Assembly (NCBI GenBank): GCA_964416595.1
Contig: CAYQES010000003.1
Span: 1,419-65,418 of the forward strand
Reading direction: 5' to 3'
Length of the DNA stretch: 64,000 nt
Source of the DNA: an uncultured Bdellovibrionales bacterium
GTDB taxonomy: Bacteria > Bdellovibrionota > UBA1018 > CAIPTA01
The position numbers and the translations under genes are program-made. This document shows positions 1 through 64,000 of the stretch, one piece after another. The notes beneath the pieces are model-generated. The model had not been told where the DNA came from, did no database searches, and was given only the letters and a program-made list of their open reading frames with translations. Position 1 is the first letter of the stretch, and each line of letters begins with the position of its first letter.

Positions 1-6
1 GAATGC

Positions 7-41
7 AAAAAACCTCTCTTGGTAAAACAGGAGAGGTTTTT
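7..41 (+). terminator. rho-independent terminator-like hairpin (CCTCTC / GAGAGG stem plus T6); an A-run upstream makes it potentially bidirectional
   Basis: aaaaaCCTCTCttggtaaaacagGAGAGGtttttt read directly from the sequence. Confidence 0.5.
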
Positions 42-139
42 TGTTTATGGCGTGAGCGTAATATTTGAACAAAGTTTTAGAGAGACAAAAATTTTTCTAT
101 ATTTATGATAAAATGGTTCCTTTTTTAGGAGAAACTTCC

Positions 140-1039
140 ATGTCTCTAAAGATTTTGAGTGATCAAGAATTAATTACTAGTACCGAGCAAGCGCTTAAAA
201 TCATGCGCGAGGCCGAAGTGGAAGTGCTTCGCCATTTCCAGGAAATTGAAGAACGAAGGTTATGGGCAGAGGCTCGATCACTCTATAAATATATTGCGAA
301 TACTTTTCAGCTCACTGCGGACCAAATCTATCCCCGCTTACAGGCTATGCGATTGATGCGGGCCATTCCAGAAGTGGAGCAGAAATTAGAAGCGGGTGAG
401 CTTAGCATGACCAATGCTTTAAAGGCGCAACAGACATTTCGAGCCGAAGCCAAGCAGCGGGTTGTTCCTATGGAAGAAAAGAAGGCGCTTTTGCGGGAAC
501 TCAAACACGCTTCTACCAAAGAGGCCGATAAAGTGCTCGCAGAGAGATATCCAGCCTCGAAGCGACCCCCAGAAAAAGTGACGCCGGTGGATAAAAATCA
601 AAATCTCATTCAATTTTATGTGGACAATGAGACGCTAAAACAAATCGAAGAGCTAAAGGCCAAGTTCTCTCACCAAATGCCGTCAGGCAAAATGGAGGAT
701 CTCTTGAAAATCCTCATCCAAAAGGCTACTCGGGAGCCGAATCCGCGGAAAGCCGCCCCCGCCCAAAAGCGTTCCCGGCATATTCCCGCCGAAGTGAAAC
801 GTGAAATGGAAAAAACCCGTTCTCAGAGCTGTGCTCACTTGCATGCCAAAACCGGCCAGCGCTGCGGTACCACGCATTTTCTACAAATGGATCATATTCA
901 TGAATATGGCGAGGGAGGAGGTAATGAATTTCTGAACTTGCAGTGGCTATGTGGCTCCCACAACCGCCATCGTTTTGAAACGGGACGCGGCGACCCAAAA
1001 CATGAAAACACCCGGCATTTTATTGTACCGCCCAGGTAA
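140..1039 (+). CDS. HNH endonuclease-domain protein with a ~230-aa N-terminal domain of unknown function
   Basis: C-terminal HNH motif (CAHLHAKTGQRCG...HFLQMDHIHEYGEGG...NLQWLCGSHNRHRF). ATG at 140 follows AGGAG at 126-130; the ORF track starts at an upstream TTG at 65. Confidence 0.65.
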   Translation: MSLKILSDQELITSTEQALKIMREAEVEVLRHFQEIEERRLWAEARSLYKYIANTFQLTADQIYPRLQAMRLMRAIPEVEQKLEAGELSMTNALKAQQTFRAEAKQRVVPMEEKKALLRELKHASTKEADKVLAERYPASKRPPEKVTPVDKNQNLIQFYVDNETLKQIEELKAKFSHQMPSGKMEDLLKILIQKATREPNPRKAAPAQKRSRHIPAEVKREMEKTRSQSCAHLHAKTGQRCGTTHFLQMDHIHEYGEGGGNEFLNLQWLCGSHNRHRFETGRGDPKHENTRHFIVPPR

Positions 1040-1057
1040 ACACCTTATGATCAAGCC

Positions 1058-1420
1058 ATGCAGAATCTACTCTGGGTTATAGCTTTTGGAATACTAGGCA
1101 TAAGTTGCCGCTATGGCGTGGATCAGATGATAGACAATAGTACCTTTCCTCTATCTACTTTTCTTATCAATATGGCCGGGTCTTTTCTGGCAGGCTTAAT
1201 TTTCGCCCTAGGAGAACGGCAGGATCTTTCGCCCTCTCTACAAACAGGGCTCTTAGTAGGTTTCTGCGGCGGTTTCACCACCTTTTCCGCCTATGCTCTG
1301 CAAACTTTTCTGCTGCTGGAGGAGGAACGTTTCCTACCAGCTTTTGGCTATTTATTTTTGAGCCCCGCCTTGGGCCTACTTGCCGCATTTTTACCGATCT
1401 TTGTAATGAGAAAATTGTAA
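1058..1420 (+). CDS. crcB: fluoride ion channel CrcB/Fluc
   Basis: 120 aa with 4 predicted TM helices and the GFCGGFTTFSAY motif typical of the CrcB family. Lies 18 nt after the HNH gene stop. Confidence 0.8.
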   Translation: MQNLLWVIAFGILGISCRYGVDQMIDNSTFPLSTFLINMAGSFLAGLIFALGERQDLSPSLQTGLLVGFCGGFTTFSAYALQTFLLLEEERFLPAFGYLFLSPALGLLAAFLPIFVMRKL

Positions 1421-1474
1421 TTTTTTTCATTTGTGCGCTTGCTTGCACAAAATAATTGGCATACATATTCTCCC

Positions 1475-1699
1475 ATGAAAACTCCTCAACGATTTTGGTT
1501 TGCATGCTTTTTCGCTCTCGCCTTACTCATAGGCAATTTTGTGTACGGAAAAATCTTTTCTGTTCCTTCCTCCCAGGAGTCTAAAACCACCGCCAGAATC
1601 CTCCACGCTGTGGATCTAACTTCCGTAAAAACCCAACCCATATCCGCCACCATCCTAGGCATATCGGAAGCAGTGGCTTCCCCTAAGCACAACCAATAG
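1475..1699 (+). CDS. small hydrophobic hypothetical protein
   Basis: 74-aa ORF with an N-terminal hydrophobic segment (FWFACFFALALLIGNFVY). No recognisable family. Confidence 0.3.
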   Translation: MKTPQRFWFACFFALALLIGNFVYGKIFSVPSSQESKTTARILHAVDLTSVKTQPISATILGISEAVASPKHNQ

Positions 1700-1711
1700 A
1701 GCCAATTGTAA

Positions 1712-3959
<2,248 letters not shown>

Positions 3960-3963
<4 letters not shown>

Positions 3964-4595
3964 AAATCTGGGATATCAGCCCGCTTTTAAGTGAGAAAAC
4001 TGCTGTGTTCCCGGGGGACGTGCCTTTTTCCCGGGAGATGAGTTTGTCTTTTACGGGTGGCGATCATTTGGATCTATCTTCCATCCGCACCACTTTGCAT
4101 CTTGGCGCCCATGCGGATTCCAGTTCCCACTATCATGCCAATGGAGAGGGTGTGGATAAGCGGCCTTTGGAAAATTACCTCGGCAATTGCCAGGTGATTG
4201 CGGTGAAAGTTCCCCGGGGGGAACGCATTCTGCCAAAACATATTTCTGTAGAAATCCAAGCCAAGCGCGTTCTTTTCCGCACAGATTCTTTTCCCAATCC
4301 CGACCAATGGAATGGAGACTTTAATTCCCTCTCGCCAGAGTTAATTGAATTTTTAGCCGATCGGGGCGTGGTACTTGTAGGAATTGATACCCCCAGTGTG
4401 GATCCGGCAGACTGTAAAACCCTCGATTCCCACCAGGCTCTTTACCGCCGCAAGCTTTCTGTGCTGGAAGGCATTATCCTGCACCAGGTGAAACCGGGAC
4501 TTTACACCTTAGTTGCCTTGCCACTGCCGCTGAAAGATGGGGACGCCTCCCCCGTACGTGCTATCCTTTTGGAGAAGAACCGGCTCGAACCTTAA
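3960..4595 (+). CDS. cyclase-family hydrolase (kynurenine formamidase KynB / isatin hydrolase-like)
   Basis: Cyclase-family metal-binding motif HLGAHADSSSH, ~210 aa. The TTG start overlaps the upstream stop. Confidence 0.65.
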
Positions 4596-4604
4596 GAGGC
4601 ATTC

Positions 4605-5012
4605 ATGCGATCTCTCCTTTTGTGTTTTTTGCTACTTGTTTCCTGCTCCAGCTCAGAGCCCTCTCCGGAGGCCGAAGAAGCGGCCAGCATTGAAAATACC
4701 GACAATTGCCTAGCCAACTCAGAACTTGCGCGCCAGTGGGGAGAATGCAATGTAAAGCACACCATTTATGGTGGCAGGAGCGGCATCGGCAATTGCCATC
4801 GGAAATTTGGTCGCGATCCAAAATCCGCGGATACTACCATTTTGAAAATTCGTTTATTGCCTACGGGCAAAGTGCGAGACGTGAAAGCCGAAGAGGCGGG
4901 TCCCCGGAATAAATCTTTGGAAAATTGTTTGTCGCAGGTGATTGCTAAATTGCAGTTCGCAGCTCCGCCTAAGGGCGTGAAGCCCGTGATCTATGTGCCG
5001 TTTCAGCAGTAG
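4605..5012 (+). CDS. lipoprotein with a TonB-C-like C-terminal domain
   Basis: Lipobox LLVSC. The C-terminus (TILKIRLLPTGKVRDVKAEEA...VKPVIYVPF) resembles the TonB_C / energy-transducer fold. Confidence 0.45.
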   Translation: MRSLLLCFLLLVSCSSSEPSPEAEEAASIENTDNCLANSELARQWGECNVKHTIYGGRSGIGNCHRKFGRDPKSADTTILKIRLLPTGKVRDVKAEEAGPRNKSLENCLSQVIAKLQFAAPPKGVKPVIYVPFQQ

Positions 5013-5071
5013 AAAAATCTAAGCGCTAGAGTTAACGCGCCGCTTGTCCGGCGCCGGACTTTTCATCGCGA
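5013..5071. repeat. REP-like palindromic element, copy 1 (core GTCCGGCGCCGGAC)
   Basis: aaaaatctaagc...gttaacgcgccgcttgtccggcgccggacttttcatcgcga, starting immediately after a stop codon. A 41-nt core is identical to copy 2. Confidence 0.8.
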
Positions 5072-5165
5072 GATTTGTTCATATAAATTCGATTTGAAAT
5101 AGGCGCCCAGCACAACTCAATGCATCAAAATGCAACCACTCCGTTTCTGATCGTCTGGTGACAAT

Positions 5166-6095
5166 GTGTCCACAGAAAATGACACCACCATCTTCTCAAC
5201 AAAGCTTTCCCGGGCTAATAATGCTCCTATGCAAACGGAAGCACACTTAAACAACATCAATTTACCAAAAATCTTTGAGTACCAATCCCCGCAGGAATAT
5301 CTGGTTCAATATTTCACCTGGATGAAATCCCGTAATAAACGGATGTCGCTGCGATCCTGGGCTAAGATGATGGGCTTGAGGGACCATAGCTTGCTCGTTC
5401 TCCTCTTAAAGGGAAAGCGCCCTGTGCGGCAACAGCATATAGATTTTCTTTTACGCGGATTAACAGTTTCTGAATCTGAAAAACGTCGCTTTAAATTGCT
5501 AGTGCAAGCGGCCAACACTCAGGACGAGGAAGAGCGATTACTATTGTTAAATAGCTCCGCACCCCACGAACAAATTGAGCTGGAGCTCGAAACCTTTCGT
5601 CTTATTTCCCACTGGATTCACCTTGCCATCTTAGAAATGACAGAGCTAAAGGGATTTCGCCCCGAACCAGATTGGATCGCTGCCCACCTGGACCCACCCA
5701 CTTCAAAAACTGAAATCGTTTCCGCCTGGGATCGTTTGGTGCGTTTAGGTTTGGTAAAAGAAGTAAAAGGTAAGTGGAAAAAAACCAATCGCGCCCTTAC
5801 TACTTCCGGTAAAAGTAGCAACCAAGCGGTTCGCGCACATCACCGCCAAATGATCGATTTAGCTAAAAGATCCGTAGACACGCAGTCCATCCAGGAACGC
5901 ATTCTAAATAGCTGTACGATGACTATCGACAGCAAAAAAATCTCGCTGGCCCAAGATATCATTTTGGAATTCCGCAAAAAAATGGAAGCCCTAGTGGAAA
6001 CTCCCGGCGGTGATTCCACTTACCAATTATCGGTGCAGTTTTTTCGTTTATCTAGACATCCTGAAATCAAGAAAAATAAAATGGAGGAAAAATGA
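5166..6095 (+). CDS. TIGR02147-like family protein (Bdellovibrio/Fibrobacter paralogous family, putative HTH)
   Basis: The N-terminal pattern F.Y..P.EYL..YF.......S.R..A...G.....L..LL.GKR matches my recollection of TIGR02147 proteins. Confidence 0.5.
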   Translation: MSTENDTTIFSTKLSRANNAPMQTEAHLNNINLPKIFEYQSPQEYLVQYFTWMKSRNKRMSLRSWAKMMGLRDHSLLVLLLKGKRPVRQQHIDFLLRGLTVSESEKRRFKLLVQAANTQDEEERLLLLNSSAPHEQIELELETFRLISHWIHLAILEMTELKGFRPEPDWIAAHLDPPTSKTEIVSAWDRLVRLGLVKEVKGKWKKTNRALTTSGKSSNQAVRAHHRQMIDLAKRSVDTQSIQERILNSCTMTIDSKKISLAQDIILEFRKKMEALVETPGGDSTYQLSVQFFRLSRHPEIKKNKMEEK

Positions 6096-7336
6096 AGTTC
6101 AATTTTGTCGAGCGTAATGCTCTTAGTATTCTGTTGGCGATTTGTGTTCTCAGTTTAAGTGCTTGTGGAAACAAGCAAGACAATAATCAAGAAAATGGAA
6201 CACAATCCCCCACACCACAACCTACGACGCAGCCAAAAATGGAAGACGGCAGCGGCCCGGGCAATGGCGGAGGAGCCATTGTTCGCAATGGCAACGTGCT
6301 TACGCTGGCGCAAGCTGGAATCGAAATCCCCATCACCGAAGCTCAACCATCGGAAAATCTTGAAGAAGTGAAAGTGGTGGCCGCTCTCATCGAAAAATTG
6401 GCCCTCAGCGATGGCATCCGCGGCAACCTACTTCGATCGCTAGAACCAAATGGCGCGAGGAAATACTTCAAAATCGAAGCTAAAGATTTGAATCCCGAAA
6501 AACGCGCTAAGCTGTTGGCGGCGTATTATTCGGCTATTGGCCAAGTAGTTCCGCCGGAGGACAAACTAACTCTTGTAGCTTTAACCATTGGATCGGAAAC
6601 CTTTCTCTTGCCCGAATTTTACCAGCTGAGCGATGCGACCGCTCGAGCTGCGATTCTATTCCACGAAGCCCTTTGGGTGCGAAATCCTAAAATACGCCTT
6701 AGTTCCGTTTTGCGAGCGGAGATCGCAGTGGAAAAGCTACTTCGCTCGGGGTCAATCAGCAAGAATATCATTTATGACTTTGAACTATTCCAAGTGTTGA
6801 AAGAGGCGCTGGAAGACAAACACCTAGGTATGGTGGGAGCAATCCGCAAAGATTTTGAAAAAGGCTCGATAAAAATTCATCTGCCGAATAACTTAGGCGC
6901 TCCCATTATCAAAACGCTAGAAAAGCCTCATTTTCCTATCCGCTGGCTGCTGGGTGATATTGTAGTGGAAGAATTGAGAACAAGCATGGAACTCAATAGA
7001 GATGCTTTTTACGGTTATATCTATTACTTTTCCAAACTCAATCCCTCGCTCCTCTTTTTGAGAGAGCTGCAACTTTTGATACCAGACATTAAAATAAATT
7101 TTATTTCCTACGATCTCGAGTGGGAAGGCCTAAATAACAACCAATGGTATCAACCAGAAAAGATAGGCGAAGAGTTTTTTGATCTCTCTCAATCGTGGAC
7201 CATGGCCGTGAGAGGACCCAATGAAAATAAATATTGTGACATTACGGGATTCATTGCTCGTGGTGGAACTTTGAACATCAAGGGAAATGTAGCCATGAAC
7301 TTTTCTGTTGATACTACTTTCTGTAGCTATAGGTAA
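6092..7336 (+). CDS. lipoprotein, hypothetical (GNGGG ... FHEALW motifs); paralog-like to 18922..19782
   Basis: Lipobox LSLSAC. The start overlaps the upstream stop. It shares the GxGNGG(G/D) and LxHE(A/Y)LW motifs with the ORF at 18922. Confidence 0.6.
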   Translation: MKFNFVERNALSILLAICVLSLSACGNKQDNNQENGTQSPTPQPTTQPKMEDGSGPGNGGGAIVRNGNVLTLAQAGIEIPITEAQPSENLEEVKVVAALIEKLALSDGIRGNLLRSLEPNGARKYFKIEAKDLNPEKRAKLLAAYYSAIGQVVPPEDKLTLVALTIGSETFLLPEFYQLSDATARAAILFHEALWVRNPKIRLSSVLRAEIAVEKLLRSGSISKNIIYDFELFQVLKEALEDKHLGMVGAIRKDFEKGSIKIHLPNNLGAPIIKTLEKPHFPIRWLLGDIVVEELRTSMELNRDAFYGYIYYFSKLNPSLLFLRELQLLIPDIKINFISYDLEWEGLNNNQWYQPEKIGEEFFDLSQSWTMAVRGPNENKYCDITGFIARGGTLNIKGNVAMNFSVDTTFCSYR

Positions 7337-7365
7337 AATATCACTTTTTCACTGAAGGAGATTTT

Positions 7366-7971
7366 ATGAGCAGAGTAATATTTTCAATTTGGATTGTGCT
7401 AGTTCTAGTTGCTTGCGGACCAGCCCAAACAGGCCTAACGCAGCAGAACGCTTTAATCACAGACAATCTAAGCACCAATAGCAATTGGCTAGAGCATGTA
7501 GGAAAATACGTAGCAGAGGATGCCACTTACCCTGTGGGTAAATACACCAAAACTTTGTCTTTGGATCGAACGGATGTGTTTCATGATAAGTGCGCAAAAT
7601 ATAGCCCTAATTACAAAAGATGCCTCGAGTGGGAAAAAGAGTTTTTCGAAATACAAATGTATGTGGGGTACGTTGTAAAAGAAAACAATTTCATTTCAAA
7701 AAATGCTTCCGCAACAATACTTTTCACTCCAGAGGGTACTTTGAAGCAAATATATGGTGATGAAATTAGCTTTTCTAAATCCGGCGAGCTCCTCATAAAA
7801 AATTTTTGGGGAAATCAATTCAGTAATGGTTCTGATGCGAACATGATCCACCAAGAAGATCGTTTCCGATTCACGGAAGGAAAGATTTTCGGCAAGGAGC
7901 GAATCTTTGATGAGCGGGGTGAAAAGGTGATTTACGAACTCGAAAGCCCTTTTCTGCCTGTGCAAGAATAA
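7366..7971 (+). CDS. lipoprotein, hypothetical
   Basis: Lipobox LVLVAC. RBS GGAG upstream. No recognisable domain. Confidence 0.55.
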   Translation: MSRVIFSIWIVLVLVACGPAQTGLTQQNALITDNLSTNSNWLEHVGKYVAEDATYPVGKYTKTLSLDRTDVFHDKCAKYSPNYKRCLEWEKEFFEIQMYVGYVVKENNFISKNASATILFTPEGTLKQIYGDEISFSKSGELLIKNFWGNQFSNGSDANMIHQEDRFRFTEGKIFGKERIFDERGEKVIYELESPFLPVQE

Positions 7972-7985
7972 GATTTCTATTTTTA

Positions 7986-8020
7986 GGGAGGAATAGCTTG
8001 TAAACTATTCCTCCTTTTTG
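7986..8020 (+). terminator. rho-independent terminator
   Basis: GGAGGAATAG-cttgtaaa-CTATTCCTCC followed by TTTTTG. Confidence 0.65.
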
Positions 8021-8032
8021 CCATCCCTTCAG

Positions 8033-8091
8033 GAAAATCTAAGCAGAAAAGTTAACGCGCCGCTTGTCCGGCGCCGGACTTTTCATCGCGA
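8033..8091. repeat. REP-like palindromic element, copy 2
   Basis: gaaaatctaagc...gttaacgcgccgcttgtccggcgccggacttttcatcgcga, a 41-nt exact match to copy 1. Confidence 0.8.
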
Positions 8092-8247
8092 ATAAAAGAA
8101 TATTTTTCTGATCTACAGAGTGAAAAAGCAGACCATTTCATCGTATTCAACATTCAAGTTTTTCCTGTATAAAAACCACTCTGCCGCCCCGCGCCACGCC
8201 GCCCTCTCCCCTTTCCTTCCGCCCCGCTTTCGCCTATCTTTGTACCC

Positions 8248-9795
8248 ATGTCAAAAACCCAAGAACAGGCCTTCGCCGCCCTTCAGGAAAAACTTGTCGC
8301 CAGTGAGTTTCCCGCAGGGAAAGATCGAGTAGAAAAACAACACCAAGCCGGAAAACTCTCCGCCCGGGAAAGGATTAACCTACTCCTCGATGCCGGCTCC
8401 TTCCAAGAGCTCGATCGCTTTGTCACCCACCGCTGCACAAGCTTCAGCATGGAAAAAAACCAGCCCTTGGGCGATGGCGTGATCACGGGCTTTGGCAAAA
8501 TCGATGGCCGCCTTGTGTATGTTTTCTCCCAGGATTTTACGGTTTTTGGCGGATCCCTCTCGGGCGCCCACGCGGCCAAGATCTGTAAACTCATGGATCT
8601 CGCCGTAAAGAACGGAGCCCCCGTGATTGGCCTGAATGATTCCGGCGGCGCACGCATCCAAGAAGGCGTGGAAGCCCTTGGCGGTTACGCCGAGATTTTT
8701 TGGCGGAACGTGCAGGCGAGCGGCGTGGTGCCCCAGATTTCCGTGGTGATGGGCCCTTGCGCTGGGGGTGCTGTGTATTCCCCCGCCATCACAGATTTTA
8801 TTTATATGGTGGAAAAAACGAGCTTCATGTTCGTGACCGGGCCCGACGTGATCAAAACCGTTACCCACGAAGAGGTTTCTAAAGAAGAACTCGGTGGCGC
8901 CGGCACCCATAGCGAAACAAGTGGCGTGGCGAGCTTCGTGGCTTCCGATGATGCGGGAGCCCTCAGGCAGGTGCGAAAACTTATTTCTTACTTGCCGCTC
9001 CATAATGGTGAAATGCCGCCGGCCAAAGAAAACGCGGAACCCGCCGATCGAGATACCCAAGCCATTCTCTCGATCTTGCCCGATAGTTCACAAAAGCCTT
9101 ACGACATGAAGCGCCTCGTGGAAGATGTGCTGGACGAAAACTCTCTCTACGAAGTGCACGAAAACTACGCCCGGAATATCTTGGTGGGCTTTGGCCGGAT
9201 CGAAGGCCGCACCGTGGGCGTGGTGGCGAACCAACCCATGCACCTTGCGGGCTGCTTGAATATTGATGCTTCTAGAAAAGCAGGAAGGTTCGTGCGCTTC
9301 TGCGACTCTTTCAACATTCCGCTCCTCACCTTCGTGGATGTGCCTGGGTTCCTGCCCGGCACGGACCAAGAATTTAATGGCATCATTGTCCACGGCGCAA
9401 AACTTCTCTATGCCTTTGCCGAAGCCACGGTACCTAAAATCACGGTGATCACCCGGAAAGCCTACGGCGGCGCCTATGATGTGATGGCCTCGAAACACAT
9501 CCGCGCGGATTTTAATTTCTCTTACCCCAATGCGGAAATCGCCGTGATGGGCCCAGAAGGCGCAATCAATATTTTACACCGGGAAAAAGTGGCCAAGGAT
9601 CCAAAGCTAGCGCCAAAATTAGTGGAAGAATACCGGGATACTTTTGCCAATCCTTTCCGGGCCGCAGCCTTAGGGTATATCGACGAAGTGATCCATCCCA
9701 AGGATACGAGGAGAAAAGTAGCCGCCGCCCTCGAAGCTTGTCGCGGAAAACGGGAAGTGCGACCGTTCCGAAAACACGGGAATATTCCGCTGTGA
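8248..9795 (+). CDS. pccB: propionyl-CoA carboxylase beta chain / methylmalonyl-CoA carboxyltransferase
   Basis: Carboxyltransferase 12S-subunit hallmarks, 515 aa: [22 protein letters not shown] and the conserved C-terminal half. Confidence 0.85.
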
Positions 9796-11288
9796 AAAAA
9801 CTCCCCTTCTCCAAAATTCTCGTGGCCAACCGGGGCGAGATTGCCTTGAGAGTAATTCGTGCCGCCCGGGAACTGGGGCTGCAAACCGTGGCCGTTTATT
9901 CCGACGCAGATCGTGATTCTCCCCATGTGCTCTTGGCCGATGAGGCTGTGCACCTCGGCGAAAGCGAAGCCAAGAAAAGTTACCTCGTGCCCGAAAAAAT
10001 CCTCGCCGCCTGCAAAAAAACCGGCGCCACAGCCATTCACCCAGGCTTTGGTTTCCTTTCGGAGAACGCAGATTTCGTGCGCGCTTGCACTAAAGCTGGT
10101 TTAACTTTTATCGGCCCGAGCGCCGAGGCCATGGATCTCATGGGCGATAAACTGAGCGCGAGAGCCGCCATGAAAGCCGCCGGTGTGCCCACGGTTCCCG
10201 GGAGCGAAGGCGCCTTGAAATCTTTGGACGAAGCCAAAAAGCTCGCCAAAGAAATTGGCTTTCCCGTGATCTTGAAAGCCGCCGCCGGTGGCGGTGGCAA
10301 AGGCATGCGGTTGGCCCAGAACGCGGCGGAATTAGAAAATTTCTACGAGAGCGTAAAGCGGGAAGCGCAAAATTATTTTAACGATGATGCGGTTTTTCTC
10401 GAACGCTTTGCCAAAAATCCCCACCATATCGAAGTGCAAATCCTCGCCGATTCCCACGGCAATGTTTGCCATCTTTTTGAACGGGAATGCTCCGTGCAGC
10501 GCCGGCACCAAAAAGTGATTGAGGAAGCGCCTTCACCTTTTCTTCATGGGTATGATGACGTTCGCCAAAAGCTTTTTGCCGTGGCCGTAGAAGGCGCCAA
10601 GCGCATTAAATACGTGAACGCGGGCACCATGGAATTCGTGATGGATGGCGACCGCAATTTCTATTTCCTAGAAATGAACACTCGTATCCAAGTGGAACAT
10701 CCCGTAACGGAGATGATCACGGGCATCGATATCGTAAAAGAGCAAATCCTGATCGCGGCTGGTCTCCCGCTTTCTTTTCGCCAAGAAGATCTTACCGCCC
10801 GGGGAGCTGCCATCGAATGCCGCCTCTACGCGGAAAACCCCTTCACCTTTTTGCCCTCCCCCGGCCCCGTAAAAGAACTGGTACTTCCTGGTGGCCCTTT
10901 CGTGCGCGTGGATAGCGCCATGCAAAGTGGGCAAGTAATTCCCTTAGAGTACGACCCCATGATCGCGAAACTTTCCGCCTGGGGGAGAACGAGAGAGGAA
11001 AGTCTCCACCGCATGCACCGGGCCTTAGCGGAAACGGGAGTGGCGGGCTGCCTTACGAACCTAGGATTTCTACGGCGCTGTATGGAAAATCCTATTTTCC
11101 AAAAAGGCGATTACACCACGGGCTTTATTAAAGAGCAGGAAAAGGTGCTCGCCAATCCCGCAAGCCTGCCTCCCGGCATTCAGACGGAAGAAGAGTTTCA
11201 GGCATTGTTAGCGCTGCTCGCCCGTACCGAAACCCCCAACGCAGTAAAAAGCGAAAGCGCCGCTTGGTGGAGAACACATGTCCGATAA
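9792..11288 (+). CDS. biotin carboxylase subunit (acetyl/propionyl-CoA carboxylase alpha, BC domain only)
   Basis: ATP-grasp biotin carboxylase motifs ([32 protein letters not shown]). The GTG start overlaps the pccB stop (GTGA). Confidence 0.85.
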
Positions 11289-11796
11289 AAACTACACTCC
11301 CGCCAGCGGCTTCCTCTACGAAGTGAAAAAAAATGCCCAAGGTGGCTTAGACGTAAAAAAATCCGGCGATAAAAAAGGTTCTTCCGTGAGTGTGGAGCTC
11401 ACCCCTACCCCCATCGATAGCCAAACCAAACGGGTGCTCCGTAGTCATGGAGAAAACCGGGATCTTTTCTGGGTCTACGCCAAAGGCAATAAAAGAATTC
11501 TCTCCTGGCCCGGGGGCTCCATTGAACTAGAAGCCTCCGAAGGCAGCGAAAACAATGGCGCCGGTGGCGGAGCCTTGAAGCCCTTGAAACTCACCATGCC
11601 GGGAAAAGTCTTAAGCGTAAAAGTAAAAGAAGGCGACCTCGTGGAAGCCAACCAGGGACTCGTGATCGTGGAAGCCATGAAAATGGAAAACTTGCTGCTA
11701 GCTCCGGCCAAGGCCAAAGTCACCAAAGTAATGGTGAAAGAAGGGGATCGTTTAGAATCTGGCGCCACCCTGCTCACCTTTGGGCCTGCAGAATGA
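11278..11796 (+). CDS. biotin carboxyl carrier protein
   Basis: C-terminal biotinyl domain with EAMKMEN (biotinyl-lysine). The start overlaps the upstream gene. Confidence 0.7.
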
Positions 11797-13361
11797 AAGA
11801 TTTGTCTAAATCCAAAAATGTAACTCCCTCGGGCTTAGCTCTTAAAAACTACTACGGCCCCGAGCAAGGCAAACCCGGCGAATTCCCTTATCAGAGAGGC
11901 GTGCACCCCGATATGTACCGGGGCCGCCTCTGGACAATGCGCCAATACGCGGGCTTCGGCACCGCCGAAGAGAGCAACAAACGCTATCGCTATTTATTAT
12001 CCCAGGGCACCACGGGCCTCTCCGTAGCTTTCGATCTGCCAACCCAGATGGGCTACGATTCCGATCATCCCATGGCCTTGGGGGAAGTGGGCCGCGTGGG
12101 CGTGGCGATCGATACGCTGGCGGATATGCGAACCTTGTTCCAAGGAATTGATTTAAGCCGCGTGACCACTTCCATGACCATCAATTCTACGGCCTCAATC
12201 CTCCTCGCCCTTTACATCGCCGTAGCCGAAGAGCAGGGCGCGGATTTAAGTAAAATTTCGGGAACGATCCAGAATGATCTTTTGAAAGAATACATCGCCC
12301 GCGGCACCTACATTTATCCCCCACGAGCGAGCTTACGAATCATCACGGATATTTTTGCCTACTGCCGGGAATCGGTGCCCAAATGGAATCCGATTTCCAT
12401 TTCCGGCTACCACATCCGAGAAGCGGGCTCCACGGCGGCCCAAGAGATCGCTTTTACGCTGGCGAACGGTTTCACCTATGTGGATGCGGCCCTAAAAGCC
12501 GGACTCACCATCGATCAATTTGCGCCCCGCCTCTCCTTTTTCTTCAACGCCCATAACCATCTCTTAGAAGAAGTAGCCAAATTCCGGGTGGCCCGAAAAA
12601 TATGGGCGGAAACTTTGAAAGAAAAATACGGCGCCAAAGATCCTAATTCTTTAAAACTCCGTTTCCACGCCCAAACCGCAGGCTCCATGCTTACGGCCCA
12701 GCAACCCATCAATAATGTGGTGCGGGTGGCGATGCAGGCCCTGGCCGCAGTGCTGGGGGGGGCCCAAAGCCTCCATACAAACGGTTTCGACGAAGCGCTA
12801 TCGCTGCCCACAGAAGAAAGCGCCCGTCTAGCGTTACGCACCCAGCAGCTTATTGCCTATGAAAGTGGTGCTGCCGACGTGGCGGATCCCTTAGGCGGCT
12901 CCTATGCGGTGGAAGAACTAGGAAAAGAGCTAGAACGCATCGCCCGCTCGTATCTACTAGAAATCGAAAAACGGGGCGGCATGATTCCTTGCGTGGAATC
13001 GGGCTATGTACAAAAAGAAATCCAGGAGGCCGCTTACCGCACCCAAATCTTGATGGATAAGGGCGAACAGCTGCAAGTGGGCGTAAATTGTTTTGAGGCC
13101 GAAGAAGGCACCCCTCCAGAGCTCCACACCCTGGATCCCAAACTGCAAAGTCGCCAAATCCAAAAATTGCAGCAGTTTAAAAAAAGCCGAAATCAGAAAA
13201 AAGCAGCAGATGCTATCAAGCATCTTAGAGTGGTGGCCATGGGCTCTGAGAACCTCATGCCCGCAATTTTGCACGCCGTGAAGAATCACTGCACCCTAGG
13301 CGAAATTAGCGATGCGCTTAGAGGCGTGTTTGGAAAACACAAAGAAATCCTTACGGTTTAG
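11793..13361 (+). CDS. methylmalonyl-CoA mutase family protein, catalytic (substrate-binding) domain only
   Basis: Strong match to the mutase N-terminal TIM-barrel domain ([26 protein letters not shown]...). It ends at 522 aa without a B12-binding domain. Confidence 0.8.
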
Positions 13362-13526
13362 CCCTGTCTCCGTTCGGAGACGTTCGTGAAAATCGCAGCA
13401 GTCAAATAGTTGGGCAAGGTATCCATTCTGATACAGGGAACTTTCCTGTGTAAAATCCAGCTTCTTTTTTCGGCATTCCGGTTGCACTTACCCAAGCAAG
13501 CGTAAAACAAATTTTTGGGGGTATTT

Positions 13527-14249
13527 ATGAAAACTTTATTCTTCACCTACTTCTTATTAGTTAGCTTAGAGGCGCAAGCTGATCTTAAAATGGAAGTCGA
13601 AATATTAAACACGCATCATAATGCCGCTATCGCAGCATTAAATGAGATTAAAAAAGAAGCCCCTAACTGCACAGATTTAGCCGCCGGTGCCATCACTGAT
13701 GCAGTAAATGAAGCTCAAACCAAACTAATAGCCATCAATGAAAGCCTCAACGGAGCAGCTGCGGCTATGTTGATTAATACTATAAATGAAAATTCTTGCA
13801 CTATGCCATCTATGAATGAAATCCAATCTATGCATTCAGCCACAGAGCTTGTGCAAAGCGGACTGGCTGAAATCCAAGAAGAAATTCAGAAAAACGATAA
13901 AGAAATCCTCTATCGCCTTTCTGGTTCTGATAGTAAAAATAGTTCCTGTAAGAACCAAACTCCTGGAAATAAAAACACCTCCAAGGCCTCCCTTGCCTAC
14001 CAAGCTTTCAAAAATGAAATAAAAAACTACAAATTAACGAGCGATAGAATCCAACTCGAATTAGCAGGCCTTCCTAATATGACTAAAGGTGGAAGCACAG
14101 TATTGGCGGATACATCTAATGCTTGCAGTAACAAAAACACTGCAGCCTTATGGAGCCAGGAGTTTGTGCAGAAAGCTGCTTTCAGTGGCGATCGCGCTCC
14201 CGCTTTTATCCAGAACAACGGAAACAATTGGTCCGAGCAAGCTCTGTAA
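13527..14249 (+). CDS. secreted hypothetical protein
   Basis: Signal peptide (MKTLFFTYFLLVSLEAQA). RBS GGGGGT upstream. Confidence 0.55.
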   Translation: MKTLFFTYFLLVSLEAQADLKMEVEILNTHHNAAIAALNEIKKEAPNCTDLAAGAITDAVNEAQTKLIAINESLNGAAAAMLINTINENSCTMPSMNEIQSMHSATELVQSGLAEIQEEIQKNDKEILYRLSGSDSKNSSCKNQTPGNKNTSKASLAYQAFKNEIKNYKLTSDRIQLELAGLPNMTKGGSTVLADTSNACSNKNTAALWSQEFVQKAAFSGDRAPAFIQNNGNNWSEQAL

Positions 14250-14275
14250 TTCCTTAAAGCCCCCCAAACCCCCTG

Positions 14276-14311
14276 CCCGTTCTAGTTTCCCCCGACTAGG
14301 ACGGGTTTTTT
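14276..14311 (+). terminator. rho-independent terminator
   Basis: CCCGTTCTAG-loop-CTAGGACGGG followed by TTTTTTATTTT. Confidence 0.55.
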
Positions 14312-14607
14312 ATTTTATGCACAATAAGCAAAGGCAAAAAAGTCCGGCGCCGGACAAGCGGTGCAGCATTCGTAGACGTCTCACGCTCGTAAATGTAAGC
14401 ACATATGAATATCTTCGATTTTTTGTCCATAGACCCGGAAGAGATCCGGCACGCGCCCGAGCTCCCGAAAACCTGTGGTCTGATTTCCGTAAATTCCACG
14501 GGCGTAAAAATAAAATCCCCATCCCTGCCGGATTCTTTAAACAAGCGCAATTCGTGTTGCTGGTAGAGAGGAAGATCGGCCGCTTCGGCTAAACGAATCT
14601 TCAGCAC
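14296..14607 (-). pseudogene. remnant of a GNAT acetyltransferase paralog (N-terminal ~34 aa conserved, then degenerate)
   Basis: MLKIRLAEAADLPLYQQHELRLFKESGRDGDFIF aligns with MHIRPLQAADLMMLARHELRHSRENGRDGDFIF of the intact GNAT at 49018..49551. Similarity is lost downstream and the REP copy lies inside the ORF. Confidence 0.4.
14337..14364. repeat. REP-like element, copy 3 (centre plus right arm)
   Basis: aaaagtccggcgccggacaagcggtgc. Confidence 0.7.
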
Positions 14608-14612
14608 GAAAC

Positions 14613-15563
14613 CTACTTCTTATACAGCCCAATTTCCCGCAGGCGCTGATTCAAATACTCGCCGGCGGTGATATTGGGGTAACGCTTTTCATTCAAGCGC
14701 TGAATAGAACGCGGCAATGGGCTTAGATCCACTTCGGATCGAGGATGCACAAAAAACGGCATGGAGAAACGGCGCTCCCGGGAATTGCCGGGATTTACCA
14801 CGCGATGGGTGGTGCTTTTGAGCAAGCCGTTCGTGAGGTTTTGCAACATATCGCCCGTGTCCACGATGATCTGGCCTTTTAAAGCGTGGATCGGCAGCCA
14901 TGTGCCATCCCGGCGGAGGAGCTCGAGTCCGCCAGCGGTGGCTTCGCACAATAAGGTGATAAAATTAATGTCTTCATGGGCACCGGCGCGGATGCTTTGG
15001 GGATCACGATCGGCGGGAACTTCTGGATAGTTGATGATCCGTAGGATCGTGTTGCCGTCTTTTGCCATGCTCGGTAAGAGATCTTTCGATTCACCGATAT
15101 AGAGAGAACAGGCTTCCAAGAGTTGCATGGAGCAAACGTCCAACTGGCGATAGAGCTCCAGCATCACTTCTTTAAATTCCGGAATTTCCTTCGGCCAAAC
15201 GTTGGGTGGGTAGACTTCCAAAAGTGGATTACCAGGATTCAACTCCCGGCCCACATGCCAGAATTCTTTTAGGTCTGGTGCTTTATGATCCTTCGCGTGT
15301 TCCCGGCCAAAGCTCGTAAAACCCCGCTGGCCTTTTAGTTCTAAATCTTCGTAGGAACGTTTATTGGATTCGGGAAGGTCAAAAAAAGCAGCAGCTAATT
15401 GATAGGCCTTTTCGATGAGCCGGTAATCTACGCCATGGTTTTGGAGAGCGAAGAAACCCATATCCTTCAGGGCATCTCCCATGCGGCCCACAAAGGCCTC
15501 CTTTTGGCCCTGGGAGCCACGTAAGTACTCCTGCAGGTCTACTACTGGGATTGTTTGATTCAT
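14613..15563 (-). CDS. 2-oxoglutarate/Fe(II)-dependent oxygenase (isopenicillin N synthase-like)
   Basis: HxD...H triad (AHEDINF, TTHRVVNP) plus RFSMPFF arginine. Start taken at the internal Met (MNQTIPVVDLQEY); the ORF track extends 11 codons to a GTG. Confidence 0.7.
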   Translation of the reverse strand: MNQTIPVVDLQEYLRGSQGQKEAFVGRMGDALKDMGFFALQNHGVDYRLIEKAYQLAAAFFDLPESNKRSYEDLELKGQRGFTSFGREHAKDHKAPDLKEFWHVGRELNPGNPLLEVYPPNVWPKEIPEFKEVMLELYRQLDVCSMQLLEACSLYIGESKDLLPSMAKDGNTILRIINYPEVPADRDPQSIRAGAHEDINFITLLCEATAGGLELLRRDGTWLPIHALKGQIIVDTGDMLQNLTNGLLKSTTHRVVNPGNSRERRFSMPFFVHPRSEVDLSPLPRSIQRLNEKRYPNITAGEYLNQRLREIGLYKK

Positions 15564-15701
15564 TGCTCCCCCTTTTGCAAGGAGAACTAACCGCACCCAG
15601 TGCGCTTGGTCAAGAGCGGAATAAGCTGCCCCCTTTAATTGTTGATAGACATGCGGATTCGCTCTTATAGTAGGGCTTTCTTGACCAATTTGGAGCTATT
15701 A

Positions 15702-16460
15702 ATGTTGGATCTATTTTCCTCCCCCGAAGTCTGGCTAAGCCTCTTGATGTTGACCTCCATGGAGGTGGTGCTGGGGGTAGATAACCTCATTTTTATCAGC
15801 ATTCTGGCGGGGCGCTTGCCCGAACACCAACGGGACAAAGCCCGCAAAGTCGGATTGCTCGGGGCCTTTGTAACTCGGCTAGGTTTGTTAGCGATCATCA
15901 GCTGGATCGCAGGCCTCACGGCTCCTTTATTTTCAGTGATGGACCGGGAGTTTTCCGGAAAAGCCCTAATCTTGTTTGTGGGGGGCCTATTTCTCCTCTA
16001 CAAAGCCACCACCGAAATCCACCACAAACTGGAGGGCGAAGGCCACGGCGGCAGTGCGGCCCAAAGAGCCGCGACTTTCATGGCCGTGATCCTGCAAATC
16101 ATGCTGCTGGATTTAGTGTTTTCCTTGGATTCTGTGATCACCGCCGTGGGCATGAGCGATCACATTCCCGTGATGGTGCTCGCAAATATTATTGCCCTCG
16201 CTGTGATGCTGGCTGTGGGTGGTGCCTTGAACCGTTTCATCGAGCGGCACCCTACGGTGAAAATGTTGGCATTGAGTTTTTTGTTGATGATCGGCCTCGT
16301 GCTCATGGGCGATGGCTTAGGTTTTCACATCCCGAAAGGTTATGTGTACTTCGCCATGGGCTTTAGCGTGATGGTGGAAATGATTAATTTGCGGATTCGC
16401 TCCAAAGGGCAGCCTGTGCAGTTGAATCCCGGTAGCCCACAGCCGGGAGCGCCGAAATAA
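15702..16460 (+). CDS. TerC-family integral membrane protein
   Basis: Multi-TM protein with TerC motifs (EVVLGVDNLIFISIL, LLDLVFSLDSVITAVGM). Alternative upstream start at 15639. Confidence 0.75.
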   Translation: MLDLFSSPEVWLSLLMLTSMEVVLGVDNLIFISILAGRLPEHQRDKARKVGLLGAFVTRLGLLAIISWIAGLTAPLFSVMDREFSGKALILFVGGLFLLYKATTEIHHKLEGEGHGGSAAQRAATFMAVILQIMLLDLVFSLDSVITAVGMSDHIPVMVLANIIALAVMLAVGGALNRFIERHPTVKMLALSFLLMIGLVLMGDGLGFHIPKGYVYFAMGFSVMVEMINLRIRSKGQPVQLNPGSPQPGAPK

Positions 16461-16561
16461 ATTTTTGTATTTTGATGACTAAAAATAGCGCCTTGCAAAT
16501 TTAGACCCAACGCGTTATTCCTCCTCGCGCTTATTAATACAAATATCACGCAGGAGATTTT

Positions 16562-16942
16562 ATGAAATTCGTTCTTATCGCCATCCTCGCTCTCGTGGCC
16601 ACCAATGCCCAAGCCGCCACCCGCAAAGTGGAAAAAGAAACCATTATTTGCGACGGCATCGAAGAATCCAAAGGTTACAAGCTTGTACTGAAAGCTAAAA
16701 GCCAATCAAACGTAGAAGAAAAAGCTATTGCTTACTGGGCTACCCTCGATCAACCCGATGGCATGGGCTACGAAGGTTTGATCTTTGGTTATAAATCAGA
16801 TGTATATCTTAATCTAAGGCCTAAGCGTAATGGCAATGTTCAAGTAAGCGGCACCATCTACATGGACGATGCCGAGCAAGAGCTAGAGTATGAAATCGCC
16901 GACGGCACGGTGATCAATCTTCACCTTAACTGCCATCTTTAA
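16562..16942 (+). CDS. small secreted hypothetical protein
   Basis: Signal peptide MKFVLIAILALVATNAQA. RBS AGGAG. Confidence 0.5.
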   Translation: MKFVLIAILALVATNAQAATRKVEKETIICDGIEESKGYKLVLKAKSQSNVEEKAIAYWATLDQPDGMGYEGLIFGYKSDVYLNLRPKRNGNVQVSGTIYMDDAEQELEYEIADGTVINLHLNCHL

Positions 16943-16956
16943 ATTGAGTGAATGAG

Positions 16957-16990
16957 AGGCCCGCGCTGAGAAAGCGTGGGCTTTTATTTT
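16957..16990 (+). terminator. rho-independent terminator
   Basis: AGGCCCGCGCT-gagaaa-GCGTGGGCTT followed by TTATTTT. Confidence 0.5.
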
Positions 16991-17045
16991 CGAGCGGTAG
17001 AGTATACTCTCCAAGTAATACTCTAAATAGGTTTTTAAATAAAAT

Positions 17046-17447
17046 ATGTTCTTACTATTTTTACTTCTAACCACTTCCGTTCAAGCGGATCAAATTTGGT
17101 CGCCCGACAAATCCTACCATGTAGATGTATACGCAAATATGAACTACCGCTGTCGTAAAAATAAAGAGGTGGTGAATTTTGTGTATTACAACAATGGAAC
17201 AGATCCCCTCTTTCTTAACTCGTGCGCTGTCACTTATCATTATTCAAAATGCCCCAACCCAATGAGTGGTGACGGGGGCGGGCCCAATGATCTTCGCTGC
17301 CCTGAGAGTAAATGGAAAATGATAACCCCAGAAAAATCTCTCTTTACCTCCGTAAAAAGCAAGAAAGCTTGCGTAGAGAAAATTGAAAAGAAGTTGGAAA
17401 AGCTTAAGGCCCAAGGTTTTGCTTGTGAAAAGAGCGCGATCAATTGA
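17046..17447 (+). CDS. small secreted Cys-rich hypothetical protein
   Basis: Signal peptide followed by 8 Cys in 115 aa. Confidence 0.5.
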   Translation: MFLLFLLLTTSVQADQIWSPDKSYHVDVYANMNYRCRKNKEVVNFVYYNNGTDPLFLNSCAVTYHYSKCPNPMSGDGGGPNDLRCPESKWKMITPEKSLFTSVKSKKACVEKIEKKLEKLKAQGFACEKSAIN

Positions 17448-17457
17448 TCAAAATTCT

Positions 17458-18048
17458 ATGGAACGCATAAAAATTTTAGAAGAAATAAGAGCCATCGCTA
17501 CCACGGGCTTAAATTTCGTCCGCAGCCCTTACGATAAAGAAAACTACGAGCGTCTACTGGAATTAAGCGCGGCTGAGTACGCGGCAATCTTTGGGATGGA
17601 GCCTAAAGAAGTTCTCCACAGGTTTCAAAAAGAAGTGGGCTATGTAACCTGCAAACTTGGGGTCAACGCCGCCATTTTTCGAGGCGATAAAATTTTACTC
17701 GAGCAACGGGTGGACGACCAATACTGGGGCATCCCTGGAGGATGGGTTGACGTAAACGAAACTCCCGAAGAGGCCGTGAAACGAGAGCTGCAAGAAGAAG
17801 CTTCTTTGAAAGTTCGCGTTGAAGGCATTATCGAGATTTTTTCTAGACCCGCTGGGCAATTTAACCAGCCCCATAGTTCTTGCCACATTCTCTATTTTTG
17901 CTTAGCCGACGCGGGCGATCCAAAAAAATCCCACGAGTCTCTGCAGCTAGGTTTCTTTGGATTAGAGGAAATTCAAAATTGGCATAGGGATCATAGGTTA
18001 TGGGCAGAGAAGGCTTTTCGTTTTTATCGCGCCAATACGCAGAACTAG
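17458..18048 (+). CDS. NUDIX hydrolase
   Basis: Nudix box GGWVDVNETPEEAVKRELQEEASL. Start taken at MERIK, after the stop of the upstream gene. Confidence 0.75.
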   Translation: MERIKILEEIRAIATTGLNFVRSPYDKENYERLLELSAAEYAAIFGMEPKEVLHRFQKEVGYVTCKLGVNAAIFRGDKILLEQRVDDQYWGIPGGWVDVNETPEEAVKRELQEEASLKVRVEGIIEIFSRPAGQFNQPHSSCHILYFCLADAGDPKKSHESLQLGFFGLEEIQNWHRDHRLWAEKAFRFYRANTQN

Positions 18049-18076
18049 AAAAAGTCCGGCGCCGGACAAGCGGTGC
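18049..18076. repeat. REP-like element, copy 4
   Basis: aaaaagtccggcgccggacaagcggtgc, immediately after the NUDIX stop. Confidence 0.7.
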
Positions 18077-18165
18077 TTCATATGTTTTCCACTGCTACCA
18101 ACTGGAAAACACTTTGTTTTCCTTTTCCTTGCGGATTTTTGTTTCTGTAGCTATAGCTAGGCCCC

Positions 18166-18921
18166 ATGAACACAGACTATGTTGCCTGCCTAATTAATGA
18201 ATACGTGGCCCGCAAAGCACTCAATAACAGTTATTCCGAGCGCGCTTTTGCCAAAAATCTTGGCGTATCACCTGGGTTTCTTAAACTGCTGTTTCAAAAA
18301 AAGAAGCACTTGAGCCCAGCACGTGCCAAAGATTTTTCGAATCGGTTATCGTGGAATGAAAAGAAAAAAAGAATTTTTCTTAAATCTGTTTTGCACACAG
18401 CATCCGCCCGGAGAGGTAGCATTGGTCGAAGCTATAAACGCAAAATCCCTGCAACAGAATTCTTTGAAGTATCCGATTGGTTTTATTTTGCGATCATAGA
18501 ATTTTTAAAAGTGAAAAATGGATCCGTTTCGGAAGAGGAAATGGCTGCCGCGTTTCGCCTAAATAAAACCGAGGTTCGCTTTGCCTTAGATCGATTGCTA
18601 GAATTAAAAGTAGTTCAGAAAAAGAATACTCACACTTATTCTATAGCGGATCATTATGAAATCCCATCTACCTCCTCAGAGGCAATACGAAAATACCACC
18701 GACAAACGCTGAATAAAGCAATAGAGGCTATTGATTCACAATCTTTTACAAAACGCGATTTTAGAGCCTTAACATTAGCGTTCGATTCTCAGCGCGTAGA
18801 TGAAGTAAAAAAATTCATTGAAAATTTTGTAAGTGCTTTTGACAAAAAATTTTCTGCAGAAAATTTGGACAGTGTTTATCAATTAAATGTGGCGTTCTTT
18901 CGCCACGATAAGGAGAAGTAA
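18166..18921 (+). CDS. TIGR02147-like family protein (second paralog)
   Basis: Same N-terminal pattern as 5166..6095 (Y...L...Y.........S.R.FAK.LGVSPGFLKLL...KK.LS). Confidence 0.5.
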   Translation: MNTDYVACLINEYVARKALNNSYSERAFAKNLGVSPGFLKLLFQKKKHLSPARAKDFSNRLSWNEKKKRIFLKSVLHTASARRGSIGRSYKRKIPATEFFEVSDWFYFAIIEFLKVKNGSVSEEEMAAAFRLNKTEVRFALDRLLELKVVQKKNTHTYSIADHYEIPSTSSEAIRKYHRQTLNKAIEAIDSQSFTKRDFRALTLAFDSQRVDEVKKFIENFVSAFDKKFSAENLDSVYQLNVAFFRHDKEK

Positions 18922-19782
18922 ATGGTACAGTTAATACAAATTATTCTTTGCGGATTACTTTCAATGCCCACATGGGCCGATGATGGCGGCACAGTTGGCA
19001 ATGGGGGCGATCACAGCGCCATGGAATTCGTGGCTTATGGTTACGATCTTTACGACTATTTTCAACAGCACGGCGTGGGCTCATTGCCAATAAAATCCAA
19101 TAAATTCCTAGAAATACTACAATCCACGCGAGTGGAAACAGTGGATGAATTAAAACTCAACGGTGCAACACTTGATGCCGTTAACTATCCGGATAAGAGG
19201 CTTATTCAAATCGATCGGGATCGTTGGCTCACACTACGGCATCAAACAAATGCAGCGATGACCCTCGTTTTGCACGAATACCTTTGGATCATGGGTATTG
19301 ATGATTCTGAATATAAGCTGTCCCATCTTTTCTGGAACCGAATTACGGCCAGGAAAGCCACGAGCAAGGATTTTTCTAAAGGATTTGTCTGTACGTATGG
19401 GGCAGAAATCTCTTTGCTCGAGCAAATAAAGTTCACCAAAATGGAATCTGGTTACAAAGTAGAAGTACGACACTTTTCTGATGGCAAGTTCGTTAGAGGC
19501 TACGCTACCGAAATGCTCTCCTGCCAGATTTCGCCTTTTGATGGCCGCGTAGTGGAATGTGAAAAAATGATGGGATCTAAGCGAGTGGCTTATTTCTCCA
19601 GCGGAATTTCTTGGTCACGCGGCCTTTCCATAAAAGGCCCTCACGAATCCAACTGGTTTAGAAGCCAACTTAGCAGCGTGGAGCAAGATAAATCTTACTC
19701 TTATCCCGGCTCACGATGGAAAGCCGGCACCAGCTTATCCTTCGATTTTGCCTTGGAAAATTGTGTGGATGTTTTTTATTGA
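18922..19782 (+). CDS. secreted hypothetical protein (VGNGGD ... LHEYLW motifs); paralog-like to 6092..7336
   Basis: Signal peptide. Starts 1 nt after the TIGR02147-like gene stop. Confidence 0.55.
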   Translation: MVQLIQIILCGLLSMPTWADDGGTVGNGGDHSAMEFVAYGYDLYDYFQQHGVGSLPIKSNKFLEILQSTRVETVDELKLNGATLDAVNYPDKRLIQIDRDRWLTLRHQTNAAMTLVLHEYLWIMGIDDSEYKLSHLFWNRITARKATSKDFSKGFVCTYGAEISLLEQIKFTKMESGYKVEVRHFSDGKFVRGYATEMLSCQISPFDGRVVECEKMMGSKRVAYFSSGISWSRGLSIKGPHESNWFRSQLSSVEQDKSYSYPGSRWKAGTSLSFDFALENCVDVFY

Positions 19783-19804
19783 TAGAATGATTATTTGAGC
19801 AAAT

Positions 19805-19817
19805 AAAAGTCCGGCGG
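19805..19817. repeat. partial REP-like half-site
   Basis: aaaagtccggcgg only. Confidence 0.3.
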
Positions 19818-19889
19818 AGTGTGTTTGGAAATTGTGCGTTACGGGGCCCCCTCCCGAAGAGAAGGCCCACGCATTCCCGCGAATAAATT

Positions 19890-20672
19890 CTACTTTTCAA
19901 AGCGTAGAATCGCCTTTGCTCCCGTTACTCTACCTTTCAAGCTAGGCAGATACTCCGCTTCCGCCAGAAACTGCTTCAGCAGCGCGGCGCCCTTCAAAGT
20001 TGGATTCTTGCGCATAAAGGCCGCAAGCTTACCAGCCGCCACAGCCATTCCAAACCCATCCGAAAGGAAAGAAACGCGACGCTCTCCATCCACGGGAGCG
20101 CTCAAGTCTACTCCCGGAACCGCCAATCTTACTAAAGGTCCGTAAGAAGCAAAATCCGCTAGGCCCGTGAGCTCAGAATTTAGAATCGTCACAAATAATA
20201 TATTTCTCGCCGCGCATTTTGTGAAAAATGGGCTGAGCGTATAGCCAATGCTACCTAACGTGACCAAAAAAGCGGTTTCTGTTTTTTCCGCCATCCTGGT
20301 GCACATTTCCTCAACGCCATCGCCGCTCAGTGGCGCCAGCACAATGGCTGAATCCCGACTCGCAATATCTATGGCCGTATACACATCAGCAAGTGAAGCA
20401 TTTCCTCCCTCCTGAAGAACTTGGATTGTCTGGGCGGATTGTGCGCCGTTTTTCCAAGAAAAATAGAGAACACCTGTGGTGAAATCTGAGAAATTGTTTC
20501 CAGGCACGAGTGCCACATGATTCTTCACCACTTCTTGCACAAAGGGCATTTGCTGATTTCCGGTTCCAAGAAGCATAGCCAGCTCGTAAATCGTTTCAGC
20601 TTTTGCGCCAGCCGCGCACAAGAAAGAAAGAAAACAGATCGAAAATATTCGTAAGCTCATTAAATTTTTCAT
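19890..20672 (-). CDS. secreted hypothetical protein
   Basis: Signal peptide (MKNLMSLRIFSICFLSFLCAAGAKA) and a strong RBS GAGAGG before this Met; the ORF track extends 17 codons upstream. Confidence 0.55.
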   Translation of the reverse strand: MKNLMSLRIFSICFLSFLCAAGAKAETIYELAMLLGTGNQQMPFVQEVVKNHVALVPGNNFSDFTTGVLYFSWKNGAQSAQTIQVLQEGGNASLADVYTAIDIASRDSAIVLAPLSGDGVEEMCTRMAEKTETAFLVTLGSIGYTLSPFFTKCAARNILFVTILNSELTGLADFASYGPLVRLAVPGVDLSAPVDGERRVSFLSDGFGMAVAAGKLAAFMRKNPTLKGAALLKQFLAEAEYLPSLKGRVTGAKAILRFEK

Positions 20673-20723
20673 AATTACCTCTCTAAAATTTGTTTTGTAT
20701 TGCTGAAATTGGAATAGGTGCAT

Positions 20724-22085
20724 CTATCGGCCACCATTAGAAAGTTCAAGTAGGCGTTCCACAGCCCGAGCTAAGGGTTGCTCGCTGGCTGCGGCTATCT
20801 TCGCCGCTTTTTGCCAAGTCTGCGGCACGGAACTTACACCGTCCCATACGGAATCATCCTCTCTTGATTTGAGCCAAGCATCTCCTTGCGAAGAAGCTTT
20901 GGCGCCACGAACCGGCACCCAAAGAAAATCGGGGTGTAAGCTGCCATGCCATTCACCGCCTATGATATTGTCGTCTCTATCCAGCTCCAGATCGTAAGTG
21001 TAGTTCACAGCGCGATAGATATCGTTTTCAGGACCATCCGTTAGCAACTCGCTTGGCTCATCCTCAGTTACATAGGTAACTGACATAACAACTTTGACCA
21101 CGTATTCAGTGTTGGGCGAGCGATGTTCTGCGTAGGCATCATTTTTTAGGTCGCGCAGCCTTACCTTCATTTGAGAAAGCTTGTCCCCACTCTTATCCGT
21201 ATTCGGATTGATATACCTGTACTGGTAGCCAAAGACTGGCTGATTCCAAACTTCATACCCAGCGCTGGCATCCATCACAAAACTGCGCTTGTTAACACCG
21301 ATTTGATTTACGACAGAAAGATGCCAAGTTGCCGGATTAGTATCAAAACAATCTGGTCTCGTTTCACGCATGCCATCATCTCGTTCAGGTTTTTTTTCGT
21401 TGCAACGCCCACCAATAAATTTCGTGCGACCCGAGCCATTCGCCCAAAGGAGTGTGGATAAGGCTTTTAGATCGGAGGGAGTAAACGTAATGCTGCGACC
21501 ATCCGGAGCCTTAACATTCACAGCGCGAGAAGGCCTGTCCAACATAAACGATGCCGCTGCCCAGCCATGGCAAAGCCCGAACCAGGTTTCTACTTTTCCT
21601 TCCGCGTCTGCATAGGGAGCGCCCGCGTAGATCATCTTTTTTGTTAAGGTGAAGGAGGAATCTCCCATGAGTAGGTCATACTTTTCCGCAGGCGACATCT
21701 CCTCAACGCCTCCTCTTCCTAAATTCTGGATTAGGTAATCGTAGTTATACTTCCAAATCATTGCGCCATTATAGTTTGGGTCGTTATACCGATTGGCGAT
21801 TTGGCCCGCGTACGTTGGCCAATATGAATCTGTCCAAGGGGAGATTGCCAACTCCGCTTTCAGTAGCCCCTGCTTTTCCATTTCTGCAAGATTCGTATAA
21901 ACAAGTTTGTCCACCAAGTTGGCGGCTTGATCGTTTAGATCCGGGGCGATTGTCGGAAAACTTGGAGCCGCGTGTGATTTTACCCAAGCTCTGATTTTTT
22001 CTCGATAGGCATCCGTTTGTTCATTAGCGAAGGCATTTGGGACACTAAGACTCAAGATCAATAGGAATCGGATAAACTTTCTCAT
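20724..22085 (-). CDS. secreted hypothetical protein, possible Cys-His hydrolase
   Basis: Signal peptide. GLCHGWAAAS faintly resembles a papain/transglutaminase-like catalytic Cys context, and ...EWHGSLHPDF lies near the C-terminus. No firm family. Confidence 0.55.
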   Translation of the reverse strand: MRKFIRFLLILSLSVPNAFANEQTDAYREKIRAWVKSHAAPSFPTIAPDLNDQAANLVDKLVYTNLAEMEKQGLLKAELAISPWTDSYWPTYAGQIANRYNDPNYNGAMIWKYNYDYLIQNLGRGGVEEMSPAEKYDLLMGDSSFTLTKKMIYAGAPYADAEGKVETWFGLCHGWAAASFMLDRPSRAVNVKAPDGRSITFTPSDLKALSTLLWANGSGRTKFIGGRCNEKKPERDDGMRETRPDCFDTNPATWHLSVVNQIGVNKRSFVMDASAGYEVWNQPVFGYQYRYINPNTDKSGDKLSQMKVRLRDLKNDAYAEHRSPNTEYVVKVVMSVTYVTEDEPSELLTDGPENDIYRAVNYTYDLELDRDDNIIGGEWHGSLHPDFLWVPVRGAKASSQGDAWLKSREDDSVWDGVSSVPQTWQKAAKIAAASEQPLARAVERLLELSNGGR

Positions 22086-22156
22086 GGAACCCCCTGTTTG
22101 CGTGTTTTCGAGTTGCTGCTCGCCACATACGCAAACATGGGGCCAAGTTGCCTTGA

Positions 22157-23278
22157 TTAGTACGCGAGGCGCTTAAGGCGTATCAATTCAACTTGCTCAT
22201 CCTCTGGAATATTCGTGCCCGCGCTACCGGAAAATCCTTCAGCAACCGCGAATTCCAAAGCCCCGTAACAAGATTTGGCTACTCTTGTTTTCGGATACTC
22301 AGTAATACATGCCTTTAAATACATTTCGCCAAAGCGAAAAAAGAGACTGCTAGAAATTCTCGAATAAATCTGTCCGAGATAGAGCAGAGCCTCCCCTTTA
22401 TTGGGAGATTTATCGCCTGGCGCTTCCAGCACCCGCTGGAGGAGACTCGATGCACGTAAGCGGCGCACATGGAAACTGCGCTCGAGCTCAGAAACAAGAG
22501 AGAAGTCGTCGTGACGAAGGATTTTCTTTGCTTTAGCGAGGAGGGCTGTTTCTGTCATTTTGTCGTCTTTCTCGGGAGATTCTTTTGCCCATTTCGAAAA
22601 TTCATCCGACCAAGCTTTTATTTCCTGCTTCAGATAGATGGGAAATTCATTTTTTTGAGAAATTTTTTGAAAATACTTAGCCCCACCGGCAGGATCTTCA
22701 GAAACTCGAGCATAGTAAACCGCTAGCGCTAATAGAGCTTTACGCAGATTCCACTGCCCCACTTGATTGGCAGGATACGCATCAATGATTCCCTCAAATA
22801 CAGCAACACCTTTTTTGAATTGGCGCGTGGCAAAAAAATAGTCCGCCTTGTCGATATCGGCTATTTCCTTCGTATCCAAATCAGGCCATGCAAAATCTGC
22901 TGCCTTCTTTCTGGTGTGGCAGGCAATGCACATTTGAAAAGAACTTTGTAACATATATCGAGCAAATGGTTTCGCGCCTTCGTTGAAGGTCCGATTGGCG
23001 TCCTTTATATGCTGTTGAATCATGGATAAATTCACCTTCAAGGCCGGGTCATTAGAAAATGTCCCTTTACCGAGGTGAGTTAGGTGAGAATCAAGTGAGT
23101 TCAGCGATTTTTTTATCGCCGCCTCGTTGGCGGGTGCTAGAAAATCTGCATCGGTGAGGAGATATTTTTGCAGAGCTGAAATCTCGGTGGCTAGGGCATG
23201 CATATCTGGGCGCGGATCTTTATCATTCGCAAGAGCGGAGTTAAACACTAGAGCAACTAAAAAGATAAAAAGCTTCAT
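22157..23278 (-). CDS. secreted protein with a single CxxCH heme-binding motif and TPR-like helical repeats
   Basis: Signal peptide (MKLFIFLVALVFNSALA) and a CIACH motif. Confidence 0.5.
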   Translation of the reverse strand: MKLFIFLVALVFNSALANDKDPRPDMHALATEISALQKYLLTDADFLAPANEAAIKKSLNSLDSHLTHLGKGTFSNDPALKVNLSMIQQHIKDANRTFNEGAKPFARYMLQSSFQMCIACHTRKKAADFAWPDLDTKEIADIDKADYFFATRQFKKGVAVFEGIIDAYPANQVGQWNLRKALLALAVYYARVSEDPAGGAKYFQKISQKNEFPIYLKQEIKAWSDEFSKWAKESPEKDDKMTETALLAKAKKILRHDDFSLVSELERSFHVRRLRASSLLQRVLEAPGDKSPNKGEALLYLGQIYSRISSSLFFRFGEMYLKACITEYPKTRVAKSCYGALEFAVAEGFSGSAGTNIPEDEQVELIRLKRLAY

Positions 23279-23718
23279 TTTTCCTCCATTGTAATTTTCT
23301 TCCAAACGTACAAAAGCTCTTCTTCGCCTAGGGCTAAACGCAAAACCCAGTTACCATTTCGAAATGTAAAAGGCGTTCTCGTTTCACGACCATTCTGCAT
23401 ATCTGGATCTCGGCTGCATCCATAACTGTTATTAGGATCCACCCAATACACCCGATCAATCAAATGGCCATTTTCCACTCTATAGTACCCGCGCCGCTCG
23501 CAATGTTCATTTTGGCCTTCATGCCACCAGTAGAGCCGGCTCTGGCCATTGGGAAGAAATTCGTAGCGTAGACGAAGAGTTGCTCCGGGCCCTTCCGGCA
23601 TTTCTTGGCCTTTGTAGATTTTCATAAAATAGGCCCATCGGCCCACGATAGAATCTGATGCCCTCGCGCTGCTAGAAAATATGGATAGAACCACAACTAC
23701 CAGTGCGAGGAATCTCAT
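23275..23718 (-). CDS. small secreted hypothetical protein (possible lipocalin-like / protease partner)
   Basis: Signal peptide. The start overlaps the stop of the upstream M4 protease gene (TAATG). Confidence 0.5.
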   Translation of the reverse strand: MRFLALVVVVLSIFSSSARASDSIVGRWAYFMKIYKGQEMPEGPGATLRLRYEFLPNGQSRLYWWHEGQNEHCERRGYYRVENGHLIDRVYWVDPNNSYGCSRDPDMQNGRETRTPFTFRNGNWVLRLALGEEELLYVWKKITMEEK

Positions 23719-25103
23719 TATTGCACCTTCCAGCCGCGGGCACGAGCGAACTGCAGTACCGCCTGCGTTTGGTCATTTGTTAGAAGCCCTTGCGCAGCGT
23801 TGGCGAGCGCGCCAGGAAAATCATCGAATTTTCCGCCCTTTCCGAGTCGGACTAATGTGCGAAACGCTAGCTTAGCGGTGAGTTCCGTTCCTAATGTAGC
23901 TTTCATATCCCAGAAGGTGGCCCCCACGATCGTGCCGTTTTGGTAAACTCCTGGCGCAAAGTCTTTATAGGCCATGAGGCGATTGTCGAGCGTTCTTCGG
24001 TAAGGGCCCTTCAAATAAGAAGCTTCCCCCATCCGAGGATTGTCGAGAATCAGGGCAGTGAAGAGATCAGCAAATCCCTCATTGAACGCTCCGCCTTCCC
24101 CTTCCGATGGCAGGCCAGTGTAAGCATCGATCACAGCGTGAATTCCTTCGTGAATTAGAATGGATGGGTCGCGAATCATGTCTTTATAAATTTGGCCATC
24201 TCCTGTTCCGAGGTAGATGGTGTTTTGGTGATAAAAAGCAGCATTGCTTACGCCTCCCTCGCCCACATGCAAGCGAACATTGATCGGATGATCCAGTTCT
24301 ATTCCTAGGCGCTCCTTTAGCCAGCGATATCCCTGGTCGATTGTGAAATACGCTTGGCCGAGATCAAAGCGGCGATCATCTTGAGGAAAGAAAAAAGTAA
24401 GCTCAGGCGACCATACCTTTAAGTCCAAGGCCGAAATAACGTGCAATAACCGCCCCGTCATGGTGCCATCGCCCGTAAGATCACGTAGTATCTCTTCTTG
24501 CACACCGTACTTTGGACCCTTGGGGAACACGACAGCTCTTCCATCGGCGCCATCCCAATCCAACTTTCCACTTTCTAAAACACTACTATCTTTAGCTATG
24601 AGAACATAGCGGAGTTGGTCGCCAGTGGTAGATAGATACTCTACTCTCCAATACGGAATCCATTCTCCCTCTTCATTTTTGCGCACTTCAAGTGAAGGAG
24701 GAAAAACCCTAGAAGCTGTTTTCAATTCAGACAAAGTTTTCATCGCTCGCTCTAGCGCATCGGAAAGATTTTTTTCAGAAGCACTTAAGCTTAGCTTGAC
24801 TGGTAAATTATCCATCACTGCGCCAGCGCTGTAAGTAACTTCTCCGTCTGGATCAAGGATGGTTTGTTTCCAGGTTCCGGCAACATGGGCTAAACCAATG
24901 GATTGGCCCTCTCGAGAAACAAATTCTCCCACTCCCTTTAGAATATTCTTATTGTGTTTGGGTGCCTCGGCAATGAGTTCGCCCGTTAGGAGCTGAGGGC
25001 GCTGAGTTCCCGGGCGGGCGTGCCGAAACTTACGAAGTTGCTCCTTCGCAAACCCCTGCACAGGTAATAGAATAAAAAATATGGCTGCTACAATTCGCTT
25101 CAT
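23718..25103 (-). CDS. M4 (thermolysin-like) zinc metalloprotease, secreted
   Basis: HEGIHAVID (HExxH) plus the downstream NEGFADLF Glu ligand motif. Signal peptide. Confidence 0.8.
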   Translation of the reverse strand: MKRIVAAIFFILLPVQGFAKEQLRKFRHARPGTQRPQLLTGELIAEAPKHNKNILKGVGEFVSREGQSIGLAHVAGTWKQTILDPDGEVTYSAGAVMDNLPVKLSLSASEKNLSDALERAMKTLSELKTASRVFPPSLEVRKNEEGEWIPYWRVEYLSTTGDQLRYVLIAKDSSVLESGKLDWDGADGRAVVFPKGPKYGVQEEILRDLTGDGTMTGRLLHVISALDLKVWSPELTFFFPQDDRRFDLGQAYFTIDQGYRWLKERLGIELDHPINVRLHVGEGGVSNAAFYHQNTIYLGTGDGQIYKDMIRDPSILIHEGIHAVIDAYTGLPSEGEGGAFNEGFADLFTALILDNPRMGEASYLKGPYRRTLDNRLMAYKDFAPGVYQNGTIVGATFWDMKATLGTELTAKLAFRTLVRLGKGGKFDDFPGALANAAQGLLTNDQTQAVLQFARARGWKVQ

Positions 25104-25170
25104 AAATCCTCCCAAAGAAAAAAACCTCCCCGGATCTGGTCCAGGGAGGGAAAAGACTTGTGCTCAATTT

Positions 25171-25566
25171 CTATTGCTCGATAGTGAGCCGCTTTTCCAT
25201 GTATGTGCCGTCGCCATTCATGAAATGGATTTGATGCGTGCCCGTAGCTAGCTTTCCAAGTTGCACTTCCCGGTGAAAGGGAATAATCACTGTGAGGCAC
25301 AGACCTTCGGTTACAATCGCGTTTGTGGTCACTTCGTGGAGCAATGGGCCCACATGTTCTACTTTTACATCTTTTAGCTTGTAGCAGCTGTGTGGGAACC
25401 AACCGTTTACTACCACAAATGCATCGGACCCAGAGTCGAATCCATTGGGAATATAAACATCGTTGATGGGAACAACCTTCTCGTGTTTGTCTCCCTCCTT
25501 GGCTTCTGCGCCGAAAGAGAAAGTAAGAGTCATTGCAATTGCTGTAACCATCAGAAAATTTTTCAT
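25171..25566 (-). CDS. small secreted hypothetical protein
   Basis: Signal peptide MKNFLMVTAIAMTLTFSFGAEA. RBS GGGAG. Confidence 0.45.
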   Translation of the reverse strand: MKNFLMVTAIAMTLTFSFGAEAKEGDKHEKVVPINDVYIPNGFDSGSDAFVVVNGWFPHSCYKLKDVKVEHVGPLLHEVTTNAIVTEGLCLTVIIPFHREVQLGKLATGTHQIHFMNGDGTYMEKRLTIEQ

Positions 25567-25718
25567 ATCCATCACTCCCATGTGTTTGTTGATGACCTTT
25601 CGGTCTTGCACACGCTAGAGCAACTGATGTGCCACAGTTATTTTCCGTGAGCACCGCATTCTTGAACCTCTGAATCGATAGCTGGCTGTGACAGGAGACA
25701 CTCCTGTAATTTTTTGAG

Positions 25719-26324
25719 CTATTTTTTCTCATCTTCATTTTCCAGCTGTAGATTGCCAGAGACCGCCGCCAAAACTTCGGACACCTTTACTGCAAAGGAG
25801 CGGTTGTTGCGGATATGAATGAAACGAGGGTGCTTAGACCAGAGACGAAATGTTTCTTGGTCAAGGCGCCTTGCCTCTTCCCAATCTTCCTTACGATTTG
25901 GATTTTTAGCTTTATGAACGAGATAGTCACGCTCTGCGGCACTTTCTAAATAAATAACGCATCCATACCTATTTAACTCCGCCTCCAAACTGGTGTTCAA
26001 ACTTCTAAAAAATGCATCGGAACCTTCTGGCCAATAGGCTGCTCCATCCACGCTTGCGCGATCTAAAATAAGTGCCTTATCAGGAAATTGTGCAGAAAAA
26101 GCCGCTTCTAAGCTGTGTTGAGTGGCAAAAATCGCCCTTTGGATGGCGCGCTGCGCCTCTAAAGGAGAAAAACGCGGAAATCCCCCCGAAAAAAGAAGGG
26201 ATGCCGCCTCAGGAACATTCACAACACTATGCTGATAGGCCCTTGCAATCATTTCGGCAAGCGTTGTCTTGCCCGCACATGGCCCCCCCGTAAGCACGAT
26301 TTTGAAATCTTTAGAATTGCTCAT
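25719..26324 (-). CDS. P-loop NTPase (AAA_28 / NadR-kinase-like)
   Basis: Walker A GGPCAGKTTLAE, ~200 aa. Confidence 0.55.
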   Translation of the reverse strand: MSNSKDFKIVLTGGPCAGKTTLAEMIARAYQHSVVNVPEAASLLFSGGFPRFSPLEAQRAIQRAIFATQHSLEAAFSAQFPDKALILDRASVDGAAYWPEGSDAFFRSLNTSLEAELNRYGCVIYLESAAERDYLVHKAKNPNRKEDWEEARRLDQETFRLWSKHPRFIHIRNNRSFAVKVSEVLAAVSGNLQLENEDEKK

Positions 26325-27343
26325 GGAACCCTCACCTCGTTCTGAAGTGGTTGCCCGCGTTCAAACTCACTTAAGTTAGTAAGAGTAGTTGAAACGATTC
26401 CTCTCAATGCCTCTTCCGTTAGAAACGCTTGATGGGCCGTAATCAATACGTTGGGAAATGTCATCAACCGGGCAAGTATATCATCCTGAAGCACCGAGCA
26501 CGAAAGATCTTGGAAAAACACATTTTCTTCTTCCTCGTAAACATCAAGGCCCGCGGCGCCGATCTTACCGGCCTTCAGAGCGTCGATCATTGCCTTTGTA
26601 TCAATCAATCCGCCTCTGCCCGTGTTAATCAACATCACCCCATGCTTCATTTTAGCGATAGCATTGGCATTAATAATATGATGAGAGTTTTGCGTAAGAG
26701 GCAAGTGAAGACTGATTATATCCGACTGCTCAAGAAGCTGATCCAGAGGTACATACAAGGCCCCCATAGCCATCAGCCGTTGATCCTCCAGCAAATCATA
26801 GACTAAGACCTTACATCCAAAACCTTTCATGATTTTGGCCAACGCGCCGCCAATTCTACCTGCACCAATAATACCTACTGTTTTTCCGTGTAAATCAAAT
26901 CCCACCAAGCCATCCAAGGAAAAATTTAGCTCCCTCACTCTAGCTACGGCCCTACAGAGCTTCCGATTCAGTGCCAGCATTAATCCAACCGCATGTTCAG
27001 CAATGGCATAGGGAGAATATGCCGGCACCCGCACCACCTTAATTCCTAAAGCCGCGGCCTCCTTAATATCAACATGATTAAAGCCGGCAGAACGGAGGGC
27101 AATTACTCCCACGCCCGCTTCCTTCAACTTTTTTAATACTACGGCATTTACCTGATCATGGGCAAATACACACACAGCTGGATAGCCAGAGGCCAAATGA
27201 GCTGTCTGCTCCGTAAGCCGCAGATCAAGAAAGGTAAGATCGTGGCCGTGCTGTTCGTTCAGCGCATCAAAGAATGGCTTCTCGAACTTGTGGGTATCAA
27301 AGACTACGGCTTTCATAGTGTAAATTCCTTTGCTGTTACCCAT
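26321..27343 (-). CDS. D-isomer-specific 2-hydroxyacid dehydrogenase (D-lactate dehydrogenase-like)
   Basis: NAD-binding GIIGAGRIGGALA plus catalytic R/E/H region (LINTGRGGLID ... DVYEEE). Confidence 0.8.
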   Translation of the reverse strand: MGNSKGIYTMKAVVFDTHKFEKPFFDALNEQHGHDLTFLDLRLTEQTAHLASGYPAVCVFAHDQVNAVVLKKLKEAGVGVIALRSAGFNHVDIKEAAALGIKVVRVPAYSPYAIAEHAVGLMLALNRKLCRAVARVRELNFSLDGLVGFDLHGKTVGIIGAGRIGGALAKIMKGFGCKVLVYDLLEDQRLMAMGALYVPLDQLLEQSDIISLHLPLTQNSHHIINANAIAKMKHGVMLINTGRGGLIDTKAMIDALKAGKIGAAGLDVYEEEENVFFQDLSCSVLQDDILARLMTFPNVLITAHQAFLTEEALRGIVSTTLTNLSEFERGQPLQNEVRVP

Positions 27344-27560
27344 TCAGAAAGTGGGCCAAGTTTATGGGACACAATTGAAATAAGCATAAACCAATTCGGG
27401 ACGTATTCATCCTCGCTTGAGCCAGAATGTCTCACTTTAAATTACGCTCTTCCCCAAATCGAAATTATACGTGCGTTCCATTTACTTCCTTGGCCCGATT
27501 TCTGCTTTATTCTCAAAGGAAGGGTGTAAAGCCCAAAGCAAATTTGCCAGGAGTGAACCA

Positions 27561-27989
27561 ATGAAAGCGATCCCACAAGTTGAAAAATTTATGACCCCCA
27601 TGCCTCACACAATCAATTCGGGCATGCCGATCAAAACGGCAAAAGCAATGATGAGAAAATATGGGGTTCGTCACCTACCCGTCCAGGTAGCCGGGCATCT
27701 TGTTGGAGTTGTAACCGACCGAGATCTAAAATTAGCCCTCTCATTTAAAAACACGGAAAATCTATTTGTTGACGATGTAATGACGCCCGACCCCTATGCA
27801 GTACACCCCACCACTAAATTCGGTGAAGTTGTAAAAACCATGGCAGAGCATAAGTACGGTTGCGCTATTGTGCAGAATTTCGATGGAAAGGTAGTAGGGA
27901 TTTTCACCGCCACTGACGGCTTACGCGCTTTTGGAAAAATGCTTGAGAAAACATCCAAGGTGACGCGTAGAAAAGGAGTAAAAAAATGA
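27561..27989 (+). CDS. CBS-pair domain protein
   Basis: Two CBS motifs (MTPMPHTINSGMPI..., VDDVMTPDPYAVHP...). Confidence 0.7.
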   Translation: MKAIPQVEKFMTPMPHTINSGMPIKTAKAMMRKYGVRHLPVQVAGHLVGVVTDRDLKLALSFKNTENLFVDDVMTPDPYAVHPTTKFGEVVKTMAEHKYGCAIVQNFDGKVVGIFTATDGLRAFGKMLEKTSKVTRRKGVKK

Positions 27990-28360
27990 ATGCCTTTGTA
28001 ATCTGGATTGATCGTGAACATGCCAAGATTTTTCCAGTCTCTGAAGAAAGATTGGAGAAAAAGACACTGCTTGCGAAGCAAAGTGAACACCACACCCATA
28101 AACTCGACAACTTAGATCATCAGAGACAAGAAAACTGGCTTTTTGAGGAGTCAGTAGCGTATATGCGAAATGCTGAAAAGATTTTAGTCTTAGGGCCTGG
28201 CGTGGCCAAGCATCACTTTATAACCTATCTTATGGAGCAACACCCCGCCTTAGCTAGGAAAGTCACGGACTGTGAAACAGTGGACCACCCTAGCGACGCG
28301 CAAATTATAGCCTATGCAAAAAAATATTTTCAGATAGGTGTCTTGGCCGCCACGAAATAG
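27986..28360 (+). CDS. hypothetical protein, possibly host-attachment-protein (Hap/PF10116-like) family
   Basis: N-terminal FVIWIDREHAKIF pattern resembles Hap-family N-termini. The start overlaps the CBS gene stop (ATGA). Confidence 0.4.
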   Translation: MNAFVIWIDREHAKIFPVSEERLEKKTLLAKQSEHHTHKLDNLDHQRQENWLFEESVAYMRNAEKILVLGPGVAKHHFITYLMEQHPALARKVTDCETVDHPSDAQIIAYAKKYFQIGVLAATK

Positions 28361-28378
28361 AGGCAAGAAAGCAAAAAA

Positions 28379-29506
28379 TCATACCCCCTTGGGCAGAGTA
28401 AGCAAAAATTCAGCACCCTGCCCCTCTTTACTTTTCGCTTCAATAGTTCCACCCCAGGACTCCACGATGCGGTAACTAGTAGCCAATCCAAGCCCTGTGC
28501 CACTTCCAATATCCTTCGTGGTGAAGAATGGCTTAAAAAGATTTTTCATATTGGCTTCAGAAATTCCACAGCCTGAATCGAGTAGAGATACAAGCCAAGA
28601 TGTTCCCGCGTCGCGCACAGAAATAGTGATGAAATGCCTATTTTTTCCGCCCTTTCTGGCGGTATCGATTGCGTGAACAGAATTCACTAAAAGATTCAAT
28701 AGAACCTGATGAAGAGGTCCAGATTCAGCTTTCACCAATATCTGATTGCCAGTTGGTAGTTCGTTACGAAGATCAATTTCGTGTTTTCTGAACTCATGCC
28801 CCATGAGTTCTAGCACTTCGTTAAGCACCTCATTAAAAGAAATTGTTTCTACCCGCTTCGTGCCATCACCCCTTGCCAAATTCAAAAGGGAACGAATCAG
28901 TTTAGACACCCGATCGATCTGAGCAATGATCACATCTGCATTTTTCTTGATATCGGGATCCTTTCTAAGTTTCATTTCTAGATATTCAGCTCGACCACGA
29001 ATAACTCCCAGCGGAGTTCCAATCTCATGGGCCAAACTTGAGGCAAGCAATCCCACGGACGCCATCCTGTCTTGCACCAGGATCTGTGCTTCTCGATCTA
29101 AAATTGCTTGCACAGATTTCGCGCGGTGAATCGCATACCGAATAGCGCGCTCGAGTAAAAAAGAATTAACCTGATCTTTTACTAAATAGTCGGCTGCCCC
29201 GAGTCGCATTGCTTCAAGATCCACCTCCTGCTCACCATAACCGGTAAGCAGAATAATCGGCACCTTGCATCCTTCGGAGATCGTTTCCCGAAGCAAATCC
29301 AGGCCCGTTCTCCCTCCGAGCCTAAAATCCATGAAACAAACATCAAACTCGCCCGTTAGGAGTGAAGATTTTCCCGCATCAAAGGAAGGGGCCCACTCCA
29401 CCTTAAATTTCTGCCCACGCACCTGAGAAAGCAGATCGCGAAACATGAGATGATCGTCTTCATCATCGTCGATAAGAAGAATTCTGATTGGCTGGCTGGA
29501 CATCAT
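28379..29506 (-). CDS. hybrid response-regulator receiver + histidine kinase
   Basis: N-terminal REC (ILLIDDDEDD...) followed by HisKA H-box SSLAHEIGTPL and HATPase_c G-boxes. Confidence 0.8.
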   Translation of the reverse strand: MMSSQPIRILLIDDDEDDHLMFRDLLSQVRGQKFKVEWAPSFDAGKSSLLTGEFDVCFMDFRLGGRTGLDLLRETISEGCKVPIILLTGYGEQEVDLEAMRLGAADYLVKDQVNSFLLERAIRYAIHRAKSVQAILDREAQILVQDRMASVGLLASSLAHEIGTPLGVIRGRAEYLEMKLRKDPDIKKNADVIIAQIDRVSKLIRSLLNLARGDGTKRVETISFNEVLNEVLELMGHEFRKHEIDLRNELPTGNQILVKAESGPLHQVLLNLLVNSVHAIDTARKGGKNRHFITISVRDAGTSWLVSLLDSGCGISEANMKNLFKPFFTTKDIGSGTGLGLATSYRIVESWGGTIEAKSKEGQGAEFLLTLPKGV

Positions 29507-29982
29507 TTTAATTTTGCTCTTTCGTGGCTTATCATTTCAGGAGGCAGCTCTACGATTTCAAACCAATAGCGGCCAAGATCGCGGGTAATAGACACAAGCG
29601 AGTCGAATGTAACCGGTTTTGTAATAAATGAATTCACGCCAAGGTTGTAGGTTCGATACACATCTTCCTCGGCTTTAGACGTAGTCAACACCACGATTGG
29701 AATTCCCCGCAATTCTGGATCACTCTTTATTTCTTTGAGCGCTTCCCTGCCGTCTTTACGAGGCATATTTAAATCTAGGAGAATCAATCCAGGCCGAGGG
29801 CTTTGGGCGCCGGTGTACTTTCCTTTTCTCCTCAAGAAATCCATTAAATCCTCTCCGTCCTCCACAAAATGTAAATCATTTGCCAAACGATTTTCCCGAA
29901 GAGCGTCTTGGATCATCATGCGATCATCTGCATCATCATCGGCAACGAGAATGGTGATTGGTCTAATATTTTTAACGCTCAT
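29503..29982 (-). CDS. single-domain response regulator (CheY-like receiver)
   Basis: REC domain (ILVADDDADD ... LLDLNMPRKDG). 4-nt overlaps with the genes on both sides. Confidence 0.8.
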   Translation of the reverse strand: MSVKNIRPITILVADDDADDRMMIQDALRENRLANDLHFVEDGEDLMDFLRRKGKYTGAQSPRPGLILLDLNMPRKDGREALKEIKSDPELRGIPIVVLTTSKAEEDVYRTYNLGVNSFITKPVTFDSLVSITRDLGRYWFEIVELPPEMISHERAKLK

Positions 29983-31118
29983 AAATGCTCCTTAAAATGA
30001 TGGGCCGGCAAGGAAACGGTGAAACAAGCGCCACTCCCCGGTATGCTCTTTGCTGTGATAGAGCCACCATGGCGTTCCACAATTCGGCGACAAACCGCCA
30101 AACCAACTCCTGTGCCCTCGTATTCTTGCCTTCCATGCAGCCTTTGAAAGATAGTAAAAATTCGGTCCAGGTACTTCTCATCGAACCCTATTCCATTATC
30201 CTGGATGGAAACGAAACACACTCCCTTTTCCAGGCGCGCTCGAACTGTCACCACGGGAGCGATTCCTTTCTGGTGAAACTTTAAAGCATTCGCGATTAAA
30301 TTCTGGAAAAGTTGGCGCATCTGAGAGGGATCGGCATCGATCTGGGGCAGCTTCTGAACTTCTACCTTCCCACCAACCTGTTCGATGCGCAGTTCAAGAT
30401 CCGATAACACATCAGCTACGATCTGGTTCAAATCAGTAGGTTCAAATGGCTTGGCTTGAGTGGAAACGCGCGAGTATGTGAGCAAATCGTCAATCAGTTT
30501 CCGCATGCGATTGGCGGAAGTAAGCATACGACTTAAATAATCGCGGCCTTCATCCGGAATCTCATTTGCAAATCGGGTATTGAGCCGATCTCCAAACGTC
30601 TGAATCTTCCGTAGTGGCTCCTGTAGATCATGGGCAGCGATCGACGCAAAATCGGTGAGTTCGCGGTTACTCTTTTCAAGCCGATCCGCATATACGCGCA
30701 ACTGCTCTTCCGCAGCCTTCCTCTGAGTGATCTCGAAACGGATAGAAACGTATTGATAGGGCTTTCCGCCGCCATCAGCAAACGGAACGATCGTAGTGTT
30801 AACCCAATAAAACGAACCATCCTTCGCCCGATTCCGAATCTCCCCCTCCCACACCTGAGCACTAGAAATGGTTTTCCACATTTCAATGAAAAACTCTTTG
30901 CTGTGGTAACCAGAATTGATGATGCGATGGTTTTTGCCGATTAGCTCTTCCCGCGGATACTTGGAAATTTCGCAAAACTTATCGTTCACATGAATGATAT
31001 TACCGGCGCGATCCGTGATCGCCACAATGGCCGACTTATCCAACGCATGGCGCACGAGCTCAAGCTCACGCTCCATGGATACAGAAGCACCCTGACTTTG
31101 CTTTGATTTTTCGGTCAT
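29979..31118 (-). CDS. PAS-domain sensor histidine kinase
   Basis: PAS region followed by H-box AAHDLQEPLRKI and HATPase_c (GTGVGLAVCRRIVERHGG). Confidence 0.8.
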   Translation of the reverse strand: MTEKSKQSQGASVSMERELELVRHALDKSAIVAITDRAGNIIHVNDKFCEISKYPREELIGKNHRIINSGYHSKEFFIEMWKTISSAQVWEGEIRNRAKDGSFYWVNTTIVPFADGGGKPYQYVSIRFEITQRKAAEEQLRVYADRLEKSNRELTDFASIAAHDLQEPLRKIQTFGDRLNTRFANEIPDEGRDYLSRMLTSANRMRKLIDDLLTYSRVSTQAKPFEPTDLNQIVADVLSDLELRIEQVGGKVEVQKLPQIDADPSQMRQLFQNLIANALKFHQKGIAPVVTVRARLEKGVCFVSIQDNGIGFDEKYLDRIFTIFQRLHGRQEYEGTGVGLAVCRRIVERHGGSITAKSIPGSGACFTVSLPAHHFKEHL

Positions 31119-31200
31119 TTCCGCATAAACACTACAAAATTAGTGCCAAAAGTGCCATAGGAACCCAGCCAGACCCACCGGGGCTTTGAGCTTTAGAGAT

Positions 31201-31216
31201 TGGCATGCGTCCTGCT
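31201..31216 (+). promoter_or_regulatory. candidate sigma-54 (-24/-12) promoter TGGCAT-N6-TGCT
   Basis: The GG and GC dinucleotides are 12 nt apart, ~90 nt upstream of the sigma-54 activator gene start. Confidence 0.3.
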
Positions 31217-31306
31217 CTTTAGGCCGCTAAAGCGCTAAAAACGCCCCTTCCCATGAGACTTCCTGTCCCACGGCGAGGCGTATTGGCCAACGGGAAAGGA
31301 TTTTGG

Positions 31307-32755
31307 ATGAAAGACCCAAAAGGCAGAATTATTGTAGTGGATGATGAGCAGGAAATGCGTGCCCTGCTTGAAGACTTTTTCCGGGGTGAAGGCTACGAGG
31401 TGCATAGTTTTCCCCTCGCCACAACCGCTCTAGAAGCCCTAGGCGCCGGCGGAACTCATGCTGCGGACCGAGCCGATGGCGATATTGATGTGATCATTAC
31501 TGACATCAAAATGCCACAAATGGATGGGCTAGAATTCACTACAAAACTTCAAGCGCTCAGACCCGAAATTCCCGTATTAGTAGCCACCGCATTTGGAAGT
31601 ATCGAAACAGCCATTCAGGCGATGCGGCGCGGTGCGTTTCATTATGTGGTGAAACCGTTCAAGCTTACCGAAATGAGCGTGAACGTTGAACGGGCCCTAG
31701 AACATCGGAAGCTCCAACGGGATAACACCGCCCTTCGTAAAGAAGTAAAGCGCTCCTGGACCCTGGGGAATGTGATCGGCAAAAGCGATGGCATGAAGGA
31801 GATCTTCGATCTCGTGGGGCGGGTTTCCAAAGCTACCGCAAACATCTTAATCACGGGCGAAAGTGGAACGGGAAAAGAAATGATAGCTCGAGCCATTCAT
31901 CAGAGTGGCCCCCGAAGTAACAAGCCGTTTGTGGCGATCAATTGTACTGCCATTCCGGAAACATTGCTTGAATCAGAACTGTTTGGCCACGCCAAAGGAT
32001 CTTTCACCGGCGCCATACAACGAAAACGCGGCCTGTTTGAGGAGGCCGAAGGCGGCACCCTCTTTTTGGACGAAATCGGTGACATGAACGTGCAACTTCA
32101 ATCGAAGCTCTTGCGAGTAATCCAGGAGCGCAGGGTACGTGCCGTTGGGGAAAACATAGATCGGCCCGTGGATGTTCGCATCATTGCAGCCACTCACAAA
32201 GATCTAAAAGCGGCCATTAAGGACGGACGCTTTCGCGAAGATCTTTTCTATCGCCTGAGTGTAATTCCTATTGCCATTCCCCCTCTTCGCAACAGGCGAG
32301 AAGATATTCCGCCATTAGCTGAGTATTTCCTCCAGAAATACAGCGCCACGAATAATGCCCAAATAAAAGGCTTCTCAAAACGTGCCATTGCAAAACTAAT
32401 GAACCTAAAATGGGAAGGAAACGTTCGTGAACTTGAAAACGTGATCGAACGCGCCGTTGTGCTCTGCACGGGCACTTTGATTGACGAGGCAGATATCCCC
32501 TCTGGCAGCCCGGAGAATGCGGAAGTTTTTTTCTCCGGTGCCATTTCAGACTTTCCCACGATTAGCCAACTCGAAGAGCGTTATATCAAAGTTGTGCTAG
32601 AAAAAACTGCCGGAAGAAAAGATAAAGCCGCACAAATTCTGGGCATGAATCGCAGAACACTATATCGAAAAGAACGAGAGTATGGGTTGGTACCGGCGGA
32701 TTCCCCCGAAGAAGAAGATATGGCAGCAGCCGCGCACCTAGAAAATGCGGAATAG
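31307..32755 (+). CDS. sigma-54-dependent Fis-family response regulator (NtrC-like)
   Basis: REC + AAA+ sigma-54 interaction domain (GESGTGKE, GAFTGA-like loop, ELFGH) + C-terminal HTH. Confidence 0.85.
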   Translation: MKDPKGRIIVVDDEQEMRALLEDFFRGEGYEVHSFPLATTALEALGAGGTHAADRADGDIDVIITDIKMPQMDGLEFTTKLQALRPEIPVLVATAFGSIETAIQAMRRGAFHYVVKPFKLTEMSVNVERALEHRKLQRDNTALRKEVKRSWTLGNVIGKSDGMKEIFDLVGRVSKATANILITGESGTGKEMIARAIHQSGPRSNKPFVAINCTAIPETLLESELFGHAKGSFTGAIQRKRGLFEEAEGGTLFLDEIGDMNVQLQSKLLRVIQERRVRAVGENIDRPVDVRIIAATHKDLKAAIKDGRFREDLFYRLSVIPIAIPPLRNRREDIPPLAEYFLQKYSATNNAQIKGFSKRAIAKLMNLKWEGNVRELENVIERAVVLCTGTLIDEADIPSGSPENAEVFFSGAISDFPTISQLEERYIKVVLEKTAGRKDKAAQILGMNRRTLYRKEREYGLVPADSPEEEDMAAAAHLENAE

Positions 32756-32802
32756 GGCTGTAGTTGGCTCGGAACCAGTAGCTATTGCTACAAGGAAATT
32801 CC

Positions 32803-33531
32803 ATGAAGTCCCATGATCTTCTCCTATTGGTCTTTTCGTTTTTCTCAGAGGCCCTAGGAACGATTAGCGGATTTGGCTCTTCTACTTTTTTTGTGCCACT
32901 AGCTGTAAGCATTGAATCATTTGGATTTGTGCTCGTGCTAACCGCGATCTTGCACTGTTTCGGAAATATTTCTAAAATTTATCTCTTCCGAGAAAATTTT
33001 CCCAAAATACTCATTCTTCAATTGGGCTTGCCATCCGTTGTGTTTACAGGGATCGGCGCACTTTTAAGTAGCAGATTTTCTAGTGATCTTTTAATGCGAC
33101 TACTGGGAATGGTCTTAGTGATAATTTCCGCTGTCAAAATCCTACAGAAAAGCCGCATCACTCATCTCCACTCAAAGGCATCTATAGTACTCTGCGGAGT
33201 TTCCGGATTTTTAACCGGCTTAGTGGGCACTGGTGGCGCCATTCGAGGGATGGCGCTCACCATGCTGCAATTGGAAAAACATTCCTTTATTGTGCTTTCA
33301 GCCGGAATTGACCTTGGTGGCGATCTTTTGCGAGCGGGTATTTACCTTTCGCAAGGAAAGATGGATTGGAACCAATGGTTTTATATACCGCTACTGGGAG
33401 TAACGGCAGCACTTGGAGCTATAACAGGCAAGCGCATTCTGACGCATATTAACCAAAAACAATTTGAGAAAATAGTCGCAGTTTTCGTGTTCTTCAGCGG
33501 CCTGACTATGATTTTCGGTATTTACCATTAA
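32803..33531 (+). CDS. TauE/SafE-family (sulfite-exporter-like) membrane protein
   Basis: ~240 aa with 7-8 TM segments and a repeated G-rich TM motif. Confidence 0.55.
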   Translation: MKSHDLLLLVFSFFSEALGTISGFGSSTFFVPLAVSIESFGFVLVLTAILHCFGNISKIYLFRENFPKILILQLGLPSVVFTGIGALLSSRFSSDLLMRLLGMVLVIISAVKILQKSRITHLHSKASIVLCGVSGFLTGLVGTGGAIRGMALTMLQLEKHSFIVLSAGIDLGGDLLRAGIYLSQGKMDWNQWFYIPLLGVTAALGAITGKRILTHINQKQFEKIVAVFVFFSGLTMIFGIYH

Positions 33532-33542
33532 TAATTCCAAAT

Positions 33543-33941
33543 TTATGGCACTACTTTTCGTATCAATTTTCCCAGGCGCTTCCATGTTTTCTTATCAAAA
33601 CTAAAATCAACCTCTATGCCCACGTAAGAATCGTTCCATTGCTTAAATTGGCCCGTGTAGTACAAAGGTGAATTTATCTTTTCAACAGTGTGAAGCCGGA
33701 GCTCAAGCGGCCGATCATTCTCGCGCAGCAAACGAACTCGAAGGTGAGGAGGTGTAGTTTGGCTTCCACCAACTTTTCTTACCTCCACCTTCTTCTGTTG
33801 TGGATGAACAGAAACGGAAAATTGCCCTTGTTCAGAGCTAATCACATCACTCCACTCCTTTTGGCTACTTTCAGTAGCCTGGACAATCTCAACCGTCATT
33901 AAGAGAACTAGAAACAATACTACAGAATACACAGCTTTCAT
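33543..33941 (-). CDS. small secreted hypothetical protein
   Basis: Signal peptide MKAVYSVVLFLVLLMTVEIVQA. Confidence 0.45.
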   Translation of the reverse strand: MKAVYSVVLFLVLLMTVEIVQATESSQKEWSDVISSEQGQFSVSVHPQQKKVEVRKVGGSQTTPPHLRVRLLRENDRPLELRLHTVEKINSPLYYTGQFKQWNDSYVGIEVDFSFDKKTWKRLGKLIRKVVP

Positions 33942-33989
33942 TTGACCTCCCCAATTTCTGACCCCGCCTTACGATCCAAAATCAATAAT

Positions 33990-35357
33990 CTAATCTATGA
34001 GCTGCACTCGCTCCAAGGGCTTCGGAACAGTGACTTTCCACCGGAGAACATCGTGAATCTTCACTCGTATGGCATCTGCGGCTTGCGGCTCTCCGTGAAC
34101 AATAAAAGTGTTTTTCGGAGTATCTTTGAACCCTTTCAGCCAATCCAACGTCTCCGCCTGATCTGCGTGGGCTGAAAGTCCCGATAGCTCCCGAATTTCT
34201 GCTCGAACCGAAAAATACCGGCCGTGCATTTTGATTTCCGGTGCGCCCTCTTTTAAGAGTCGCCCTCGGGTGCCAGCGGCCTGAAAGCCCACAAGTAAAA
34301 CCGTGTTCCGGGGGTCACCGATTCGACTCGCCAAATGGTGGACAATTCGGCCGCCGGATACCATTCCACTGCCAGCAATCACAATGCTGCTTGATTTTGC
34401 CGCGAGAAGATCTTTTGATTGTTGCCTGCTCTTAATGATTGTGGCCACTTTTGAGAAAACAGGTTGCCCTTTGACATACTTTTTTCTCCACTCGGGAAAT
34501 CGCACATAAATTTCCGTGGCATCCTCCGCCAATGGACTATCTAAATAAATAGGAATATTCGGAATACGACAATCCCGCTTTAAAACGGCGAGAAGGTGCA
34601 AAAGATCCTGGGTTCTTCCCACCGCAAAACTAGGGATCAAAAGATGGCCATGCTTGGCTATAGTATCCATCACAACTTTTGCCAGCGCCTCCATCACAGA
34701 TTCTTCCGGATGCAGGCGATCGCCGTAAGTAGATTCAAGCACTAAGAAATCTGCGCGTTCTAATGAAATTCTGGGAGCCAAAATGAGCGGATCATTTCGG
34801 CCTAAATCGCCCGAAAAAACAATTCGTTTGCCTTGAATCTCTATTTCTACAAAAGCCGATCCCAATATATGCCCACTGTTCTGGAATCGAAATTTCACTC
34901 CAGGTATTTCTTGGTGCCAAGAATCAATCGGCAACTCTTTCACACTCTTGAGCAAGCTATGTACATCCGTTGTGGAAAATAAGGGTAAGGCCGGAGCATG
35001 TTTAGAGTATCCCTTTTGATTGGCATACTCGGCATCTTCTTCTTCGATATTCGCCGCATCCAAAAGTAGAATCCGGGCGAGTTCTCTAGTTGGCGCTGTA
35101 CAATAGACTTTTCCCTGAAAGCCGTTACGCTTCAGTAAAGGTAAATATCCGCTATGATCCAGATGCGCGTGGGTGAGTATTACGGCTTCAATGGTAGAAG
35201 GATCAACGGGAAAAGGTTGTCTATTCTGGAGCCGCAGCTCTTTTAAACCCTGAAATAAACCGCAATCAACGAGAATGCGTCGGCCATCAAATTCCAAGAG
35301 GTGCCGCGATCCCGTCACAGTTCCTGCTGCCCCGAGAAATTGAATGGCTAGCGACAT
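33990..35357 (-). CDS. MBL-fold beta-CASP ribonuclease (RNase J / CPSF-like)
   Basis: HAHLDHSG motif plus downstream beta-CASP region. Start taken at MSLAIQFLG. Confidence 0.75.
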   Translation of the reverse strand: MSLAIQFLGAAGTVTGSRHLLEFDGRRILVDCGLFQGLKELRLQNRQPFPVDPSTIEAVILTHAHLDHSGYLPLLKRNGFQGKVYCTAPTRELARILLLDAANIEEEDAEYANQKGYSKHAPALPLFSTTDVHSLLKSVKELPIDSWHQEIPGVKFRFQNSGHILGSAFVEIEIQGKRIVFSGDLGRNDPLILAPRISLERADFLVLESTYGDRLHPEESVMEALAKVVMDTIAKHGHLLIPSFAVGRTQDLLHLLAVLKRDCRIPNIPIYLDSPLAEDATEIYVRFPEWRKKYVKGQPVFSKVATIIKSRQQSKDLLAAKSSSIVIAGSGMVSGGRIVHHLASRIGDPRNTVLLVGFQAAGTRGRLLKEGAPEIKMHGRYFSVRAEIRELSGLSAHADQAETLDWLKGFKDTPKNTFIVHGEPQAADAIRVKIHDVLRWKVTVPKPLERVQLID

Positions 35358-35367
35358 GCGTACACCC

Positions 35368-35586
35368 CTAGGCGCCAATCCTCATATGACCCATATAATC
35401 GTTACCTTCGAAAGCGATCTCAAATTTTTGGATCGTGCTAAAGTTCTTCGAACGCAAGAAAATTTCGAGCTCATCTTTGAGTTGCTTTAGGTAAGCCACT
35501 TCGAAGTAGCTCGGACCTTTTGCAAAATCCAGATTGCCAGTTTCTACTGCAGCGTGTTCTTCCATATTCATTTTCAATGCCCGCAT
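35368..35586 (-). CDS. small hypothetical protein
   Basis: 72-aa ORF between the CBS and MBL genes on the same strand. Confidence 0.3.
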   Translation of the reverse strand: MRALKMNMEEHAAVETGNLDFAKGPSYFEVAYLKQLKDELEIFLRSKNFSTIQKFEIAFEGNDYMGHMRIGA

Positions 35587-35649
35587 GATTTTTCCCCTTA
35601 TATTGTTTGAGTTCCGACCTTCCTATTTCAAAACCCATGCCAATCCATT

Positions 35650-36138
35650 CTAGATTCCTGCTGCACTGGCCTCACGAACAAACTCTTGAACATAAGGTGT
35701 ATAGGCAAAATCCAATAGTGTGAGCTGGGATTTCAGTTCATTTTCTTTAAGCAAGTCACGAAAGGCCTTAAGCATATCTTCACTAGTTGTAATACCAGCG
35801 AGCATATTGTTTTTCGTGACTACCAGGGCTGAGATTTTCTGGTCGATCATTGTATCGAGAACTTTTACCAATGATTCGTTCACATCAACGGTAAGTACGG
35901 GCCAATTCATGAAATCCGCTACCATATACTCTTTGGGGATTTGATCGGATCTCGTGTTTGTGGCGCGCTTCACATCCCGATCCGACAATATACCAACCAG
36001 AACTCCATCTTCTCCTATTACCGGCAAGTGTCGAATCCGATATTCCTCCATAAACTTCCTCGCGGTCGCCATCGAGTGGTTCCAGCGCACGGATAAAATA
36101 GATTTCGTCATATTTTTTTCTAGAACTACCTGCTTCAT
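35650..36138 (-). CDS. CBS-pair domain protein
   Basis: Two CBS motifs. Start at MKQVV, preceded by a GGGGGG RBS. Confidence 0.65.
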   Translation of the reverse strand: MKQVVLEKNMTKSILSVRWNHSMATARKFMEEYRIRHLPVIGEDGVLVGILSDRDVKRATNTRSDQIPKEYMVADFMNWPVLTVDVNESLVKVLDTMIDQKISALVVTKNNMLAGITTSEDMLKAFRDLLKENELKSQLTLLDFAYTPYVQEFVREASAAGI

Positions 36139-36513
36139 GAGACCCCCCATTAATATACCTAGGTTAACGCAAGATCGAGGCCACCCTCCCAAGCAGCAAA
36201 AACATTTATCAATGAACTCCCAAGGGACAATACGTCTCATAAATTGCGCAGTAGGAGCCATAACAACCCCTCTTCGTTCAAATAGCTATAATTGGGCTAA
36301 GGATCTGATGGCACTCTCATTGCAATTTCTTTTGGTGAAATTACCTACGGGCAGGTGGTCGCTAATGATGAGAACAAGCATTAATTTTACAATAAGAATC
36401 GCCACACTTGTTTCTGCCCTACTGGTGCTTCCTTTAGTCGTAAATGTGGCGGCCACCATGCTGCTATGGGCATTAAACTGACAATGGTTAAACAGAACAA
36501 TATAAGGAGCAAT

Positions 36514-36702
36514 ATGAAACAGAATATAAAACCTTGGGATAGAGGCGTTCGAATGATTCTAGGTGTTATGGCCCTTGCACTTGTGTTCCTGGGGCCCCAA
36601 ACCGCTTGGGGTTATCTTGGATTGATTGCTATCGTTTCGGCTTTATCCGGATTTTGTCCTTTGTACCGAATCCTAGGAATTAGAAATTGTCGCATAGACT
36701 AG
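36514..36702 (+). CDS. DUF2892-like small membrane protein (YgaP-like)
   Basis: ~60 aa with two TM segments and a conserved GFCPLY motif. RBS AGGAG. Confidence 0.5.
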   Translation: MKQNIKPWDRGVRMILGVMALALVFLGPQTAWGYLGLIAIVSALSGFCPLYRILGIRNCRID

Positions 36703-36760
36703 ATAGCTATATTTATGAAAAAAATTGCCATCGTATATTGGACTAAGCAATCTTTTGAGC

Positions 36761-37882
36761 CTAACCAAACTCCTGAAACTCCGCCCCCGCGGGCTTACGC
36801 TTTTCCACCACCATCCTCAGCACCTCATGATGGGCTTCACAGCCAATGATGGAAAGTTCATCCATCCGCGGGCGATTATAGGGCAAGAGCATCCGCTGCT
36901 TCACTTCCTTGATGCGAGCATAAGAAGCTTCCACATTTTCTTTCGAGATCCGGCCTTCAGATAAGAAACGGAAAGCTGTATCCATAGCTTTTCGGCCCTT
37001 ATCTTCGTGGCGGTAGAGCACAATATCGCAACCGGCATTGATGGCAAGGGCGATCATGTCGTCCTCACCGAAGTGCTTGGCCACGGCATCCATTTGCATA
37101 TCGTCGGTGATGACCAAACGATTGTAGCGAAGTTTTTTTCGTAAACCATTCGTGATCGTGCTGAGAGAAAGCGTGGCGGGATAGATTGGATCTAAGGCCG
37201 TATTGAGAATATGGGCGGTCATGATCATGTCCACCCGGCTACGGATCGCGCGCACGAAGGGTTTTAATTCCCGCTCCATGAGCTTTTCCCAAGAAACATC
37301 CATTTTCGGTAACTCAAAGTGGGAATCCACGGTGGTATCGCCGTGCCCGGGGAAATGTTTTGCACAAGCGATCACACCATTGGCGATAAAACCTCGCACC
37401 ATGGCGCTCGACATGCGGGAAACAAGCTCATCATCCATGCCAAAAGCCCGGCGGCCGATCACGGGATTATTGGCCCGGGTGTGGATATCACAAAGCGGAT
37501 GATAATCGATATTCACGCCCACGGCCCTGAGTTCCTTAGCCATCACTTCGGCCACGAGAAATGCTAACTTTGGTGAACCGATATCACCAATCTCCACGGG
37601 CTCTGGAAAATGGGTGAAGGGTTTACGAAAGCGTTGCACTTTGCCGCCTTCATGATCCACGGATATAAACAAAGGTAAATTAGCTTCACGATCCCGAGTG
37701 TTTTGGATATTTTCACTCATCTCCGCAACGAGCGCTGGCGATTCGTAATTTTGCGCAAAATAGATAATACCGCCAGGCTGGTAATCGGTAAGAAATTCCT
37801 GGCTCGCTTCGCTCAATTCTGTGCCCGGTATCCCGAGGATAAACATCTGGGCCAATTTCTTTTCTAGTTCACTTCTCGCCAT
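36761..37882 (-). CDS. nagZ: beta-N-acetylhexosaminidase (GH3, NagZ)
   Basis: GH3 N-terminal domain with KHFPGHGDT and catalytic Asp region. Confidence 0.85.
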   Translation of the reverse strand: MARSELEKKLAQMFILGIPGTELSEASQEFLTDYQPGGIIYFAQNYESPALVAEMSENIQNTRDREANLPLFISVDHEGGKVQRFRKPFTHFPEPVEIGDIGSPKLAFLVAEVMAKELRAVGVNIDYHPLCDIHTRANNPVIGRRAFGMDDELVSRMSSAMVRGFIANGVIACAKHFPGHGDTTVDSHFELPKMDVSWEKLMERELKPFVRAIRSRVDMIMTAHILNTALDPIYPATLSLSTITNGLRKKLRYNRLVITDDMQMDAVAKHFGEDDMIALAINAGCDIVLYRHEDKGRKAMDTAFRFLSEGRISKENVEASYARIKEVKQRMLLPYNRPRMDELSIIGCEAHHEVLRMVVEKRKPAGAEFQEFG

Positions 37883-37978
37883 TCCTACTCCTTAATCCTT
37901 ACAGTGTAGCGTAAACCCGCCCACAATGCGTATGGGCAAAGAAAATTACAAGCTTCCGTGTTGGCGAAAGAAAGGAGC

Positions 37979-39313
37979 TTAAGTCCGAATCCCAAGTTCT
38001 TTGATCTTAATCTGCAAGCCCTTACGGGAGATGCCCAAATGTTCGGCGGTGCGGGTGATATTACCGTCCATTTCCTCGAGGGCCTTTTCGATTAAATCTT
38101 TTTCTAAATTTTGGGTTTGCCGGCGTACGATTTCCCGGAAACTTGCGCCATCGGGCATAGAACTACGATCAATTTCGGGGCGCAGCTTCAGCAAGATATC
38201 TTCATCTTTCAGTTCCGTGCCCTCGGAAAGCAGCATCATTCTTTCGAGCACATGTTCTAGTTGCCGCAGATTCCCTGGCCAATAGGCCTTGGCAAAAGCT
38301 TCCAAACAATTTTTACTTATGGAAGTAAAAGAACGATTGAGTTTATGATTTAAACGCCGGATGAAAAAATCCGTAAGATCCGGCAAATCCTCCTTCCGCT
38401 CTCTTAAGGGCGGCAACACAAATGGCATCACATTGATTTTGTAAAATAATTCAGGCAAGAAACGGCCCTCGGCCACCTCTTTGGATAGATCTTCACGGCT
38501 CGAAACAATCAAGCGCAAATCCACACTTTTTCTCTCGCGGGTAAGCGGGTTTTCAAAAGTACCCATTTCCAAAAATTCCAACAAACGCGCTTGCACTTCG
38601 GGTCCGATTTCGGAGATTTCATCGAGAAAAAGTGTGCCTTTATGGGCTAATTCAAAACGTCCGGGTTTTTGCCCACCGAAAAGTTCTGTTTCCAAAGCTA
38701 AAGAAGAAATGGCGGCGCAATTTACTTTCAACAAGGGCTGAAAAGAGCGATCCGATAAACGGTGAATCTCTTCGGCTAAGAATTCCTTTCCCGTGCCCGC
38801 TTCTCCCAAGATCAACACCGTGGAGGGTGTCGCAGCCACTTTACGCACATTATCCCACAAGCCTTTCAAGGATTTTCCAGAAAGAAGAGGCGCATTGGAA
38901 AACTCGAGCTCCACACGATCTAAGGAAAACTGCCGGAGGCGCCCGGTGTTCACGGCTTTTTGCAGTACGGAAACGATTTCCGATTGCTCAAAAGGTTTTG
39001 TCACATAATCAAAAGCTCCGCGCTTAATCGCATCCACGGCGGAATCCACGGTGCCAAAGGCTGTGATAATCACCACGGGCAAGCTTGGATACAAACGCTT
39101 TACTTCTTCCAAAAAAGCCATGCCGTCGATATCGGGCATATAAAGATCCGTAATCGCAGCGTCAAAAGATCGGGTGCGCAGGGCACTCAAAGCATCCCGG
39201 GGATCCGTAAACCCCTCCACCAAAAACCCCCGTTTTTCCAAAATGGCTTTCAGCACCGTAACGATATTTTTTTCGTCGTCCAGAACTAAAATGGAAGCTC
39301 TCTCTTCTTGCAT
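37979..39313 (-). CDS. sigma-54-dependent response regulator
   Basis: REC + AAA+ (GEAGTGKE, ELFGG) + HTH. Confidence 0.85.
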   Translation of the reverse strand: MQEERASILVLDDEKNIVTVLKAILEKRGFLVEGFTDPRDALSALRTRSFDAAITDLYMPDIDGMAFLEEVKRLYPSLPVVIITAFGTVDSAVDAIKRGAFDYVTKPFEQSEIVSVLQKAVNTGRLRQFSLDRVELEFSNAPLLSGKSLKGLWDNVRKVAATPSTVLILGEAGTGKEFLAEEIHRLSDRSFQPLLKVNCAAISSLALETELFGGQKPGRFELAHKGTLFLDEISEIGPEVQARLLEFLEMGTFENPLTRERKSVDLRLIVSSREDLSKEVAEGRFLPELFYKINVMPFVLPPLRERKEDLPDLTDFFIRRLNHKLNRSFTSISKNCLEAFAKAYWPGNLRQLEHVLERMMLLSEGTELKDEDILLKLRPEIDRSSMPDGASFREIVRRQTQNLEKDLIEKALEEMDGNITRTAEHLGISRKGLQIKIKELGIRT

Positions 39314-39316
39314 GAA

Positions 39317-41485
39317 CTACTCCTTGCCTTTAGCCGTGAAACGCATACTCACCACAGTGCCCTCTCCAACGCTACTTGAAACTTCCATGCGGCCCCCGTG
39401 AGCTTCCGCAATCTTTTGACAGATCGAAAGCCCGAGCCCCGTGCCTTGGGGCGACTGGGTAAAAAAGGGAATAAAAATTTTGTCTAAAACCTCCGGGCTC
39501 ATACCAGGCCCATTATCTTCCACACTGAAACTTACGTCTAGTTCACCCTCACGAATAGTATGTTGCAAGCGTAATAGGATATGGGGATTTTCTTTTTTTC
39601 CATTCTTCACCGCATTAAACGCATTCTCCAACAGGTTTACCAATACTAAGCGAACTAAGGTAGGCTGGCATTCTACGGGCGGCATAGTGTCCGGTAAAAT
39701 CAATAAAAATTGCATACCCGCTTCCCGGGCTTTAGGCAAAAAGCTCTCTGCCACAGATTGGGCCAATTGGCGCAGATCGGCCCATTCTAACGCACCCTGA
39801 AAAGGTTTTGTATAATTAAGGAATTGGGTAACGACCGCATTCAAACGATTCACTTCTTCCACAATAATTTTTAAGAAAGGATCTTCTTTACCTTGGCCCT
39901 CGAGCAATTGAGCCGCACCCTTAATAGCTCCCAAGGGATTACGAATTTCGTGGGCTAAACCTGCGGCCATTTCACCTAAAGTGATCAGGCGATCCCGCTC
40001 CCGCAAACGGGCGTATATATCTAATTCCCTTAAGGACTCCCCCGCTCTTTCAAAATAAGGTGCCAAGAGCGGTAGAGCGCCCCAGCTTTCATCCCAATGT
40101 TCGGGGGGATCTTTCAAGTTCACAGTGGCAAATCCAAGAAGGATGCGATTTTGGCTTAAGGGAAAAGCTAACGTACTTTGCAGAGATTCGAGAGCCTCCA
40201 GGTTAAGGCGGAGAAAAGCCGTGCGCGCGGGCAAAGTTTCGCTGACCACCGTGCGCTCCACTTCTGCCGCTAGCACGGGAGTCCATTTTTTGGATTTGGA
40301 AAAAAATTGGGCCAAGGGAAAAGTAGCGGGCAAAATTTCGGGTAGATTTTGCGCGGGAGATCCATCTTGGATTTTACGAAATTGGCGACCCTCACTATCC
40401 AAGGCGTAAAAAGAAACCATGGGCGCATCGAGGGCTTTTTTTAAGAATTTCTCCGTGGCGGATGCAATGGCTTGGCTATGAAAAGCGCCAGCGATTTCTT
40501 TCCCCGCTTCACGGGTGAGCGCTTGGATGCGATTCGCTTCTTTTAAAAAAAGATTTTGGTAGCCAAAACTCACGAGAGAGCGAATGGGATCCAAGCTCCA
40601 CACCGCCACAAAGACCGCAAAAAAAGCATTGATGAGATAGAGGGTTTTGTCGCCGATCACCCAGTTGGTCATGAGAAGAATGGCCACGAAAAAAACCAAA
40701 GCCGCCACAGCATTGGCCAAAAGTTTTCCTAAAATGCGCCGAGAACTTACAAGGGATTGGTTGAGGATTGCGTCTTTTAAGAAATAAAAATAAAAAGCTA
40801 ACAAGAGGTTGCCGACAGCCGGTAAAGTGCGGCCCATCCAGGGCACACGATCCATCACACTGAGGAGCGTGACCACTACTCCACCTAAATACAGCCAAAA
40901 ATTTCTGCGTTTCAAAGCCTGCCGCATTTCAAGAGGAGAAAAACGGGAAAAATCCCCGCCCCGTGGTTTTGTTTTGCCAAAAGTTTCCGAGAAAAAGAGA
41001 TAAAGATTCGCCACCACGATGAGAGAAGGAGAATAGTACGCAAGATCCCGGATCCAGGGCGTGCGATCGAGGCCGAGGATGATAGGAATTATTAAAAGCA
41101 CACAACTTGCGAGGGAAATATATAAGAGCCAGCGGAACACGAGGCCTTCTGGACGTAACAACACTTGGAGGAATAGAAGCGCTAGGGGCGCCAAGGCCAA
41201 AGTGGCGAGGATATGCACGCTTTCCATGAGCCGCCACTCCAGCACCTGCGCCACAAAAAAAGCGAAGGCCCAAAGCGAGAGACAAAACGTGAGCGCACTA
41301 TATGTCCAATTGAGTTTATTGCCCACGCCACGGGAAAGCACATAGAGGCTCAAGGAAAAGCATACGGCTGCCAACAGCAAAGCGGATTCACAGAGTAGAT
41401 CGATTCGGCTCGCGTACACGGGATTTGTTTCTCCTGGGGCTCGTAAAGCGCTTTCGTGGGCTAGAAAATATCCTTTTGTAACCAA
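39317..41485 (-). CDS. membrane sensor histidine kinase with a large polytopic N-terminal domain
   Basis: About 8 TM segments in the first ~300 aa, then H-box LAHEIRNPLGAI and HATPase_c. TTG start is uncertain. Confidence 0.8.
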   Translation of the reverse strand: MVTKGYFLAHESALRAPGETNPVYASRIDLLCESALLLAAVCFSLSLYVLSRGVGNKLNWTYSALTFCLSLWAFAFFVAQVLEWRLMESVHILATLALAPLALLFLQVLLRPEGLVFRWLLYISLASCVLLIIPIILGLDRTPWIRDLAYYSPSLIVVANLYLFFSETFGKTKPRGGDFSRFSPLEMRQALKRRNFWLYLGGVVVTLLSVMDRVPWMGRTLPAVGNLLLAFYFYFLKDAILNQSLVSSRRILGKLLANAVAALVFFVAILLMTNWVIGDKTLYLINAFFAVFVAVWSLDPIRSLVSFGYQNLFLKEANRIQALTREAGKEIAGAFHSQAIASATEKFLKKALDAPMVSFYALDSEGRQFRKIQDGSPAQNLPEILPATFPLAQFFSKSKKWTPVLAAEVERTVVSETLPARTAFLRLNLEALESLQSTLAFPLSQNRILLGFATVNLKDPPEHWDESWGALPLLAPYFERAGESLRELDIYARLRERDRLITLGEMAAGLAHEIRNPLGAIKGAAQLLEGQGKEDPFLKIIVEEVNRLNAVVTQFLNYTKPFQGALEWADLRQLAQSVAESFLPKAREAGMQFLLILPDTMPPVECQPTLVRLVLVNLLENAFNAVKNGKKENPHILLRLQHTIREGELDVSFSVEDNGPGMSPEVLDKIFIPFFTQSPQGTGLGLSICQKIAEAHGGRMEVSSSVGEGTVVSMRFTAKGKE

Positions 41486-41567
41486 TACTTACACTAAAAA
41501 TCCACCCTTATTTCTTACACATCCGCTGTCAAGAAACCTTCCTTTTCTTCCGATGAGTTAGGCGAAT

Positions 41568-42053
41568 ATGGATTCGTCTTCAAAAGTCTCACTTTGGGCT
41601 GAGTGCGCTATTTTTATGGCCACGGTGGCTTTCTGCGCCTTTTCTTGGAAGGTTATGGTGCAGCCACGGGTAGCGGCGAAGGTGGCCGTAGTGGAGCGCA
41701 CGCCTGTTAGTGAGCGGGCTCCGGCTTCTTTGTATATGGCAAATGGGGCAGAGGAGCGCTCCACGAAAGTTTGGGAAATCGGCTGTTTAGGTTCTGGGTC
41801 TGGGGAGCAAAGGCCTCTCTCTACGGAGGCCGGCTTGTTGCGCATCATCGCGCAGCTTTGCGAACCCTATTCTTCTGTGACTGCCACCAATACCACCACC
41901 AAGGAACAACTCTTGATCTTCCAGGCGAAGGAAAAGGTTTCCACCCACTACTTTCCTTTGAAGGAAGGGAAAAATTTGATCGTGTTCGATTGGAACCAAG
42001 GCAAGCGGCGGGAGCAGGTGGAAGTGGTGCGCACAGGCGGAGAGAAGAAGTAA
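41568..42053 (+). CDS. hypothetical membrane-anchored protein
   Basis: N-terminal TM segment. Its stop abuts the next gene's start. Confidence 0.4.
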   Translation: MDSSSKVSLWAECAIFMATVAFCAFSWKVMVQPRVAAKVAVVERTPVSERAPASLYMANGAEERSTKVWEIGCLGSGSGEQRPLSTEAGLLRIIAQLCEPYSSVTATNTTTKEQLLIFQAKEKVSTHYFPLKEGKNLIVFDWNQGKRREQVEVVRTGGEKK

Positions 42054-43172
42054 ATGGCTTTTCGCAGTTTTTTATCTCTATTTTTAGCTTCCCTCTTCAT
42101 CTTGGCGCCGGTTTCGTTCGCCAAAGATAAGGTTGGCTGTGCTCATTACGCCAAACTCAACAAACAGCTACAGCCGAATTTTTCCCGTAAAGGCAATTTA
42201 TGGACGAAAACCTTCAAGTGGGAGCTACGGAGAAATTTCGCTACCTTTCGGGAAGATCCAAAAGATGTGCTCCGCATGGGCCTCGTGGCTGTGTCAAAAG
42301 ACGAAGTGGAATTGATTGCCTTTAGCGAAGTGGATCCACGGATCATGAATCTCTTTGTAGACGGCGACAAATACTATTGGATGCTACATCCGAATAATAA
42401 ATCGGATGAGGTTCCTTACTTTGGCAGCGAGACCGTGGGTTATCTACCCGCCGGCTATACAGCCTCTCGTTCTGTAGTCTCGTTGAGCGAAGAGTCTCCA
42501 GCTTTTTCCATCAAGGCAGGCACGAGCTACCCCCACCTCTCCGATCATCAGCCCACCAAAGCCTCCACTGTAGACGACGTAACCGGCGCTTTGTTACGCC
42601 AGCCCTATATTAACCAGGTGGAACGCATTCTCCCGGAGGATAAGAAACTCATGCTCATCCAGGAACTCATGATCCTGAAGCATAAGGAAACTGGGCAGGG
42701 TGTTTTGATTCGCGATCTAAGCCGCATAGACAACAAAAATATCTATCTCACTGGCCTCAGTATACCCTACGCCGGCCGCGCGATTGCCCGCATAAATCGC
42801 GTGCCGCGAGATTCTTTTTGGACCAAGATATACGCGGCCAATACGGGGCGCGCAAAAGCGCGGCTACTCATTCATTATGGGCTCGAGATGGAAACTCCCA
42901 ATAGCCAAAACGTGATCGTGGAGTTTACGTCGAAATATAAACCCACCAACCGTATCGTGCTTCGTGACACCGTGGATTCTCTCGCCTACGAGCCCTGGTT
43001 CCGAGCACTCGGCATGAATCGCACACTCAAAAAAAATAAGGCCGCAGATTTCAGCCGCGGTCATTTGGAACCTTTTGCCACCAACTCCATCTGGCGCTTC
43101 GATGAGGCTGGTAAAGATAGTTTCTCCGCACAGGCAATGGAGCAAATGGAGAAAGCACACGACCAAGCCTGA
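42054..43172 (+). CDS. secreted hypothetical protein
   Basis: Signal peptide MAFRSFLSLFLASLFILAPVSFA. Confidence 0.55.
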   Translation: MAFRSFLSLFLASLFILAPVSFAKDKVGCAHYAKLNKQLQPNFSRKGNLWTKTFKWELRRNFATFREDPKDVLRMGLVAVSKDEVELIAFSEVDPRIMNLFVDGDKYYWMLHPNNKSDEVPYFGSETVGYLPAGYTASRSVVSLSEESPAFSIKAGTSYPHLSDHQPTKASTVDDVTGALLRQPYINQVERILPEDKKLMLIQELMILKHKETGQGVLIRDLSRIDNKNIYLTGLSIPYAGRAIARINRVPRDSFWTKIYAANTGRAKARLLIHYGLEMETPNSQNVIVEFTSKYKPTNRIVLRDTVDSLAYEPWFRALGMNRTLKKNKAADFSRGHLEPFATNSIWRFDEAGKDSFSAQAMEQMEKAHDQA

Positions 43173-43190
43173 CTAGACGAGATTAAGAGT

Positions 43191-43424
43191 ATGCTCAAGA
43201 ACGTGCCCGACAACGTGAACAGCATTTCCGAGATGGACAATTTTCTGAAATCTCCCGAAGGCCAGAAAGCCTTGCGCAATTACCACGAAGGCCTCAACAC
43301 CTTACCCAAGCTCCAAAAGATCGACGAAATGAGCCTTCGGCACAAGGTGCGCGACTGGGCAGAAAAGTGGGTTCGGGGAACAGAAGAGGTTCTGATTCCC
43401 GTGGGTGGATTTGCCTGGGCTTGA
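43191..43424 (+). CDS. small hypothetical protein
   Basis: 77 aa, 18 nt downstream of the previous gene. Confidence 0.35.
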   Translation: MLKNVPDNVNSISEMDNFLKSPEGQKALRNYHEGLNTLPKLQKIDEMSLRHKVRDWAEKWVRGTEEVLIPVGGFAWA

Positions 43425-43468
43425 GGCCGTTTCATTCAGTTGAGTTCAGTGAGGGCCCCCGAGGAGAA

Positions 43469-44449
43469 CTAGAAACTCACCGAGTATGTAACCTTAGCCG
43501 TATCCCGGCTTTTCTCTCCCAAATTGCTACGCTTCGAGCCGCCCCAACGCTCAGAGTTCAAATCTAAAGAAACTTGCTCCGTGATTTTTTTATTCACATT
43601 AAGCACTAAGAGAGATTCATCCACTCCGTAACGCACCTTAGATTTCATCTCTAATTTCTTGAATTCACGGTTGAGCTCCACGGCGAGATTTTCACCCGAA
43701 CCGGCTCTGGCTTCCACGGAAGTAGTCACGATGGGATTAGAAAAGGTCAATTGGCCTTGAGTCTTCAGCACATTCAGCTTGGCTCGCAAACGAGTAGGAA
43801 TCACTTCTTCTTCCTCTTTTGTAAGGGAGGAGAAATCCGCGCGGTGAGCCCGGGCGATGCGCTCTTCTTCGGTCAATCGCGCTTCCGCTTTGCTATCTTT
43901 AGGATCGTCTTGCATACCGGTTGTAGCGGCTACCACACCTAAGGCGGCAGAATCTTTTTTCCGACGTTGCACAAAATCTTTTAATTGGGCCCGGCCCACT
44001 TCTTTGAGAGTCCAGCTGGCCAATTCCTTACGGCTCTCTTCGTAGCGCTGCCGCTCCCAAGTGTTAGAACGGCGATAAGGGTTCAAAACTTCTTTTTCGA
44101 TGGGGCTTACGGTGCCGTAGTAACGTTCCCGCATGCGCGCGCTCATGTCTTCGTCAAAAATTTTCTGGTTGAGGGTTTTGTTCGTAGCCATCACTTGATC
44201 GATATTTTCCCAGCGGGGATCTTCTTTTTTCGCCACAGGACGGAAGCGAGCCCAGCGATTGCTCAGTTTCGCGAGCAAGCCGGGCGTGGATGGGGAAGGC
44301 TTGGCAGGTTTTACGGCCACGGGCGTAACAGCTGGTTTCTCCAGCGCTGGTGGTTGAGAAATGCTGCCCACGGCGGTTTGGCCATCCGCTAAAACGGCTA
44401 TAACGCTGCAGAAAATCAGTACTAGAGAGATGGTCTTCTTTAATGACAT
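43469..44449 (-). CDS. secreted charged (K/E/R-rich) hypothetical protein
   Basis: Signal peptide, low-complexity charged central region. Confidence 0.55.
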   Translation of the reverse strand: MSLKKTISLVLIFCSVIAVLADGQTAVGSISQPPALEKPAVTPVAVKPAKPSPSTPGLLAKLSNRWARFRPVAKKEDPRWENIDQVMATNKTLNQKIFDEDMSARMRERYYGTVSPIEKEVLNPYRRSNTWERQRYEESRKELASWTLKEVGRAQLKDFVQRRKKDSAALGVVAATTGMQDDPKDSKAEARLTEEERIARAHRADFSSLTKEEEEVIPTRLRAKLNVLKTQGQLTFSNPIVTTSVEARAGSGENLAVELNREFKKLEMKSKVRYGVDESLLVLNVNKKITEQVSLDLNSERWGGSKRSNLGEKSRDTAKVTYSVSF

Positions 44450-44622
44450 AAGTCCTCAAAGTATTTAGTGCAAAACCAGTACCAGTACCCGATTAGACCA
44501 TTTTTACTGTATAATATCCAACACTTAACCATGTATCCTGGAAGTTACGCCTAAGCCCTAAACAACCCATACTGTTGAATTTTTATACAGTGCACAGGAA
44601 TCCAACGTCCTTCCCCGCCCCC

Positions 44623-45318
44623 TTAACCCATAGGTAGCTGAGCACACCAAAAAGCCAAGGCCATGAGCGCCCCACTCACCACTGGAATGGAGAAATTGTC
44701 GTCCACGTTTAGGGGCAAAAGCTCTGCGATACTGCCCGATAGCCCCCCCAGCAGGGATAACAACAGGATCTTTTCTCGATCGAAATCCTGCCAAACGAGA
44801 TAAATAGCTGTTACTACAGCACAAATCACAAACCCCCCCAGGGTGCCCTGGAGGCTCTTATTGGGAAAGATTTTGCTGCGTCCGTAGAGCACCCCAAAAA
44901 AGGAGGAAGAGGGGTCACCAAACGCCAAGTAGAGAATCGAAAGCACCGCGATATGCCGGGGAAAAATCAAAAACGCGAACAGGCAAGAAGCCATATAAAA
45001 CGGAATGCCCGTAAGCTGATTCACCTCTGTGTCACGCATAATCGGGCCCATCACCTTCACCGCCAAGCCATTCACCCACTCCCAGCGGGCCCGGCAATAC
45101 TCCAGGCTCATCACCAGAGCTAAAAAAGTGCCTAAGATAGCGGCCATATATTCCTGAGAAAAGTTTAGAAAAAGAAAGGGCACAAGAAACACTAGGCCGC
45201 CACTCATATGAAAAGTTTTTCGAGCCAGGTGCAGATCGCTTCGTTGAGCCAGGGGTTTTCTTCCCTGTGTCAGACGCAAAGAGAGCGCCCAATTTTTCCA
45301 CTCTTGCCAACGTTTCAT
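44623..45318 (-). CDS. integral membrane protein, CTP_transf_1-like (dolichol/phytol kinase - CDP-diglyceride synthase superfamily)
   Basis: 6-7 TM segments, LARKTFHMSGG motif. Confidence 0.45.
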   Translation of the reverse strand: MKRWQEWKNWALSLRLTQGRKPLAQRSDLHLARKTFHMSGGLVFLVPFLFLNFSQEYMAAILGTFLALVMSLEYCRARWEWVNGLAVKVMGPIMRDTEVNQLTGIPFYMASCLFAFLIFPRHIAVLSILYLAFGDPSSSFFGVLYGRSKIFPNKSLQGTLGGFVICAVVTAIYLVWQDFDREKILLLSLLGGLSGSIAELLPLNVDDNFSIPVVSGALMALAFWCAQLPMG

Positions 45319-45446
45319 GGTTTAATGCTCTCATGGAGAAGTGGGAATCGCATCCAAAACTGGTCCAGCTTTTTTACCTTCTTCCGAGTTGACTTTAAGC
45401 GTCAGTCTTCTGATACTAGAAAGGGAGAGGGGCTTTTTACAAATTC

Positions 45447-46457
45447 ATGGATAGCCTTGTGGAAAAAGAAGTGCTTGCGGAAGCGATGGAAGTGGTAAGC
45501 ACTCCCACCACTACCGGTTCCGGATCTTCTTATAAACAAATTTGGGCGATTGGTGGCGGTAAAGGCGGAGTGGGAAAAACTCTGATCACCGCCAACTATG
45601 CTATCACCTTGGCCAAAGCGGGCGCTTCGGTGGTACTAGTGGATTTGGATTTGGGTGGCGCCAACTTGCACACTTGCTTAGGCGTGGAAGTGGGAGAAAA
45701 AACTCTTACGGATCTTTTTTCTCCCGACATAAAAAATCTTAACGATCTCTGCATTCCCACTAATATCCCTAATCTCTCTCTCATCAGCGGCGCGCAAGAT
45801 AGCTTGAACGTGGCGAACCTGCCCCACGCCCAGAAGCAAAAATTACTGAACAAACTGAAACAGCTGCCCGCGGATTATATTATTTTGGATCTCGGTGCCG
45901 GCACGTCTTACAACACTTTGGATTTTTTCTTGGCGGCAGACGTGGGCATCCTCGTGGTGCTGCCTGAGCCTACTAGCATCGAAAACGCCTACCGCTTCAT
46001 CAAAAGCGCTTTCTACCGGAAATTAAAAAATATCGAATACCTCTACGACGCCCGCTCCTTTGTGGACGCCACCATGAACCGTAAAAATGAACTCGGCATC
46101 CGCACCCCTGCAGATTTACTCCGCTCCCTAGAAGAGCAATTCCCCGAGGTGGGATCCAAGGTGCGCAGCGCCATCAACCGTTTCGATATTAAACTCGTGG
46201 TGAACCAAGGCCGTACGGCCACTGACACGGAAATCGGCTACGGAGTGCGCAATGTGTGCAAAAAGTACTTTGGCTTCAACTTAGATTACCTGGGTTGCCT
46301 GGAATACGATTCCGCCGTTTGGCAGAGCGTGCGCAGGAAACGCCCCCTAGCCATCGAGTTCCCTTCAAGCCCCCTCGTGCCCGCGATCCAAAGGATGGTG
46401 GGCCATATCGTGGCCGAACAAGCGGAAAAATTGAAACGCCAAGAAGTGGAATTGTGA
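45447..46457 (+). CDS. ParA/MinD-family P-loop ATPase
   Basis: Deviant Walker A GGGKGGVGKT. Confidence 0.8.
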   Translation: MDSLVEKEVLAEAMEVVSTPTTTGSGSSYKQIWAIGGGKGGVGKTLITANYAITLAKAGASVVLVDLDLGGANLHTCLGVEVGEKTLTDLFSPDIKNLNDLCIPTNIPNLSLISGAQDSLNVANLPHAQKQKLLNKLKQLPADYIILDLGAGTSYNTLDFFLAADVGILVVLPEPTSIENAYRFIKSAFYRKLKNIEYLYDARSFVDATMNRKNELGIRTPADLLRSLEEQFPEVGSKVRSAINRFDIKLVVNQGRTATDTEIGYGVRNVCKKYFGFNLDYLGCLEYDSAVWQSVRRKRPLAIEFPSSPLVPAIQRMVGHIVAEQAEKLKRQEVEL

Positions 46458-46484
46458 TCGGCCCTATTCACTAGAACAACTCCC

Positions 46485-47276
46485 GTGCTAGGATTATTTT
46501 ATCCTATGGGAAAGAACGGCAAGCAAAGTTACTACGAAATTCTCGACGTTAGCCTCAACGCCAATCCGGAAATCATTCGCACTTCTTATATCCGCGCTAA
46601 AAACGCCTACAACCGGGATTCCTTGGCGGCTTACTCCCTCTTTGATCGGGAAGAATCAAAACGCATTTTAGAAGAAATCGAGGAAGCCTACGCCATTCTC
46701 TCCGATTCCGAGAAGCGCCGAAAATACGACGAATCCCACGGCATCCTTTCCTCTGAATCTGTGTACGACGCCTACCACAGGGGCAATCACGCAGTGGCCG
46801 CCTTTACCCGCGATAGCTTGCCCCAAGAAGGCGAAGATCGTTTTAGCTTTGAGGATGATCCCTTCCGCAAAGCCGCTGGAGAAGCCAAGCCCGCACCAGT
46901 TTCGGCAAAACCCTCTCCTCTTGAGCGCTTGAAGGCGTTGGATAACTCTCCCGCTCCCGCCAAAGCCTACCATGTGGTGCACACCTTCGAAAAAGACGAC
47001 GCCATGGAAGAGCGGATCCAGAAATGCGAAGGCGTGAATGGTGCATTTTTGAAAGCCGTGCGGGAATACAAAAAGATTTCCCAGGATGAAATCATGAACA
47101 TCCTAAAAATCAGCCGCAATTATTTAACGGCCCTTGAGGAAGACAATTTCTCCAAACTCCCCGCCAATGTGTTCGTGCGCGGATTCGTGATCCAATACGC
47201 GAAAGCCGTGCGCGTGGACCACGAAAAAGTGGCTAACGCCTACATGGACTATCTGCGCGCCAACCGGCCAAGTTAG
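46485..47276 (+). CDS. J-domain-like N-terminus + RodZ-like HTH C-terminus protein
   Basis: YYEILDVSLNANPEIIRTSYIRAKNAY is J-domain-like but lacks HPD. The C-terminal HTH (ISQDEIMNILKISRNYLTALEEDNF) resembles HTH_25/RodZ. Confidence 0.5.
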   Translation: MLGLFYPMGKNGKQSYYEILDVSLNANPEIIRTSYIRAKNAYNRDSLAAYSLFDREESKRILEEIEEAYAILSDSEKRRKYDESHGILSSESVYDAYHRGNHAVAAFTRDSLPQEGEDRFSFEDDPFRKAAGEAKPAPVSAKPSPLERLKALDNSPAPAKAYHVVHTFEKDDAMEERIQKCEGVNGAFLKAVREYKKISQDEIMNILKISRNYLTALEEDNFSKLPANVFVRGFVIQYAKAVRVDHEKVANAYMDYLRANRPS

Positions 47277-47278
47277 CC

Positions 47279-48289
47279 ATGGCCGTGTTGCAGGCCGGGC
47301 AATGGATTTCGATCACAGCTGAGGTAGCAGGAGAGCGCTTGGATGTTGCGCTCGCTCGACTCTTCCCTGAACTTTCTCGTTCGCGCGCGCAAAAATTAAT
47401 TTTGGAAGGTTTCGTACGCTGCAATGGCGCGGGTGCAAAGGCGAATTTGAAATTAGCAGTTGGTGATACGCTAGAAGTTTTTTTGCCCTTGGCGCGGGCG
47501 GTAGGAGTAGAGGCCCAGAATATTCCGTTAGAGATTCTCTACCAAGACGAGCATTTAGCCGTGGTGGAAAAACCTCCGGGCCTCGTGGTGCATCCAGCGG
47601 CGGGGCACGAAGACGGAACTTTAGTGAATGCGCTGTTGCACCACTTTCCCGATCTTTCCACGGGCTCCGGCATCGGCGGGGAACTTCGGCCCGGCATCGT
47701 TCATCGCATCGATAAAAATACTTCCGGGATTTTACTGATCACAAAAACCGATTTGGCCCATGCACATCTTTCGCAGCAGTTTAAAGAGCATTCAATTTCT
47801 CGGCGTTATTTGGGATTGTGTTGGGGCTCGCTGCCTTCCCGGGGCGAGTGGAACGAAGCTATCGCTCGGGATCCAAAGGAGCGCAAACGCATGGCGCCCT
47901 CGGAAAAAGGCCGCACGGCACTCACGCGTTTTCGGTGTGTTTCTGGTTTTCCAGGAGTTTCGCTCTTTGAAGCGGAATTATTCACGGGCCGCACCCACCA
48001 GATCCGGGTGCACTTTTCTTTTCATGGATTTCCTTTGGTGGGGGATTCTGTGTATGGAGGCGCTTGCCGGGCCGCAAGGAAATCCAGGGAAGAAGGCGGG
48101 CGAGTGCTGGCGAAACGGTGTGTTGAGGGTTCGCGATTGGTGGAAAAGTTGGAAGAAGCTGGCCGGCAATTTTTGCACGCGGCTCATTTAGGTTTTGTTC
48201 ATCCTGTTTCGCAGAAGCGGATGGAATTTAATAGCGAGCTGCCGGAGGATTTAAGGGAAATCATGCTAGCATTGGAGCCATGCAAATGA
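47279..48289 (+). CDS. rluD: RluA-family 23S rRNA pseudouridine synthase (RluD-like)
   Basis: S4 domain plus catalytic HRIDKNTSGILLITK motif. Confidence 0.8.
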   Translation: MAVLQAGQWISITAEVAGERLDVALARLFPELSRSRAQKLILEGFVRCNGAGAKANLKLAVGDTLEVFLPLARAVGVEAQNIPLEILYQDEHLAVVEKPPGLVVHPAAGHEDGTLVNALLHHFPDLSTGSGIGGELRPGIVHRIDKNTSGILLITKTDLAHAHLSQQFKEHSISRRYLGLCWGSLPSRGEWNEAIARDPKERKRMAPSEKGRTALTRFRCVSGFPGVSLFEAELFTGRTHQIRVHFSFHGFPLVGDSVYGGACRAARKSREEGGRVLAKRCVEGSRLVEKLEEAGRQFLHAAHLGFVHPVSQKRMEFNSELPEDLREIMLALEPCK

Positions 48290-48954
48290 TTCGCTCTCCT
48301 CTTTTATCCTCTTTGGCCGGTGTGGAACACGGATTTTTGCCAGAGCCAGACCCTGTTATTAAGTCTCAAGTGAGCACCGTGAAGCAAGTACACGGAGATT
48401 TATTGCTGTGGAGTGATCGTTTGGAAAAAGGAGAACGGGAAGCAGACGGAATTGCAACACGAAAGGCTGGCTTGAAAGTGGGCGTTTATTCCGCGGACTG
48501 TGCGCCGATTCTTGTGGCCGCATTGAGTGAGGGCGGCGCAGTGGTTTCTGTGATGGCCGTGCATGGGGGCTGGCGAGGCACTGCGATGGAAATCGGCGCA
48601 AAAAGCTTTACGCGTTTTGCGGAAGAACTTGGCTCTAAGGCCGCGCGCTTTGTGGCCGCGATTGGTCCGTGCATTAGTTTTGAAAGTTTTGAAGTGGGCG
48701 AAGAAGTGGTGACCGCTTTTCCTGGATCATTGGATCGGGGCCTCGCGCGATTTTTACGCATGGAAGAGAATAAGAAAAAATTTCTCTTCGATTTGCCTGG
48801 GGAGAATCGGCGGCAGTTATTGGCGGCGGCGGAACGCTTGGGAGTAAAGTTAGAAGTAGAAGCTTTGGGGATTTGCACATTGCGGGAAGCGCTCCCCTCC
48901 TATCGGCGGGATGGGAAGAAGGCGGGAAGAATTTTATCATATATTGGATTTTAG
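48280..48954 (+). CDS. pgeF: YfiH/PgeF-family (DUF152, laccase-domain) peptidoglycan editing factor / purine nucleoside phosphorylase
   Basis: Conserved ADCAPIL...HGGWRG motifs. Confidence 0.7.
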   Translation: MQMIRSPLLSSLAGVEHGFLPEPDPVIKSQVSTVKQVHGDLLLWSDRLEKGEREADGIATRKAGLKVGVYSADCAPILVAALSEGGAVVSVMAVHGGWRGTAMEIGAKSFTRFAEELGSKAARFVAAIGPCISFESFEVGEEVVTAFPGSLDRGLARFLRMEENKKKFLFDLPGENRRQLLAAAERLGVKLEVEALGICTLREALPSYRRDGKKAGRILSYIGF

Positions 48955-48995
48955 TAACGCACCGCTTGTCCGGCGCGGACAGGCGATGCGTTAAG
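48955..48995. repeat. REP-like element, copy 6 (near-complete 2x18 palindrome)
   Basis: taacgcaccgcttgtccggcgcggacaggcgatgcgttaa, immediately after the pgeF stop. Confidence 0.75.
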
Positions 48996-49017
48996 TCCAA
49001 TTGGCATGGGCAAAGTT

Positions 49018-49551
49018 CTAGCGCAGTTTCAACACCATCTCGCTATCATCGATCGATTGTCCAAACACCCGGAACAAATCCCGGCTCGTGCCCACCAACT
49101 GAAAGCCAAATTTTTTATACAGCGCCTTGGCGGGAATATTGTTTTCAAATACGCACAAACTAACCCAATCAAGAGAAGGTTGCGCCCGGGCCCAGCCTAA
49201 CGCTTCTTCCATGAGTTTCGACCCCCAACCCCGCCCTCGCACGGAACGCTCCATGCCCATGGCTAATAAGCAACGGTGCAAGGAAGTTTGAAGAGGTGGG
49301 TGATGTATTAGGGTGATTTCGCCAAAAACCTCCTTTTCGTCGGTCAAGATCCAGAACCTTCGCCAACCGATTTCGGTGACTGGCTTTAAAAGGGACTCCA
49401 TCTGTTTCGGAAAATCTTCTTCTTTAATCGCACGCTCCTCCTCTTGGAGAGCAAAAATAAAATCCCCATCCCGACCATTCTCCCGGGAATGGCGAAGCTC
49501 GTGACGGGCCAACATCATGAGATCAGCAGCTTGTAAGGGGCGGATGTGCAT
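49018..49551 (-). CDS. GNAT-family N-acetyltransferase
   Basis: Motif A RGRGWGSKLMEEAL, 177 aa. Confidence 0.8.
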   Translation of the reverse strand: MHIRPLQAADLMMLARHELRHSRENGRDGDFIFALQEEERAIKEEDFPKQMESLLKPVTEIGWRRFWILTDEKEVFGEITLIHHPPLQTSLHRCLLAMGMERSVRGRGWGSKLMEEALGWARAQPSLDWVSLCVFENNIPAKALYKKFGFQLVGTSRDLFRVFGQSIDDSEMVLKLR

Positions 49552-49606
49552 AGAAAACTCTTATCTTTGGTCTAGAGAGAAGTCATAGGTATAATAATAA
49601 TGACTC

Positions 49607-50640
49607 TTGGATTCACAGAGCCAGTGCAACTCGCTTACCGTTAAAGACCTCAAAAGGGGTAAGGTAGTCAAGAACCTTTCGAGGGCGATGATTTAGCCAG
49701 TTCTCTAAAGCAGGCAGATTTATGGTTTCAAGGTCGGTATCGGATTTAATAAATCGCCTAATAACGCCAATCGTATTCTCAATGGTTCCTCTTTGATAAG
49801 GAGAGCCCGGATCGCAAAAGTATATTTCGCAGCCAATGTTTTCTCGCGATCTAAACTCTGAACCGCAGTCGTTCGTAATACTCAATTTAGGCTTAGCATC
49901 TAGTAACCTTTTCGTAGCCTCTTGGGTTTCTGCCGAGTTTGGCGCACACAACTTGGAGAGAACGGTGAATCTTGATTTGCGATCAGTACAAGCTAGAAGT
50001 GGCTCACGCCTTTTTGCATACATTAGATCCCGCTCCCAATGTCCAATTTCGCTTCTATTGTTACTGCCCTCGGGTCGAGACTTGATGTTTTTCCACCATT
50101 TGGGCCTAGGGCCGTTGTGGGTATTATAGATCCTCGGATATCGACGGCCTTTATAGAGAAGATATTGCTTAAAAACAGAGTGTCGCTTGATGAAGCGATA
50201 AATTGTCATTGCCGATAAATCTTCGTGTTTTTCGAGAGCTATCCTGCCTGCAATGAGCTCCGGGCTCCAGCCCCTTTTAAGCCATTGGCAAACGACTTCT
50301 TTATAGCGCTCCTCAACTTTTAATTTTCTTCGGCAGTTTTGTCGAAAACGTTTTCTGGCCAGGCAATGGGCAGGATCGCTTTGATAAACTGGTTCTGAGT
50401 AGCAGCTTTTTTTAACTGAATTTCGCTTAAGTTCCCGATAAATAGTAGATTTATGTCGATTGAGCGATTTTGCAATATGTAAAACGGCCATTTTTTCTTG
50501 CAAAAGAACGAAAATCTGGCACCTTTCGGCGTAGGTCACCCTTGAGTACTTCACGGTACAACTCCTTAAAATTGGTTTTTGGCGAAATTGTTTTTAGGAC
50601 AAGGGTGTCCTTTTTTCAATTTCTAGGAGTTGCACTGGCT
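49607..50640. mobile_element. IS30-family insertion sequence (~1.03 kb) with terminal inverted repeats AGCCAGTGCAACTC
   Basis: Left end ...acagAGCCAGTGCAACTC (about 49609-49622); right end GAGTTGCACTGGCTacgt (about 50625-50638). A single transposase ORF lies inside. Confidence 0.7.
49613..50554 (-). CDS. IS30-family DDE transposase
   Basis: N-terminal HTH plus C-terminal DDE region (GHWERDLM ... conserved IS30 core). GTG start. Confidence 0.85.
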   Translation of the reverse strand: MKYSRVTYAERCQIFVLLQEKMAVLHIAKSLNRHKSTIYRELKRNSVKKSCYSEPVYQSDPAHCLARKRFRQNCRRKLKVEERYKEVVCQWLKRGWSPELIAGRIALEKHEDLSAMTIYRFIKRHSVFKQYLLYKGRRYPRIYNTHNGPRPKWWKNIKSRPEGSNNRSEIGHWERDLMYAKRREPLLACTDRKSRFTVLSKLCAPNSAETQEATKRLLDAKPKLSITNDCGSEFRSRENIGCEIYFCDPGSPYQRGTIENTIGVIRRFIKSDTDLETINLPALENWLNHRPRKVLDYLTPFEVFNGKRVALAL

Positions 50641-50654
50641 ACGTAAATTCAAGA

Positions 50655-50683
50655 CTTCGGCGCCGGACAAGCGGCGCGTTAAA
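50655..50683. repeat. REP-like element, copy 7
   Basis: cttcggcgccggacaagcggcgcgttaa, about 17 nt outside the IS30 right inverted repeat. Confidence 0.7.
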
Positions 50684-50803
50684 TCCACAACCTAACTTTC
50701 AGACACGCTCAATTTTTATCCCACCTACTTTGCCCGTGCAAAGTAATGAGTCTCAAGATGACCGCCCCCCACGTCCATGCTAAGCTGCCTCTTGAGGTAA
50801 TTT

Positions 50804-52021
50804 ATGCGCAGCAATAACACCTATATGAAGTTCATCCTTGTGCTAGCTCTGCTAGGAATTTTTGTCTCCGGCTGGCTGCTCTCGGTGCACATTAAATTCT
50901 CCACGGGCCAAGCGGGGCTCACGGAAACTTGCTTCATTCCCGGCATCGGCTCCACGGAAGGCTGCGCCAATATCGCGATCTCCAATTACTCGGCCATCTT
51001 CGGCGTGCCCCTCGCGGCCATCGCCATGGGTTTTTACTTCACACTTTTTTTGCTCGTGTTCTGGGCCATGCGCAACTACCAGATGGCCTATGAAGCCCTC
51101 TATGTGAGCTTCTTTCTTTCCACGCTATCGATTGTTGTAACGGTAACGATGTTTGTGATTGCCCGTTATATATTAAAAAGTTTTTGTTTGGGTTGCAGCG
51201 CCCTCTGGGTGATCAATCTCCTCATTTGGCCTTGCTTTGTGAAACACCTAAATCTCTCCTGGGGCAATGCGCTTGCGGCAAACCTGGAGCTCTTTCGTTC
51301 GAAAGCTCTTCAGCTCAAAAAAGAACGGATCATCTCAAGTTTTGTGACCGGGGGAATCTGCCTCCTCGTGTTCTCCGTGATTGGAGCCGCCGCCAAGGGC
51401 CTCCAAGGCAACGAAGCCCGTATCGAGAGCACTTCAATCTTGCAAGAGTATAACGATGCCGTGCAAACCTTCCTGCCCGCGGAAGCCGTGGGAGGGCCCA
51501 GCTCCAAAGGCCAAGCCAATGCTCCCGTGATGGAGATTATTGAGCTTGCGGATTTCCAGTGCCCGGGTTGTAAAGTGGCTTCGCAATTTTTAAAACCTTT
51601 TGTGATGAAACATGGAGATAAAGTGCGGGTTACCTACCGTAACTTTCCGCTCGACGGCAGCTGTAATTCCTTCGTGCCTAATGGCGGCCACCATATGGCT
51701 TGCTCCGCGGCCCGCTCTGCCATTTGCGCTGGCCAACAGGGAAAATTCTGGGATATGCATGATTTGATTTTTGACAACCAAGAATCCCTTTCTCCGGCCC
51801 TTCTGGAAGAACTGGCCACAAAAGCCGGGCTCGATACAACCAAATGGGCTGCTTGCTTAAAAGATCCGCAAACGGAACTGCAGTTACAAAAAGAAATCCA
51901 GTGGGGTGAACAAGTGCAATTGCAATCAACACCCACGATCATCATCAATGGCCGTCGTTTGATTGGCGCCCGCTCGCCCCAAGATTTGGAAACGCTCCTC
52001 AAAACTTTGGAAAAGAAATAG
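50804..52021 (+). CDS. VKOR-domain (vitamin K epoxide reductase-like) membrane protein fused to a DsbA-like thioredoxin domain
   Basis: N-terminal 5 TM segments with Cys pairs (CANIA..., LGCSALW); C-terminal thioredoxin fold with CPGC. Confidence 0.65.
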   Translation: MRSNNTYMKFILVLALLGIFVSGWLLSVHIKFSTGQAGLTETCFIPGIGSTEGCANIAISNYSAIFGVPLAAIAMGFYFTLFLLVFWAMRNYQMAYEALYVSFFLSTLSIVVTVTMFVIARYILKSFCLGCSALWVINLLIWPCFVKHLNLSWGNALAANLELFRSKALQLKKERIISSFVTGGICLLVFSVIGAAAKGLQGNEARIESTSILQEYNDAVQTFLPAEAVGGPSSKGQANAPVMEIIELADFQCPGCKVASQFLKPFVMKHGDKVRVTYRNFPLDGSCNSFVPNGGHHMACSAARSAICAGQQGKFWDMHDLIFDNQESLSPALLEELATKAGLDTTKWAACLKDPQTELQLQKEIQWGEQVQLQSTPTIIINGRRLIGARSPQDLETLLKTLEKK

Positions 52022-52821
52022 TGCTGATCGACAGCCACGCCCACCTAGACTACGAGTACGAACACAGCACCGAAGAACTTCTTCGCCAAGCGGCCGATAT
52101 GGGCGTGAAAACCGTGATCGCCATTGCCGCCGCGGCCCCCTCGTTACATAAAGTGCGGGAGCTCGCCGAACGTTTTCCTAATGTGTATTTCACTTCGGGC
52201 ATCCATCCCCATGATTCGGGGGATTTTAATGGAGAAATTTTTAGCCTCATTAAAACCCTAGCCACTCACCCAAAGTGCGTGGCCGTGGGCGAATTAGGTT
52301 TAGATTATTTTTATCACCATGCGAGCCAACAACTGCAGTTCCAAGCCCTGGAAGCGCAACTTGCCTTCTCCGCGGAAATCGGTAAACCCGTGGTGGTGCA
52401 CACGCGGGATGCAGACGCAGATACAATTCGCTTCCTGGAAACTCACTCTAAAGAATTCTTGCGCCGACATCCCGGGAAAATTCCGGGTGTGATTCATTGT
52501 TTTACGGGAAGCGCCAATCTTGCGGAAGCCTGCTTGCAGCTTGGATATTTTATTTCTTTTTCCGGGATCATCACGTTTAAAAACGCGGAAGATCTACGGA
52601 ACGTGGTGCAAAATATTGTGCCGCTAGAAAAAATGTTGGTGGAAACCGACTCGCCTTTTCTCACCCCAGCCCCCCACCGGGGCAAAAAAAATCAGCCGGG
52701 CTATACACGCCTCGTGGCCGAAAAAGTGGCGGAGCTGAAAAATGTAACTCTAGCCACAGTGGCGCAAACCACTAAGGCCAATACCCGCCAGCTTTTTTCC
52801 TTGCCGGAAATTCCTGACTAA
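52021..52821 (+). CDS. tatD: TatD-family metal-dependent deoxyribonuclease/hydrolase
   Basis: LIDSHAHLD, HTRDA, GVIHCFTG, ETDSPFL motifs. Confidence 0.85.
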   Translation: MLIDSHAHLDYEYEHSTEELLRQAADMGVKTVIAIAAAAPSLHKVRELAERFPNVYFTSGIHPHDSGDFNGEIFSLIKTLATHPKCVAVGELGLDYFYHHASQQLQFQALEAQLAFSAEIGKPVVVHTRDADADTIRFLETHSKEFLRRHPGKIPGVIHCFTGSANLAEACLQLGYFISFSGIITFKNAEDLRNVVQNIVPLEKMLVETDSPFLTPAPHRGKKNQPGYTRLVAEKVAELKNVTLATVAQTTKANTRQLFSLPEIPD

Positions 52822-52828
52822 GAGATCC

Positions 52829-54730
52829 ATGGAAAGCCCCGCTAAAATTCCTTGGCTTAGTGCTGGCGGAATCGCCCGGATGCTATTAGCCACCGTAGCA
52901 CTTTATACTGTGGTGGCTCTTGCGAGCGCTGCCTATTTTAATCCGGCCCAAGGGCGGCCGCTGCATTTGTACTTTCAAGCGGTGATAGTGGTAGCGTGCG
53001 GATTGAGCGTCTATTCGTTAAAAGAGCTCTCCTTTTCTTCGAAAAAAATCCAAGCTTCTGGCTGTATTCTTTTCCTGCTCGGCGCGCTCTCCTGGTTTTT
53101 GTACCGAAAAGAATTTTTGCTTACCTATTCGCCCTGGTTTGATGAAATCACCCAATTCTTCCAATACCAACCCGCTCCTATAGATGAAACCCTCCACGCA
53201 GCCCTACAGCAACAACCTCCACTAGATTACACCTTCTCCGCCTTTGCCCGGCATATATACGGCGTCTCGGAAATTTCCATGGTCTCCCATGCTGTGGCGT
53301 TTAGTATGCTCAGCCAAGTAGTTCTTCTCCTTTGGCTGCGGCTCGTGCAATTACCGGTGCTGCTTGCGCCTCTACCACTCCTCCTCTTTGCCGCCCAAGG
53401 CACATTGCTAAGATATAGCAGTGAGGCTCGTCCGATTTCTTTGGCCATATTTTTTTCGTCTTTGAGTCTATTTTTTCTCTATGAACGAATTAAAAAGAAA
53501 ACCAGTGTGCTACCGCTGCTCGCCGCCGCCATTTTTTTCTTTTATTCAAATGGATTGCAGCCCCATTTTTTTCTGTTATTCATGGCTCTGGCTTTTTTGC
53601 CTTGGTCTTTGCTAGTGAGTTCGAAAAAAGAAGCACTATTAACCTTCTCCGCCTTTTTTCTCTTACCTACTCTCCTATTCCTACCCAATCTTTATGAAAT
53701 TTATGTGGAATGCGTTCGCTACGCCCAATTCCACGGCGAAAACCATTTCCAACATTGGCTAATAGCCATAATGAATATCAAACTCTCAGCGCTTCGGGCT
53801 TATTGGGGAAGTTTCCATCCTGTCCAATTTCTCCTGCTCTTGCCACTACTTACTTTAGCGCTCGGGATTAAAAATAAATCCAAAACATTATTGGCTATAA
53901 GCCTGGGCACTTTCGTTTTTCTTTTTTTCTACCCCCTTGCCTTCCAGATCTTTTGGGCCACGATCAATTGGGGTTTGCGCCGCCATTATTTTTCCACTTG
54001 GATTTCTGGCAGTATCTTTTTACTGACCCTGCATTTAGCTTGGCAGGCAAGAACCCTAACAAGCTCTAAGATAAAACTGGCGGCTCTCCCCCTTTTAGCC
54101 GCTACTTTTTTCTATTTGCATTTTTATTTTGTGCCTGCGCAGCAAGATATGGTGAATGTAAGAGGACGTGTTCATCCGGACTGGCGAGTGTTAGATGCCT
54201 TAGGGAAAAAAGCCAAACAGCCTGCATACTTCTTACAGATCCCCTTTGATTTTCTCTCCTCCTCTAAAGATCATGACCATGTGGGCGATTTATACCCACA
54301 CACAAAAAACCTAAAACTCGGCTCTTGCCCTGATTTTGGCCGCTATCGTCTGCAACCAGAATTTCGTCAATTGCATGGCGGTTTGATTTTATACGCAAAA
54401 ATGCGTAAAGAAATTCGTTCGCAAATTCTGCCGCGTCTGCAACCGCTCACAAAAGAGATCATAGAAATGAATGAGAATTTTGTAGCCTTCACCGTACAAA
54501 ACGAAAAATCCGTGATGGAAAATATCGAAACGATCTACCAAGCCATTCTCGCGGCTTACCCCAACCAACCAGAAAATCTGTTCTTGCTGGCTGGCCTCTT
54601 GGAATTAGCCCAAGAGGAAAAGAGGCCAGTAGGAAAAATCCTTAGCCAAATACAGGCACTCCAAGAAAAAGAGCCCGAGGTGCAACGTTATCTGCAGCTA
54701 GCGCCAAAGCCTGCGGCCACCGCGCAATAG
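52829..54730 (+). CDS. large polytopic membrane protein (about 13 TM segments) with a soluble C-terminal domain
   Basis: Hydrophobicity pattern only. It could be a glycosyltransferase-39 / ArnT-like or ligase-like fold, but this is unproven. Confidence 0.5.
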   Translation: MESPAKIPWLSAGGIARMLLATVALYTVVALASAAYFNPAQGRPLHLYFQAVIVVACGLSVYSLKELSFSSKKIQASGCILFLLGALSWFLYRKEFLLTYSPWFDEITQFFQYQPAPIDETLHAALQQQPPLDYTFSAFARHIYGVSEISMVSHAVAFSMLSQVVLLLWLRLVQLPVLLAPLPLLLFAAQGTLLRYSSEARPISLAIFFSSLSLFFLYERIKKKTSVLPLLAAAIFFFYSNGLQPHFFLLFMALAFLPWSLLVSSKKEALLTFSAFFLLPTLLFLPNLYEIYVECVRYAQFHGENHFQHWLIAIMNIKLSALRAYWGSFHPVQFLLLLPLLTLALGIKNKSKTLLAISLGTFVFLFFYPLAFQIFWATINWGLRRHYFSTWISGSIFLLTLHLAWQARTLTSSKIKLAALPLLAATFFYLHFYFVPAQQDMVNVRGRVHPDWRVLDALGKKAKQPAYFLQIPFDFLSSSKDHDHVGDLYPHTKNLKLGSCPDFGRYRLQPEFRQLHGGLILYAKMRKEIRSQILPRLQPLTKEIIEMNENFVAFTVQNEKSVMENIETIYQAILAAYPNQPENLFLLAGLLELAQEEKRPVGKILSQIQALQEKEPEVQRYLQLAPKPAATAQ

Positions 54731-55579
54731 TGCGCCCCAGCCTAGGGTCCATATCAATAGACCCGGCAAAAAAGCCCACCACACGCCCACAGCCAAAAGC
54801 AGTTGCAAGGCACCTAAGCCCAGTAAAAACCCCCAAGGATGCAAGTTTTCTCCGGGCCGGGCAGGAAAAAAACGGTGCCCGATCCACAGGCCCGCAGCTA
54901 AATAAGAAATCACTCCTCCCAGCAATAAAAAAAGGAAATAAATTGGCAGCAAAAAAATCCCCAAAATGGAAATCACCAAGAGAACAAAAAAGACCGGCAC
55001 CACAAGGGAGCCAAACAAACCCACAAAAAGATTTTTAGGCCACTCCCGCATTAGCCTTCCCGCCGTGAGGCCTTGAAGTGAGGGAAAAAAACCAAATAGG
55101 AAAAGTCCAAAGCCCCAAAGCACCAGCCATAGAAGCGCCGCAGCAAAAACTTTGGCGATCCAATGGATATTATCCCGCCAAAAAAGAGCCGTGGATCGGA
55201 TAATCCGCCAAAAAGGACCCGGCGCTTGGTACACCACGCTTTCAGGCGCTACTTGGGAGCCCGGTTTACTTTCAAAGGATCCGCCCACCACCACCAGGGT
55301 TTTGGTGAGCTTGGCCGTAGGCTCAAACACCACTTTCCCCGATACCACCACCACTTCTTCCACCTGGCCATGCACCGTGAGGTTTCCCCAAAGGAGCACT
55401 ACGGTGCCATACACTTCACCGGGCTCAATCACCGCCTCTTCGGCACCCAACAGCAAATTGCCTTCTTTGGAATCAATGATCCGAAAAGCATTAGGGGAGG
55501 TAGTGAAAGCATCCGCAGAAAAGGGAAACAACAAACAGAAAAAAAGAATATATTTAAACATATCCTCTCTTAGCATCAT
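54698..55579 (-). CDS. membrane protein with an N-terminal bactofilin-like (beta-helical repeat) domain and a C-terminal TM bundle
   Basis: VVVVSGKVVFEPTAKLTKTLVVVGGSFESKPGSQV-type repeats followed by 4-5 TM segments. The 3-prime end overlaps the convergent gene by ~33 nt. Confidence 0.4.
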   Translation of the reverse strand: MMLREDMFKYILFFCLLFPFSADAFTTSPNAFRIIDSKEGNLLLGAEEAVIEPGEVYGTVVLLWGNLTVHGQVEEVVVVSGKVVFEPTAKLTKTLVVVGGSFESKPGSQVAPESVVYQAPGPFWRIIRSTALFWRDNIHWIAKVFAAALLWLVLWGFGLFLFGFFPSLQGLTAGRLMREWPKNLFVGLFGSLVVPVFFVLLVISILGIFLLPIYFLFLLLGGVISYLAAGLWIGHRFFPARPGENLHPWGFLLGLGALQLLLAVGVWWAFLPGLLIWTLGWGALLRGGRRLWR

Positions 55580-55638
55580 CCCTATTCTAATGGCTAGGCA
55601 TTGCTCAGAGCTTTTAAGTAAGGTATCAAAATCTATCC

Positions 55639-56796
55639 ATGAAACGTAGCTCCCTCTTGGTCATCTTCTTAGTGGTCTTTTTTGACCTCCTGGCATTCGG
55701 GATTGTGATCCCAATCTTGCCCTATTATTCCAAAACCTTTGGCGCCAATGCTTTTGCTTTAGGTTGGTTAATGGCGATTTTCAGTATCACTCAATTTTTA
55801 TTTTCACCCTTGTGGGGAAGCCTTTCGGATCGCATTGGCCGCCGCCCCGTGCTGCTATTCACGATCTTAGGTGGAGCCGCTTGCATGGTGGCCACCGCTT
55901 TAGCGGGAAGTTTTTGGCTATTGTTCTTAGCTCGGCTTTTGGCAGGAATTTTTGGAGCGAATATTTCTACGGCCACCGCTTATATCGCCGATATCACAGG
56001 CCCAGCGGATCGAGCCAAAGGTATGGGCATTATTGGCGCAGGTTACGGGCTCGGATTTATTTTTGGCCCCGCTCTCGGCGGAGTGCTATCGGTGCATGGC
56101 TATAGTGTGCCGATTTTAGTGGCTGCAGGTTTGGGACTCGCAAACTTCTTTTTTGCATATTTTGTGTTGGCCGAATCACGCTCATCCACGGCAGAGAAAA
56201 CTAGTAAAAAGTTTTCTTTGCCAGCCTTACGCCTCACTCTAGCTCAAAGCGCCACAGCCATTCCGGTGGGATTATTTTTCTTAAGCACGCTAGCTTTCAC
56301 ACAATTAGAAGTAGTGTTCGGACTCTTTGTGCTCGGAAAATTCGGCTTTGGCGCAAAAGACGCCGGTTGGCTGCTGGCCGGCATAGGTTTTGTGAGTGCT
56401 CTTCTACAAGGCGGTTTGATCGGGCGCTTAACAAAAAGATTTGGCGAGAAGAATTTGTTGGCCGCAGGCTTTTTCTTTTTCTTCCTCGCTCTAGGTGGCT
56501 CGGCCTTGGCGCTTTCCATTACTTTTTTTACCATTTCTTTGTTGGGCATCGCCATTGGCAATGGCTTAGTGAATCCCTCACTCTCAAGTTTAGTTTCCAA
56601 GGCCGCTCCTGAAGAAAACCGGGGCATGATTATGGGAATCTACCAGAGCGCAGGATCTATGGCGCGAGTGGTTGGCCCACTCCTGGCTGGCTTATTATTT
56701 GATCGCCTTAGCCCCGAGACTCCGCTCTTCCTTTCTAGCATACTCATGGCTCTAGCATTCCTTGCTGCTTTGGCCGCAAAGAGGAGACTTGCGTGA
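55639..56796 (+). CDS. MFS transporter
   Basis: 12 TM segments with MFS motif A (GSLSDRIGRRPVLL). Confidence 0.8.
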   Translation: MKRSSLLVIFLVVFFDLLAFGIVIPILPYYSKTFGANAFALGWLMAIFSITQFLFSPLWGSLSDRIGRRPVLLFTILGGAACMVATALAGSFWLLFLARLLAGIFGANISTATAYIADITGPADRAKGMGIIGAGYGLGFIFGPALGGVLSVHGYSVPILVAAGLGLANFFFAYFVLAESRSSTAEKTSKKFSLPALRLTLAQSATAIPVGLFFLSTLAFTQLEVVFGLFVLGKFGFGAKDAGWLLAGIGFVSALLQGGLIGRLTKRFGEKNLLAAGFFFFFLALGGSALALSITFFTISLLGIAIGNGLVNPSLSSLVSKAAPEENRGMIMGIYQSAGSMARVVGPLLAGLLFDRLSPETPLFLSSILMALAFLAALAAKRRLA

Positions 56797-57809
56797 GCTT
56801 TCCCGAACTTGTTTTTTTTGAGAGCTTATTGGAATCCTTAAATGGCAAGGGCCGCGTGCAACAACACGCCACGATTAAACACGGCACCGAAACATTTCCC
56901 ATTTATAGCGCAACTTTTGGTTCCGAAGATCCCCAAGCCCCCACTTTTGCTCTAGTGGGCGGAGTGCATGGCAAAGAAAAAATTGGCTCCCAGGTGGTAC
57001 TCTCCTATCTTGAAAGCTTGATTGAGCTCATGCATTGGGACGAAATCACCAACCAAGCCTTAGAAAAATCCCGAATCGTTTTTTTGCCCATTGTAAATCC
57101 TGTGGGCATGTTTCTTTTACGCCGAGGTAATGGCAATCGAGTGGATCTTATGCGCAATGCCCCCACGGAAAATGCCTCCCCTGTGGTACCGCTCTTAAGC
57201 GGGCAGCGCTTCTCCCCTTACCTGCCATGGTACCGGGGCGAAAAGGATGCTCCCATGGAAGCAGAAGCCCAAGTGCTCTGCAATCTCATGCGCCAAGAAC
57301 TTTTCCCAGCAAAGGTGAGCATTGCCATCGATTGCCACTCAGGCTACGGCTCCCTGGATCGTTTGTGGTTTCCCTACTGCCGCTCCCTAGAGCCCTATCC
57401 CGATATTGCGGAAGCTTATGCTTTACGAAATCTCATGGATAATACCTACCCCAACCATGTGTACCGCATGGAGCCGGGCTCCAAGGGCTATACGATCAAT
57501 GGTGATCTTTGGGATTATCTTTTTGACGAACATAAGGCCCTCTATGGCGAGAGCAAAAGATTTTTTCCTCTCACCTTGGAAATGGGTTCTTGGTTATGGC
57601 TGAAAAAAAATCCTATTCAATTGTTTTCTGCCATGGGTCTGTATCACCCGATGCACCTTCACCGTCATAAACGAATTTTGCGCCGGCACATTACACTTCT
57701 AGATTTTTTGCATAAAGCCGTGATCTCACCCGCGCAATGGGCTTTCCTCAATAGCGCCGCCAAAGCAGATTTACGTAAAGGCGCCTCTGACTACTGGTAC
57801 GAAGAGTGA
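56793..57809 (+). CDS. M14-like zinc carboxypeptidase / succinylglutamate desuccinylase-aspartoacylase superfamily protein
   Basis: GGVHGKEKIG (HGxE), VNPVGM, NGNRVDLMRNAP and IDCHSG zinc-ligand motifs. Confidence 0.55.
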   Translation: MSFPELVFFESLLESLNGKGRVQQHATIKHGTETFPIYSATFGSEDPQAPTFALVGGVHGKEKIGSQVVLSYLESLIELMHWDEITNQALEKSRIVFLPIVNPVGMFLLRRGNGNRVDLMRNAPTENASPVVPLLSGQRFSPYLPWYRGEKDAPMEAEAQVLCNLMRQELFPAKVSIAIDCHSGYGSLDRLWFPYCRSLEPYPDIAEAYALRNLMDNTYPNHVYRMEPGSKGYTINGDLWDYLFDEHKALYGESKRFFPLTLEMGSWLWLKKNPIQLFSAMGLYHPMHLHRHKRILRRHITLLDFLHKAVISPAQWAFLNSAAKADLRKGASDYWYEE

Positions 57810-58552
57810 ACACAGAAAAAACAGAAAATTGGTTTTTCATGCGGGGCCTAGTGCGGGAAGCGGGCCACTGGAGTGGGTTTTTAGAAAAATTCGCCGCCGC
57901 CTTTCCTCACCGCAATGTGATCGCTCTTGATACACCAGGAAATGGCCAACGGTTTCGAGAACCAAGCCCCTGCTCTATTCACGAAATGGCAGAAAAAGTG
58001 CGAGCAGAATTTCTGCAAACCCGCGGCCAAGAAAATTATCTTTTCGCTTTGTCCCTGGGCGCTATGGTGGGTTTGCAATGGATGCATAAATATCCCGATG
58101 ATTTTAAAAGTGCCGTGCTGGTGAATACTTCTTTAAAAGGAGTGTGCCCATTCTACCAACGCATGCTTCCGAAAAATTATGGAACTATTTTGCGAATGAT
58201 GTTTAGTAAAGATTTACTCTTTCGGGAAAAAAACATTCTCCGCATGACAAGCCAAAGGGCCAAACAATTCCCGCAACTCCCGCAGCATTGGGCAGATTTG
58301 CAAAAGAAACGGCCCGTGTCCTTGAAAAACGCCATTTCGCAGATCTTCGCAGCCGCCACTTTTCAACCGCCAGCAGAAAAACCCCGCACTAAAATTTTGC
58401 TCTTAAATAGCGCCCGGGATGAATTAGTGGCACCAAGCTGTTCGGAAAAGATTGCAAAATATTGGAATGTACCGCTGAAAACAAATCCACATGCTGGCCA
58501 TGATATCACGCTGGATGAACCTGAATGGGTGTTAGAGCAGTTACGCTTTTAA
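57806..58552 (+). CDS. alpha/beta-fold hydrolase
   Basis: Nucleophile elbow ALSLGAMVG (GxSxG), ~250 aa. Confidence 0.6.
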   Translation: MNTEKTENWFFMRGLVREAGHWSGFLEKFAAAFPHRNVIALDTPGNGQRFREPSPCSIHEMAEKVRAEFLQTRGQENYLFALSLGAMVGLQWMHKYPDDFKSAVLVNTSLKGVCPFYQRMLPKNYGTILRMMFSKDLLFREKNILRMTSQRAKQFPQLPQHWADLQKKRPVSLKNAISQIFAAATFQPPAEKPRTKILLLNSARDELVAPSCSEKIAKYWNVPLKTNPHAGHDITLDEPEWVLEQLRF

Positions 58553-59410
58553 GAGCGAGTCCGCAAAAAGAGCGCCAAATAACAAAAACAAATACAGGAT
58601 CGAAATCCAAAAAAGTTTTTTGGAATCCTTTCGTTCTTTGGTTCTAAGAAGCTTTACAGTTTGCCACAAATAAAATGCACCCAGGCCCAAAGCCGCTCCG
58701 AGATAAATCTGGCCGCTATAGCCTAAGAAATAGGGCAAAACTGTGACTGGCACTAACACCACTGTGTAGAAAAAGATTTCGAAACGGGTGCGCCGCTCGC
58801 CGTGGGTTACGGGCAACATGGGAATACTAGCCGCTCGGTACTCATCTTGGATCGCGATCGCGAGGGCCCAAAAGTGTGGAGGGGTCCAAAGGAAGACCAC
58901 CAAAAAAAGTACCCACGCTAAAAAAGAAAGTTCGCCCGTGGCGGCGGCCCAGCCGATCAAAGGTGCCGTGGCGCCCGCGGCTCCGCCAATCACAATATTG
59001 TAAGGCGTGCGCCTTTTTAGCCAAAGAGTGTAGATGCCCACATAAAAAGCGATGGTGAAAAAACTCCAAAAGGCCGCTACCCAATTTACTGCCAAGAGAT
59101 AATAGGCCACAGCCACAGAACCGGTGACTAATCCAAAAATCGCCGCGCGCTCCGGCTCGATTCGTTGCAAAGGAATCGGGCGACGCCGCCGGGTGCGCTC
59201 CATTTGTGAATCGATATCGCGATCAAAATACATATTGAGCGCGTTGGCAGAACCCGCCGTGAGACCCATCGCCACCATCACTAAAAAAAGTTTCAAGGGA
59301 TCTTGCAGGAGAGAGCCTTCGGCCACGATGGCCGCAAAACCCGTGACCAAAAAAAGCAATACAATGGTGGGCTTCATCAAGCTAAAATAGGCAGAAATTC
59401 TTGCGGTCAT
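58541..59410 (-). CDS. ctaB: protoheme IX farnesyltransferase (heme O synthase)
   Basis: UbiA-family motifs (NMYFDRDIDSQMERTRRRP) and 9 TM segments. Confidence 0.85.
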   Translation of the reverse strand: MTARISAYFSLMKPTIVLLFLVTGFAAIVAEGSLLQDPLKLFLVMVAMGLTAGSANALNMYFDRDIDSQMERTRRRRPIPLQRIEPERAAIFGLVTGSVAVAYYLLAVNWVAAFWSFFTIAFYVGIYTLWLKRRTPYNIVIGGAAGATAPLIGWAAATGELSFLAWVLFLVVFLWTPPHFWALAIAIQDEYRAASIPMLPVTHGERRTRFEIFFYTVVLVPVTVLPYFLGYSGQIYLGAALGLGAFYLWQTVKLLRTKERKDSKKLFWISILYLFLLFGALFADSLLKA

Positions 59411-59439
59411 TTAAGCCACAAAATACAAGAAAATGGAGT

Positions 59440-60339
59440 CTATTGCCAACGGGAAGCGGCAGAAAACGATAAGCGTACCAAAAGAATCCAGAGGGTTTCC
59501 GCCCACAGAAGGTGCAAAATCTGCATCCAGATGGGAGCTAGCAATAAAACGTTCATAAAGCCCACGGCTAAATTTCCTGCTGTGAGCCATAAAAGGAAAA
59601 AAGCTGCCTTTTTTAGGTTTGGGAAACGTTCTGAGAGGTTCGTGAGCCAAACCCAGAGGTATCCCACCCAGAGCACCGCGAGAACTGGATGAAAAAGCCG
59701 GATTTGCTGCAAAAAGTGCCGTTTAGAAAATTTATCCTGCAGCTCTTGGCCTAAATCCGTAACAGGAAAAAGAGTGTCGCCGAGGGCCGTCATGGCCCCA
59801 AGCGCTCCCACCAAAGCAAAGCCCACGAGTACAAGCAACCAACGGAGCCGCTCTTTGCCGCCCTCTGGCCACCACCAGCGGGGAGTTTTTTCTTCCGCCG
59901 CCAAGGCCAATACGGTGAGTGAGCCCAACAAAAAGAGGGTATTCACCAGATGGAAAGAAATGGAAATCACCCGGTCTAAAGATTGGTCGTGCTCCACCAA
60001 ACGGAGCAACACCAACATGGCACCAATCAAGGCTTCTAAAAGCACGGCCAGTAAGGAAAGATACGCAGCTTTTCGCTGAAAGCTTTTTTTAGGGAAAAGC
60101 CGCAAGGTCCACCCAAAAAGCACGGCCACAAACACCAAACAAAAGCCCGAGCTCAAGCGGTGGGAATATTCAATCAGGGTTTTTAGTTGCTCGCTCCGGG
60201 GCACCACTTCCCCATTGCAAAGGGGCCAATGGGCGCCGCAGCCGGCGCCGGAGCCCGTGGCGCGCACAAAAGCGCCCCATAAAATCACGGCTAAGCAATA
60301 AACAAGAGTGAACCAGGCGAATTTTTTGTAAAACGCCAT
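59440..60339 (-). CDS. ctaA: heme A synthase (CtaA/COX15 family)
   Basis: CGAHWPLC Cys loop and conserved TM histidines (YSHRL, SFHLVN). Position between ctaB and the oxidase structural genes fits. Confidence 0.65.
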   Translation of the reverse strand: MAFYKKFAWFTLVYCLAVILWGAFVRATGSGAGCGAHWPLCNGEVVPRSEQLKTLIEYSHRLSSGFCLVFVAVLFGWTLRLFPKKSFQRKAAYLSLLAVLLEALIGAMLVLLRLVEHDQSLDRVISISFHLVNTLFLLGSLTVLALAAEEKTPRWWWPEGGKERLRWLLVLVGFALVGALGAMTALGDTLFPVTDLGQELQDKFSKRHFLQQIRLFHPVLAVLWVGYLWVWLTNLSERFPNLKKAAFFLLWLTAGNLAVGFMNVLLLAPIWMQILHLLWAETLWILLVRLSFSAASRWQ

Positions 60340-60351
60340 AAATATTTTTTA

Positions 60352-61149
60352 TTAATTCTGCAGCATCCGCTCGATGGCAAAATCAATGGGCAAAGCTACT
60401 TTAGCGGGGCCAGAACCTTCGCCACCCACTCCATCTTCTTTTACGGCCTGTGCAAAACGATCATCAGCCTTACTATTGGTTTGGATGTCTTTTGTAAGCG
60501 AGTGTACATAGTGGATCAAGGCAATACGATCAGAGGGGGGTAAGGCTTTATAAGAAGCCATGCCCGTGCCGGGAATTCCATAAGCCAAGGTTACGTACAT
60601 GGATTTAGTGGAAGAACCATTTTTCCAATCACTCGCGGAGCCCGAAAAATTCCGTGGTTTCGGATCGAGGGCTGCCCCCCCCACTCCATCCCCATGGCCA
60701 GCCACGCCATGGCATACGGCGCAGTTAACGTCGTAAAGAGCTTTACCTTTAGCCACGAGAGCCGTGCCGCCATTCATGAGTTTATCAAATTCTTCTTGAG
60801 ATAAAGGGCCAGTGGTAGATTTCACCACAGCAGGCTTCGGCTGCGGACGTGTCCAAAGATCGGAAGCAGAGATACCGATCAAGAGTATGAGGGCTGCAAA
60901 GGAGCTCAGGATATAGGCTCGGTTAAGGTTGGTATCGTACTTTAAACCCATGAAAAAGAGCATCACCAAGGATGCCTTGGCGGTAGCAATCCCCAGAGAA
61001 ACAAAAACGTTGGCCGTACTACCAAAATCCACGTAAGAAGCACCAACGGTTAGCACCGTAAGCACCAACAGAGCTCCTAGGGTTTTATAATAAATCCCAA
61101 AGGGAACGATGTGATGGCTATGGTTATGATTGTCGTGTTTATGTTCCAT
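60352..61149 (-). CDS. caa3-type oxidase subunit IV-like membrane domain fused to a C-terminal mono-heme cytochrome c domain
   Basis: N-terminal 2 TM segments with a COX4_pro-like pattern (HSHHIVPFGIYYKTLGALLVLTV...); C-terminal CAVCH. Start taken at MEHKH with a GAGGA RBS. Confidence 0.55.
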   Translation of the reverse strand: MEHKHDNHNHSHHIVPFGIYYKTLGALLVLTVLTVGASYVDFGSTANVFVSLGIATAKASLVMLFFMGLKYDTNLNRAYILSSFAALILLIGISASDLWTRPQPKPAVVKSTTGPLSQEEFDKLMNGGTALVAKGKALYDVNCAVCHGVAGHGDGVGGAALDPKPRNFSGSASDWKNGSSTKSMYVTLAYGIPGTGMASYKALPPSDRIALIHYVHSLTKDIQTNSKADDRFAQAVKEDGVGGEGSGPAKVALPIDFAIERMLQN

Positions 61150-61157
61150 AAAAATCC

Positions 61158-61820
61158 TCACACCACCAAATAAAGAAGAGGGAAAAGGAAAATCCAGATC
61201 AAATCCACAATGTGCCAGTAGAGTCCTACGAACTCTACGGCCGCAAATTTACGGGAATTGAAATGCCCACGACCCATACGCCAATACACCCAGGCGATGG
61301 CACCCATGCCGATCAATACGTGTATGCCGTGGAGGCCTGTCATCACGAAATAAAAGGAATAGAAGAGGGCAACGTTGGCGGATTTAAAATCCGTAGATGT
61401 AAAAAAATCTCCAGGCAAAATACCGTGGTGGATTTTTTCACTATATTCAAAGTATTTGATCACGAGGAAGATGCACGCGCAGAGGAAAGTGATGATTAGC
61501 ATCAACTTAGATTTTCCACGCTCATCCCGTTGGATATAAGCAATCGCTAGCGCCATAGTGAGGGAACTCACGAGCAGCACCACCGTGTTCACAGCGCCCA
61601 TCACTTTATTCAAGTGGTGGTGGGCTTCCCGAAACATTTCAGGATAGAGATAGTTGAATAGACCATAGCCCGCAAAGAGCACGCCGAATAACATTACCTC
61701 GGTTACGAGGAATAACCACATGCCGAGTTTGCCAGCCTCGAACTCGTGTTCGATGCTGTCAAAGTGGTGGGCATGATCCATATGTCCGTGCTCTGCGCTC
61801 ATTGGTGTTCCTTTCTCCAA
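61158..61820 (-). CDS. ctaE: cytochrome c oxidase subunit III
   Basis: HHFDSIEHEFEAGKLGMWLFLVTEVMLFG, typical COX3. Confidence 0.85.
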   Translation of the reverse strand: MEKGTPMSAEHGHMDHAHHFDSIEHEFEAGKLGMWLFLVTEVMLFGVLFAGYGLFNYLYPEMFREAHHHLNKVMGAVNTVVLLVSSLTMALAIAYIQRDERGKSKLMLIITFLCACIFLVIKYFEYSEKIHHGILPGDFFTSTDFKSANVALFYSFYFVMTGLHGIHVLIGMGAIAWVYWRMGRGHFNSRKFAAVEFVGLYWHIVDLIWIFLFPLLYLVV

Positions 61821-61822
61821 TC

Positions 61823-63421
61823 TTAGGTGGGCTTCACGCCGTATTCATAAGGACCAGTTGTCACCGTAGGAGTTTTTGCAAAATTTTCTAATACAGGAGG
61901 TGATTCCGCAAACCACTCTAGAGTGCGCCCACCCCAAGGATTAGCAGGCGCTTTTGCGCCACGGAAGCAGGAGATCACACAATTCACAAGAATGAAGAAA
62001 ATCCCCAGAGCAATACCCCAGGAGCCTACAGTGGAAATCAAATTCCAGCTCGCATACATAGGTTCATAATCATGGTAGCGGCGGGGCATGCCGTTATATC
62101 CGGCCACAAATTGCGCCAGGAAGGTAACGTTAAAGCCGATGATAAAGCACCAGAACGAAACCTTGCCCCAGAACTCGTTGTACATTTTTCCCGTAATTTT
62201 AGGGAACCAATAAAAGATCCCAGCAAAGAGGGAAATGGCGGCGCCGCCCATCATCACGTAATGGAAGTGAGCTACCACAAAGTACGTATCATGAAAGTGA
62301 ATGTCTGCGGACAAAGTGCCAAGCATAATGCCCGTGATCCCGCCGATACCGAAAGTGAAAAGGAACCCTAAAGCATACAACATGGGCGTAGCTAAGCTCA
62401 CGGAACCCCGGTACATGGTGGCCACCCAGTTAAACATTTTCACGGCCGAAGGCACTGCTGTAGCCATGGTAAGCAATGAAAAGATAAAGTTCGTGAGCGG
62501 GCTTTGGCCACTAGTGAACATATGGTGCCCCCACACAAGAAAGCTCACCAAAGCTAAACCAAGGGAAGAGAATGCAATCGCCCTATAACCAAAAATTGTT
62601 TTCTGCGACATCGTGGGAATCACTTCAGAAATGATGCCCATAGCCGGCAAGATCATAATGTACACGGCTGGGTGAGAGTAGAACCAGAAAAAGTGCTGAA
62701 AAAGCACGGGATCGCCGCCAAGTTTTGGATCAAAAAAACCAATGCCCACGGTGCGCTCGATCACGAGCAACAATAACGTGATACCGATAACGGGCGTGGC
62801 CAATACCTGCAAGATACTAGTGCTATAGATGGCCCACACAAAAAGTGGCATGCGGAAAAAACTCATGCCCGGGCAACGTAAAGTATGCACCGTAACGATA
62901 AAGTTTAGGCCCGTAAGGATCGAAGCAAAACCCATGAAGAACACGCCCACTACCATGCTCACCACGGCGGCCCCCGTGCGAATGGAATAAGGAGTGTAGA
63001 ATGTCCAACCCGTATCAGCGCCAGGGCCATGGAGAATGCCATACAAGTTAATTGCCATGCCCAATAGCAGCAGATAGTAACTTAATAAGTTAAGACGAGG
63101 AAACGCCACATCCTTGGCGCCAATCATGATCGGCAAAAGAAAGTTTCCAAGAGCGCCGGGGATTGCAGGAATGATGAACCAGAACACCATCACCGCGCCA
63201 TGCAAGGTGAAGAGGCGGTTGTAGGTGTTGGGATCAAAAAATTGTTGGCCAGGGAACATAAGTTCCAAACGAACTAGCAGCGCAAAAATTCCGCCCACGC
63301 AAAGAGAGAGCAAGGTGGTTACGAAATACAAAATTCCGATCCGCTTGTGATCCAGAGTGATCAGCCAGTTTTTTATTCCATGGCTAGCTTCATAAAAATT
63401 CACATTTGCAGCATGACCCAT
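61823..63421 (-). CDS. ctaD: cytochrome c oxidase subunit I
   Basis: Canonical COX1 (12 TM segments; GHPEVY-like, heme and CuB His ligands). Confidence 0.95.
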
Positions 63422-63431
63422 ACGACATTCC

Positions 63432-64000
63432 TCACTTCAAGGTCTTGATATACTCAATCAACTGATTCACTTCTTCATCGGACAAAAGCCCACGGTAAGT
63501 AGGCATGGAAGGACTAAATCCCCGCACGATTTTTTTCATGGGATCCATCACGGATTCTCTGATGTAATTTTCGTCCGCCTTTACTTTAGTGCCAGCCACC
63601 AATTCTTGTTCAGAGCCAAAGAGCCCTTTAAATGTGGGACCCACGGCTGGCTCCCCATTCACGCTATGGCAAGCGTTGCAAGAACGGCTTTTATATACTT
63701 GGTACCCTAGCTGGGCCATGGTTTGGGTGGGAGGCGGAGGAACAGTTCCCCCGTGTTCACTGGCAGCCACCACAGGTACTTTGTACATACCCTCTTGCCA
63801 CTTTTGGTAATCTTCGGGCTCAAGCACATGCACCTTGCCAATCATTTTGGAGTGGGAAGTGCCGCAATACTCAGCGCAGAAAATGTGGAAAATGCCCGTT
63901 TTTGTGGCCGTGAAATGAAGGGCCGTGAATTGGCCGGGAACGGTATCCAGCTTCACGCGAAACTCTGGAATGAAAAAACTGTGGAGAACGTCTTTCGACG
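63432..64000 (-). CDS. ctaC: cytochrome c oxidase subunit II with a fused C-terminal cytochrome c domain (caa3-type); 5-prime end lies beyond the window
   Basis: CuA site [15 protein letters not shown] and C-terminal CNACH. No start codon within the window. Confidence 0.9.

Follow-up and report, generated by a model that had tools for sequence, protein, structure and literature searches.

The window analysed here, a 64-kb stretch from the genome of an uncultured relative of Bdellovibrio whose closest named homologues are found in Bacteriovoracia and Bdellovibrionota MAGs, holds seven copies of a short GC-rich repeat. These copies are best explained as lineage-specific, non-autonomous short dispersed repeats of the REP/MITE kind, observed in 64 kb of the host genome, a reading that is given a probability of roughly 0.55. 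It is favoured by the statistics of the copies, their strictly intergenic placement in both orientations and in mixed gene contexts, the near identity of copies lying beside unrelated or distantly paralogous genes, their absence from sampled relatives together with their position within, or at the margins of, DNA that the relatives lack, and the insertion of an IS30-family element at the edge of copy 7. Points against it include the lack of a RAYT/Y1 gene in the window, the unrelated ends of the IS30-like element, and the lack of a target-site duplication or terminal inverted repeat consistent across copies. The original prediction of a repeat family was borne out at all seven positions, with coordinates as first read (Table 1).

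Table 1. Copies of the repeat and associated genes and mobile elements, in window positions
Feature	Position	Strand	Description
Copy 1	5011..5076	+	Unit TTAACGCGCCGCTTGTCCGGCGCCGGACTTTT at 5032-5063; palindrome 5046-5059
Copy 2	8031..8091	+	Direct repeat of copy 1, 92% over 61 nt; unit 8052-8083
Copy 3	14337..14369	-	Subfamily with GCACCG, without TAAC; minus strand X-palindrome-TTTTTT
GNAT pseudogene	14387..14604	-	Remnant of a paralogue of the intact GNAT; residues 1-33 and 141-177 retained
Copy 4	18049..18081	-	94% identity to copy 3 over 33 nt
Copy 5	19805..19842	-	Rearranged; ends AAAAGTCCGGCGG and GTGCGTTAC retained
Copy 6	48943..49001	.	Head-to-head doublet, two units with a common central palindrome; core 48955-48995
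Intact GNAT acetyltransferase gene	49018..49551	-	Bracketed by copies 6 and 7
IS30-family insertion sequence	49606..50653	-	1048 bp; transposase gene 49613-50554
Copy 7	50654..50686	-	ACTTCGGCGCCGGACAAGCGGCGCGTTAAATCC on plus strand

The copies have in common a repeat unit of about 32 nt, (T)TAACGC-GCRCCGCTTGTCCGGCGCCGGAC-TTTT, which includes a 14-nt palindrome and an overlapping hairpin with a 6 bp stem and a 6-nt loop, and from which two small hairpins can arise, each excluding the other; copy 6 can be read as a symmetric doublet of this unit. TAAC adjoins the hairpin at five loci and is missing in copies 3 and 4. The 14-mer GTCCGGCGCCGGAC occurs in the window four times exactly and once with two mismatches, against 0.13 expected, while the 15-mer CCGCTTGTCCGGCGC is found exactly at six loci, and an nhmmer profile detects seven arms at six loci (E 7e-7 to 8e-3) with no window matches beyond these six. 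Copy 5 is missed by the profile, and its membership is based instead on its conserved ends, AAAAGTCCGGCG ... GTGCGTTAC, a combination with 0 matches in shuffles. This copy had been described as a half copy, and turned out to be a full one with both ends conserved, in which 11 nt of the middle are swapped for 16-17 unrelated nt. The local density is one copy per 9 kb over the 64-kb window. At gathering thresholds the whole window matched no Rfam family, and around copy 6 there was a single meaningless match (E=0.73).

Identity in the core reaches 96-100% among copies beside unrelated genes, and the neighbour genes of near-identical copies are unrelated or only distantly paralogous. Copies occur in both orientations, as had been claimed, and in tandem, convergent and divergent gene contexts. 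The closest sequence pairs are neighbours (copy 1 with copy 2, and copy 3 with copy 4), and their likeness could stem from gene conversion or a local duplication instead of transposition. The 41-nt identical core expected for copies 1 and 2 is present, inside a common repeat of 61 nt at 92% identity (5011-5071 in copy 1), and copy 1 additionally has outer inverted arms, AAATCT (5015-5020) and AGATTT (5071-5076). The near-perfect 2x18 palindrome reported for copy 6 was also found, with 16 of 18 positions paired, and can be extended to 48943-49001.

All seven copies are intergenic, in agreement with the first reading, in a window whose 65-ORF gene set covers 93% of the sequence (p ~7e-9); none of the seven (0/7) lies in coding sequence. 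Three of them, as noted before, start just past a stop codon, 0-1 nt beyond a TAG: copy 1 begins at the TAG (5010-5012) of a 135-aa gene, copy 4 begins 0 nt past that of a NUDIX gene, and copy 6 begins 0 nt past that of PgeF/YfiH. The fact that all three abutting stops are TAG is not significant, since TAG ends one third of the genes in the window. Truncation of PgeF by the element was considered and rejected, its C terminus being intact in comparison with four homologues.

The position behind genes invites a role at the RNA level, in which the unit would be mainly a 3'-end module, either a weak intrinsic terminator or an mRNA-stabilising hairpin, carried in the 3' flank of accessory genes and copied locally. 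A terminator scan flags five copies in which the stem-loop GTCCG-GCGC-CGGAC is followed by T4-T6, 4-5 of the seven copies are co-oriented with the gene (copies 1, 2, 3, and 5 with the upstream one), copy 6 lies between convergent genes, and both GNAT paralogues have an element behind their stop codon. In one relative, L121, the position of copy 3, between convergent mutase and dioxygenase genes, is occupied by a 12-bp hairpin formed from a related central motif, CCGGCGCCGG. However, the stem is just 5 bp long, copies 2 and 3 stand directly behind far stronger, unrelated terminator-like hairpins (the one preceding copy 2, at ~7986-8022, being read from sequence), copy 6 has no T-run, and conservation, which takes in the TTAACGC arm, reaches well past the requirements of a terminator. 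Two copies contradict a uniform terminator role: copy 4 is oriented against the gene upstream of it, with its T-run on the wrong strand for ending the NUDIX transcript, and copy 7 sits between GNAT and VKOR-DsbA, two genes with divergent starts. Folding of each copy divided the family, as copy 6 alone forms a strongly significant hairpin (z -5.7 to -6.1 versus shuffled sequence), and the folding energy of single copies, no better than that of shuffles (z -0.2 to -2.4), speaks against the 3'-end role, which is considered unlikely as the main function of the unit.

Comparison with relatives was based on 118 kb of fetched sequence, with 75-77% nucleotide identity where measured, and the nhmmer profile found no matches in it at E<=1. 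All seven copies fall within window-specific segments missing from these sampled relatives, often at the segment edge. The placement of every copy in DNA without a counterpart in relatives is the most informative feature of the family, and was missed at first reading. By the author's own count, a copy is present in 5 of 8 intergenic regions associated with breakpoints and in 0 of 4 conserved ones (Fisher p ~0.08), a link to acquired DNA that is drawn from distant relatives and small numbers. Most genes in the window-specific segments have a GC3 below that of syntenic genes, GNAT being an exception. Two of the segments, containing a TIGR02147 operon and the GNAT gene, are bracketed by direct copies. 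Behind the first, homology to relatives returns ~110 nt past copy 2, upstream of a carboxyltransferase gene; relatives have a 489/505-aa gene in the interval from the 135-aa gene to the carboxyltransferase, and no remnant of it was found in the window. At the site of the second, two relatives have no GNAT gene, and the gap from PgeF to VKOR-DsbA is 38-43 nt.

The 23-mer had no matches in JGI metagenomes, and the 21-mer had one, judged to be due to chance because it falls within an ORF on a contig of 63% GC that shows no further similarity. Nothing was found in IMG/VR with the 20-mer, and chance single matches only were found in viral sequences with the 15-mer; among the matches listed for the 18-mer in the genome collection, there were only single chance ones in high-GC genomes. 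Two short Logan contigs (L119 and L123) are identical to the window.

The bracketing of segments by direct copies has a possible explanation in site-specific recombination, whereby the elements would be att-like sites for the insertion of gene modules, following an integron-like logic with dispersed sites and a putative recombinase. A circular module with one copy would recombine with a resident copy, leaving the module between direct repeats. This is rather unlikely, even though both bracketed segments start exactly at an element 0-1 nt past the stop of a conserved gene and end with a direct second copy, the TIGR02147 operon being flanked by copies 1 and 2 and the GNAT gene by the right arm of copy 6 and copy 7. 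Likewise, copies 4 and 5, in the same orientation, bracket a second TIGR02147 module, formed by a DUF4423 gene and a 286-aa gene, and an element is retained 10-22 nt behind the stop of either GNAT paralogue despite ~50% protein identity. Uniform sites beside varied small accessory genes (GNAT, NUDIX, lipoproteins) also recall the cassettes of chromosomal integrons. Contrary to this model, no tyrosine or serine recombinase or integrase is present among all large ORFs of the window (Pfam), the right-hand copies lie 84-110 nt inside the boundary instead of on it, and no copy is found at the window-specific insertions 42054-43172 and 52829-54730 or at the outer boundaries of the segments of 20 kb and 1.2 kb. 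The polarity of the elements relative to their cargo is inconsistent, the finding of 2-3 pairs in direct orientation does not reach statistical significance, and homologous TIGR02147 operons elsewhere have no such flanks. A more specific proposal, that the repeats are the sites of a dispersed non-integron gene-capture system, in which one-copy modules (GNAT, NUDIX, TIGR02147 operons) would be inserted beside core-gene stops by a recombinase encoded elsewhere, leaving direct repeats behind, is regarded as quite unlikely.

The vicinity of TIGR02147 genes raises the question of a protein-binding site, since the 14-bp palindrome, perfect in four copies, could be a candidate operator or architectural site for a dimeric DNA-binding protein, such as a nucleoid protein or the winged-helix TIGR02147 proteins encoded next to it. 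The window has just two TIGR02147/DUF4423 genes, with products that are 27% identical, and a copy precedes the ORF-call start of each by 84-100 nt (84 nt in the case of copy 4), for which the author's rough estimate of chance is ~(7/60)^2 = 0.014. Yet the remaining five copies have no such neighbour, and the orthologous operons of other genomes (L124 and L125) lack the motif, on which ground the element was also rejected as a part of the TIGR02147 operon module. Moreover, the shared identity covers 27-41 nt asymmetrically, and copies 5, 6, and 7 have no intact palindrome, which argues for shared descent and not for a degenerate binding motif. A binding site is considered a very improbable explanation of the family.

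The GNAT genes and the insertion sequence provide the remaining context. One copy had been thought to overlap a degraded GNAT gene; the degraded gene is real, damaged by an internal deletion and a frameshift, and copy 3 is clear of its end by 10-17 nt. The intact GNAT shares 46-58% protein identity with this decayed paralogue, and its stop codon is 22 nt from the end of copy 6. The IS30-family element, the only IS in the window, has terminal inverted repeats matching at 24 of 28 positions and an apparent 3-bp target duplication, ACT, at 49603-49605 and 50654-50656. Its insertion point is the A/T-run edge of copy 7, which before the insertion extended into 49595-49605; the two directly abut, and are not 17 nt apart as first described. 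The proposed use of the repeat as an IS target accordingly holds for one copy, hit at its edge. IS elements are known to insert into REPs (PMC1525189), and the insertion hot spots of IS30 are nearly palindromic (PMC9333248). The ends of the element (TCTTGGATTCACAG...) are unrelated to the repeat.

Under the REP/MITE-type reading, the unit would spread, or stay uniform in the lineage, by means of a trans-acting enzyme or of recombination between copies, and would persist where intergenic DNA is young and unconstrained, gathering at junctions of acquired DNA. Its main genomic effect would be that of a hotspot for insertion and recombination, and co-oriented copies may add, as a side effect, a weak hairpin-plus-T-run terminator or a stabiliser of RNA 3' ends. 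A lineage-specific repeat of this type is by itself an ordinary finding. The family nonetheless flags positions of DNA gain in this genome relative to its relatives and, if the link to acquired-gene junctions holds genome-wide, would offer a compact case of short palindromes channelling gene gain and IS insertion in a lineage of predatory bacteria. No small dispersed repeats are described for Bdellovibrionota in the searched literature, so the family could serve as a lineage marker and as a target for strain typing.

Among known systems, the terminators formed by pairs of uptake sequences (DUS in Neisseria, USS in Haemophilus) are likewise repeated sequences that make hairpins downstream of genes. 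The unit described here is much longer, occurs ~1 per 9 kb instead of ~1 per kb, has no copies inside genes, and includes two copies outside a terminator position. The attC sites of integrons and CALIN are, like these elements, uniform imperfect palindromes directly after the stops of accessory genes of small size (GNAT, NUDIX), and direct repeats enclose single genes or small operons. Known attC sites measure ~57-141 nt. By contrast, the core here is ~41-45 nt and nearly perfectly paired, without bulged bases, and with respect to the attC boxes (RYYYAAC...GTTRRRY), AAC...GTT is present only in copy 6, where one of the two boxes fits, single copies having no R'. The window has neither an integrase nor an array; the modules are dispersed between core genes, and a module can include a regulator of its own. 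An integron was rejected on these grounds of boxes, bulges, length, array, and integrase.

Bacterial MITEs and other small mobile sequences (Correia/NEMIS, ERIC, RUP) are, like the family here, non-coding, dispersed, and intergenic with inverted symmetry, tend toward strain-variable genes, and can carry promoter or terminator signals. At 32-66 nt, the family is shorter than a typical MITE, the window has no IS whose ends would mark it as the parent, and there are no consistent terminal inverted repeats, the outer arms (AAATCT/AGATTT) occurring in copy 1 only and no recurrent duplication flanking the copies.

The RAYT-associated REP, BIME, and REPIN sequences of Proteobacteria had been the class originally proposed. 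In these, a GT(A/G)G head or CGTC tag at the end of the palindrome marks most described families (PMC3733652, PMC2817692), whereas GTAG, GTGG, and CGTC are found on neither strand of the repeat unit. The REP palindrome, GC-rich and imperfect, covers 20-40 nt and can form a stem-loop; the unit here has a perfect palindrome of 14 nt and a single-copy hairpin of just 5-6 bp, which folds like shuffled sequence, copy 6 alone being exceptional. REPs usually exceed 100 copies per genome, and the 64 kb covered here contain seven; their cognate RAYT (Y1/HUH transposase) gene is usually REP-flanked, and Pfam identified no RAYT/Y1 gene in any large ORF of the window. A REPIN, in addition, consists of two REPs with a spacer, unlike the doublet of copy 6, whose halves have one central palindrome in common. 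What stands of the proposed class is a real dispersed family that is short, GC-rich, partly palindromic, and strictly extragenic, occurs in either orientation and sometimes as an inverted doublet (here copy 6), is species- or lineage-specific, and is used as an IS insertion site, in this case by one IS. The repeat therefore adds a new case to an ordinary class of elements, akin to the small palindromic repeats of many bacteria.

The repeat family of this window is genuine, and the original prediction described it largely correctly. The palindrome GTCCGGCGCCGGAC occurs exactly four times in the window (5046, 8066, 14342, and 18054), against 0.13 expected occurrences, and once more with two mismatches (50655), while the 15-mer CCGCTTGTCCGGCGC is matched exactly in six loci. 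Repeat finding recovers a 61-nt direct repeat with 92% identity (5011-5071 and 8031-8091) and a 33-nt pair with 94% identity (14337-14369 and 18049-18081), all of them connected by inverted matches of 25-35 nt with 48955-48979 and 50651-50685. An nhmmer profile derived from the alignment of the copies detects seven arms in six loci, with E-values between 7e-7 and 8e-3, and no further match in the window. Copy 5 (19805), previously considered a half copy, is actually complete but rearranged: its ends, AAAAGTCCGGCGG and GTGCGTTAC, are kept and its middle is replaced. A gapped pattern specific to copies 1, 2, and 5 has zero occurrences in shuffled sequences.

The unit reads, in one orientation, (T)TAACGC-GCRCCGCTTGTCCGGCGCCGGAC-TTTT(T), and contains two hairpins, GCGCCG-CTTGTC-CGGCGC and GTCCG-GCGC-CGGAC, which overlap and are mutually exclusive. 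Copies 1, 2, and 7 hold TTAACGCGCCG, copies 3 and 4 hold GCACCG and lack TAAC, and copy 1 bears the additional outer arms AAATCT/AGATTT. Copy 6 is a symmetric doublet, where the central palindrome is common to both units and the pairing spans 48943-49001. Since only for this copy is the fold far more stable than in shuffles (RNA -33.8 kcal/mol, z -5.9; DNA z -5.7), the label of palindromic element is apt for the doublet but only weakly so for the single copies (z -0.2 to -2.4).

All seven copies are intergenic, as had been claimed, in a window that is 93% coding by the 65 ORFs accepted as genes (p about 7e-9). Three of them (copies 1, 4, and 6) indeed begin right after a stop codon, 0-1 nt past a TAG, although this shared codon is not significant because TAG terminates one third of the genes here. 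Such placement could reflect a purely RNA-level module, acting as terminator or stabiliser, and in copies 1, 2, 3, and 5 the T-run is indeed on the strand where a terminator of the neighbouring genes would have it. However, copy 4 is anti-oriented, copy 7 separates the starts of two divergent genes, copy 6 is found between convergent genes and has no T-run, and copies 2 and 3 sit directly behind unrelated and much stronger terminator-like hairpins. A uniform terminator role therefore fails, and an RNA-level module is unlikely. The use of the copies as operator sites is highly improbable.

Regarding the host, the closest homologues of the carboxyltransferase of the window, beyond an identical protein, are 84-89% identical and belong to uncultured Bacteriovoracia and Bdellovibrionota. 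Two Logan contigs from SRR15237806 fall entirely within the window and showed no variation, one being 100% identical by BLAST (L119) and the other matched by gene order only (L123). Syntenic contigs represent three relatives in the carboxylase region (L120, L121/L122, and L250) and two in the PgeF region (L126 and L127/L128), and two more contigs hold homologues of the TIGR02147 operon (L124 and L125). L120 shares 72-77% nucleotide identity with the window, and the remaining relatives were compared at the protein level. The repeat profile has no match at E<=1 in 118 kb of the relatives' contigs, and searches of JGI metagenomes and IMG/VR returned no true match. Within the reach of these three sources, the family is specific to the host lineage.

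In one relative, a single perfect hairpin, TTTCACCTCCGGCGCCGGAGGTGAAA (L121 15026-15057; also L122 7659-7672), lies in the interval between the convergently transcribed genes for methylmalonyl-CoA mutase and the dioxygenase, which is the position of copy 3. Its 10-nt centre, CCGGCGCCGG, is identical to that of the element; in a genome of 61% GC such identity may be accidental, or it may hint at an origin of the family from an ordinary terminator.

Translated comparison with the relatives defines six window-specific segments, and the intergenic regions conserved in the relatives contain zero copies. Most genes of these segments have a GC3 of 0.35-0.49, against mostly 0.53-0.66 for syntenic genes, with the GNAT gene (0.57) as an exception.

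Window-specific segments and the repeat copies associated with them
Segment	Content	Relatives	Repeat copies
5017 to about 8200	TIGR02147/DUF4423 regulator-like gene, two putative lipoproteins	Unrelated 489/505-aa gene (3/3)	1 (5011-5076), left edge; 2 (8031-8091), about 110 nt inside right edge
13362-14606	244-aa gene, GNAT pseudogene	Missing	3 (14337-14369)
16458-36776	20-kb block	Missing	4 (18049-18081) and 5 (19805-19842), within first 3.4 kb
41664-43460	372-aa gene (42054-43172), no Pfam match	Missing from L127, sole relative covering this position	None, no flanking repeat
48955 to about 50769	GNAT gene (49018-49551), IS (49606-50653)	PgeF to VKOR-DsbA 38-43 nt (both)	6 (48943-49001), left edge; 7 (50654-50686), 84 nt inside right edge
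52829-54697	633-aa gene (52829-54730), no Pfam match	Missing from the syntenic position in L126 and L127	None, no flanking repeat

In the main competing explanation, the copies serve as recombination sites through which gene modules insert. In its favour, three modules are bracketed by direct repeats, among them a second TIGR02147 gene (27% identical) plus one ORF between copies 4 and 5, and two segments have a left boundary that falls exactly on an element abutting a stop codon. There are also the GNAT-plus-element pairs: a decayed paralogue of the intact GNAT gene, retaining residues 1-33 (58% identity) and 141-177 (46%), occupies the stretch from copy 3 to the dioxygenase gene, and an element is found 10-22 nt beyond the stop codon of both, the proteins having diverged far more than the elements. 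Nevertheless, the window encodes no recombinase, the right-hand copies are inside the segment boundaries rather than at them, other window-specific insertions have no copies, the polarity of the elements is inconsistent, and the TIGR02147 operon homologues in L124 and L125 lack such flanks. This explanation is doubtful, and a dispersed cassette-insertion system marked by the repeat is of low probability.

The three-gene TIGR02147 module (5166-7971) is also present in two other Bdellovibrionota-like contigs (L124 1772-4385 and L125 3216-5780), in a different neighborhood each time and with a middle gene 40-68% identical. Its products are a TIGR02147/DUF4423 winged-helix protein, a protein of about 400 aa, and another called at 163-201 aa, the last two without family match. 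The module looks like a portable regulator-plus-secreted-protein operon. The 20-kb block holds ordinary-looking chromosomal genes between TerC and a GH3 glycosidase, including two-component systems, a sigma-54 activator, a transglutaminase-elicitor-like protein, a beta-CASP RNase, and CBS proteins, and is free of mobility genes such as an integrase. TerC is next to the glycosyl hydrolase in L120 and L121, and no TerC gene is called between dioxygenase and hydrolase in L250. At the right edge of the block, an unusually long gap of 499 nt (36262-36760), without repeat copy, appears to hold small uncalled ORFs, such as one with an ATG near 36515 whose product would be a hydrophobic peptide. Elsewhere, a 408/435-aa gene found beside an MFS transporter gene in relatives is missing from the window, and a 324-aa ORF at the left window end (65-1039) gives a weak HNH endonuclease match that stays below threshold (E 6e-4, 20.3 bits where the cut-off is 21.4).

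The IS30-family insertion next to copy 7 is 1048 bp long, encodes a 313-aa DDE transposase (HTH_38/rve), and has terminal inverted repeats matching at 24/28 positions. ACT is found on both sides (49603-49605 and 50654-50656), as would be expected from a 3-bp target duplication, although a three-base match could be chance. Removal of the IS restores TTAACGCGCCGCTTGTCCGGCGCCGAAGT joined to CATTATT, which places the insertion point at the A/T-run edge of copy 7, in agreement with the predicted role of the copies as IS targets. REPs are documented insertion sites for five IS families, IS30 not among them (PMC1525189), and IS30 prefers nearly palindromic hot spots (PMC9333248). The Logan contig with the GNAT gene (L123, whose positions 1-288 correspond to about 49552-49839 of the window) stops about 230 nt inside the IS. 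As assembly graphs break at repeats, this end suggests that the IS is multi-copy in the SRR15237806 sample.

With a probability of roughly 0.55, judged from 64 kb of one genome and relatives too distant to reveal empty sites, the repeat would be a non-autonomous dispersed element of the REP/MITE kind, because near-identical copies stand beside unrelated or distantly paralogous genes, and because they are strictly intergenic, in both orientations, lineage-restricted, and hit once by an IS. It matches neither an integron attC site nor a MITE proper, a class defined by terminal inverted repeats, target duplication, and a parent IS. The proposed REP/BIME identity is supported as to the broad class but not as to REP proper: contrary to most described REP families, which bear a GT(A/G)G or CGTC tag (PMC2817692, PMC3733652), the unit carries no such tag, and the partner Y1/RAYT gene is absent among all large ORFs of the window. 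While a REP/RAYT system is not demonstrable, the family can be placed, as a new and lineage-specific member, in the broad class of small intergenic palindromic repeats.

Follow-up and report, generated by a model that had tools for sequence, protein, structure and literature searches.

A recurrent gene pair of predatory Bdellovibrionota: a TIGR02147/DUF4423 protein coupled to an exported protein with a predicted zincin fold

The window analyzed here, a stretch of 64,000 nucleotides from an uncultured Bdellovibrionales bacterium, contains two gene modules, each consisting of a TIGR02147/DUF4423 gene (A1, A2) coupled to a downstream gene for an exported protein (B1, B2). Two modules of this kind had been claimed in a preliminary description, and all four open reading frames (ORFs) were found where it had placed them. 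A1 and A2 are the only DUF4423 genes in the window. The two-gene layout had to be amended for module 1, which comprises three coupled genes with C1 following B1. The genes and non-coding elements are:

5011..5071, plus strand: left copy of a 61-nt direct repeat bracketing module 1, starting at the stop codon of the upstream gene
5156..5188, plus strand: non-coding block of 33 nt, TGGTGACAATGTGTCCACAGAAAATGACACCAC, conserved in orthologous loci and lying 41 nt before the A1 ATG
5229..6095, plus strand: A1, TIGR02147/DUF4423 protein of 288 aa; the ORF reaches back to GTG 5166
6092..7336, plus strand: B1, exported lipoprotein with lipobox LSLSAC, GNGGG and HEALW
7366..7971, plus strand: C1, small lipoprotein and third gene of module 1, with lipobox LVAC; GAAGGAG 6 nt before the ATG
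8031..8091, plus strand: right copy of the 61-nt direct repeat, 92% identical and 3020 nt from the left copy
18050..18077, minus strand: inverted REP copy, a short way upstream of module 2
18083..18122, plus strand: TGTTTTCC(A) repeated with alternating orientation between REP and A2, three copies in all
18166..18921, plus strand: A2, TIGR02147/DUF4423 protein of 251 aa, identified by HMM matches
18922..19782, plus strand: B2, secreted protein with signal peptide, GNGGD and HEYLWIMGIDD
19805..19816, minus strand: 12-nt REP half copy AAAAGTCCGGCG, 22 nt after the B2 stop

Also within the span 5166..19782 lie housekeeping genes unrelated to the modules, approx. 10 kb in all.

A1 and A2 are full-length members of the TIGR02147/DUF4423 family. 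As suspected beforehand, both upstream proteins exceeded the curated whole-protein HMM cut-offs (50 bits for TIGR02147, 30 bits for Pfam DUF4423, PF14394). With TIGR02147, A1 scored 164.8 bits (E 2.6e-48) and A2 88.9 bits (E 3.7e-25); scores with PF14394 were 125.5 and 101.4 bits, respectively, and the alignments to both models were near full length. The two proteins are 27% identical (E 6e-21). A1 is predicted to comprise an N-terminal Xre/HigA-type helix-turn-helix (HTH), a central winged helix and a conserved C-terminal YQLSxQFFR motif. Compared with the PDB, a profile of eight family members matched the HigA/lambda cI HTH at positions 17–70 (E 4e-4) and the MarR-type winged helix of AdcR at positions 130–196 (E 8e-3). 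The best PDB sequence match of A was the antitoxin HigA, and weak Pfam matches were obtained to HTH_3/HTH_31, TFIIE_alpha and GntR. The ORF 5166..6095 of the preliminary description was confirmed with the exception of its GTG start: A1 probably starts at ATG 5229, since the 288-aa form is on record and the GTG 5166 frame is closed by stops in two orthologous loci. TIGR02147/DUF4423 proteins are already annotated in Bdellovibrionota and in Fibrobacter, and no function or gene partner of the family was found in the searchable literature. To this family our comparisons add a putative architecture of Xre HTH plus winged helix and a recurrent exported partner gene. The DUF4423 protein Bd3700 of B. 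bacteriovorus rises during growth in prey (PMC12546842), which was the sole experimental datum found on the family.

The junctions, as read from the sequence, agree with the translational coupling proposed earlier for both modules. The ATG of B1 (6092) overlaps the TGA of A1 as ATGA and is preceded by GGAGGA 4–9 nt upstream, while the ATG of B2 (18922) abuts the TAA of A2 (TAA-ATG) with AAGGAG 7 nt upstream, so that both B genes have a Shine-Dalgarno sequence. The modules have G+C contents of 43.3% and 41.4%, below the 48.3% of the window and the 51–54% of the housekeeping flanks, as expected from the AT-richer patches noticed before. C1 is weakly conserved behind B1-type genes in four loci (L001, L003, L088 and L093), and orthologous modules occupy differing neighborhoods.

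Both B proteins carry predicted export signals. A lipobox, read from the sequence as the pattern [LVI][ASTVI][GAS]C closing the N-terminal hydrophobic segment, was found in B1 (...VLSLSAC-G) and C1 (...LVLVAC-G), accompanied by weak NCBIfam matches to lipoprotein signal models. B2 has a Sec-type signal peptide but no lipobox. In B1, the lipobox is followed by a 30-aa low-complexity linker, GNGGG at residues 57–61 and a zincin-like core with H191-E192 (HEALW) and an invariant E210, 19 residues after H191; the C-terminal half is helical, then beta. B2 contains GNGGD at residues 26–30 and a zincin-like N-domain (30–147) including HEYLWIMGIDD (118–128), followed within the domain by Y131 and S134, while its C-terminal 140 aa are beta-rich and poorly predicted. 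The common motifs claimed for the two downstream proteins proved specific: GNGG and HE(A/Y)LW in that order occurred in 2 of the 256 window ORFs of at least 60 aa, exactly those downstream of the DUF4423 genes.

The gene pair was surveyed at 80 DUF4423 loci from other genomes, including flanks of ±4 kb in six frames. A coupled downstream ORF was present at 69 loci, 32 of them with an overlap of exactly 4 nt. GNGG was found in 31 of the 69 downstream ORFs versus 3 of 339 control ORFs. The strict signature, defined as signal peptide, GNGG and hydrophobic residues followed by HE, lay directly downstream at 41 of the 80 loci and nowhere else in the flanks. All eight homologues of B1 or B2 that were looked up directly follow a DUF4423 gene. 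Approximately one third of the surveyed DUF4423 genes precede other exported proteins or no gene, and another DUF4423 subfamily displays a divergent arrangement with a GGGG...HExSHLVGA zincin. The idea of a cassette of regulator and exported protein is supported by these counts, and sequence comparison shows the pair to be conserved across Bdellovibrionota. It is widespread in predatory bacteria of the Bdellovibrio group and undescribed so far. Similarity among the A proteins does not track similarity among the B proteins (Spearman 0.055), and the data thus fall short of demonstrating a specific A-B partnership.

Neither Pfam nor NCBIfam has a model for the exported domain. Its profile retrieved 2502 cluster representatives at E≤1e-3 (clusters at 50% identity), and Sec or lipoprotein signal peptides occur throughout the family. 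The C-termini of the relatives vary and include LRR, Kelch, Ank and WD40 domains as well as outer-membrane barrels (15 of 105 relatives). Among 156 diverse B2-type sequences sharing only ~25% identity, G29, A86, W102, H118 and E119 were conserved in 100%, N88 in 99%, D30 and S134 in 98%, Y131 in 95% and D128 in 94%. HEYLG was present in 84% of these sequences, the position of the second His being occupied by Gly in 84% and by Trp in 7%.

BLASTP revealed no significant similarity between B1 and B2, members of the B1 family scored below 6 bits with an HMM of the B2 N-domain, and neither HMM searches nor iteration joined the two families. The direct profile-profile comparison reached a probability of 90.9%, spanning only 16–23 columns around the HE helix, and the connection via a subfamily with GNGGx..C..HExxY gave 94% and 97%. 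The proposed homology of the downstream proteins consequently failed in BLASTP and HMM searches and held in profile-profile comparison via intermediates (91–97%). Several lines, namely these probabilities, the N-terminal GNGG, the invariant His-Glu of the putative active-site helix and the common gene context, place B1 and B2 in one superfamily as two remotely related subfamilies. The negative BLASTP and HMM results would also fit two unrelated proteins that display two short motifs by chance after paralogous regulators. We regard such a coincidence as extremely improbable, given that both motifs are restricted to the ORFs behind the only two DUF4423 genes of the window, that the arrangement recurs at 41 of 80 independent loci and is absent from their flanks, and that the B1 and B2 models, besides their profile-profile match, have identical top structural matches.

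Structural models suggest a common fold for the N-domain. The B2 model had a pLDDT of ~90 over residues 30–147, and its best Foldseek match was selecase (probability 0.98). A mixed sheet and an active-site helix were present in the predicted models, and the N-domain is predicted to be a previously unannotated branch of the zincin fold. The best structural matches of B1 and B2 are short-domain zincins, comprising aspzincins (M35 deuterolysin and peptidyl-Lys metalloendopeptidase), minigluzincins (selecase, abylysin and jannalysin) and snapalysin (M7), and the His-Glu of B lies on the corresponding helix. In contrast, B has no sequence-level match to Pfam, NCBIfam or PDB families: none of the Pfam peptidase models reached its threshold, and B sequence profiles found nothing in the PDB. 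Sub-threshold Pfam matches to Zincin_1, Peptidase_M10, Aminopep and PhageMetallopep are among the links to canonical enzymes. The extended motif of the snapalysin type is HExxHxxGxxD. It is carried by HExxH relatives of B2; a full HExxH was found in 14 of the 69 downstream relatives. Phmmer single linkage connects B2 with these relatives, and hhalign (133 columns, 93%) aligned their GNG(T/G)D to GNGGD and HEAGHFVGEKD to HEYLWIMGIDD. B2 has kept Gly+7, Asp+10 and, three residues on, a Tyr, which is reminiscent of the DxxY of aspzincins. We know of no counterpart of GNGG(D) directly after the signal peptide in aspzincins, minigluzincins or snapalysin. The predicted zincin (metallopeptidase) fold of the downstream protein had gone unnoticed in the preliminary description.

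An HExxH motif with two zinc-binding His is absent from B1 and B2, which read HEALW and HEYLW (HExxW). Short-domain zincins have a second His where B has Trp or Gly, and this second zinc ligand is missing from both window copies and most of the family. Candidates for a third metal ligand are D128 of B2, aligned with the Asp that the relatives have in HExxHxxGxxD, and E210 of B1. In B1, the Asp of GNGGD and the Gly-x-x-Asp behind the helix are missing as well, so that at least B1 could be a pseudo-enzyme. In a pseudo-peptidase cassette, the zincin fold would have been kept and zinc binding and catalysis lost; A would still be a regulator, B proteins would serve as exported binding or adaptor proteins, and the conserved His-Glu would be structural or ligand-binding. 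The N-terminal domain of anthrax lethal factor is a precedent for a zincin fold acting in binding without catalysis. The altered ligand positions in the window copies and the B2-type sequences, the additional losses in B1, the lack of a Pfam peptidase match above threshold and the fusion to protein-binding repeats (LRR, Kelch, Ank, WD40) are consistent with this alternative. However, none of the 156 sequences departs from His or the catalytic Glu, and Asp+10 (94%) and Tyr+13 (95%) are nearly invariant, which would be unusual for a dead active site. Moreover, HExxH members fall in the same sequence cluster. We consider lost catalysis possible, though rather unlikely.

With moderate confidence we favor a dedicated two-HTH regulator that governs a non-canonical hydrolase or binder with a zincin fold, located in the envelope. 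Each module would represent a small operon, in which the cytoplasmic DNA-binding A is co-transcribed and translationally coupled with the exported B, and A would act as dedicated transcription factor of its own cassette. The divergently oriented relatives accord better with a regulator and its target than with an obligatory protein complex. The N-domain of B would combine the signal peptide or lipobox, the Gly-rich GNGG(D/G), a small sheet and an 'active-site' helix with the invariant His-Glu. B would function in the periplasm or at the outer membrane, as B1 is predicted to be lipid-anchored through its lipobox and relatives are fused to outer-membrane barrels; these fusions and the signal peptides make an 'envelope-related' role plausible. 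The conservation of His, Glu, Asp+10 and Tyr+13 (94–100% in the B2-type sequences) suggests that B may have remained a metal-dependent hydrolase, though one whose ligand set is non-canonical; the variable C-terminal part of B would select the substrate. Regulation, catalysis and any role in predation are what we infer here. An argument against the favored reading is that there is no evident reason for a transcription factor to be in tight translational coupling with an exported protein.

Xre-type HTH regulators beside zincin-fold proteins are known from ImmR-ImmA, DdrO-IrrE and COG2856-Xre, and BlaI-BlaR1 likewise has an HTH repressor gene next to a zincin-fold gene. In these systems, the protease domain meets and cleaves the repressor in the cytoplasm. 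A comparable switch, in which protease B cleaves its partner A and thereby derepresses target genes, would agree with the adjoining genes, with the HigA match of A and with a tight translational coupling, which would suit interacting partners. In contrast to the known systems, B is predicted to be exported; signal peptides are found family-wide and some members are fused to outer-membrane barrels, which would separate B from cytoplasmic A. Furthermore, Pfam searches detected no homology to Peptidase_M78/COG2856 or M56, PADLOC models gave nothing significant for the modules that would point toward a mobile-element or defence context, tblastn against 50,697 phage and 72,556 plasmid records found nothing, and the window copies lack a complete zinc site. 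Cleavage of A by B is very unlikely in light of these data. The Bdellovibrio secreted protease arsenal (e.g. prey-lytic, PMC12546842) is likewise exported, hydrolase-like and expanded in predatory bacteria. No match to a characterised predatory protease emerged here.

A quite doubtful possibility is that the GNGG(-like) motif is a dedicated tag and not part of an enzyme, i.e. a sorting or processing signal or the source of a released N-terminal peptide. This idea derives from Gly-Asn-Gly(-Gly) located few residues past the signal-peptide cleavage site in otherwise unrelated-looking DUF4423 partners: zincin-like proteins, both those that have HExxH and those that do not, secreted proteins of 130 aa and several lipoproteins. 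Pairs of a regulator and an exported propeptide serve in signaling in Firmicutes (RRNPP type), and a released peptide sensed by the cytoplasmic DUF4423 regulator would constitute a Gram-negative counterpart.

The sizeable TIGR02147/DUF4423 family, prominent in predatory Bdellovibrionota and Fibrobacter, gains a concrete testable context: its members appear as two-HTH regulators nearly always beside an exported protein, which in Bdellovibrionota usually belongs to the predicted zincin-fold superfamily. Marked by its GNGG motif and joined to exchangeable targeting domains, the exported domain spans ~2,500 clusters at 50% identity and would justify a new family definition in protein databases. 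If active, the B proteins would be envelope or prey-directed hydrolases that have diversified and are each under their own control; if inactive, an unusually large pseudo-peptidase radiation. In either case, the cassette offers defined regulator-target pairs for studies of gene control in the predatory cycle.

The low G+C content, the bounding REP elements, the 61-nt direct repeat around module 1 and the differing neighborhoods of orthologous modules suggest that the cassettes may be insertable units, multiplied and diversified in predatory bacteria. Full REP copies stand upstream of both modules (5034–5063 and 18050–18077). The left 61-nt repeat holds the REP palindrome GCGCCGCTTGTCCGGCGCCGGACTTTT (5034–5063), the right one a REP palindrome at 8054–8083. 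A REP copy had been reported shortly after each module; the one of module 1 was found beyond the third gene C1, and module 2 is followed only by the 12-nt half copy. The block 5156..5188 shows partial dyad symmetry (TGGTG...CACCA), is unique in the window and is kept in the orthologous loci L088 and L093, where the GTG 5166 frame has stops; it is a candidate promoter or operator. The TGTTTTCC(A) repeats upstream of A2 possibly form a putative operator or hairpin.

All four open reading frames named in the preliminary description are present, and its assignment of both upstream proteins to TIGR02147 proved correct. They are arranged as follows.

Genes of the two modules (window positions)
5229..6095, A1, TIGR02147/DUF4423 protein of module 1
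6092..7336, B1, exported partner of A1
7366..7971, C1, third gene of module 1, beginning 29 nt downstream of B1 and preceded by a GAAGGAG of its own
18166..18921, A2, TIGR02147/DUF4423 protein of module 2
18922..19782, B2, exported partner of A2

In an HMM comparison, A1 and A2 scored 164.8 and 88.9 bits, respectively, against a curated cut-off of 50, demonstrating membership in the family. Their matches to Pfam DUF4423 reached 125.5 bits (A1) and 101.4 bits (A2). The two proteins share 27% identity (E 6e-21) and are encoded by the only DUF4423 genes in the window. The start of A1 was corrected from GTG 5166 to ATG 5229, because the protein collection records a 288-aa product from ATG 5229 and the longer frame is interrupted in other species. 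GTG 5166 was rejected both as the A1 start and as the start of a conserved leader peptide, since that frame contains an early TAA in L088 and a TAG in L093, two DUF4423 loci from other genomes.

An eight-member DUF4423 profile gave matches in two places: at positions 17-70 to an Xre-type HTH, as in HigA (E 4e-4) and lambda cI, and at positions 130-196 to a winged helix of the MarR type, that of AdcR (E 8e-3). Weak Pfam matches in the A proteins (HTH_3/31, TFIIE_alpha, GntR and Lrs14) were in accord. On the strength of these profile matches we read A as cytoplasmic and as having two putative DNA-binding domains; it would control transcription of its own cassette. A candidate promoter or operator lies upstream of A1: a non-coding block of 33 nt (5156-5188), which contains the partial dyad TGGTG...CACCA and occurs once in the window. 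It is nearly identical in three species (L088, 1699-1731; L093, 1709-1741), unlike the intergenic DNA around it, which has diverged. In module 2, TGTTTTCC(A) occurs three times, with alternating orientation, between a palindromic REP repeat and the A2 start (18083-18122); these copies could form alternative hairpins or a repeated binding site. A search of the accessible literature on TIGR02147/DUF4423 found no paper discussing the family; the one exception was an entry in a proteomics table, according to which the DUF4423 protein Bd3700 is up-regulated while B. bacteriovorus grows in prey (PMC12546842).

Translational coupling of A and B, as proposed from the first reading, was found in both modules. 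The ATG of B1 overlaps the TGA of A1 (ATGA, 6092-6095) with GGAGGA just upstream, and the TAA of A2 is directly followed by the B2 ATG at 18922, preceded by AAGGAG at a distance of 7 nt. Both B proteins carry export signals: B1 has the lipobox LSLSAC and then 30 residues of low-complexity linker, and B2 a Sec-type signal peptide. C1 is a small lipoprotein that is weakly conserved after the B1-type genes of L001 and L003 (24-28% identity); genes similar to C1 in size and position also follow the B1-type genes of L088 and L093. The C1 lipoprotein may serve as a working partner of B1.

The A-B arrangement is conserved in other genomes. All looked-up homologues of B1 (L001, L002, L003 and L088) and B2 (L004/5 and L006/7) are encoded directly after a DUF4423 gene, and the A1 relatives L091 and L093 are followed by a gene for a B-like protein. 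We surveyed DUF4423 loci with a five-sequence A1-like alignment as query and one genome per species, so that the percentages hold for the A1-like part of the family. Of the 121 loci identified, 80 were retrieved; almost all of these belong to Bdellovibrionota (Bdellovibrionales, Bacteriovoracaceae, Halobacteriovoraceae and Oligoflexia) and a few to MAGs of Fibrobacteres, Chitinivibrionales and Myxococcales. A coupled downstream ORF (same strand, at least 100 aa, start within -45 to +120 nt of the DUF4423 stop) was present in 69 of the 80 loci, and the overlap was exactly 4 nt in 32. The N-terminus was hydrophobic in 60 of these 69 ORFs. GNGG occurred within residues 13-90 in 31/69, compared with 3/339 control ORFs from the same loci. 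A strict signature was defined as a hydrophobic core, G[NGS]GG or GNG[TGSD], and then two hydrophobic residues plus HE 60-230 residues further on. It was found directly downstream of DUF4423 in 41 of the 80 loci and nowhere else in the six frames of the flanking 4 kb on either side. The view that a regulator and an exported partner form a repeated cassette is upheld. Coincidence, with B1 and B2 unrelated and alike in their motifs by chance, is extremely improbable.

Other kinds of partners comprise relaxed motif variants, small secreted proteins and lipoproteins without HE; the remaining DUF4423 loci have an adjoining second DUF4423 gene or no partner. Several lipoprotein partners without HE retain V-G-N-G/S soon after the signal peptide. 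That the GNG(G) following the signal peptide is a sorting, processing or signalling tag linking the exported partner to its regulator is conceivable and, in our estimate, improbable. The partners lacking HE (L030, L031, L041 and L047, about 135 aa; L045, L063, L068, L069, L074 and L076) are small secreted proteins or lipoproteins, with examples from Fibrobacteres and Chitinivibrionales, and in several of them V-G-N-G/S/P follows closely on the lipobox or signal peptide. Their only informative Pfam match was to propeller repeats, in L074. In L038, L042, L056 and L082, the ORF after the matched DUF4423 gene resembles a second DUF4423 paralogue (YSLRAFAR... and WYHIAIL... motifs), which suggests tandem regulator genes.

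A DUF4423 subfamily of 266 aa has no downstream partner. It is accompanied by a divergently encoded secreted protein that carries both GG(V)G(G/S)GGGG and HE(Y/F)SHLVGA.

Divergent DUF4423 pairs in other genomes
L002, 561-1361 (-) and 1491-2558 (+), secreted partner with full HExxH
L089, 4001-4801 (+) and 2757-3869 (-), secreted partner with full HExxH

The association is thus retained when the orientation changes, and for this reason a regulator-target relation fits better than an obligatory stoichiometric complex. A mirror-tree analysis of 47 A-B pairs detected no significant co-divergence (Spearman 0.055, reached by 166 of 2000 permutations), so that specific A-B pairing is not demonstrated; B appears to evolve or to be exchanged faster than A. 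Downstream neighbours of the divergent pairs are PadR and a HAAS-domain gene in L002 and tex in L089. Two cassettes of one genome, L006/L007 and L091/L092 (same metagenome and MAG), lie in what appear to be variable islands, surrounded by an AbiEii gene and several toxin-antitoxin pairs (PIN/PhdYeFM/FitA).

A GNGG and an HE(A/Y)LW motif were said to be common to B1 and B2, and no other of the 256 window ORFs of at least 60 aa has both GNGG and HExL[WG]. In alignments of 10 B1 and 14 B2 homologues, these motifs are also the most conserved columns. Homology beyond the motifs received a divided answer. Pairwise similarity was not borne out, as BLASTP returned nothing significant. An HMM of the B2 N-domain scored below 6 bits against the B1 family, mostly from the signal peptide and GNGG, and profile iteration by hand, begun with the B1 family after its signal peptides had been trimmed, ended at 16 sequences without reaching B2. 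Profile-profile comparison did support a relationship, and the hhalign probability rose with growing alignments: 21% for the first small B1 and B2 family alignments, 62% for the B1 family against 156 B2-type sequences and 90.9% (E 1e-6) for a 14-sequence B1 family against the B2 N-domain. An intermediate 'GNGGx..C..HExxY' subfamily aligned with the B1 family at 94% and with B2 at 97%. The confidently aligned stretch is short, covering 16-37 columns around the HE helix. Taking the profile-profile results together with the N-terminal motif and the gene context that the two share, we accept B1 and B2 as remotely homologous, the evidence from sequence alone being modest.

When 1.84 billion proteins were searched with a profile of the B2 family, 2502 cluster representatives matched at E<=1e-3, and 1403 of them at E<=1e-10. 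The 156 best matches are conserved over the N-terminal ~140 residues.

Conserved residues in the best 156 B2-type sequences (B2 numbering)
G29, A86, W102, H118 and E119, 100%
N88, 99%
D30 and S134, 98%
Y131, 95%
D128, 94%
Residue at His+4, Gly 84%, Trp 7%

No Pfam or NCBIfam model covers the B1/B2 domain, and the B-family profiles found no match among PDB sequences. Structural matches of the B model were zincin metallopeptidases or zincin-fold hydrolases throughout, with Foldseek in weak agreement (selecase, E 0.035, probability 0.98). The predicted zincin fold is connected by sequence to HExxH enzymes. In other genomes, 14 genes downstream of DUF4423 encode the canonical motif (e.g. HEAGHFVGEKD, HESVHHFG and HEAAHHFG), and phmmer single linkage placed HExxH relatives in the same cluster as B2. 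Aligned by hhalign over 133 columns (93%), the HExxH subfamily puts GNG(T/G)D on GNGGD and HEAGHFVGEKD on HEYLWIMGIDD of B2; W122 therefore occupies the position of the second zinc-binding His, and D128 corresponds to the Asp of HExxHxxGxxD, which is the extended motif found in metzincins of the snapalysin type. Some relatives gave sub-threshold Pfam matches to Zincin_1, Peptidase_M10, Aminopep and PhageMetallopep. B1 is more degenerate than B2: its GNGGG lacks the Asp, its HE motif reads HEALW, and GxxD is absent. The Glu 19 residues past its His is invariant and recalls the gluzincins.

For B2 we favour retained, non-canonical catalysis, because His and Glu are absolutely conserved in sequences of about 25% identity. 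The main rival, that B is a pseudo-peptidase or a binding protein, is less probable and still deserves serious consideration. With its catalysis retained, B2 would be a hydrolase with a non-canonical metal site whose C-terminal half selects the target, and B1 possibly likewise. The C-termini of 105 relatives with the B2-type domain include LRR (16/105), an outer-membrane beta-barrel (15/105), WD40 and Ank, and HExxH members were seen with Kelch propellers and Ank. Judged from these domain combinations, the B architecture consists of a constant, putatively enzymatic or binding head and interchangeable modules for targeting or anchoring. Lipoprotein forms and barrel fusions point to a periplasmic or outer-membrane location, and B would act in the envelope. 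Cleavage of A by B, in the manner of ImmA or BlaR1, is contradicted by the export of B and is very improbable. The C-terminal half of B2 (19360-19782, residues ~150-286) has about eight short beta strands predicted with low confidence and ends in ...VDVFY; it does not match Pfam OMP_b-brl. These strands and the barrel fusions in relatives raise the possibility of a small barrel anchor.

A regulator gene adjoining a zincin-fold gene is a kind of system already known. What is new here is the pairing of DUF4423 with a signal-peptide-bearing GNGG zincin-like domain, mostly without the second His, a combination for which we found no description. It represents a solid and testable advance in the annotation of predatory bacteria and no surprise in principle.

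Both modules are AT-richer, as noted from the sequence, with a G+C content of 43.3% (module 1) and 41.4% (module 2) compared with 48.3% for the window; the propionyl-CoA carboxylase/methylmalonyl-CoA mutase genes between them have 53.6%. The REP-like palindrome GCGCCGCTTGTCCGGCGCCGGACTTTT has four full copies in the window, with 0.13 expected, and all copies are intergenic in terminator-like positions.

Repeats in the window
5011-5071 and 8031-8091, 61-nt direct repeat, 92% identical, 3020 nt apart, each copy with a REP palindrome
5034-5063 and 8054-8083, full REP copies (+)
14338-14365 and 18050-18077, full REP copies, inverted
19805-19816, half REP copy of 12 nt, downstream of module 2
50655-50668, REP copy with two mismatches

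A REP copy was initially reported after each module. This holds for module 1 (8054-8083), while module 2 has its full REP upstream and only the 12-nt half downstream. The 61-nt direct repeat brackets the whole three-gene module 1, is found in its long version nowhere else in the window and resembles a scar left by insertion or duplication in intergenic DNA that carries a REP. The orthologous three-gene modules of L088 and L093 have different upstream neighbours, and the phage collection, the plasmid collection and PADLOC contained no match to the modules. Since low G+C, repeats and differing neighbours coincide with the lack of such matches, the modules are read as chromosomal cassettes inserted or rearranged at REP-containing intergenic sites.

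Further genes lie near the modules. The low-G+C ORF at 13515-14249 (+) encodes a 244-aa protein that has a signal peptide and matches nothing in Pfam; it is another exported orphan gene adjoining a REP, the copy at 14338. Two genes are convergent with module 2. The first (19890-20723, -) encodes a secreted protein without a Pfam match, and the second (20724-22085, -) a 453-aa protein matching Pfam TGase_elicitor (E 6.6e-42), a domain better known from oomycete elicitors.

Follow-up and report, generated by a model that had tools for sequence, protein, structure and literature searches.

A conserved cassette of exported proteins around a divergent thermolysin-like peptidase in Bdellovibrionota, putatively under sigma-54 control

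In the staphostatin and AprI systems, a secreted peptidase and a small eight-stranded beta-barrel inhibitor are encoded in one operon. Staphostatins are cytoplasmic proteins encoded 3′ of their protease, AprI is periplasmic, and the targets, staphopain and serralysin, belong to families C47 and M10B, unlike the peptidase considered here. Staphostatin-staphopain operons and AprI/Inh-serralysin pairs are both named in PMC9890683, in which the potempins of Tannerella forsythia, including potempin E, the partner of forsilysin, are described as outer-membrane lipoproteins of 98 to 132 residues with genes immediately upstream of the peptidase genes.

Here, we analyzed a 64,000-nucleotide stretch of DNA (the window) from an uncultured Bdellovibrionales bacterium (contig CAYQES010000003.1), in which an earlier note had described six co-oriented exported ORFs. 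An ORF check of the window recovered all six, designated A to F, on the minus strand (Table 1), and a hand-made heuristic called Sec-type signal peptides in 6 of the 6 products, while two cytoplasmic neighbors used as controls had none. Each signal consists of an N terminus with K/R, a hydrophobic core of 10 to 13 residues and an AXA-type cleavage site (AEA-KE, GFA-KE, ARA-SD, ALA-ND, AFA-NE, and AKA-ET across the six products). The reading that we favor, at somewhat better than even confidence, is that a secreted-protein cassette under sigma-54 control, found specifically in Bdellovibrionota, occupies the region, with A-B-C as its core and D as a frequent companion, acting by the mechanism proposed below.

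Table 1. Genes and predicted regulatory elements of the locus (positions in the window)
Feature	Positions	Strand	Description
A	25171..25566	-	131-aa exported protein, likely beta-strand-rich; Pfam family PF27154 (ORF11_beta)
B	23718..25103	-	461-aa exported divergent thermolysin-like zinc peptidase (gluzincin)
C	23275..23718	-	147-aa exported lipocalin-like beta-barrel (predicted)
D	22157..23278	-	373-aa exported protein; predicted cytochrome domain plus TPR-like domain
E	20724..22085	-	453-aa exported GP42-type transglutaminase (PF16683), Cys-His "CH" motif
F	19890..20672	-	260-aa exported subtilase-like protein, nucleophile Ser absent
Sigma-54 type -24/-12 promoter (candidate)	25620..25634	-	TGGCACatcagTTGC; 54 nt upstream of the A start codon
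Conserved 12-mer	25648..25659	-	ATGCGGTGCTCA; 13 nt upstream of the -24 element
17-nt palindrome	25691..25707	-	ACAGGAGTGTCTCCTGT; TGTCTC motif; 57-73 nt upstream of the promoter
Terminator-like hairpin	25125..25149	-	10 bp, 7 G-C pairs, then TTTTTTTCTT; between A and B
NtrC-type sigma-54-dependent response regulator	31253..32755	+	REC + Sigma54_activat + HTH_8; Pfam E 2e-72
PAS histidine kinase	29979..31118	-	divergent from the regulator gene

Synteny comparison across ~45 Bdellovibrionota loci identified A-B-C as the conserved unit. The order A-B-C on one strand recurs in ~40 other loci of this group, indicating that the arrangement is not due to chance: of 46 Bdellovibrionota loci, 42 have A upstream of B and 40 have C directly after B, and the loci without A or C next to B are mostly contig ends. 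Both A and C are absent from 32 more distant M4-like loci. Gene A, which the earlier note had left at the periphery, is instead the most conserved partner of the protease gene. The cassette appears to be an uncharacterised one that is kept across predatory Bdellovibrio-type bacteria, and a literature search found no biochemical or expression work on any of its proteins.

The B stop and C start codons share 1 nt (TAATG) and the C stop and D start codons share 4 nt (ATGA). These overlapping boundaries and the conserved synteny make B-C-D look co-translated, in agreement with the operon-like grouping of the three genes noted previously. The transcription unit, however, most likely starts at A and not, as that grouping had it, at B, since the sequence TGGCACatcagTTGC upstream of A matches the sigma-54 consensus TGGCAC-N5-TTGC exactly (GG at -24 and GC at -12). 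Exact matches occur twice in the window versus 0.16 expected. Among 39 related loci, 11 have the motif at this spacing upstream of A with 9/10 positions or better (background 0.9%) and 20 with 8/10 or better (background 4.8%); in B. bacteriovorus itself, A is not preceded by it.

Two further elements lie upstream. The 12-mer ATGCGGTGCTCA is unique in the window and occupies the equivalent position in loci L001, L005, L014, and L015; it is possibly a regulator or IHF-type site. The palindrome ACAGGAGTGTCTCCTGT is a candidate activator-binding site, as its TGTCTC motif recurs at about -55 to -70 in L001, L005, L009, L013, L014, and L015. The gene for the NtrC-type regulator is located 5.6 kb from the cassette and is likewise its neighbor in L001, L002, and the P0046 contig, and synteny is conserved for the PAS kinase gene as well. 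We infer from this arrangement that the regulator is a candidate activator of the cassette promoter and the kinase a candidate sensor for its regulation.

The hairpin between A and B recurs: of 40 distinct loci, 23 have a hairpin of at least 7 bp after A (background 6.9%) and 19 have one with a T-rich tail (background 1.6%), although the stems differ in sequence from locus to locus. We propose that this element is a partial terminator or attenuator, which, being conserved and terminator-like, predicts more A than B and C. Alternatively, the hairpin could terminate transcription fully, B then being transcribed from a promoter inside A.

Protein B carries the motifs HEGIH...NEGFAD, with H318, E319, H322, E342, and D346 as its zinc and catalytic residues, and HExxH, N341-E342, D346, and Y387 do not vary among 47 homologs. 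A sequence search of the PDB aligned its catalytic domain (residues 211-446) with aureolysin and thermolysin at E ~3e-8, which upholds the initial designation of B as thermolysin-like. The zinc ligands of thermolysin (HExxH and the Glu of NExxxD) and the equivalent of Asp170 are all kept, whereas His231 is replaced by the invariant Tyr387 (GVHxNSG reads GVYQNG) and Tyr157 by Ser333. The Pfam domains Peptidase_M4 and Peptidase_M4_C scored below gathering on B (17.9 versus 22.4 bits and 19.5 versus 24.4 bits), while some homologs have PF01447 or PF02868 in precomputed annotation. The loss of His231 and Tyr157, together with scores under the M4 cut-offs, weakens the prediction of peptidase activity. 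No FTP/PepSY propeptide was found in B, and residues 20-213 had no Pfam match even at E ≤ 10; the ~155 residues N-terminal to the part that aligns with mature thermolysin may form a prodomain, judging from length. Unlike the M4 reference members thermolysin, aureolysin, and pseudolysin, the B clade is confined to Bdellovibrionota, and in the genus Bdellovibrio B is a lipoprotein.

The two genes following D were read in the earlier note as parts of a hydrolytic secretome locus. The Pfam family PF16683 matched E at 144 bits (cut-off 25; E 6.6e-42), and alignment to PDB 3tw5 over ~320 residues (E 9e-30) placed the Cys of GLCHGW, a context already pointed out, on the nucleophile position. This Cys thus corresponds to the adjacent Cys-His catalytic "CH" motif of GP42-type transglutaminases (PMC10318531), an unusual feature of the Phytophthora sojae enzyme and its Vibrio relatives that E keeps while residing in Bdellovibrionota beside an M4-like cassette. 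By these matches, E is a predicted cross-linking enzyme and not a hydrolase. For F, no Pfam match was obtained; BLASTP matched it to residues 187-240 of subtilisin BPN′, and alignment to the AK.1 protease in the PDB was weak and covered the C-terminal half only (E 8e-4). Since F reads GFGMA in place of GTSMA and has no HGTH motif, it is a probable pseudo-enzyme.

That six secreted enzymes and helpers jointly attack prey, as a hydrolytic secretome island, would suit the co-orientation and signal peptides of all six genes in a member of the Bdellovibrionota, as well as the presence of a transglutaminase beside an M4-like gene in several lineages, including Bacteriovoracaceae (L065 and L070). Yet B is the sole credible hydrolase, E adjoins the cassette only in L001, L005, L009, and L015 (4 of ~45 loci), and F was found only in the window and L005. 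Because E and F stand beside the cassette in few genomes only, this interpretation overstates the coherence of the six genes, and composition and repeats examined at the locus gave no sign of an acquired island. We consider it improbable; by their distribution, E and F are lineage-specific additions and not conserved cassette parts.

In the preferred cassette reading, the predicted partner of B is C. The modeled structure of C (pLDDT 88) is a small beta-barrel, a fold shared with barrel peptidase inhibitors; its invariant residues are G26xW28, Cys73, Cys101, D104, D106, and M107, with P105 nearly invariant, so that D104 to M107 form a DPDM loop. Protein C is tied strictly to B and is missing from all loci with tandem A genes, including three with a papain-family peptidase. 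Taken together with the analogy to known operons, these data suggest that C is probably a cognate inhibitor or latency partner of B. The fold itself is generic in the model: the top 50 Foldseek matches were all lipocalin, FABP, and nitrophorin-type ligand binders, with potempin E not listed among them. Profile and sequence searches linked C to no inhibitor family, Pfam Inh (PF02974) included, and C has no detectable sequence homology to potempin E, so inhibition by C is putative. Unlike the potempins, C has a type-I signal peptide (ARA-SD) without a lipobox, and its gene lies downstream of that for B. In the genus Bdellovibrio, C is without a signal peptide, and as B is a lipoprotein there, the two would meet only before export; the signal-less form resembles the cytoplasmic staphostatins, and C of the window resembles the periplasmic AprI.

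Could A rather than C be the inhibitor? Protein A is a 131-residue product encoded upstream of B, the attenuating hairpin predicts its excess, and potempins have a similar size and gene position (PMC9890683); in that case, C would serve as a lipocalin-like binder of ligands or assist folding, as all of its Foldseek matches are ligand-binding calycins. However, a PDB sequence search with A gave no match, and sequence comparison found A and C not homologous. Genes of the A family also accompany papain-family cysteine peptidases, and many have no peptidase nearby, while tight-binding inhibitors are normally restricted to one peptidase class. We therefore regard a potempin-like A as unlikely. The co-occurrence with papain-type peptidases makes A, which would be an abundant product, likelier to serve the peptidase as substrate, cargo, or co-factor than to inhibit it.

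The A family comprises 767 cluster representatives, many with two tandem domain copies; PF27154 is present on A homologs in precomputed annotation, and Cys61 and Cys90 of A are invariant in the family alignment. A further alternative holds that A is a precursor or structural protein (for example surface, adhesive, or toxic) matured by the peptidase, that C protects the producer, and that D is an unrelated periplasmic cytochrome retained in the neighborhood through synteny alone. The layout, in which a first gene with an abundant product and a hairpin precede the genes for a processing protease and a protector, resembles the structural-gene-first operons of lantibiotics and pili, and A-family genes beside peptidases of two catalytic classes are expected for a shared substrate. 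Against maturation, no cleavable pro-region is evident in A, and conservation in the family extends from the point of signal-peptide cleavage through the C terminus. The last part of the alternative also fares poorly, because genes encoding D-like proteins track the A family through rearrangements and into loci without B or C, which argues against mere synteny. We therefore give this explanation a low probability.

Protein D was previously described as a TPR protein with one CxxCH motif. Its C-terminal domain (~230 residues, with a Cys324/Cys337 pair) is indeed TPR-like, but the single CIACH is not a stray motif; in the predicted structure, it belongs to an N-terminal cytochrome domain (residues 23-121, with Met26 and C117xxC120H121) that forms a four-helix bundle with CxxCH near its C-terminal end, as in class II c-type cytochromes. 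The motif looks functional, as 94 of 94 homologs carry CxxCH. In 82 aligned sequences Met26 never varies, and the distant D-like protein of L079 keeps it too. The model thus assigns D a heme domain of the b562/c′ type, with predicted heme binding. In Pfam, Cytochrom_C_2 did not match D, and a sub-threshold P460 match was the only one. Unlike class II c-type cytochromes and cytochrome b562, the bundle of D is fused to a TPR-like domain, and its partner genes encode exported A-family proteins and peptidases and are not respiratory. Gene D maps no more than 8 kb from B in 12 loci, where its position varies, and it is next to the cassette in only ~1/4 of genomes. D-like proteins are encoded beside tandem A genes in 11 further, unrelated metagenomic loci, 3 of which have the order D, C1 (papain-family) peptidase, A, A. 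The tandem-A genes, too, have sigma-54 regulators nearby.

Within the cassette reading, we propose that the sigma-54 promoter would be turned on by the NtrC-type regulator, whose gene lies 5.6 kb upstream, together with the PAS kinase. Most transcripts would end at the hairpin, leaving A in excess, and read-through would allow translationally coupled synthesis of B, C, and D. Protein B would leave the cell as a proenzyme, or in lipoprotein form in Bdellovibrio proper, and C would bind it 1:1, keeping it latent or shielding the producer. The DPDM loop of C, braced by a predicted disulfide, may enter the active-site cleft of B with its Met directed to the hydrophobic S1′ pocket, as in the inhibition of M4 enzymes by potempin E, SMPI, and IMPI. 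Protein D would carry a Met-His ligated heme c on its b562/c556-type bundle, and its TPR-like domain may dock a partner, coupling the module to redox or gas status.

A broader and rather speculative possibility, which we rate as unlikely at present, is that A-domain proteins (PF27154), D, and an exchangeable secreted peptidase constitute a so far undescribed extracytoplasmic module under sigma-54 control in Bdellovibrionota and relatives, in which D would place proteolysis of A under a heme switch. If this is true, some loci would have an M4-like peptidase accompanied by C and others a papain-like one, and D, through its four-helix-bundle heme, would respond to redox state or a diatomic gas and thereby control whether the peptidase processes or releases the abundant A protein. 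Such a module would represent a heme-switched proteolytic system, possibly linked to the predatory life cycle.

The six minus-strand ORFs that the earlier note had described here were borne out by the ORF listing, and we refer to their products as A (a PF27154-type small protein), B (a thermolysin-like protease), C (a putative lipocalin-like barrel), D (a predicted heme-TPR protein), E (a GP42-type transglutaminase) and F (a subtilase-like protein). A purine-rich ribosome-binding site precedes every one of the six genes; the B/C junction is TAATG, with a 1-nt overlap, and the C/D junction is ATGA, with a 4-nt overlap. Signal peptides were judged by a simple heuristic combining N-terminal charge, a Kyte-Doolittle core (10-residue mean) and an AXA-type site. 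All six products possess a basic N terminus, a hydrophobic core (10-residue mean of 2.2 to 3.5) and an AXA-type site, while two cytoplasmic neighbors used as controls scored 1.3 and lacked signal-peptide features. Moreover, hydrophobic, variable N termini precede the conserved core in homolog alignments, the pattern expected of signal peptides. These results supported export of all six proteins, as had been claimed. A protease with a coupled small partner, the central guess of the earlier note, proved reasonable; its operon boundaries and its roles for A, D, E and F needed correction.

Coordinates of the window genes, the nearby regulatory pair and related tandem-A loci
Feature	Position	Strand	Length	Source or remark
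A	25566-25171	-	131 aa	ORF listing
B	25103-23718	-	461 aa	ORF listing
C	23718-23275	-	147 aa	ORF listing
D	23278-22157	-	373 aa	ORF listing
E	22085-20724	-	453 aa	ORF listing
F	20672-19890	-	260 aa	ORF listing
NtrC-type sigma-54 activator	31253-32755			5.6 kb upstream of cassette
PAS kinase, divergent from activator	29979-31118			5.6 kb upstream of cassette
D-like gene, C1 peptidase, two tandem-A genes	L093 1247-5562	one strand		Pfam E about 1e-40
D-like gene, C1 peptidase, two tandem-A genes	L112 1-3532	one strand		Pfam E about 1e-40
D-like gene, C1 peptidase, two tandem-A genes	L141 3560-7024	one strand		Pfam E about 1e-40

An acquired island, of plasmid or mobile origin, was rejected, since megablast found no match in PLSDB, no flanking repeats were found around the region, and its GC content equals that of the rest of the window. 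PADLOC matched none of the six proteins as anti-phage defense, Rfam gave no structured RNA in the region at E<=0.1, paralogs of A, B, C, D and E were absent elsewhere in the window, and no publication dealing with the proteins turned up in literature searches by accession and topic.

Protease homologs at 72%, 56%, 50%, 34% and 31% identity all showed the order ORF11_beta gene, protease, small ORF. Profiles of the window proteins were then run against 74 loci taken from species-representative genomes. A lay directly upstream of B in 42 of the 46 Bdellovibrionota loci (three of the four misses are contig ends) and C directly downstream of B in 40, and neither A nor C was present in 32 more distant M4-like loci (Myxococcota and others). 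Thus, A-B-C is the selected unit, hereafter the cassette. Among the same 46 loci, D adjoined the cassette in six distinct loci, the window included, and occurred elsewhere within 8 kb in six more, sometimes upstream or on the opposite strand; E adjoined it in four and F in one. By these gene neighborhoods, D accompanies the cassette recurrently but in changing positions, and E and F are add-ons.

B scored below the gathering thresholds of both Pfam M4 domains, yet its residues 211-446 matched aureolysin and thermolysin in a PDB sequence search (E 3e-8 to 7e-8), and H318, E319, H322, N341, E342 and D346 were invariant in 47 homologs. Tyr387, likewise invariant in the 47, occupies the position of thermolysin His231 (GVHxNSG reads GVYQNG), and the position of thermolysin Tyr157 is a Ser. 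Taken together, these data indicated that B is, by its sequence, a divergent thermolysin-like gluzincin and no textbook M4 enzyme. The thermolysin-like protease of the earlier note therefore stands on the PDB matches and zinc motifs, but not as a canonical M4 peptidase, given the sub-threshold Pfam scores and the loss of His231 and Tyr157. The Pfam search detected no FTP/PepSY propeptide, and such a prodomain was rejected as unsupported. All homologs of B with a source name (92/92) came from Bdellovibrionota, Bacteriovoracia or Oligoflexia-type MAGs, or from Bdellovibrio bacteriovorus, whose strain HD100 encodes the counterpart CAE79010.1, a 'putative metalloprotease'; literature searches on this ortholog, by accession and by topic, returned nothing usable.

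C had no sequence match in Pfam, NCBIfam or the PDB, and its profile retrieved only noise from PDB sequences. In 16 homologs, G26xW28, Cys73, Cys101, D104, D106 and M107 were invariant and P105 nearly so. The AlphaFold model of C is a nine-strand barrel (pLDDT 88), a fold that is generic by Foldseek. Potempin E, a nanomolar inhibitor co-transcribed with its target forsilysin, an M4 peptidase of Tannerella forsythia, is thought to insert the hydrophobic residue of a loop into the S1' pocket (PMC9890683). Since the Foldseek top 50 for C comprised ligand-binding calycins only, without potempin E, the likeness between the two lies at the level of fold, not family, and C had no link by sequence to inhibitor families. 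Homology between A and C was also considered and rejected, as hhalign aligned their signal peptides only.

In the Bdellovibrio genus clade, the C homolog of comparison locus L003 (7353-7721) lacks a signal peptide, its sequence opening directly on the first barrel strand (MNSLIGIWLF...), as is also the case in loci L016, L022, L023, L029, L030, L033, L037, L039, L041, L043 and L044. Both Cys residues are still kept, and the protease of the genus carries a lipoprotein signal (e.g., LIFIGC). If so, B and C of this genus would occupy different compartments after export, an arrangement that would fit a staphostatin-like cytoplasmic guard, not a periplasmic complex.

A gave no match in the Pfam set searched, which lacked PF27154; its homologs carry PF27154 (ORF11_beta) in precomputed annotation. 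Literature searches on this Pfam name returned nothing relevant, and the A profile found nothing among PDB sequences at E<=10. The homolog alignment contains an invariant Cys pair, and the pattern of conserved residues suggests a protein rich in beta-strand. An exhaustive phmmer search with A yielded 767 cluster representatives, many of which are about 240 aa long with two A domains (tandem-A). Metagenomes were then scanned with a 10-sequence tandem-A alignment, and the resulting loci were searched locally with profiles. D-like genes lay within about 3 kb of tandem-A in 11 loci and sigma-54 regulators or kinases nearby in about 9-13, while B and C were never found near tandem-A genes in these loci. 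Three tandem-A loci displayed the order D-like, papain-family peptidase (PF00112, E about 1e-40), tandem-A, tandem-A; they parallel the window cassette, but with another peptidase class and without C. Hence the A and D families, as judged from gene order, co-occur with each other and with secreted peptidases from two catalytic classes, which argues that D is functionally linked and no chance neighbor. Our main argument for C, rather than A, as the putative class-specific partner, i.e., an inhibitor or latency factor, is that C is tied only to the M4-like enzyme. A further locus, L079 (2414-7636), encodes, in order, a tandem-A protein, a D-like lipoprotein (CFHCH), a sigma-54 response regulator, a response regulator and a PAS kinase, with no peptidase present; its lipoprotein is a distant D homolog (hhalign probability 99.9%) that keeps the CxxCH and the Met.

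Exactly one CxxCH was found per D protein in 94/94 homologs, Met26 was invariant, and the C-terminal Cys pair 324/337 was nearly so. In the model of D (pLDDT 87), a four-helix bundle occupies the N-terminal part and closes at C117xxCH121; a linker then leads to a TPR-like domain that is helical throughout. Once the signal peptide is cleaved off, the Met and His stand at mature positions of about 9 and 104, mirroring Met7 and His102 in b562. Because of this invariance, the modeled bundle and TPR-like domain and the b562-like spacing, we interpret D as a predicted fusion of a cytochrome domain to a TPR-like domain. The single heme motif and the TPR-like domain had been noticed earlier, but the cytochrome bundle had been missed.

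E matched PF16683 with 144 bits and PDB entry 3tw5 with an E value of 9e-30. The Cys of its GLCHGW aligns with the catalytic nucleophile and the next residue is a His; an adjacent Cys-His ('CH') is an unusual motif of GP42-type transglutaminases (PMC10318531). E is thus, on sequence grounds, a clear member of this type. In two Bacteriovoracaceae MAGs (L065 2-3108 and L070 1592-4698), a GP42-type transglutaminase gene is the divergent neighbor of a different M4-like peptidase gene, so the transglutaminase/M4 pairing recurs outside the cassette. F aligned weakly with the C-terminal half of subtilases, reads GFGMA at the catalytic GTSMA position and lacks the subtilase His motif, and is probably a pseudo-enzyme. 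It is known in two genomes only, the window and L005 (7350-8123), at 69% identity, and the degenerate GFGMA is conserved in both copies, suggesting that selection maintains F in a role other than catalysis.

At 25620-25634 (-), 54 nt ahead of the start codon of A, the sequence matches the sigma-54 consensus TGGCAC-N5-TTGC exactly, and the window holds only two such matches in 64 kb against 0.16 expected. Among 39 related loci, a motif 40-80 nt upstream of A scored at least 9/10 in 11 (background 0.9%) and at least 8/10 in 20 (background 4.8%); none was found upstream of A in B. bacteriovorus. The nearest relatives share a 12-mer just upstream of the motif, ATGCGGTGCTCA, and a TGTCTC-containing palindrome further upstream, and L001, L002 and one more contig also carry the activator and PAS kinase pair close to the cassette. 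The other exact consensus, at 36309-36323 (+) (TGGCACtctcaTTGC), precedes by about 40 nt a short hydrophobic ORF starting near 36365 (MMRTSINFTIRIATLVSALLVLPL...).

The A-B intergenic region contains a G+C-rich hairpin of 10 bp followed by T7. In 23 of 40 distinct loci (background 6.9%), A is followed by a comparable hairpin of unrelated sequence, 19 of them with a T-rich tail (background 1.6%), B. bacteriovorus included; in other lineages A and B abut or overlap, without a hairpin. Since the gap between the hairpin and the B ribosome-binding site is only about 20 nt, read-through would be the simplest source of B-C-D expression, and the prediction is then far more A than B or C. A small stem-loop (GACC-GAAA-GGTC) at 25594-25605 (-), near the predicted 5' end of the A transcript, may be an mRNA-stabilizing 5' hairpin; related loci have stems of other sequences at the same place (GGCC/GGCC, GTGGC/GCCAC, GGAAG/CTTCC), suggesting compensatory change.

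Convergent with F are a DUF4423/TIGR02147-family putative regulator at 18166-18921 (+) and, at 18922-19782 (+), a 286-aa orphan with a signal-peptide-like N terminus, which matched nothing in Pfam or NCBIfam and had no homologs among the fetched loci. Upstream of the cassette, 25719-36261 encodes an AAA_28 ATPase, a D-2-hydroxyacid dehydrogenase, CBS-domain proteins, a hybrid kinase, a response regulator, the PAS kinase, the sigma-54 regulator, a TauE exporter and a beta-CASP metallo-beta-lactamase, and is largely syntenic with L001, L002 and contig P0046. CBS and beta-CASP genes recur near tandem-A genes as well.

The analysis establishes the gene anatomy only; the following activities are inferred. 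Sigma-54 and a two-component system would activate the cassette, with A made in excess and B, C and D translationally coupled. C would be a stoichiometric inhibitor of B, acting via the invariant DPDM loop, which a disulfide probably braces; D would carry a Met-His heme and dock partners through its TPR-like domain; and A may serve as an abundant substrate, cargo or co-factor. The weak points are the generic barrel of C and its lack of a sequence tie to inhibitor families, the loss of His231 and Tyr157 from B, the signal-less C beside a lipoprotein B in the Bdellovibrio genus, the missing sigma-54 motif in B. bacteriovorus, and the fact that D lies next to the cassette in a minority of genomes only. 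Systems that pair a peptidase with a co-transcribed barrel partner are known; new here are a set of families specific to the lineage, a heme-TPR companion and the wiring to sigma-54.

Predators of the Bdellovibrio type are under study as living antibiotics, and most of the many hydrolases that they secrete are uncharacterized. The present analysis provides a phylum-wide, defined cassette with testable roles for its parts: a divergent thermolysin-like enzyme with Tyr for the canonical His, a lipocalin-scaffold candidate proteinaceous inhibitor, a cytochrome bundle-TPR-like fusion of unusual architecture for a heme protein, and a likely sigma-54 two-component switch. Should C prove to be an inhibitor, it would represent a new family of M4 inhibitors, and if D gates the system, heme sensing would be linked to proteolysis outside the cell. 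Should both ideas fail, the cassette is still a clearly bounded group of hypothetical proteins, the HD100 CAE79010.1 locus included, for which better annotation is now possible.

Follow-up and report, generated by a model that had tools for sequence, protein, structure and literature searches.

A subunit IV–cytochrome c fusion in the caa3-type oxidase operon of Bdellovibrionota

The fourth gene of an oxidase operon from an uncultured Bdellovibrionales bacterium encodes, as judged from its profile matches, a true member of the COX4_pro/TIGR02229 subunit IV family fused to a mono-heme class I cytochrome c. This subunit IV–cytochrome c fusion is the rule within Bdellovibrionota (predatory Bdellovibrio-type bacteria). 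A search of the literature found no paper describing such a fusion.

The oxidase operon and its fourth gene

The operon was analysed in a DNA stretch of 64,000 nucleotides (the window), in which its genes run on the minus strand in the order ctaC, ctaD, ctaE, fusion gene, ctaA and ctaB, as given in the preliminary description. All six operon ORFs score above the curated Pfam/NCBIfam cut-offs, and ctaB is the final operon gene. The features are as follows.

57806..58552, plus strand: hydrolase gene, convergent with ctaB
58541..59410, minus strand: ctaB, heme O synthase (TIGR01473, 314.3 bits; NF003349, 326.4 bits)
59440..60339, minus strand: ctaA, heme A synthase (PF02628, 123 bits)
60352..61149, minus strand: subunit IV::cytochrome c fusion gene, 265 aa plus stop
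60355..60435, minus strand: C-terminal tail of the fusion, residues 239-265 (27 aa), a Gly-rich stretch and then a terminal helix
60436..60798, minus strand: mono-heme class I cytochrome c domain of the fusion, residues 118-238 (PF00034)
60559..60561, minus strand: presumed axial Met197
60709..60723, minus strand: CAVCH heme motif, residues 143-147
60799..60846, minus strand: Pro-rich short linker, residues 102-117 (RPQPKPAVVKSTTGPL), non-helical in the AF2 model at low confidence
60847..61116, minus strand: subunit IV (COX4_pro/TIGR02229) membrane domain, residues 12-101 (profiles and AF2)
61158..61820, minus strand: ctaE, subunit III of the short five-helix type (PF00510, 68.7 bits)
61823..63421, minus strand: ctaD, oxidase subunit I (TIGR02891, 693.6 bits; cut-off 670.75)
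63432..>64000, minus strand: ctaC, oxidase subunit II, cut by the window end with the C-terminal 188 aa present; CuA cupredoxin (PF00116, 48.5 bits) and fused mono-heme cytochrome c with CNACH (PF00034, 41.0 bits)

The window's own contig (L081) extends 1.7 kb past the window end, and there the full-length CtaC of 326 aa is encoded (L081:1734-2714), with COX2 and Cytochrom_C domains and one CxxCH. SCO is also encoded in this part of the operon, besides the assembly factors CtaA and CtaB. For ctaE, the ATG at 61802 is the likely start, giving 214 aa, the same as the L081 gene call. The ATG of the fusion gene lies 8 nt past the ctaE stop, and a GAGGA-like ribosome-binding site overlaps that stop.

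The A2 type of oxidase is defined by a subunit I that lacks the helix VI glutamate and carries Tyr-Ser (Pereira/Sousa classification). The closest solved relative of CtaD is the Thermus caa3 subunit I (2YEV_A, 5.5e-150), and its helix VI motif aligns with Thermus FWFYSHPTVY, with Tyr-Ser in place of the A1 glutamate. Subunit II has the caa3 composition of a CuA domain and one C-terminal heme c domain, both in the window fragment and in the full-length L081 CtaC. By these sequence features the operon is assigned to the A2-type caa3 oxidases, in agreement with its first reading as a caa3-type operon, and the oxidase is predicted to carry two c-type hemes, on the separate subunits II and IV.

The N-terminus of the fusion, initially described as subunit IV-like with two transmembrane (TM) helices, matches PF03626 COX4_pro (52.7 bits, cut-off 28.9; residues 23-91, profile positions 3-71 of 72) and TIGR02229 caa3_sub_IV (84.1 bits, cut-off 37.25; residues 12-101, profile positions 2-92 of 92). 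The subunit IV identity thus holds, but the helix number has to be corrected to three (17-39, 44-66 and 74-100; AF2, pLDDT about 70-92). The model as a whole has a pTM of 0.56 and an unreliable inter-domain geometry, and the TM part gave no significant match, by sequence or fold, to the solved subunit IV structures CyoD and QoxD. The His-rich N-terminus would be cytoplasmic, an orientation suggested by the required periplasmic location of the heme c domain and by the K/R-containing loop 2. Because the number of TM helices is odd, the heme domain would be periplasmic, and covalent heme binding is predicted from its motif.

A mono-heme cytochrome c with CAVCH had been proposed for the C-terminus, and PF00034 does match there (50.6 bits, cut-off 21.3; residues 132-218). 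The domain proper is, however, about 120 aa long (118-238, pLDDT >90) and followed by the 27-aa tail, instead of the roughly 150 aa first estimated; similarly, the length of 266 aa originally given counted 266 codons including the stop. The domain has a cytochrome c fold, with fold matches to ActE, CcoP and Kuenenia cytochromes. Since 36 sequences with identities down to 38% all keep C143, C146, H147 and M197, heme binding appears to be under selection. The distance from the end of TM3 to the CxxCH is 40-49 aa in 134/140 family members. In the tail, the helix LPIDFAIERML (residues 253-263; AF2 helix 255-264), with conserved P254, D256, F257 and A258, is a candidate docking element that is also found in free-standing Ignavibacteriota homologues.

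Conservation, neighbourhood and closest relatives of the fusion

The fusion is kept in more than 110 protein clusters (90% identity clustering) from independent assemblies, down to 38% identity, and its gene lies right behind ctaE in 43/43 Bdellovibrionota loci. The same frame in all these clusters and loci rules out a frameshift or read-through artefact. None of the 43 loci contains a separate subunit IV (COX4) gene. In the 35 Bdellovibrionota loci where subunit II is visible, its sequence always contains a single CxxCH. Some lineages of the fusion family have added a second heme domain.

A complete cluster for Alternative Complex III (ACIII) immediately precedes the oxidase genes, on the same strand, in 28 of the 30 determinable relatives, as confirmed by a Pfam ActD match of 196 bits and by the annotated locus L082; in the other two (L007 and L036), no ACIII was found within about 5.8 kb upstream. 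The corresponding region of the window's own locus is out of view, the window ending in ctaC and L081 1.7 kb beyond. A 253-aa minus-strand ORF upstream of SCO in L081 has its counterpart between ActF and SCO in both L001 and L082 (40% identity, 3e-58), two syntenic loci in which the ACIII cluster is present. Because this spacer ORF is shared, ACIII is likely to lie upstream at the window's locus too. L082 and the window also have in common the hydrolase, M14 peptidase and MFS genes found beyond the end of the operon. The ACIII of Bdellovibrionota retains its own ActE, a bona fide lipoprotein encoded in the adjacent act cluster.

The fused domain has a mean identity of 46% (maximum 60%) to a free-standing Ignavibacteriota cytochrome, 31-33% to ActE and 26% to the subunit II heme domain, while ActE compared with ActE across both groups gives 50%. 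Given these low identities and the separate ActE in the act cluster, an origin by copying of either ActE or the heme domain of subunit II was rejected; the domain is also distinct from the ActE of known structures (PDB 6F0K_E, 6LOD_E, 6BTM_E and 8K9E_E). By sequence comparison, its closest relative is a free-standing membrane-anchored cytochrome c of Ignavibacteriota/Bacteroidota, the gene of which sits between ActF and the SCO/cox genes, which in Ignavibacteriota are those of an aa3 oxidase. An example is the 217-aa protein of Ignavibacterium album at L060:9956-10609, by gene order probably IALB_1392. Fused and free-standing forms share the helix before the domain, the CxxCHG..G.GDG and LNPKPRNF motifs, the C-terminal helix and a neighbourhood of ACIII and oxidase genes, whereas the free-standing form has its own single N-terminal anchor helix and a gene of its own, upstream of those for the oxidase. 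In 29/32 Ignavibacteriota loci the oxidase has a heme-less subunit II, and the Ignavibacteriota subunit IV is a separate COX4_pro protein of roughly 100 aa. No characterisation of the free-standing cytochrome c was found in the literature.

Comparison with known oxidases

The caa3 oxidases of Thermus thermophilus (2YEV) and Rhodothermus marinus likewise carry CuA and one heme c domain on subunit II, and the T. thermophilus enzyme, the best solved match, shares the Tyr-Ser motif in helix VI of subunit I. Both differ in having a single c heme, on subunit II, and a cofactor-free subunit IV. In Thermus, subunits I and III are fused and subunit IV is an unrelated two-helix protein, whereas the present operon has individual genes for subunits I and III and a subunit IV of the COX4_pro type. 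With Bacillus subtilis CtaF and the Escherichia coli CyoD type, the fusion shares the three TM helices, a gene position right behind that of subunit III and a match of its N-terminal 101 residues to the full family models; those proteins, at about 100-110 aa, end past TM3, while the fusion has 164 further residues. A heme on subunit IV, called not standard in the preliminary description, is indeed so relative to characterised oxidases, though within Bdellovibrionota it is the norm. In the ccaa3 oxidases (Pseudomonas CoxM, Shewanella and Desulfovibrio), unlike the fusion, both hemes are on subunit II, and the single CxxCH in subunit II of all 35 visible loci excludes this type.

In ACIII-oxidase supercomplexes electrons are transferred directly, and the polypeptide bearing the last heme c varies by lineage (PMC5928083, PMC8552683). 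In R. marinus the caa3 genes follow those of ACIII, the two enzymes associate in a supercomplex and the last heme c is on subunit II (PMC5928083); in Flavobacterium johnsoniae it is on an extra domain of ActA, and ActE is dispensable (PMC8552683). The F. johnsoniae ACIII-aa3 supercomplex shares with the relay proposed below the logic that an existing subunit bears a lineage-specific extra heme c domain, which conveys electrons from ACIII to the oxidase and dispenses with soluble carriers (PMC8552683, PMC5928083). Its extra domain is mobile, sits at the ActA N-terminus on the ACIII side and takes the place of a heme domain on subunit II, whereas that of Bdellovibrionota is on the oxidase side, on subunit IV, and occurs alongside a heme domain on subunit II.

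Proposed role of the fused heme domain

It is fairly likely that the fusion is the subunit IV of an A2-type caa3 oxidase in which an acquired periplasmic heme c domain serves as a built-in relay from ACIII to subunit II/CuA. The proposal is based on the ACIII cluster preceding the oxidase genes and on the free-standing homologue encoded between ACIII and aa3 genes; the helices before the domain and at the C-terminus, common to fused and free forms in the alignment, also favour it, as do the conserved linker length and the precedent of the ACIII-oxidase supercomplexes described above. The three TM helices would anchor the fusion beside subunits I and III, like other COX4_pro proteins, TM3 would export the heme domain, and the short linker (about 16 residues, conserved in length) would fix its position on the periplasmic face. 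Electrons would pass from the ACIII heme wire (ActA/ActE) to the subunit IV heme and on through the subunit II heme c, CuA and heme a to heme a3, allowing quinol-to-oxygen transfer without a diffusible carrier. The subunit IV/II pair might then be functionally akin to CcoP feeding CcoO in cbb3 oxidases. CcoP itself belongs to a C-type (cbb3) oxidase, has another anchor and is unrelated to subunit IV. The earlier idea of an extra electron entry or donor-docking module is consistent with the evidence, the likely donor being ACIII, encoded upstream in relatives.

Several points count against this relay, among them the two relatives without adjacent ACIII, the unreliable inter-domain geometry of the model and the lack of a significant match of the TM part to solved subunit IV structures. 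Subunit IV of A-type oxidases probably sits beside subunit III and remote from subunit II, and the relay would require the 16-residue linker to bring the heme close enough to that of subunit II for electron tunnelling. In addition, by analogy with R. marinus, the retained ActE and subunit II heme c might suffice, so that a third relay heme would be apparently redundant.

The same redundancy would suit a second independent entry port, which we regard as unlikely. The subunit IV heme would here accept electrons from soluble cytochromes c, HiPIP or periplasmic dehydrogenases, in parallel with a path from ACIII to subunit II that ActE and the subunit II heme could complete, as proposed for R. marinus (PMC5928083); the effect would be a broader donor range, without a bridge to ACIII. 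The two loci without adjacent ACIII would agree with such a port, as would the several acceptors with which ACIII and ActE of R. marinus are reported to react (PMC5928083, PMC8552683). It fits poorly with the strong cross-phylum association of this cytochrome c family with ACIII and oxidase clusters. In Ignavibacteriota, moreover, the free homologue is encoded between ActF and the genes of an oxidase with a heme-less subunit II, which suggests that it acts in electron transfer from ACIII to the oxidase.

A mobile tethered shuttle resembling cytochrome cy, in which the domain swings between a complex III/ACIII donor and the subunit II acceptor, is improbable, given the short linker of near-constant length in the window protein and 134/140 relatives and the conserved C-terminal helix, which suggests a second fixed contact.

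A structural or assembly role has even less to recommend it. The domain would stabilise the oxidase or the ACIII-oxidase supercomplex, or aid CuA/heme insertion, with its heme off the catalytic path. Subunit IV proteins are generally non-catalytic and the operon carries the assembly factors SCO, CtaA and CtaB, both in keeping with this role, as is the dispensability of the related F. johnsoniae ActE for electron transfer (PMC8552683). Against it, the Cys, His and Met that bind the heme do not vary even among deeply diverged sequences, a second heme domain has been gained in some lineages, and the free homologue accompanies oxidases with a heme-less subunit II, where a c heme is needed.

That the protein is no oxidase subunit at all, being an unrelated anchored cytochrome c (CycM/cy) that resembles subunit IV or an artefact joining two genes, is hardly credible. 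The lack of a significant match between its TM part and solved subunit IV chains would be in keeping with this reading. Against it stand full-length profile coverage with both the Pfam and TIGRFAM subunit IV models, passed by wide margins, three COX4_pro-matching helices instead of a single anchor and a linker of only about 16 aa, the occupied ctaF slot 8 nt past ctaE, the lack of any other subunit IV gene in the 43 loci, and a reading frame kept across independent assemblies. The CycM/cytochrome cy type, which the preliminary description had named as the competing identity, was therefore rejected.

In summary, the fusion departs genuinely, if moderately, from known oxidase designs, and it probably wires the oxidase of these bacteria directly to its upstream partner complex.

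The oxidase operon and its subunit IV-cytochrome c fusion

An A2-type caa3 oxidase operon in the window encodes a conserved protein in which subunit IV is fused to a cytochrome c, and in relatives this operon is associated with gene clusters for Alternative Complex III (ACIII, ActA-F). The operon is compact and lies on the minus strand at the end of the window, with gaps of 8-29 nt between genes, and every gene from ctaC to ctaB exceeds its curated family threshold.

Genes of the oxidase operon (ORF listing, window coordinates)
63432..>64000, minus strand: ctaC, open at the window end
61823..63421, minus strand: ctaD
61158..61820, minus strand: ctaE
60352..61149, minus strand: subunit IV-cytochrome c fusion, 265 aa
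59440..60339, minus strand: ctaA
58541..59410, minus strand: ctaB

The fusion gene starts 8 nt past the ctaE stop, which is overlapped by a GAGGA-like ribosome-binding site, and promoter-like and terminator-like sites occur within the operon at no higher rate than in shuffled sequence. The sole CxxCH ORF in the window besides the oxidase operon (22160..23305, minus strand; 382 aa) has one CIACH and no Pfam match, and could encode an uncharacterised heme protein.

CtaD scores above the TIGR02891 equivalog threshold (693.6 versus 670.75), has its best solved match in the Thermus caa3 subunit I/III (2YEV_A, 5.5e-150) and shares with it the helix VI motif FWFYSHP(A/T)VY, which we take to be the Tyr-Ser signature of A2-type oxidases. 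Full-length CtaC, obtained from an 8.7-kb Logan contig that matches the window's own DNA and extends ~1.7 kb past its end (L081), is a 326-aa protein with a COX2 domain and one cytochrome c domain. These sequence features identify the enzyme as an A2-type caa3 oxidase whose subunit IV has a further predicted c heme.

The preliminary description of a subunit IV-like protein fused to a mono-heme cytochrome c in a caa3 operon is borne out by the curated family scores. The fusion passes the cut-offs of two Pfam families proposed there for 60352..61149, namely PF03626 (COX4_pro; 52.7 versus 28.9 bits) and PF00034 (Cytochrom_C; 50.6 versus 21.3 bits; residues 132-218), as well as that of TIGR02229 ('caa(3)-type oxidase, subunit IV'; 84.1 versus 37.25 bits; residues 12-101, profile positions 2-92 of 92), and its heme motif CAVCH occupies residues 143-147. 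The protein has 265 residues instead of the 266 first given, and AlphaFold2 predicts three transmembrane helices where two had been claimed; on the strength of these helices and the PF03626 and TIGR02229 scores, a CycM-like anchored cytochrome was rejected. The AlphaFold2 model, based on a 36-member alignment, has a mean pLDDT of 81.4.

Predicted features of the fusion protein (AlphaFold2)
Residues 17-39, 44-66 and 74-100: transmembrane helices
Residues 101-117: non-helical linker, low confidence
Cytochrome c domain: pLDDT >90
Residues 255-264: terminal helix

With three transmembrane helices and the N-terminus inside, the heme domain is predicted to be periplasmic; the periplasm is where c-type heme attachment takes place. 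The transmembrane half gave no significant match to solved structures, either by fold or by single sequence, with only spurious His-tag matches against the PDB, and the subunit IV assignment therefore rests on curated HMMs, topology and operon position. A His-rich cytoplasmic N-terminus precedes the first helix (MEHKHDNHNHSHH; residues 1-13; window 61111..61149, minus strand). H12 and H13 are nearly invariant in the 36-sequence family alignment and the count of His further N-terminal varies, so this segment may bind metal or may be a family-typical COX4_pro feature.

Conservation of the fusion and its association with ACIII

In a protein collection clustered at 90% identity, 167 relatives were found, and all but 4 short fragments among the 120 listed carry PF03626 together with PF00034 or PF13442, at identities down to 38%. 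Where the listed relatives have a named source, it is Bdellovibrionota, Bacteriovoracia, Oligoflexia or Bdellovibrionales. When 1.84 billion representatives at 50% identity were searched exhaustively with a profile, the top 150 matches included ~31 full-length fusion clusters. Of these clusters, 11 are 349-378 aa long with two matched stretches, and both sequences inspected (P0121 and P0133) have a second CxxCH domain. Diheme fusions of about 350-378 aa, with the second CxxCH domain at the C-terminus, make up 13 of the 140 family members compared (examples are loci L011, L012, L018 and L038 and, besides the two inspected, proteins P0106, P0110 and P0116).

One genome per species was then scanned with a 12-sequence alignment of close relatives, and the best 80 loci of 429 relatives were kept, which form two groups. 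In the Bdellovibrionota group (43 loci, L081 counted), the order ctaC-ctaD-ctaE-fusion is invariant, the fusion is present at every locus (four times with two CxxCH), a separate subunit IV ORF is found at none of the 43, and subunit II has exactly one CxxCH at all 35 loci where it is visible. A frameshift artefact was rejected, since the fusion is kept across 90%-identity clusters and at 43/43 Bdellovibrionota loci.

ACIII genes were searched with Ignavibacterium proteins first and Bacteriovoracia proteins second. In 28 of the 30 loci with sufficient upstream sequence (14 were too short to judge), ActB, C, D, E and F are found just upstream in the same orientation, and ActD of L001 was confirmed by Pfam (195.9 bits). 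The Bdellovibrionota loci L007 and L036, which have the fusion, contain no ACIII genes within ~5.8 kb upstream of SCO. The independently annotated 3.08-Mb contig L082 encodes a Fer4-rich ActB, an NrfD-type ActC, ActD, the cytochrome c ActE, ActF and a 257-aa minus-strand ORF, followed by SCO-like, COX2+CytC, COX1, COX3, COX4_pro+CytC, CtaA and CtaB; the hydrolase, M14 peptidase and MFS genes further downstream also flank the window operon. In the window's contig (L081), a spacer ORF of 253 aa lies upstream of SCO and shares 40% identity with its L001 counterpart (E = 3e-58).

Spacer ORF of ~255 aa between ActF and SCO (no Pfam family)
L081:77-838, minus strand
L001:5013-5789, minus strand
L082:5027-5800, minus strand

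Because this spacer is common to L081 and its closest relatives, L001 and L082, we infer from synteny that ACIII lies just past window position 64000 in the window's organism. The spacer ORF itself, just outside the window and on the strand opposite to ActF and SCO, appears to have a hydrophobic C-terminal segment. A Bdellovibrionota-type cluster of ACIII, caa3 and fusion genes also occurs on a 982-kb contig labelled 'Lysobacteraceae bacterium' (L014, JAGTJX010000003.1), the CtaD of which is 60% identical to the window CtaD; this MAG is probably mislabelled or mis-binned.

Relationship of the heme domain to a free-standing cytochrome c

The second, Ignavibacteriota-type group comprises 38 loci, mainly from Ignavibacteriota, Melioribacter and Kapaibacteria with one Sumerlaeota locus, and its match to the fusion is confined to the heme domain. 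The Ignavibacterium locus L060 encodes ActA, ActB, ActC, a fused ActD-E, ActF, a 217-aa cytochrome c with one N-terminal helix, SCO, CoxI, CoxIII, a separate 105-aa COX4_pro protein (45.7 bits) and a 218-aa CoxII without a heme c domain, and subunit II is heme-less at 29 of the 32 visible loci of the group. The origin of the fused domain was assessed by pairwise identity of profile-extracted domains.

Identity of the fused heme domain to other cytochrome c domains
Free-standing Ignavibacteriota cytochrome: mean 46% (max 60%)
Bdellovibrionota ActE: mean 33%
Ignavibacteriota ActE: mean 31%
Subunit II heme domain: mean 26%

As the ActE proteins of the two groups are 50% identical to each other, the free cytochrome and the fused domain belong together, apart from ActE. 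Duplication of ActE (31-33% versus 46% to the free-standing cytochrome) and of the subunit II heme domain (26%) were both rejected. A helix ahead of the heme site and a C-terminal '(L/I)P(I/V)..A' helix are common to fused and free forms, and many free forms have a further heme-less C-terminal domain, which aligns with a heme-bearing domain of the Sumerlaeota protein. The nearest solved structures by profile and fold are the Kuenenia diheme cytochrome 6H5L_B and ActE of three ACIII structures (6F0K_E, 3e-15; 6LOD_E, the top Foldseek match; 8K9E_E).

The I. album oxidase has been called caa3-type in a text that does not discuss the free-standing cytochrome (PMC3362086). In the I. album MAG, subunit II (L060:14009-14665) has no heme c domain and the anchored cytochrome c (L060:9956-10609) is encoded between ActF and SCO, with 37 similar loci, suggesting that the c heme of this oxidase would have to come from the free-standing protein.

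Possible wiring of ACIII to the oxidase

Electron hand-over from ACIII to the oxidase is still debated, as ActE is dispensable in one organism but is the proposed direct donor elsewhere. Which polypeptide has the last heme c also varies between lineages. In R. marinus, ACIII reduces caa3 directly, with ActE turned towards the heme domain of subunit II (PMC5928083), whereas the Bdellovibrionota enzyme has an extra predicted heme on subunit IV. In F. johnsoniae, an extra, mobile heme domain on ActA takes the place of the subunit II domain, and ActE can be dispensed with (PMC8552683, PMC5928083); that domain is on the ACIII side, whereas the extra heme of Bdellovibrionota would be on the oxidase side.

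The heme domain of the fusion probably acts as a relay, with electrons passing from the ACIII heme wire to the subunit IV heme c and on to the subunit II heme c/CuA, and a relay heme on the oxidase side would make Bdellovibrionota a third ACIII-oxidase arrangement. The fusion would stand to the heme domain of subunit II as CcoP stands to CcoO in cbb3 oxidases. A tentative proposal, which we rate as possible, is that ACIII and caa3 form a hard-wired supercomplex with the subunit IV heme as its obligatory bridge, a third and previously undescribed wiring mode. ActE together with the heme domain of subunit II might be enough, which would argue against the need for a relay, and subunit IV may be poorly placed with respect to subunit II for one. 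The absence of adjacent ACIII at L007 and L036 also weakens the relay model. An independent electron entry port for other donors is unlikely.

The distance from the predicted end of the third helix to CxxCH is 40-49 residues in 134/140 fusion proteins (median 43), ~27 of which belong to the cytochrome domain's own N-terminal helices, leaving a linker of ~16 residues. The constant linker and the conserved terminal helix argue for a heme domain fixed on the oxidase surface. A swinging shuttle is improbable as a general role, and is more plausible for long-linker variants. Four outliers (P0185, P0223, P0136 and P0228) have linkers of 82-145 residues, Ala/Pro-rich in both inspected (P0185 and P0223). 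One long-linker fusion lies in the ACIII and oxidase cluster L085, in which CtaD shares 52% identity with the window CtaD, indicating that the fusion is also present in a more distant lineage and is flexibly tethered there. Upstream of this gene (L085:10001-10978) lie ActB-F, a further cytochrome c, SCO, COX2, COX1 and COX3, and downstream of it a diheme cytochrome c; gene calling gives COX2 as a pair of ORFs (158 and 210 aa), perhaps through a frameshift, perhaps as a genuine split. L083 and L084 group with L085 among the long-linker loci.

Invariant residues in the alignment of 36 diverse members are C143, C146, H147, the presumed axial ligand M197, a GDG motif, R166 and W175; a structural role of the heme domain is very unlikely. 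Least probable is that the protein is an artefact or not a subunit, which is contradicted by the family scores, the three predicted helices, the gene position 8 nt past ctaE and the conservation across clusters and loci.

Respiratory complexes commonly contain modular heme c fusions, and databases already contain proteins of this family under the automatic names 'caa(3)-type oxidase subunit IV' and 'c-type cytochrome'. A description of the subunit IV-cytochrome c fusion was not found in the literature searched, a scope that excludes most subscription journals. A catalogue of COX subunit fusions includes COX1-COX4, COX1-COX3 and COX2-cytochrome c, with COX4-cytochrome c absent (PMC4013037), and known A-type oxidases with two c hemes have both on subunit II (PMC5492768).

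The value of the fusion is that it constrains ACIII-oxidase wiring: as a lineage-wide natural experiment, it would show to which complex the relay belongs and roughly its place. Subunit IV, usually seen as a cofactor-less accessory, gains a plausible redox role. The comparison also flags an uncharacterised cytochrome c family common to ACIII and oxidase clusters of several phyla, and some caa3-annotated oxidases, such as that of I. album, may draw their c heme from a separate protein. If the hard-wired bridge holds, subunit IV would be at the ACIII-oxidase interface, the free Ignavibacteriota/Bacteroidota homologue would be an unrecognised stoichiometric subunit, the 'c' of 'caa3' enzymes with a heme-less subunit II, and the variants with two hemes or a long linker would mark additional stages in that modular evolution. 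Speculatively, a carrier-free chain could matter to Bdellovibrio-type predators respiring in the prey periplasm.
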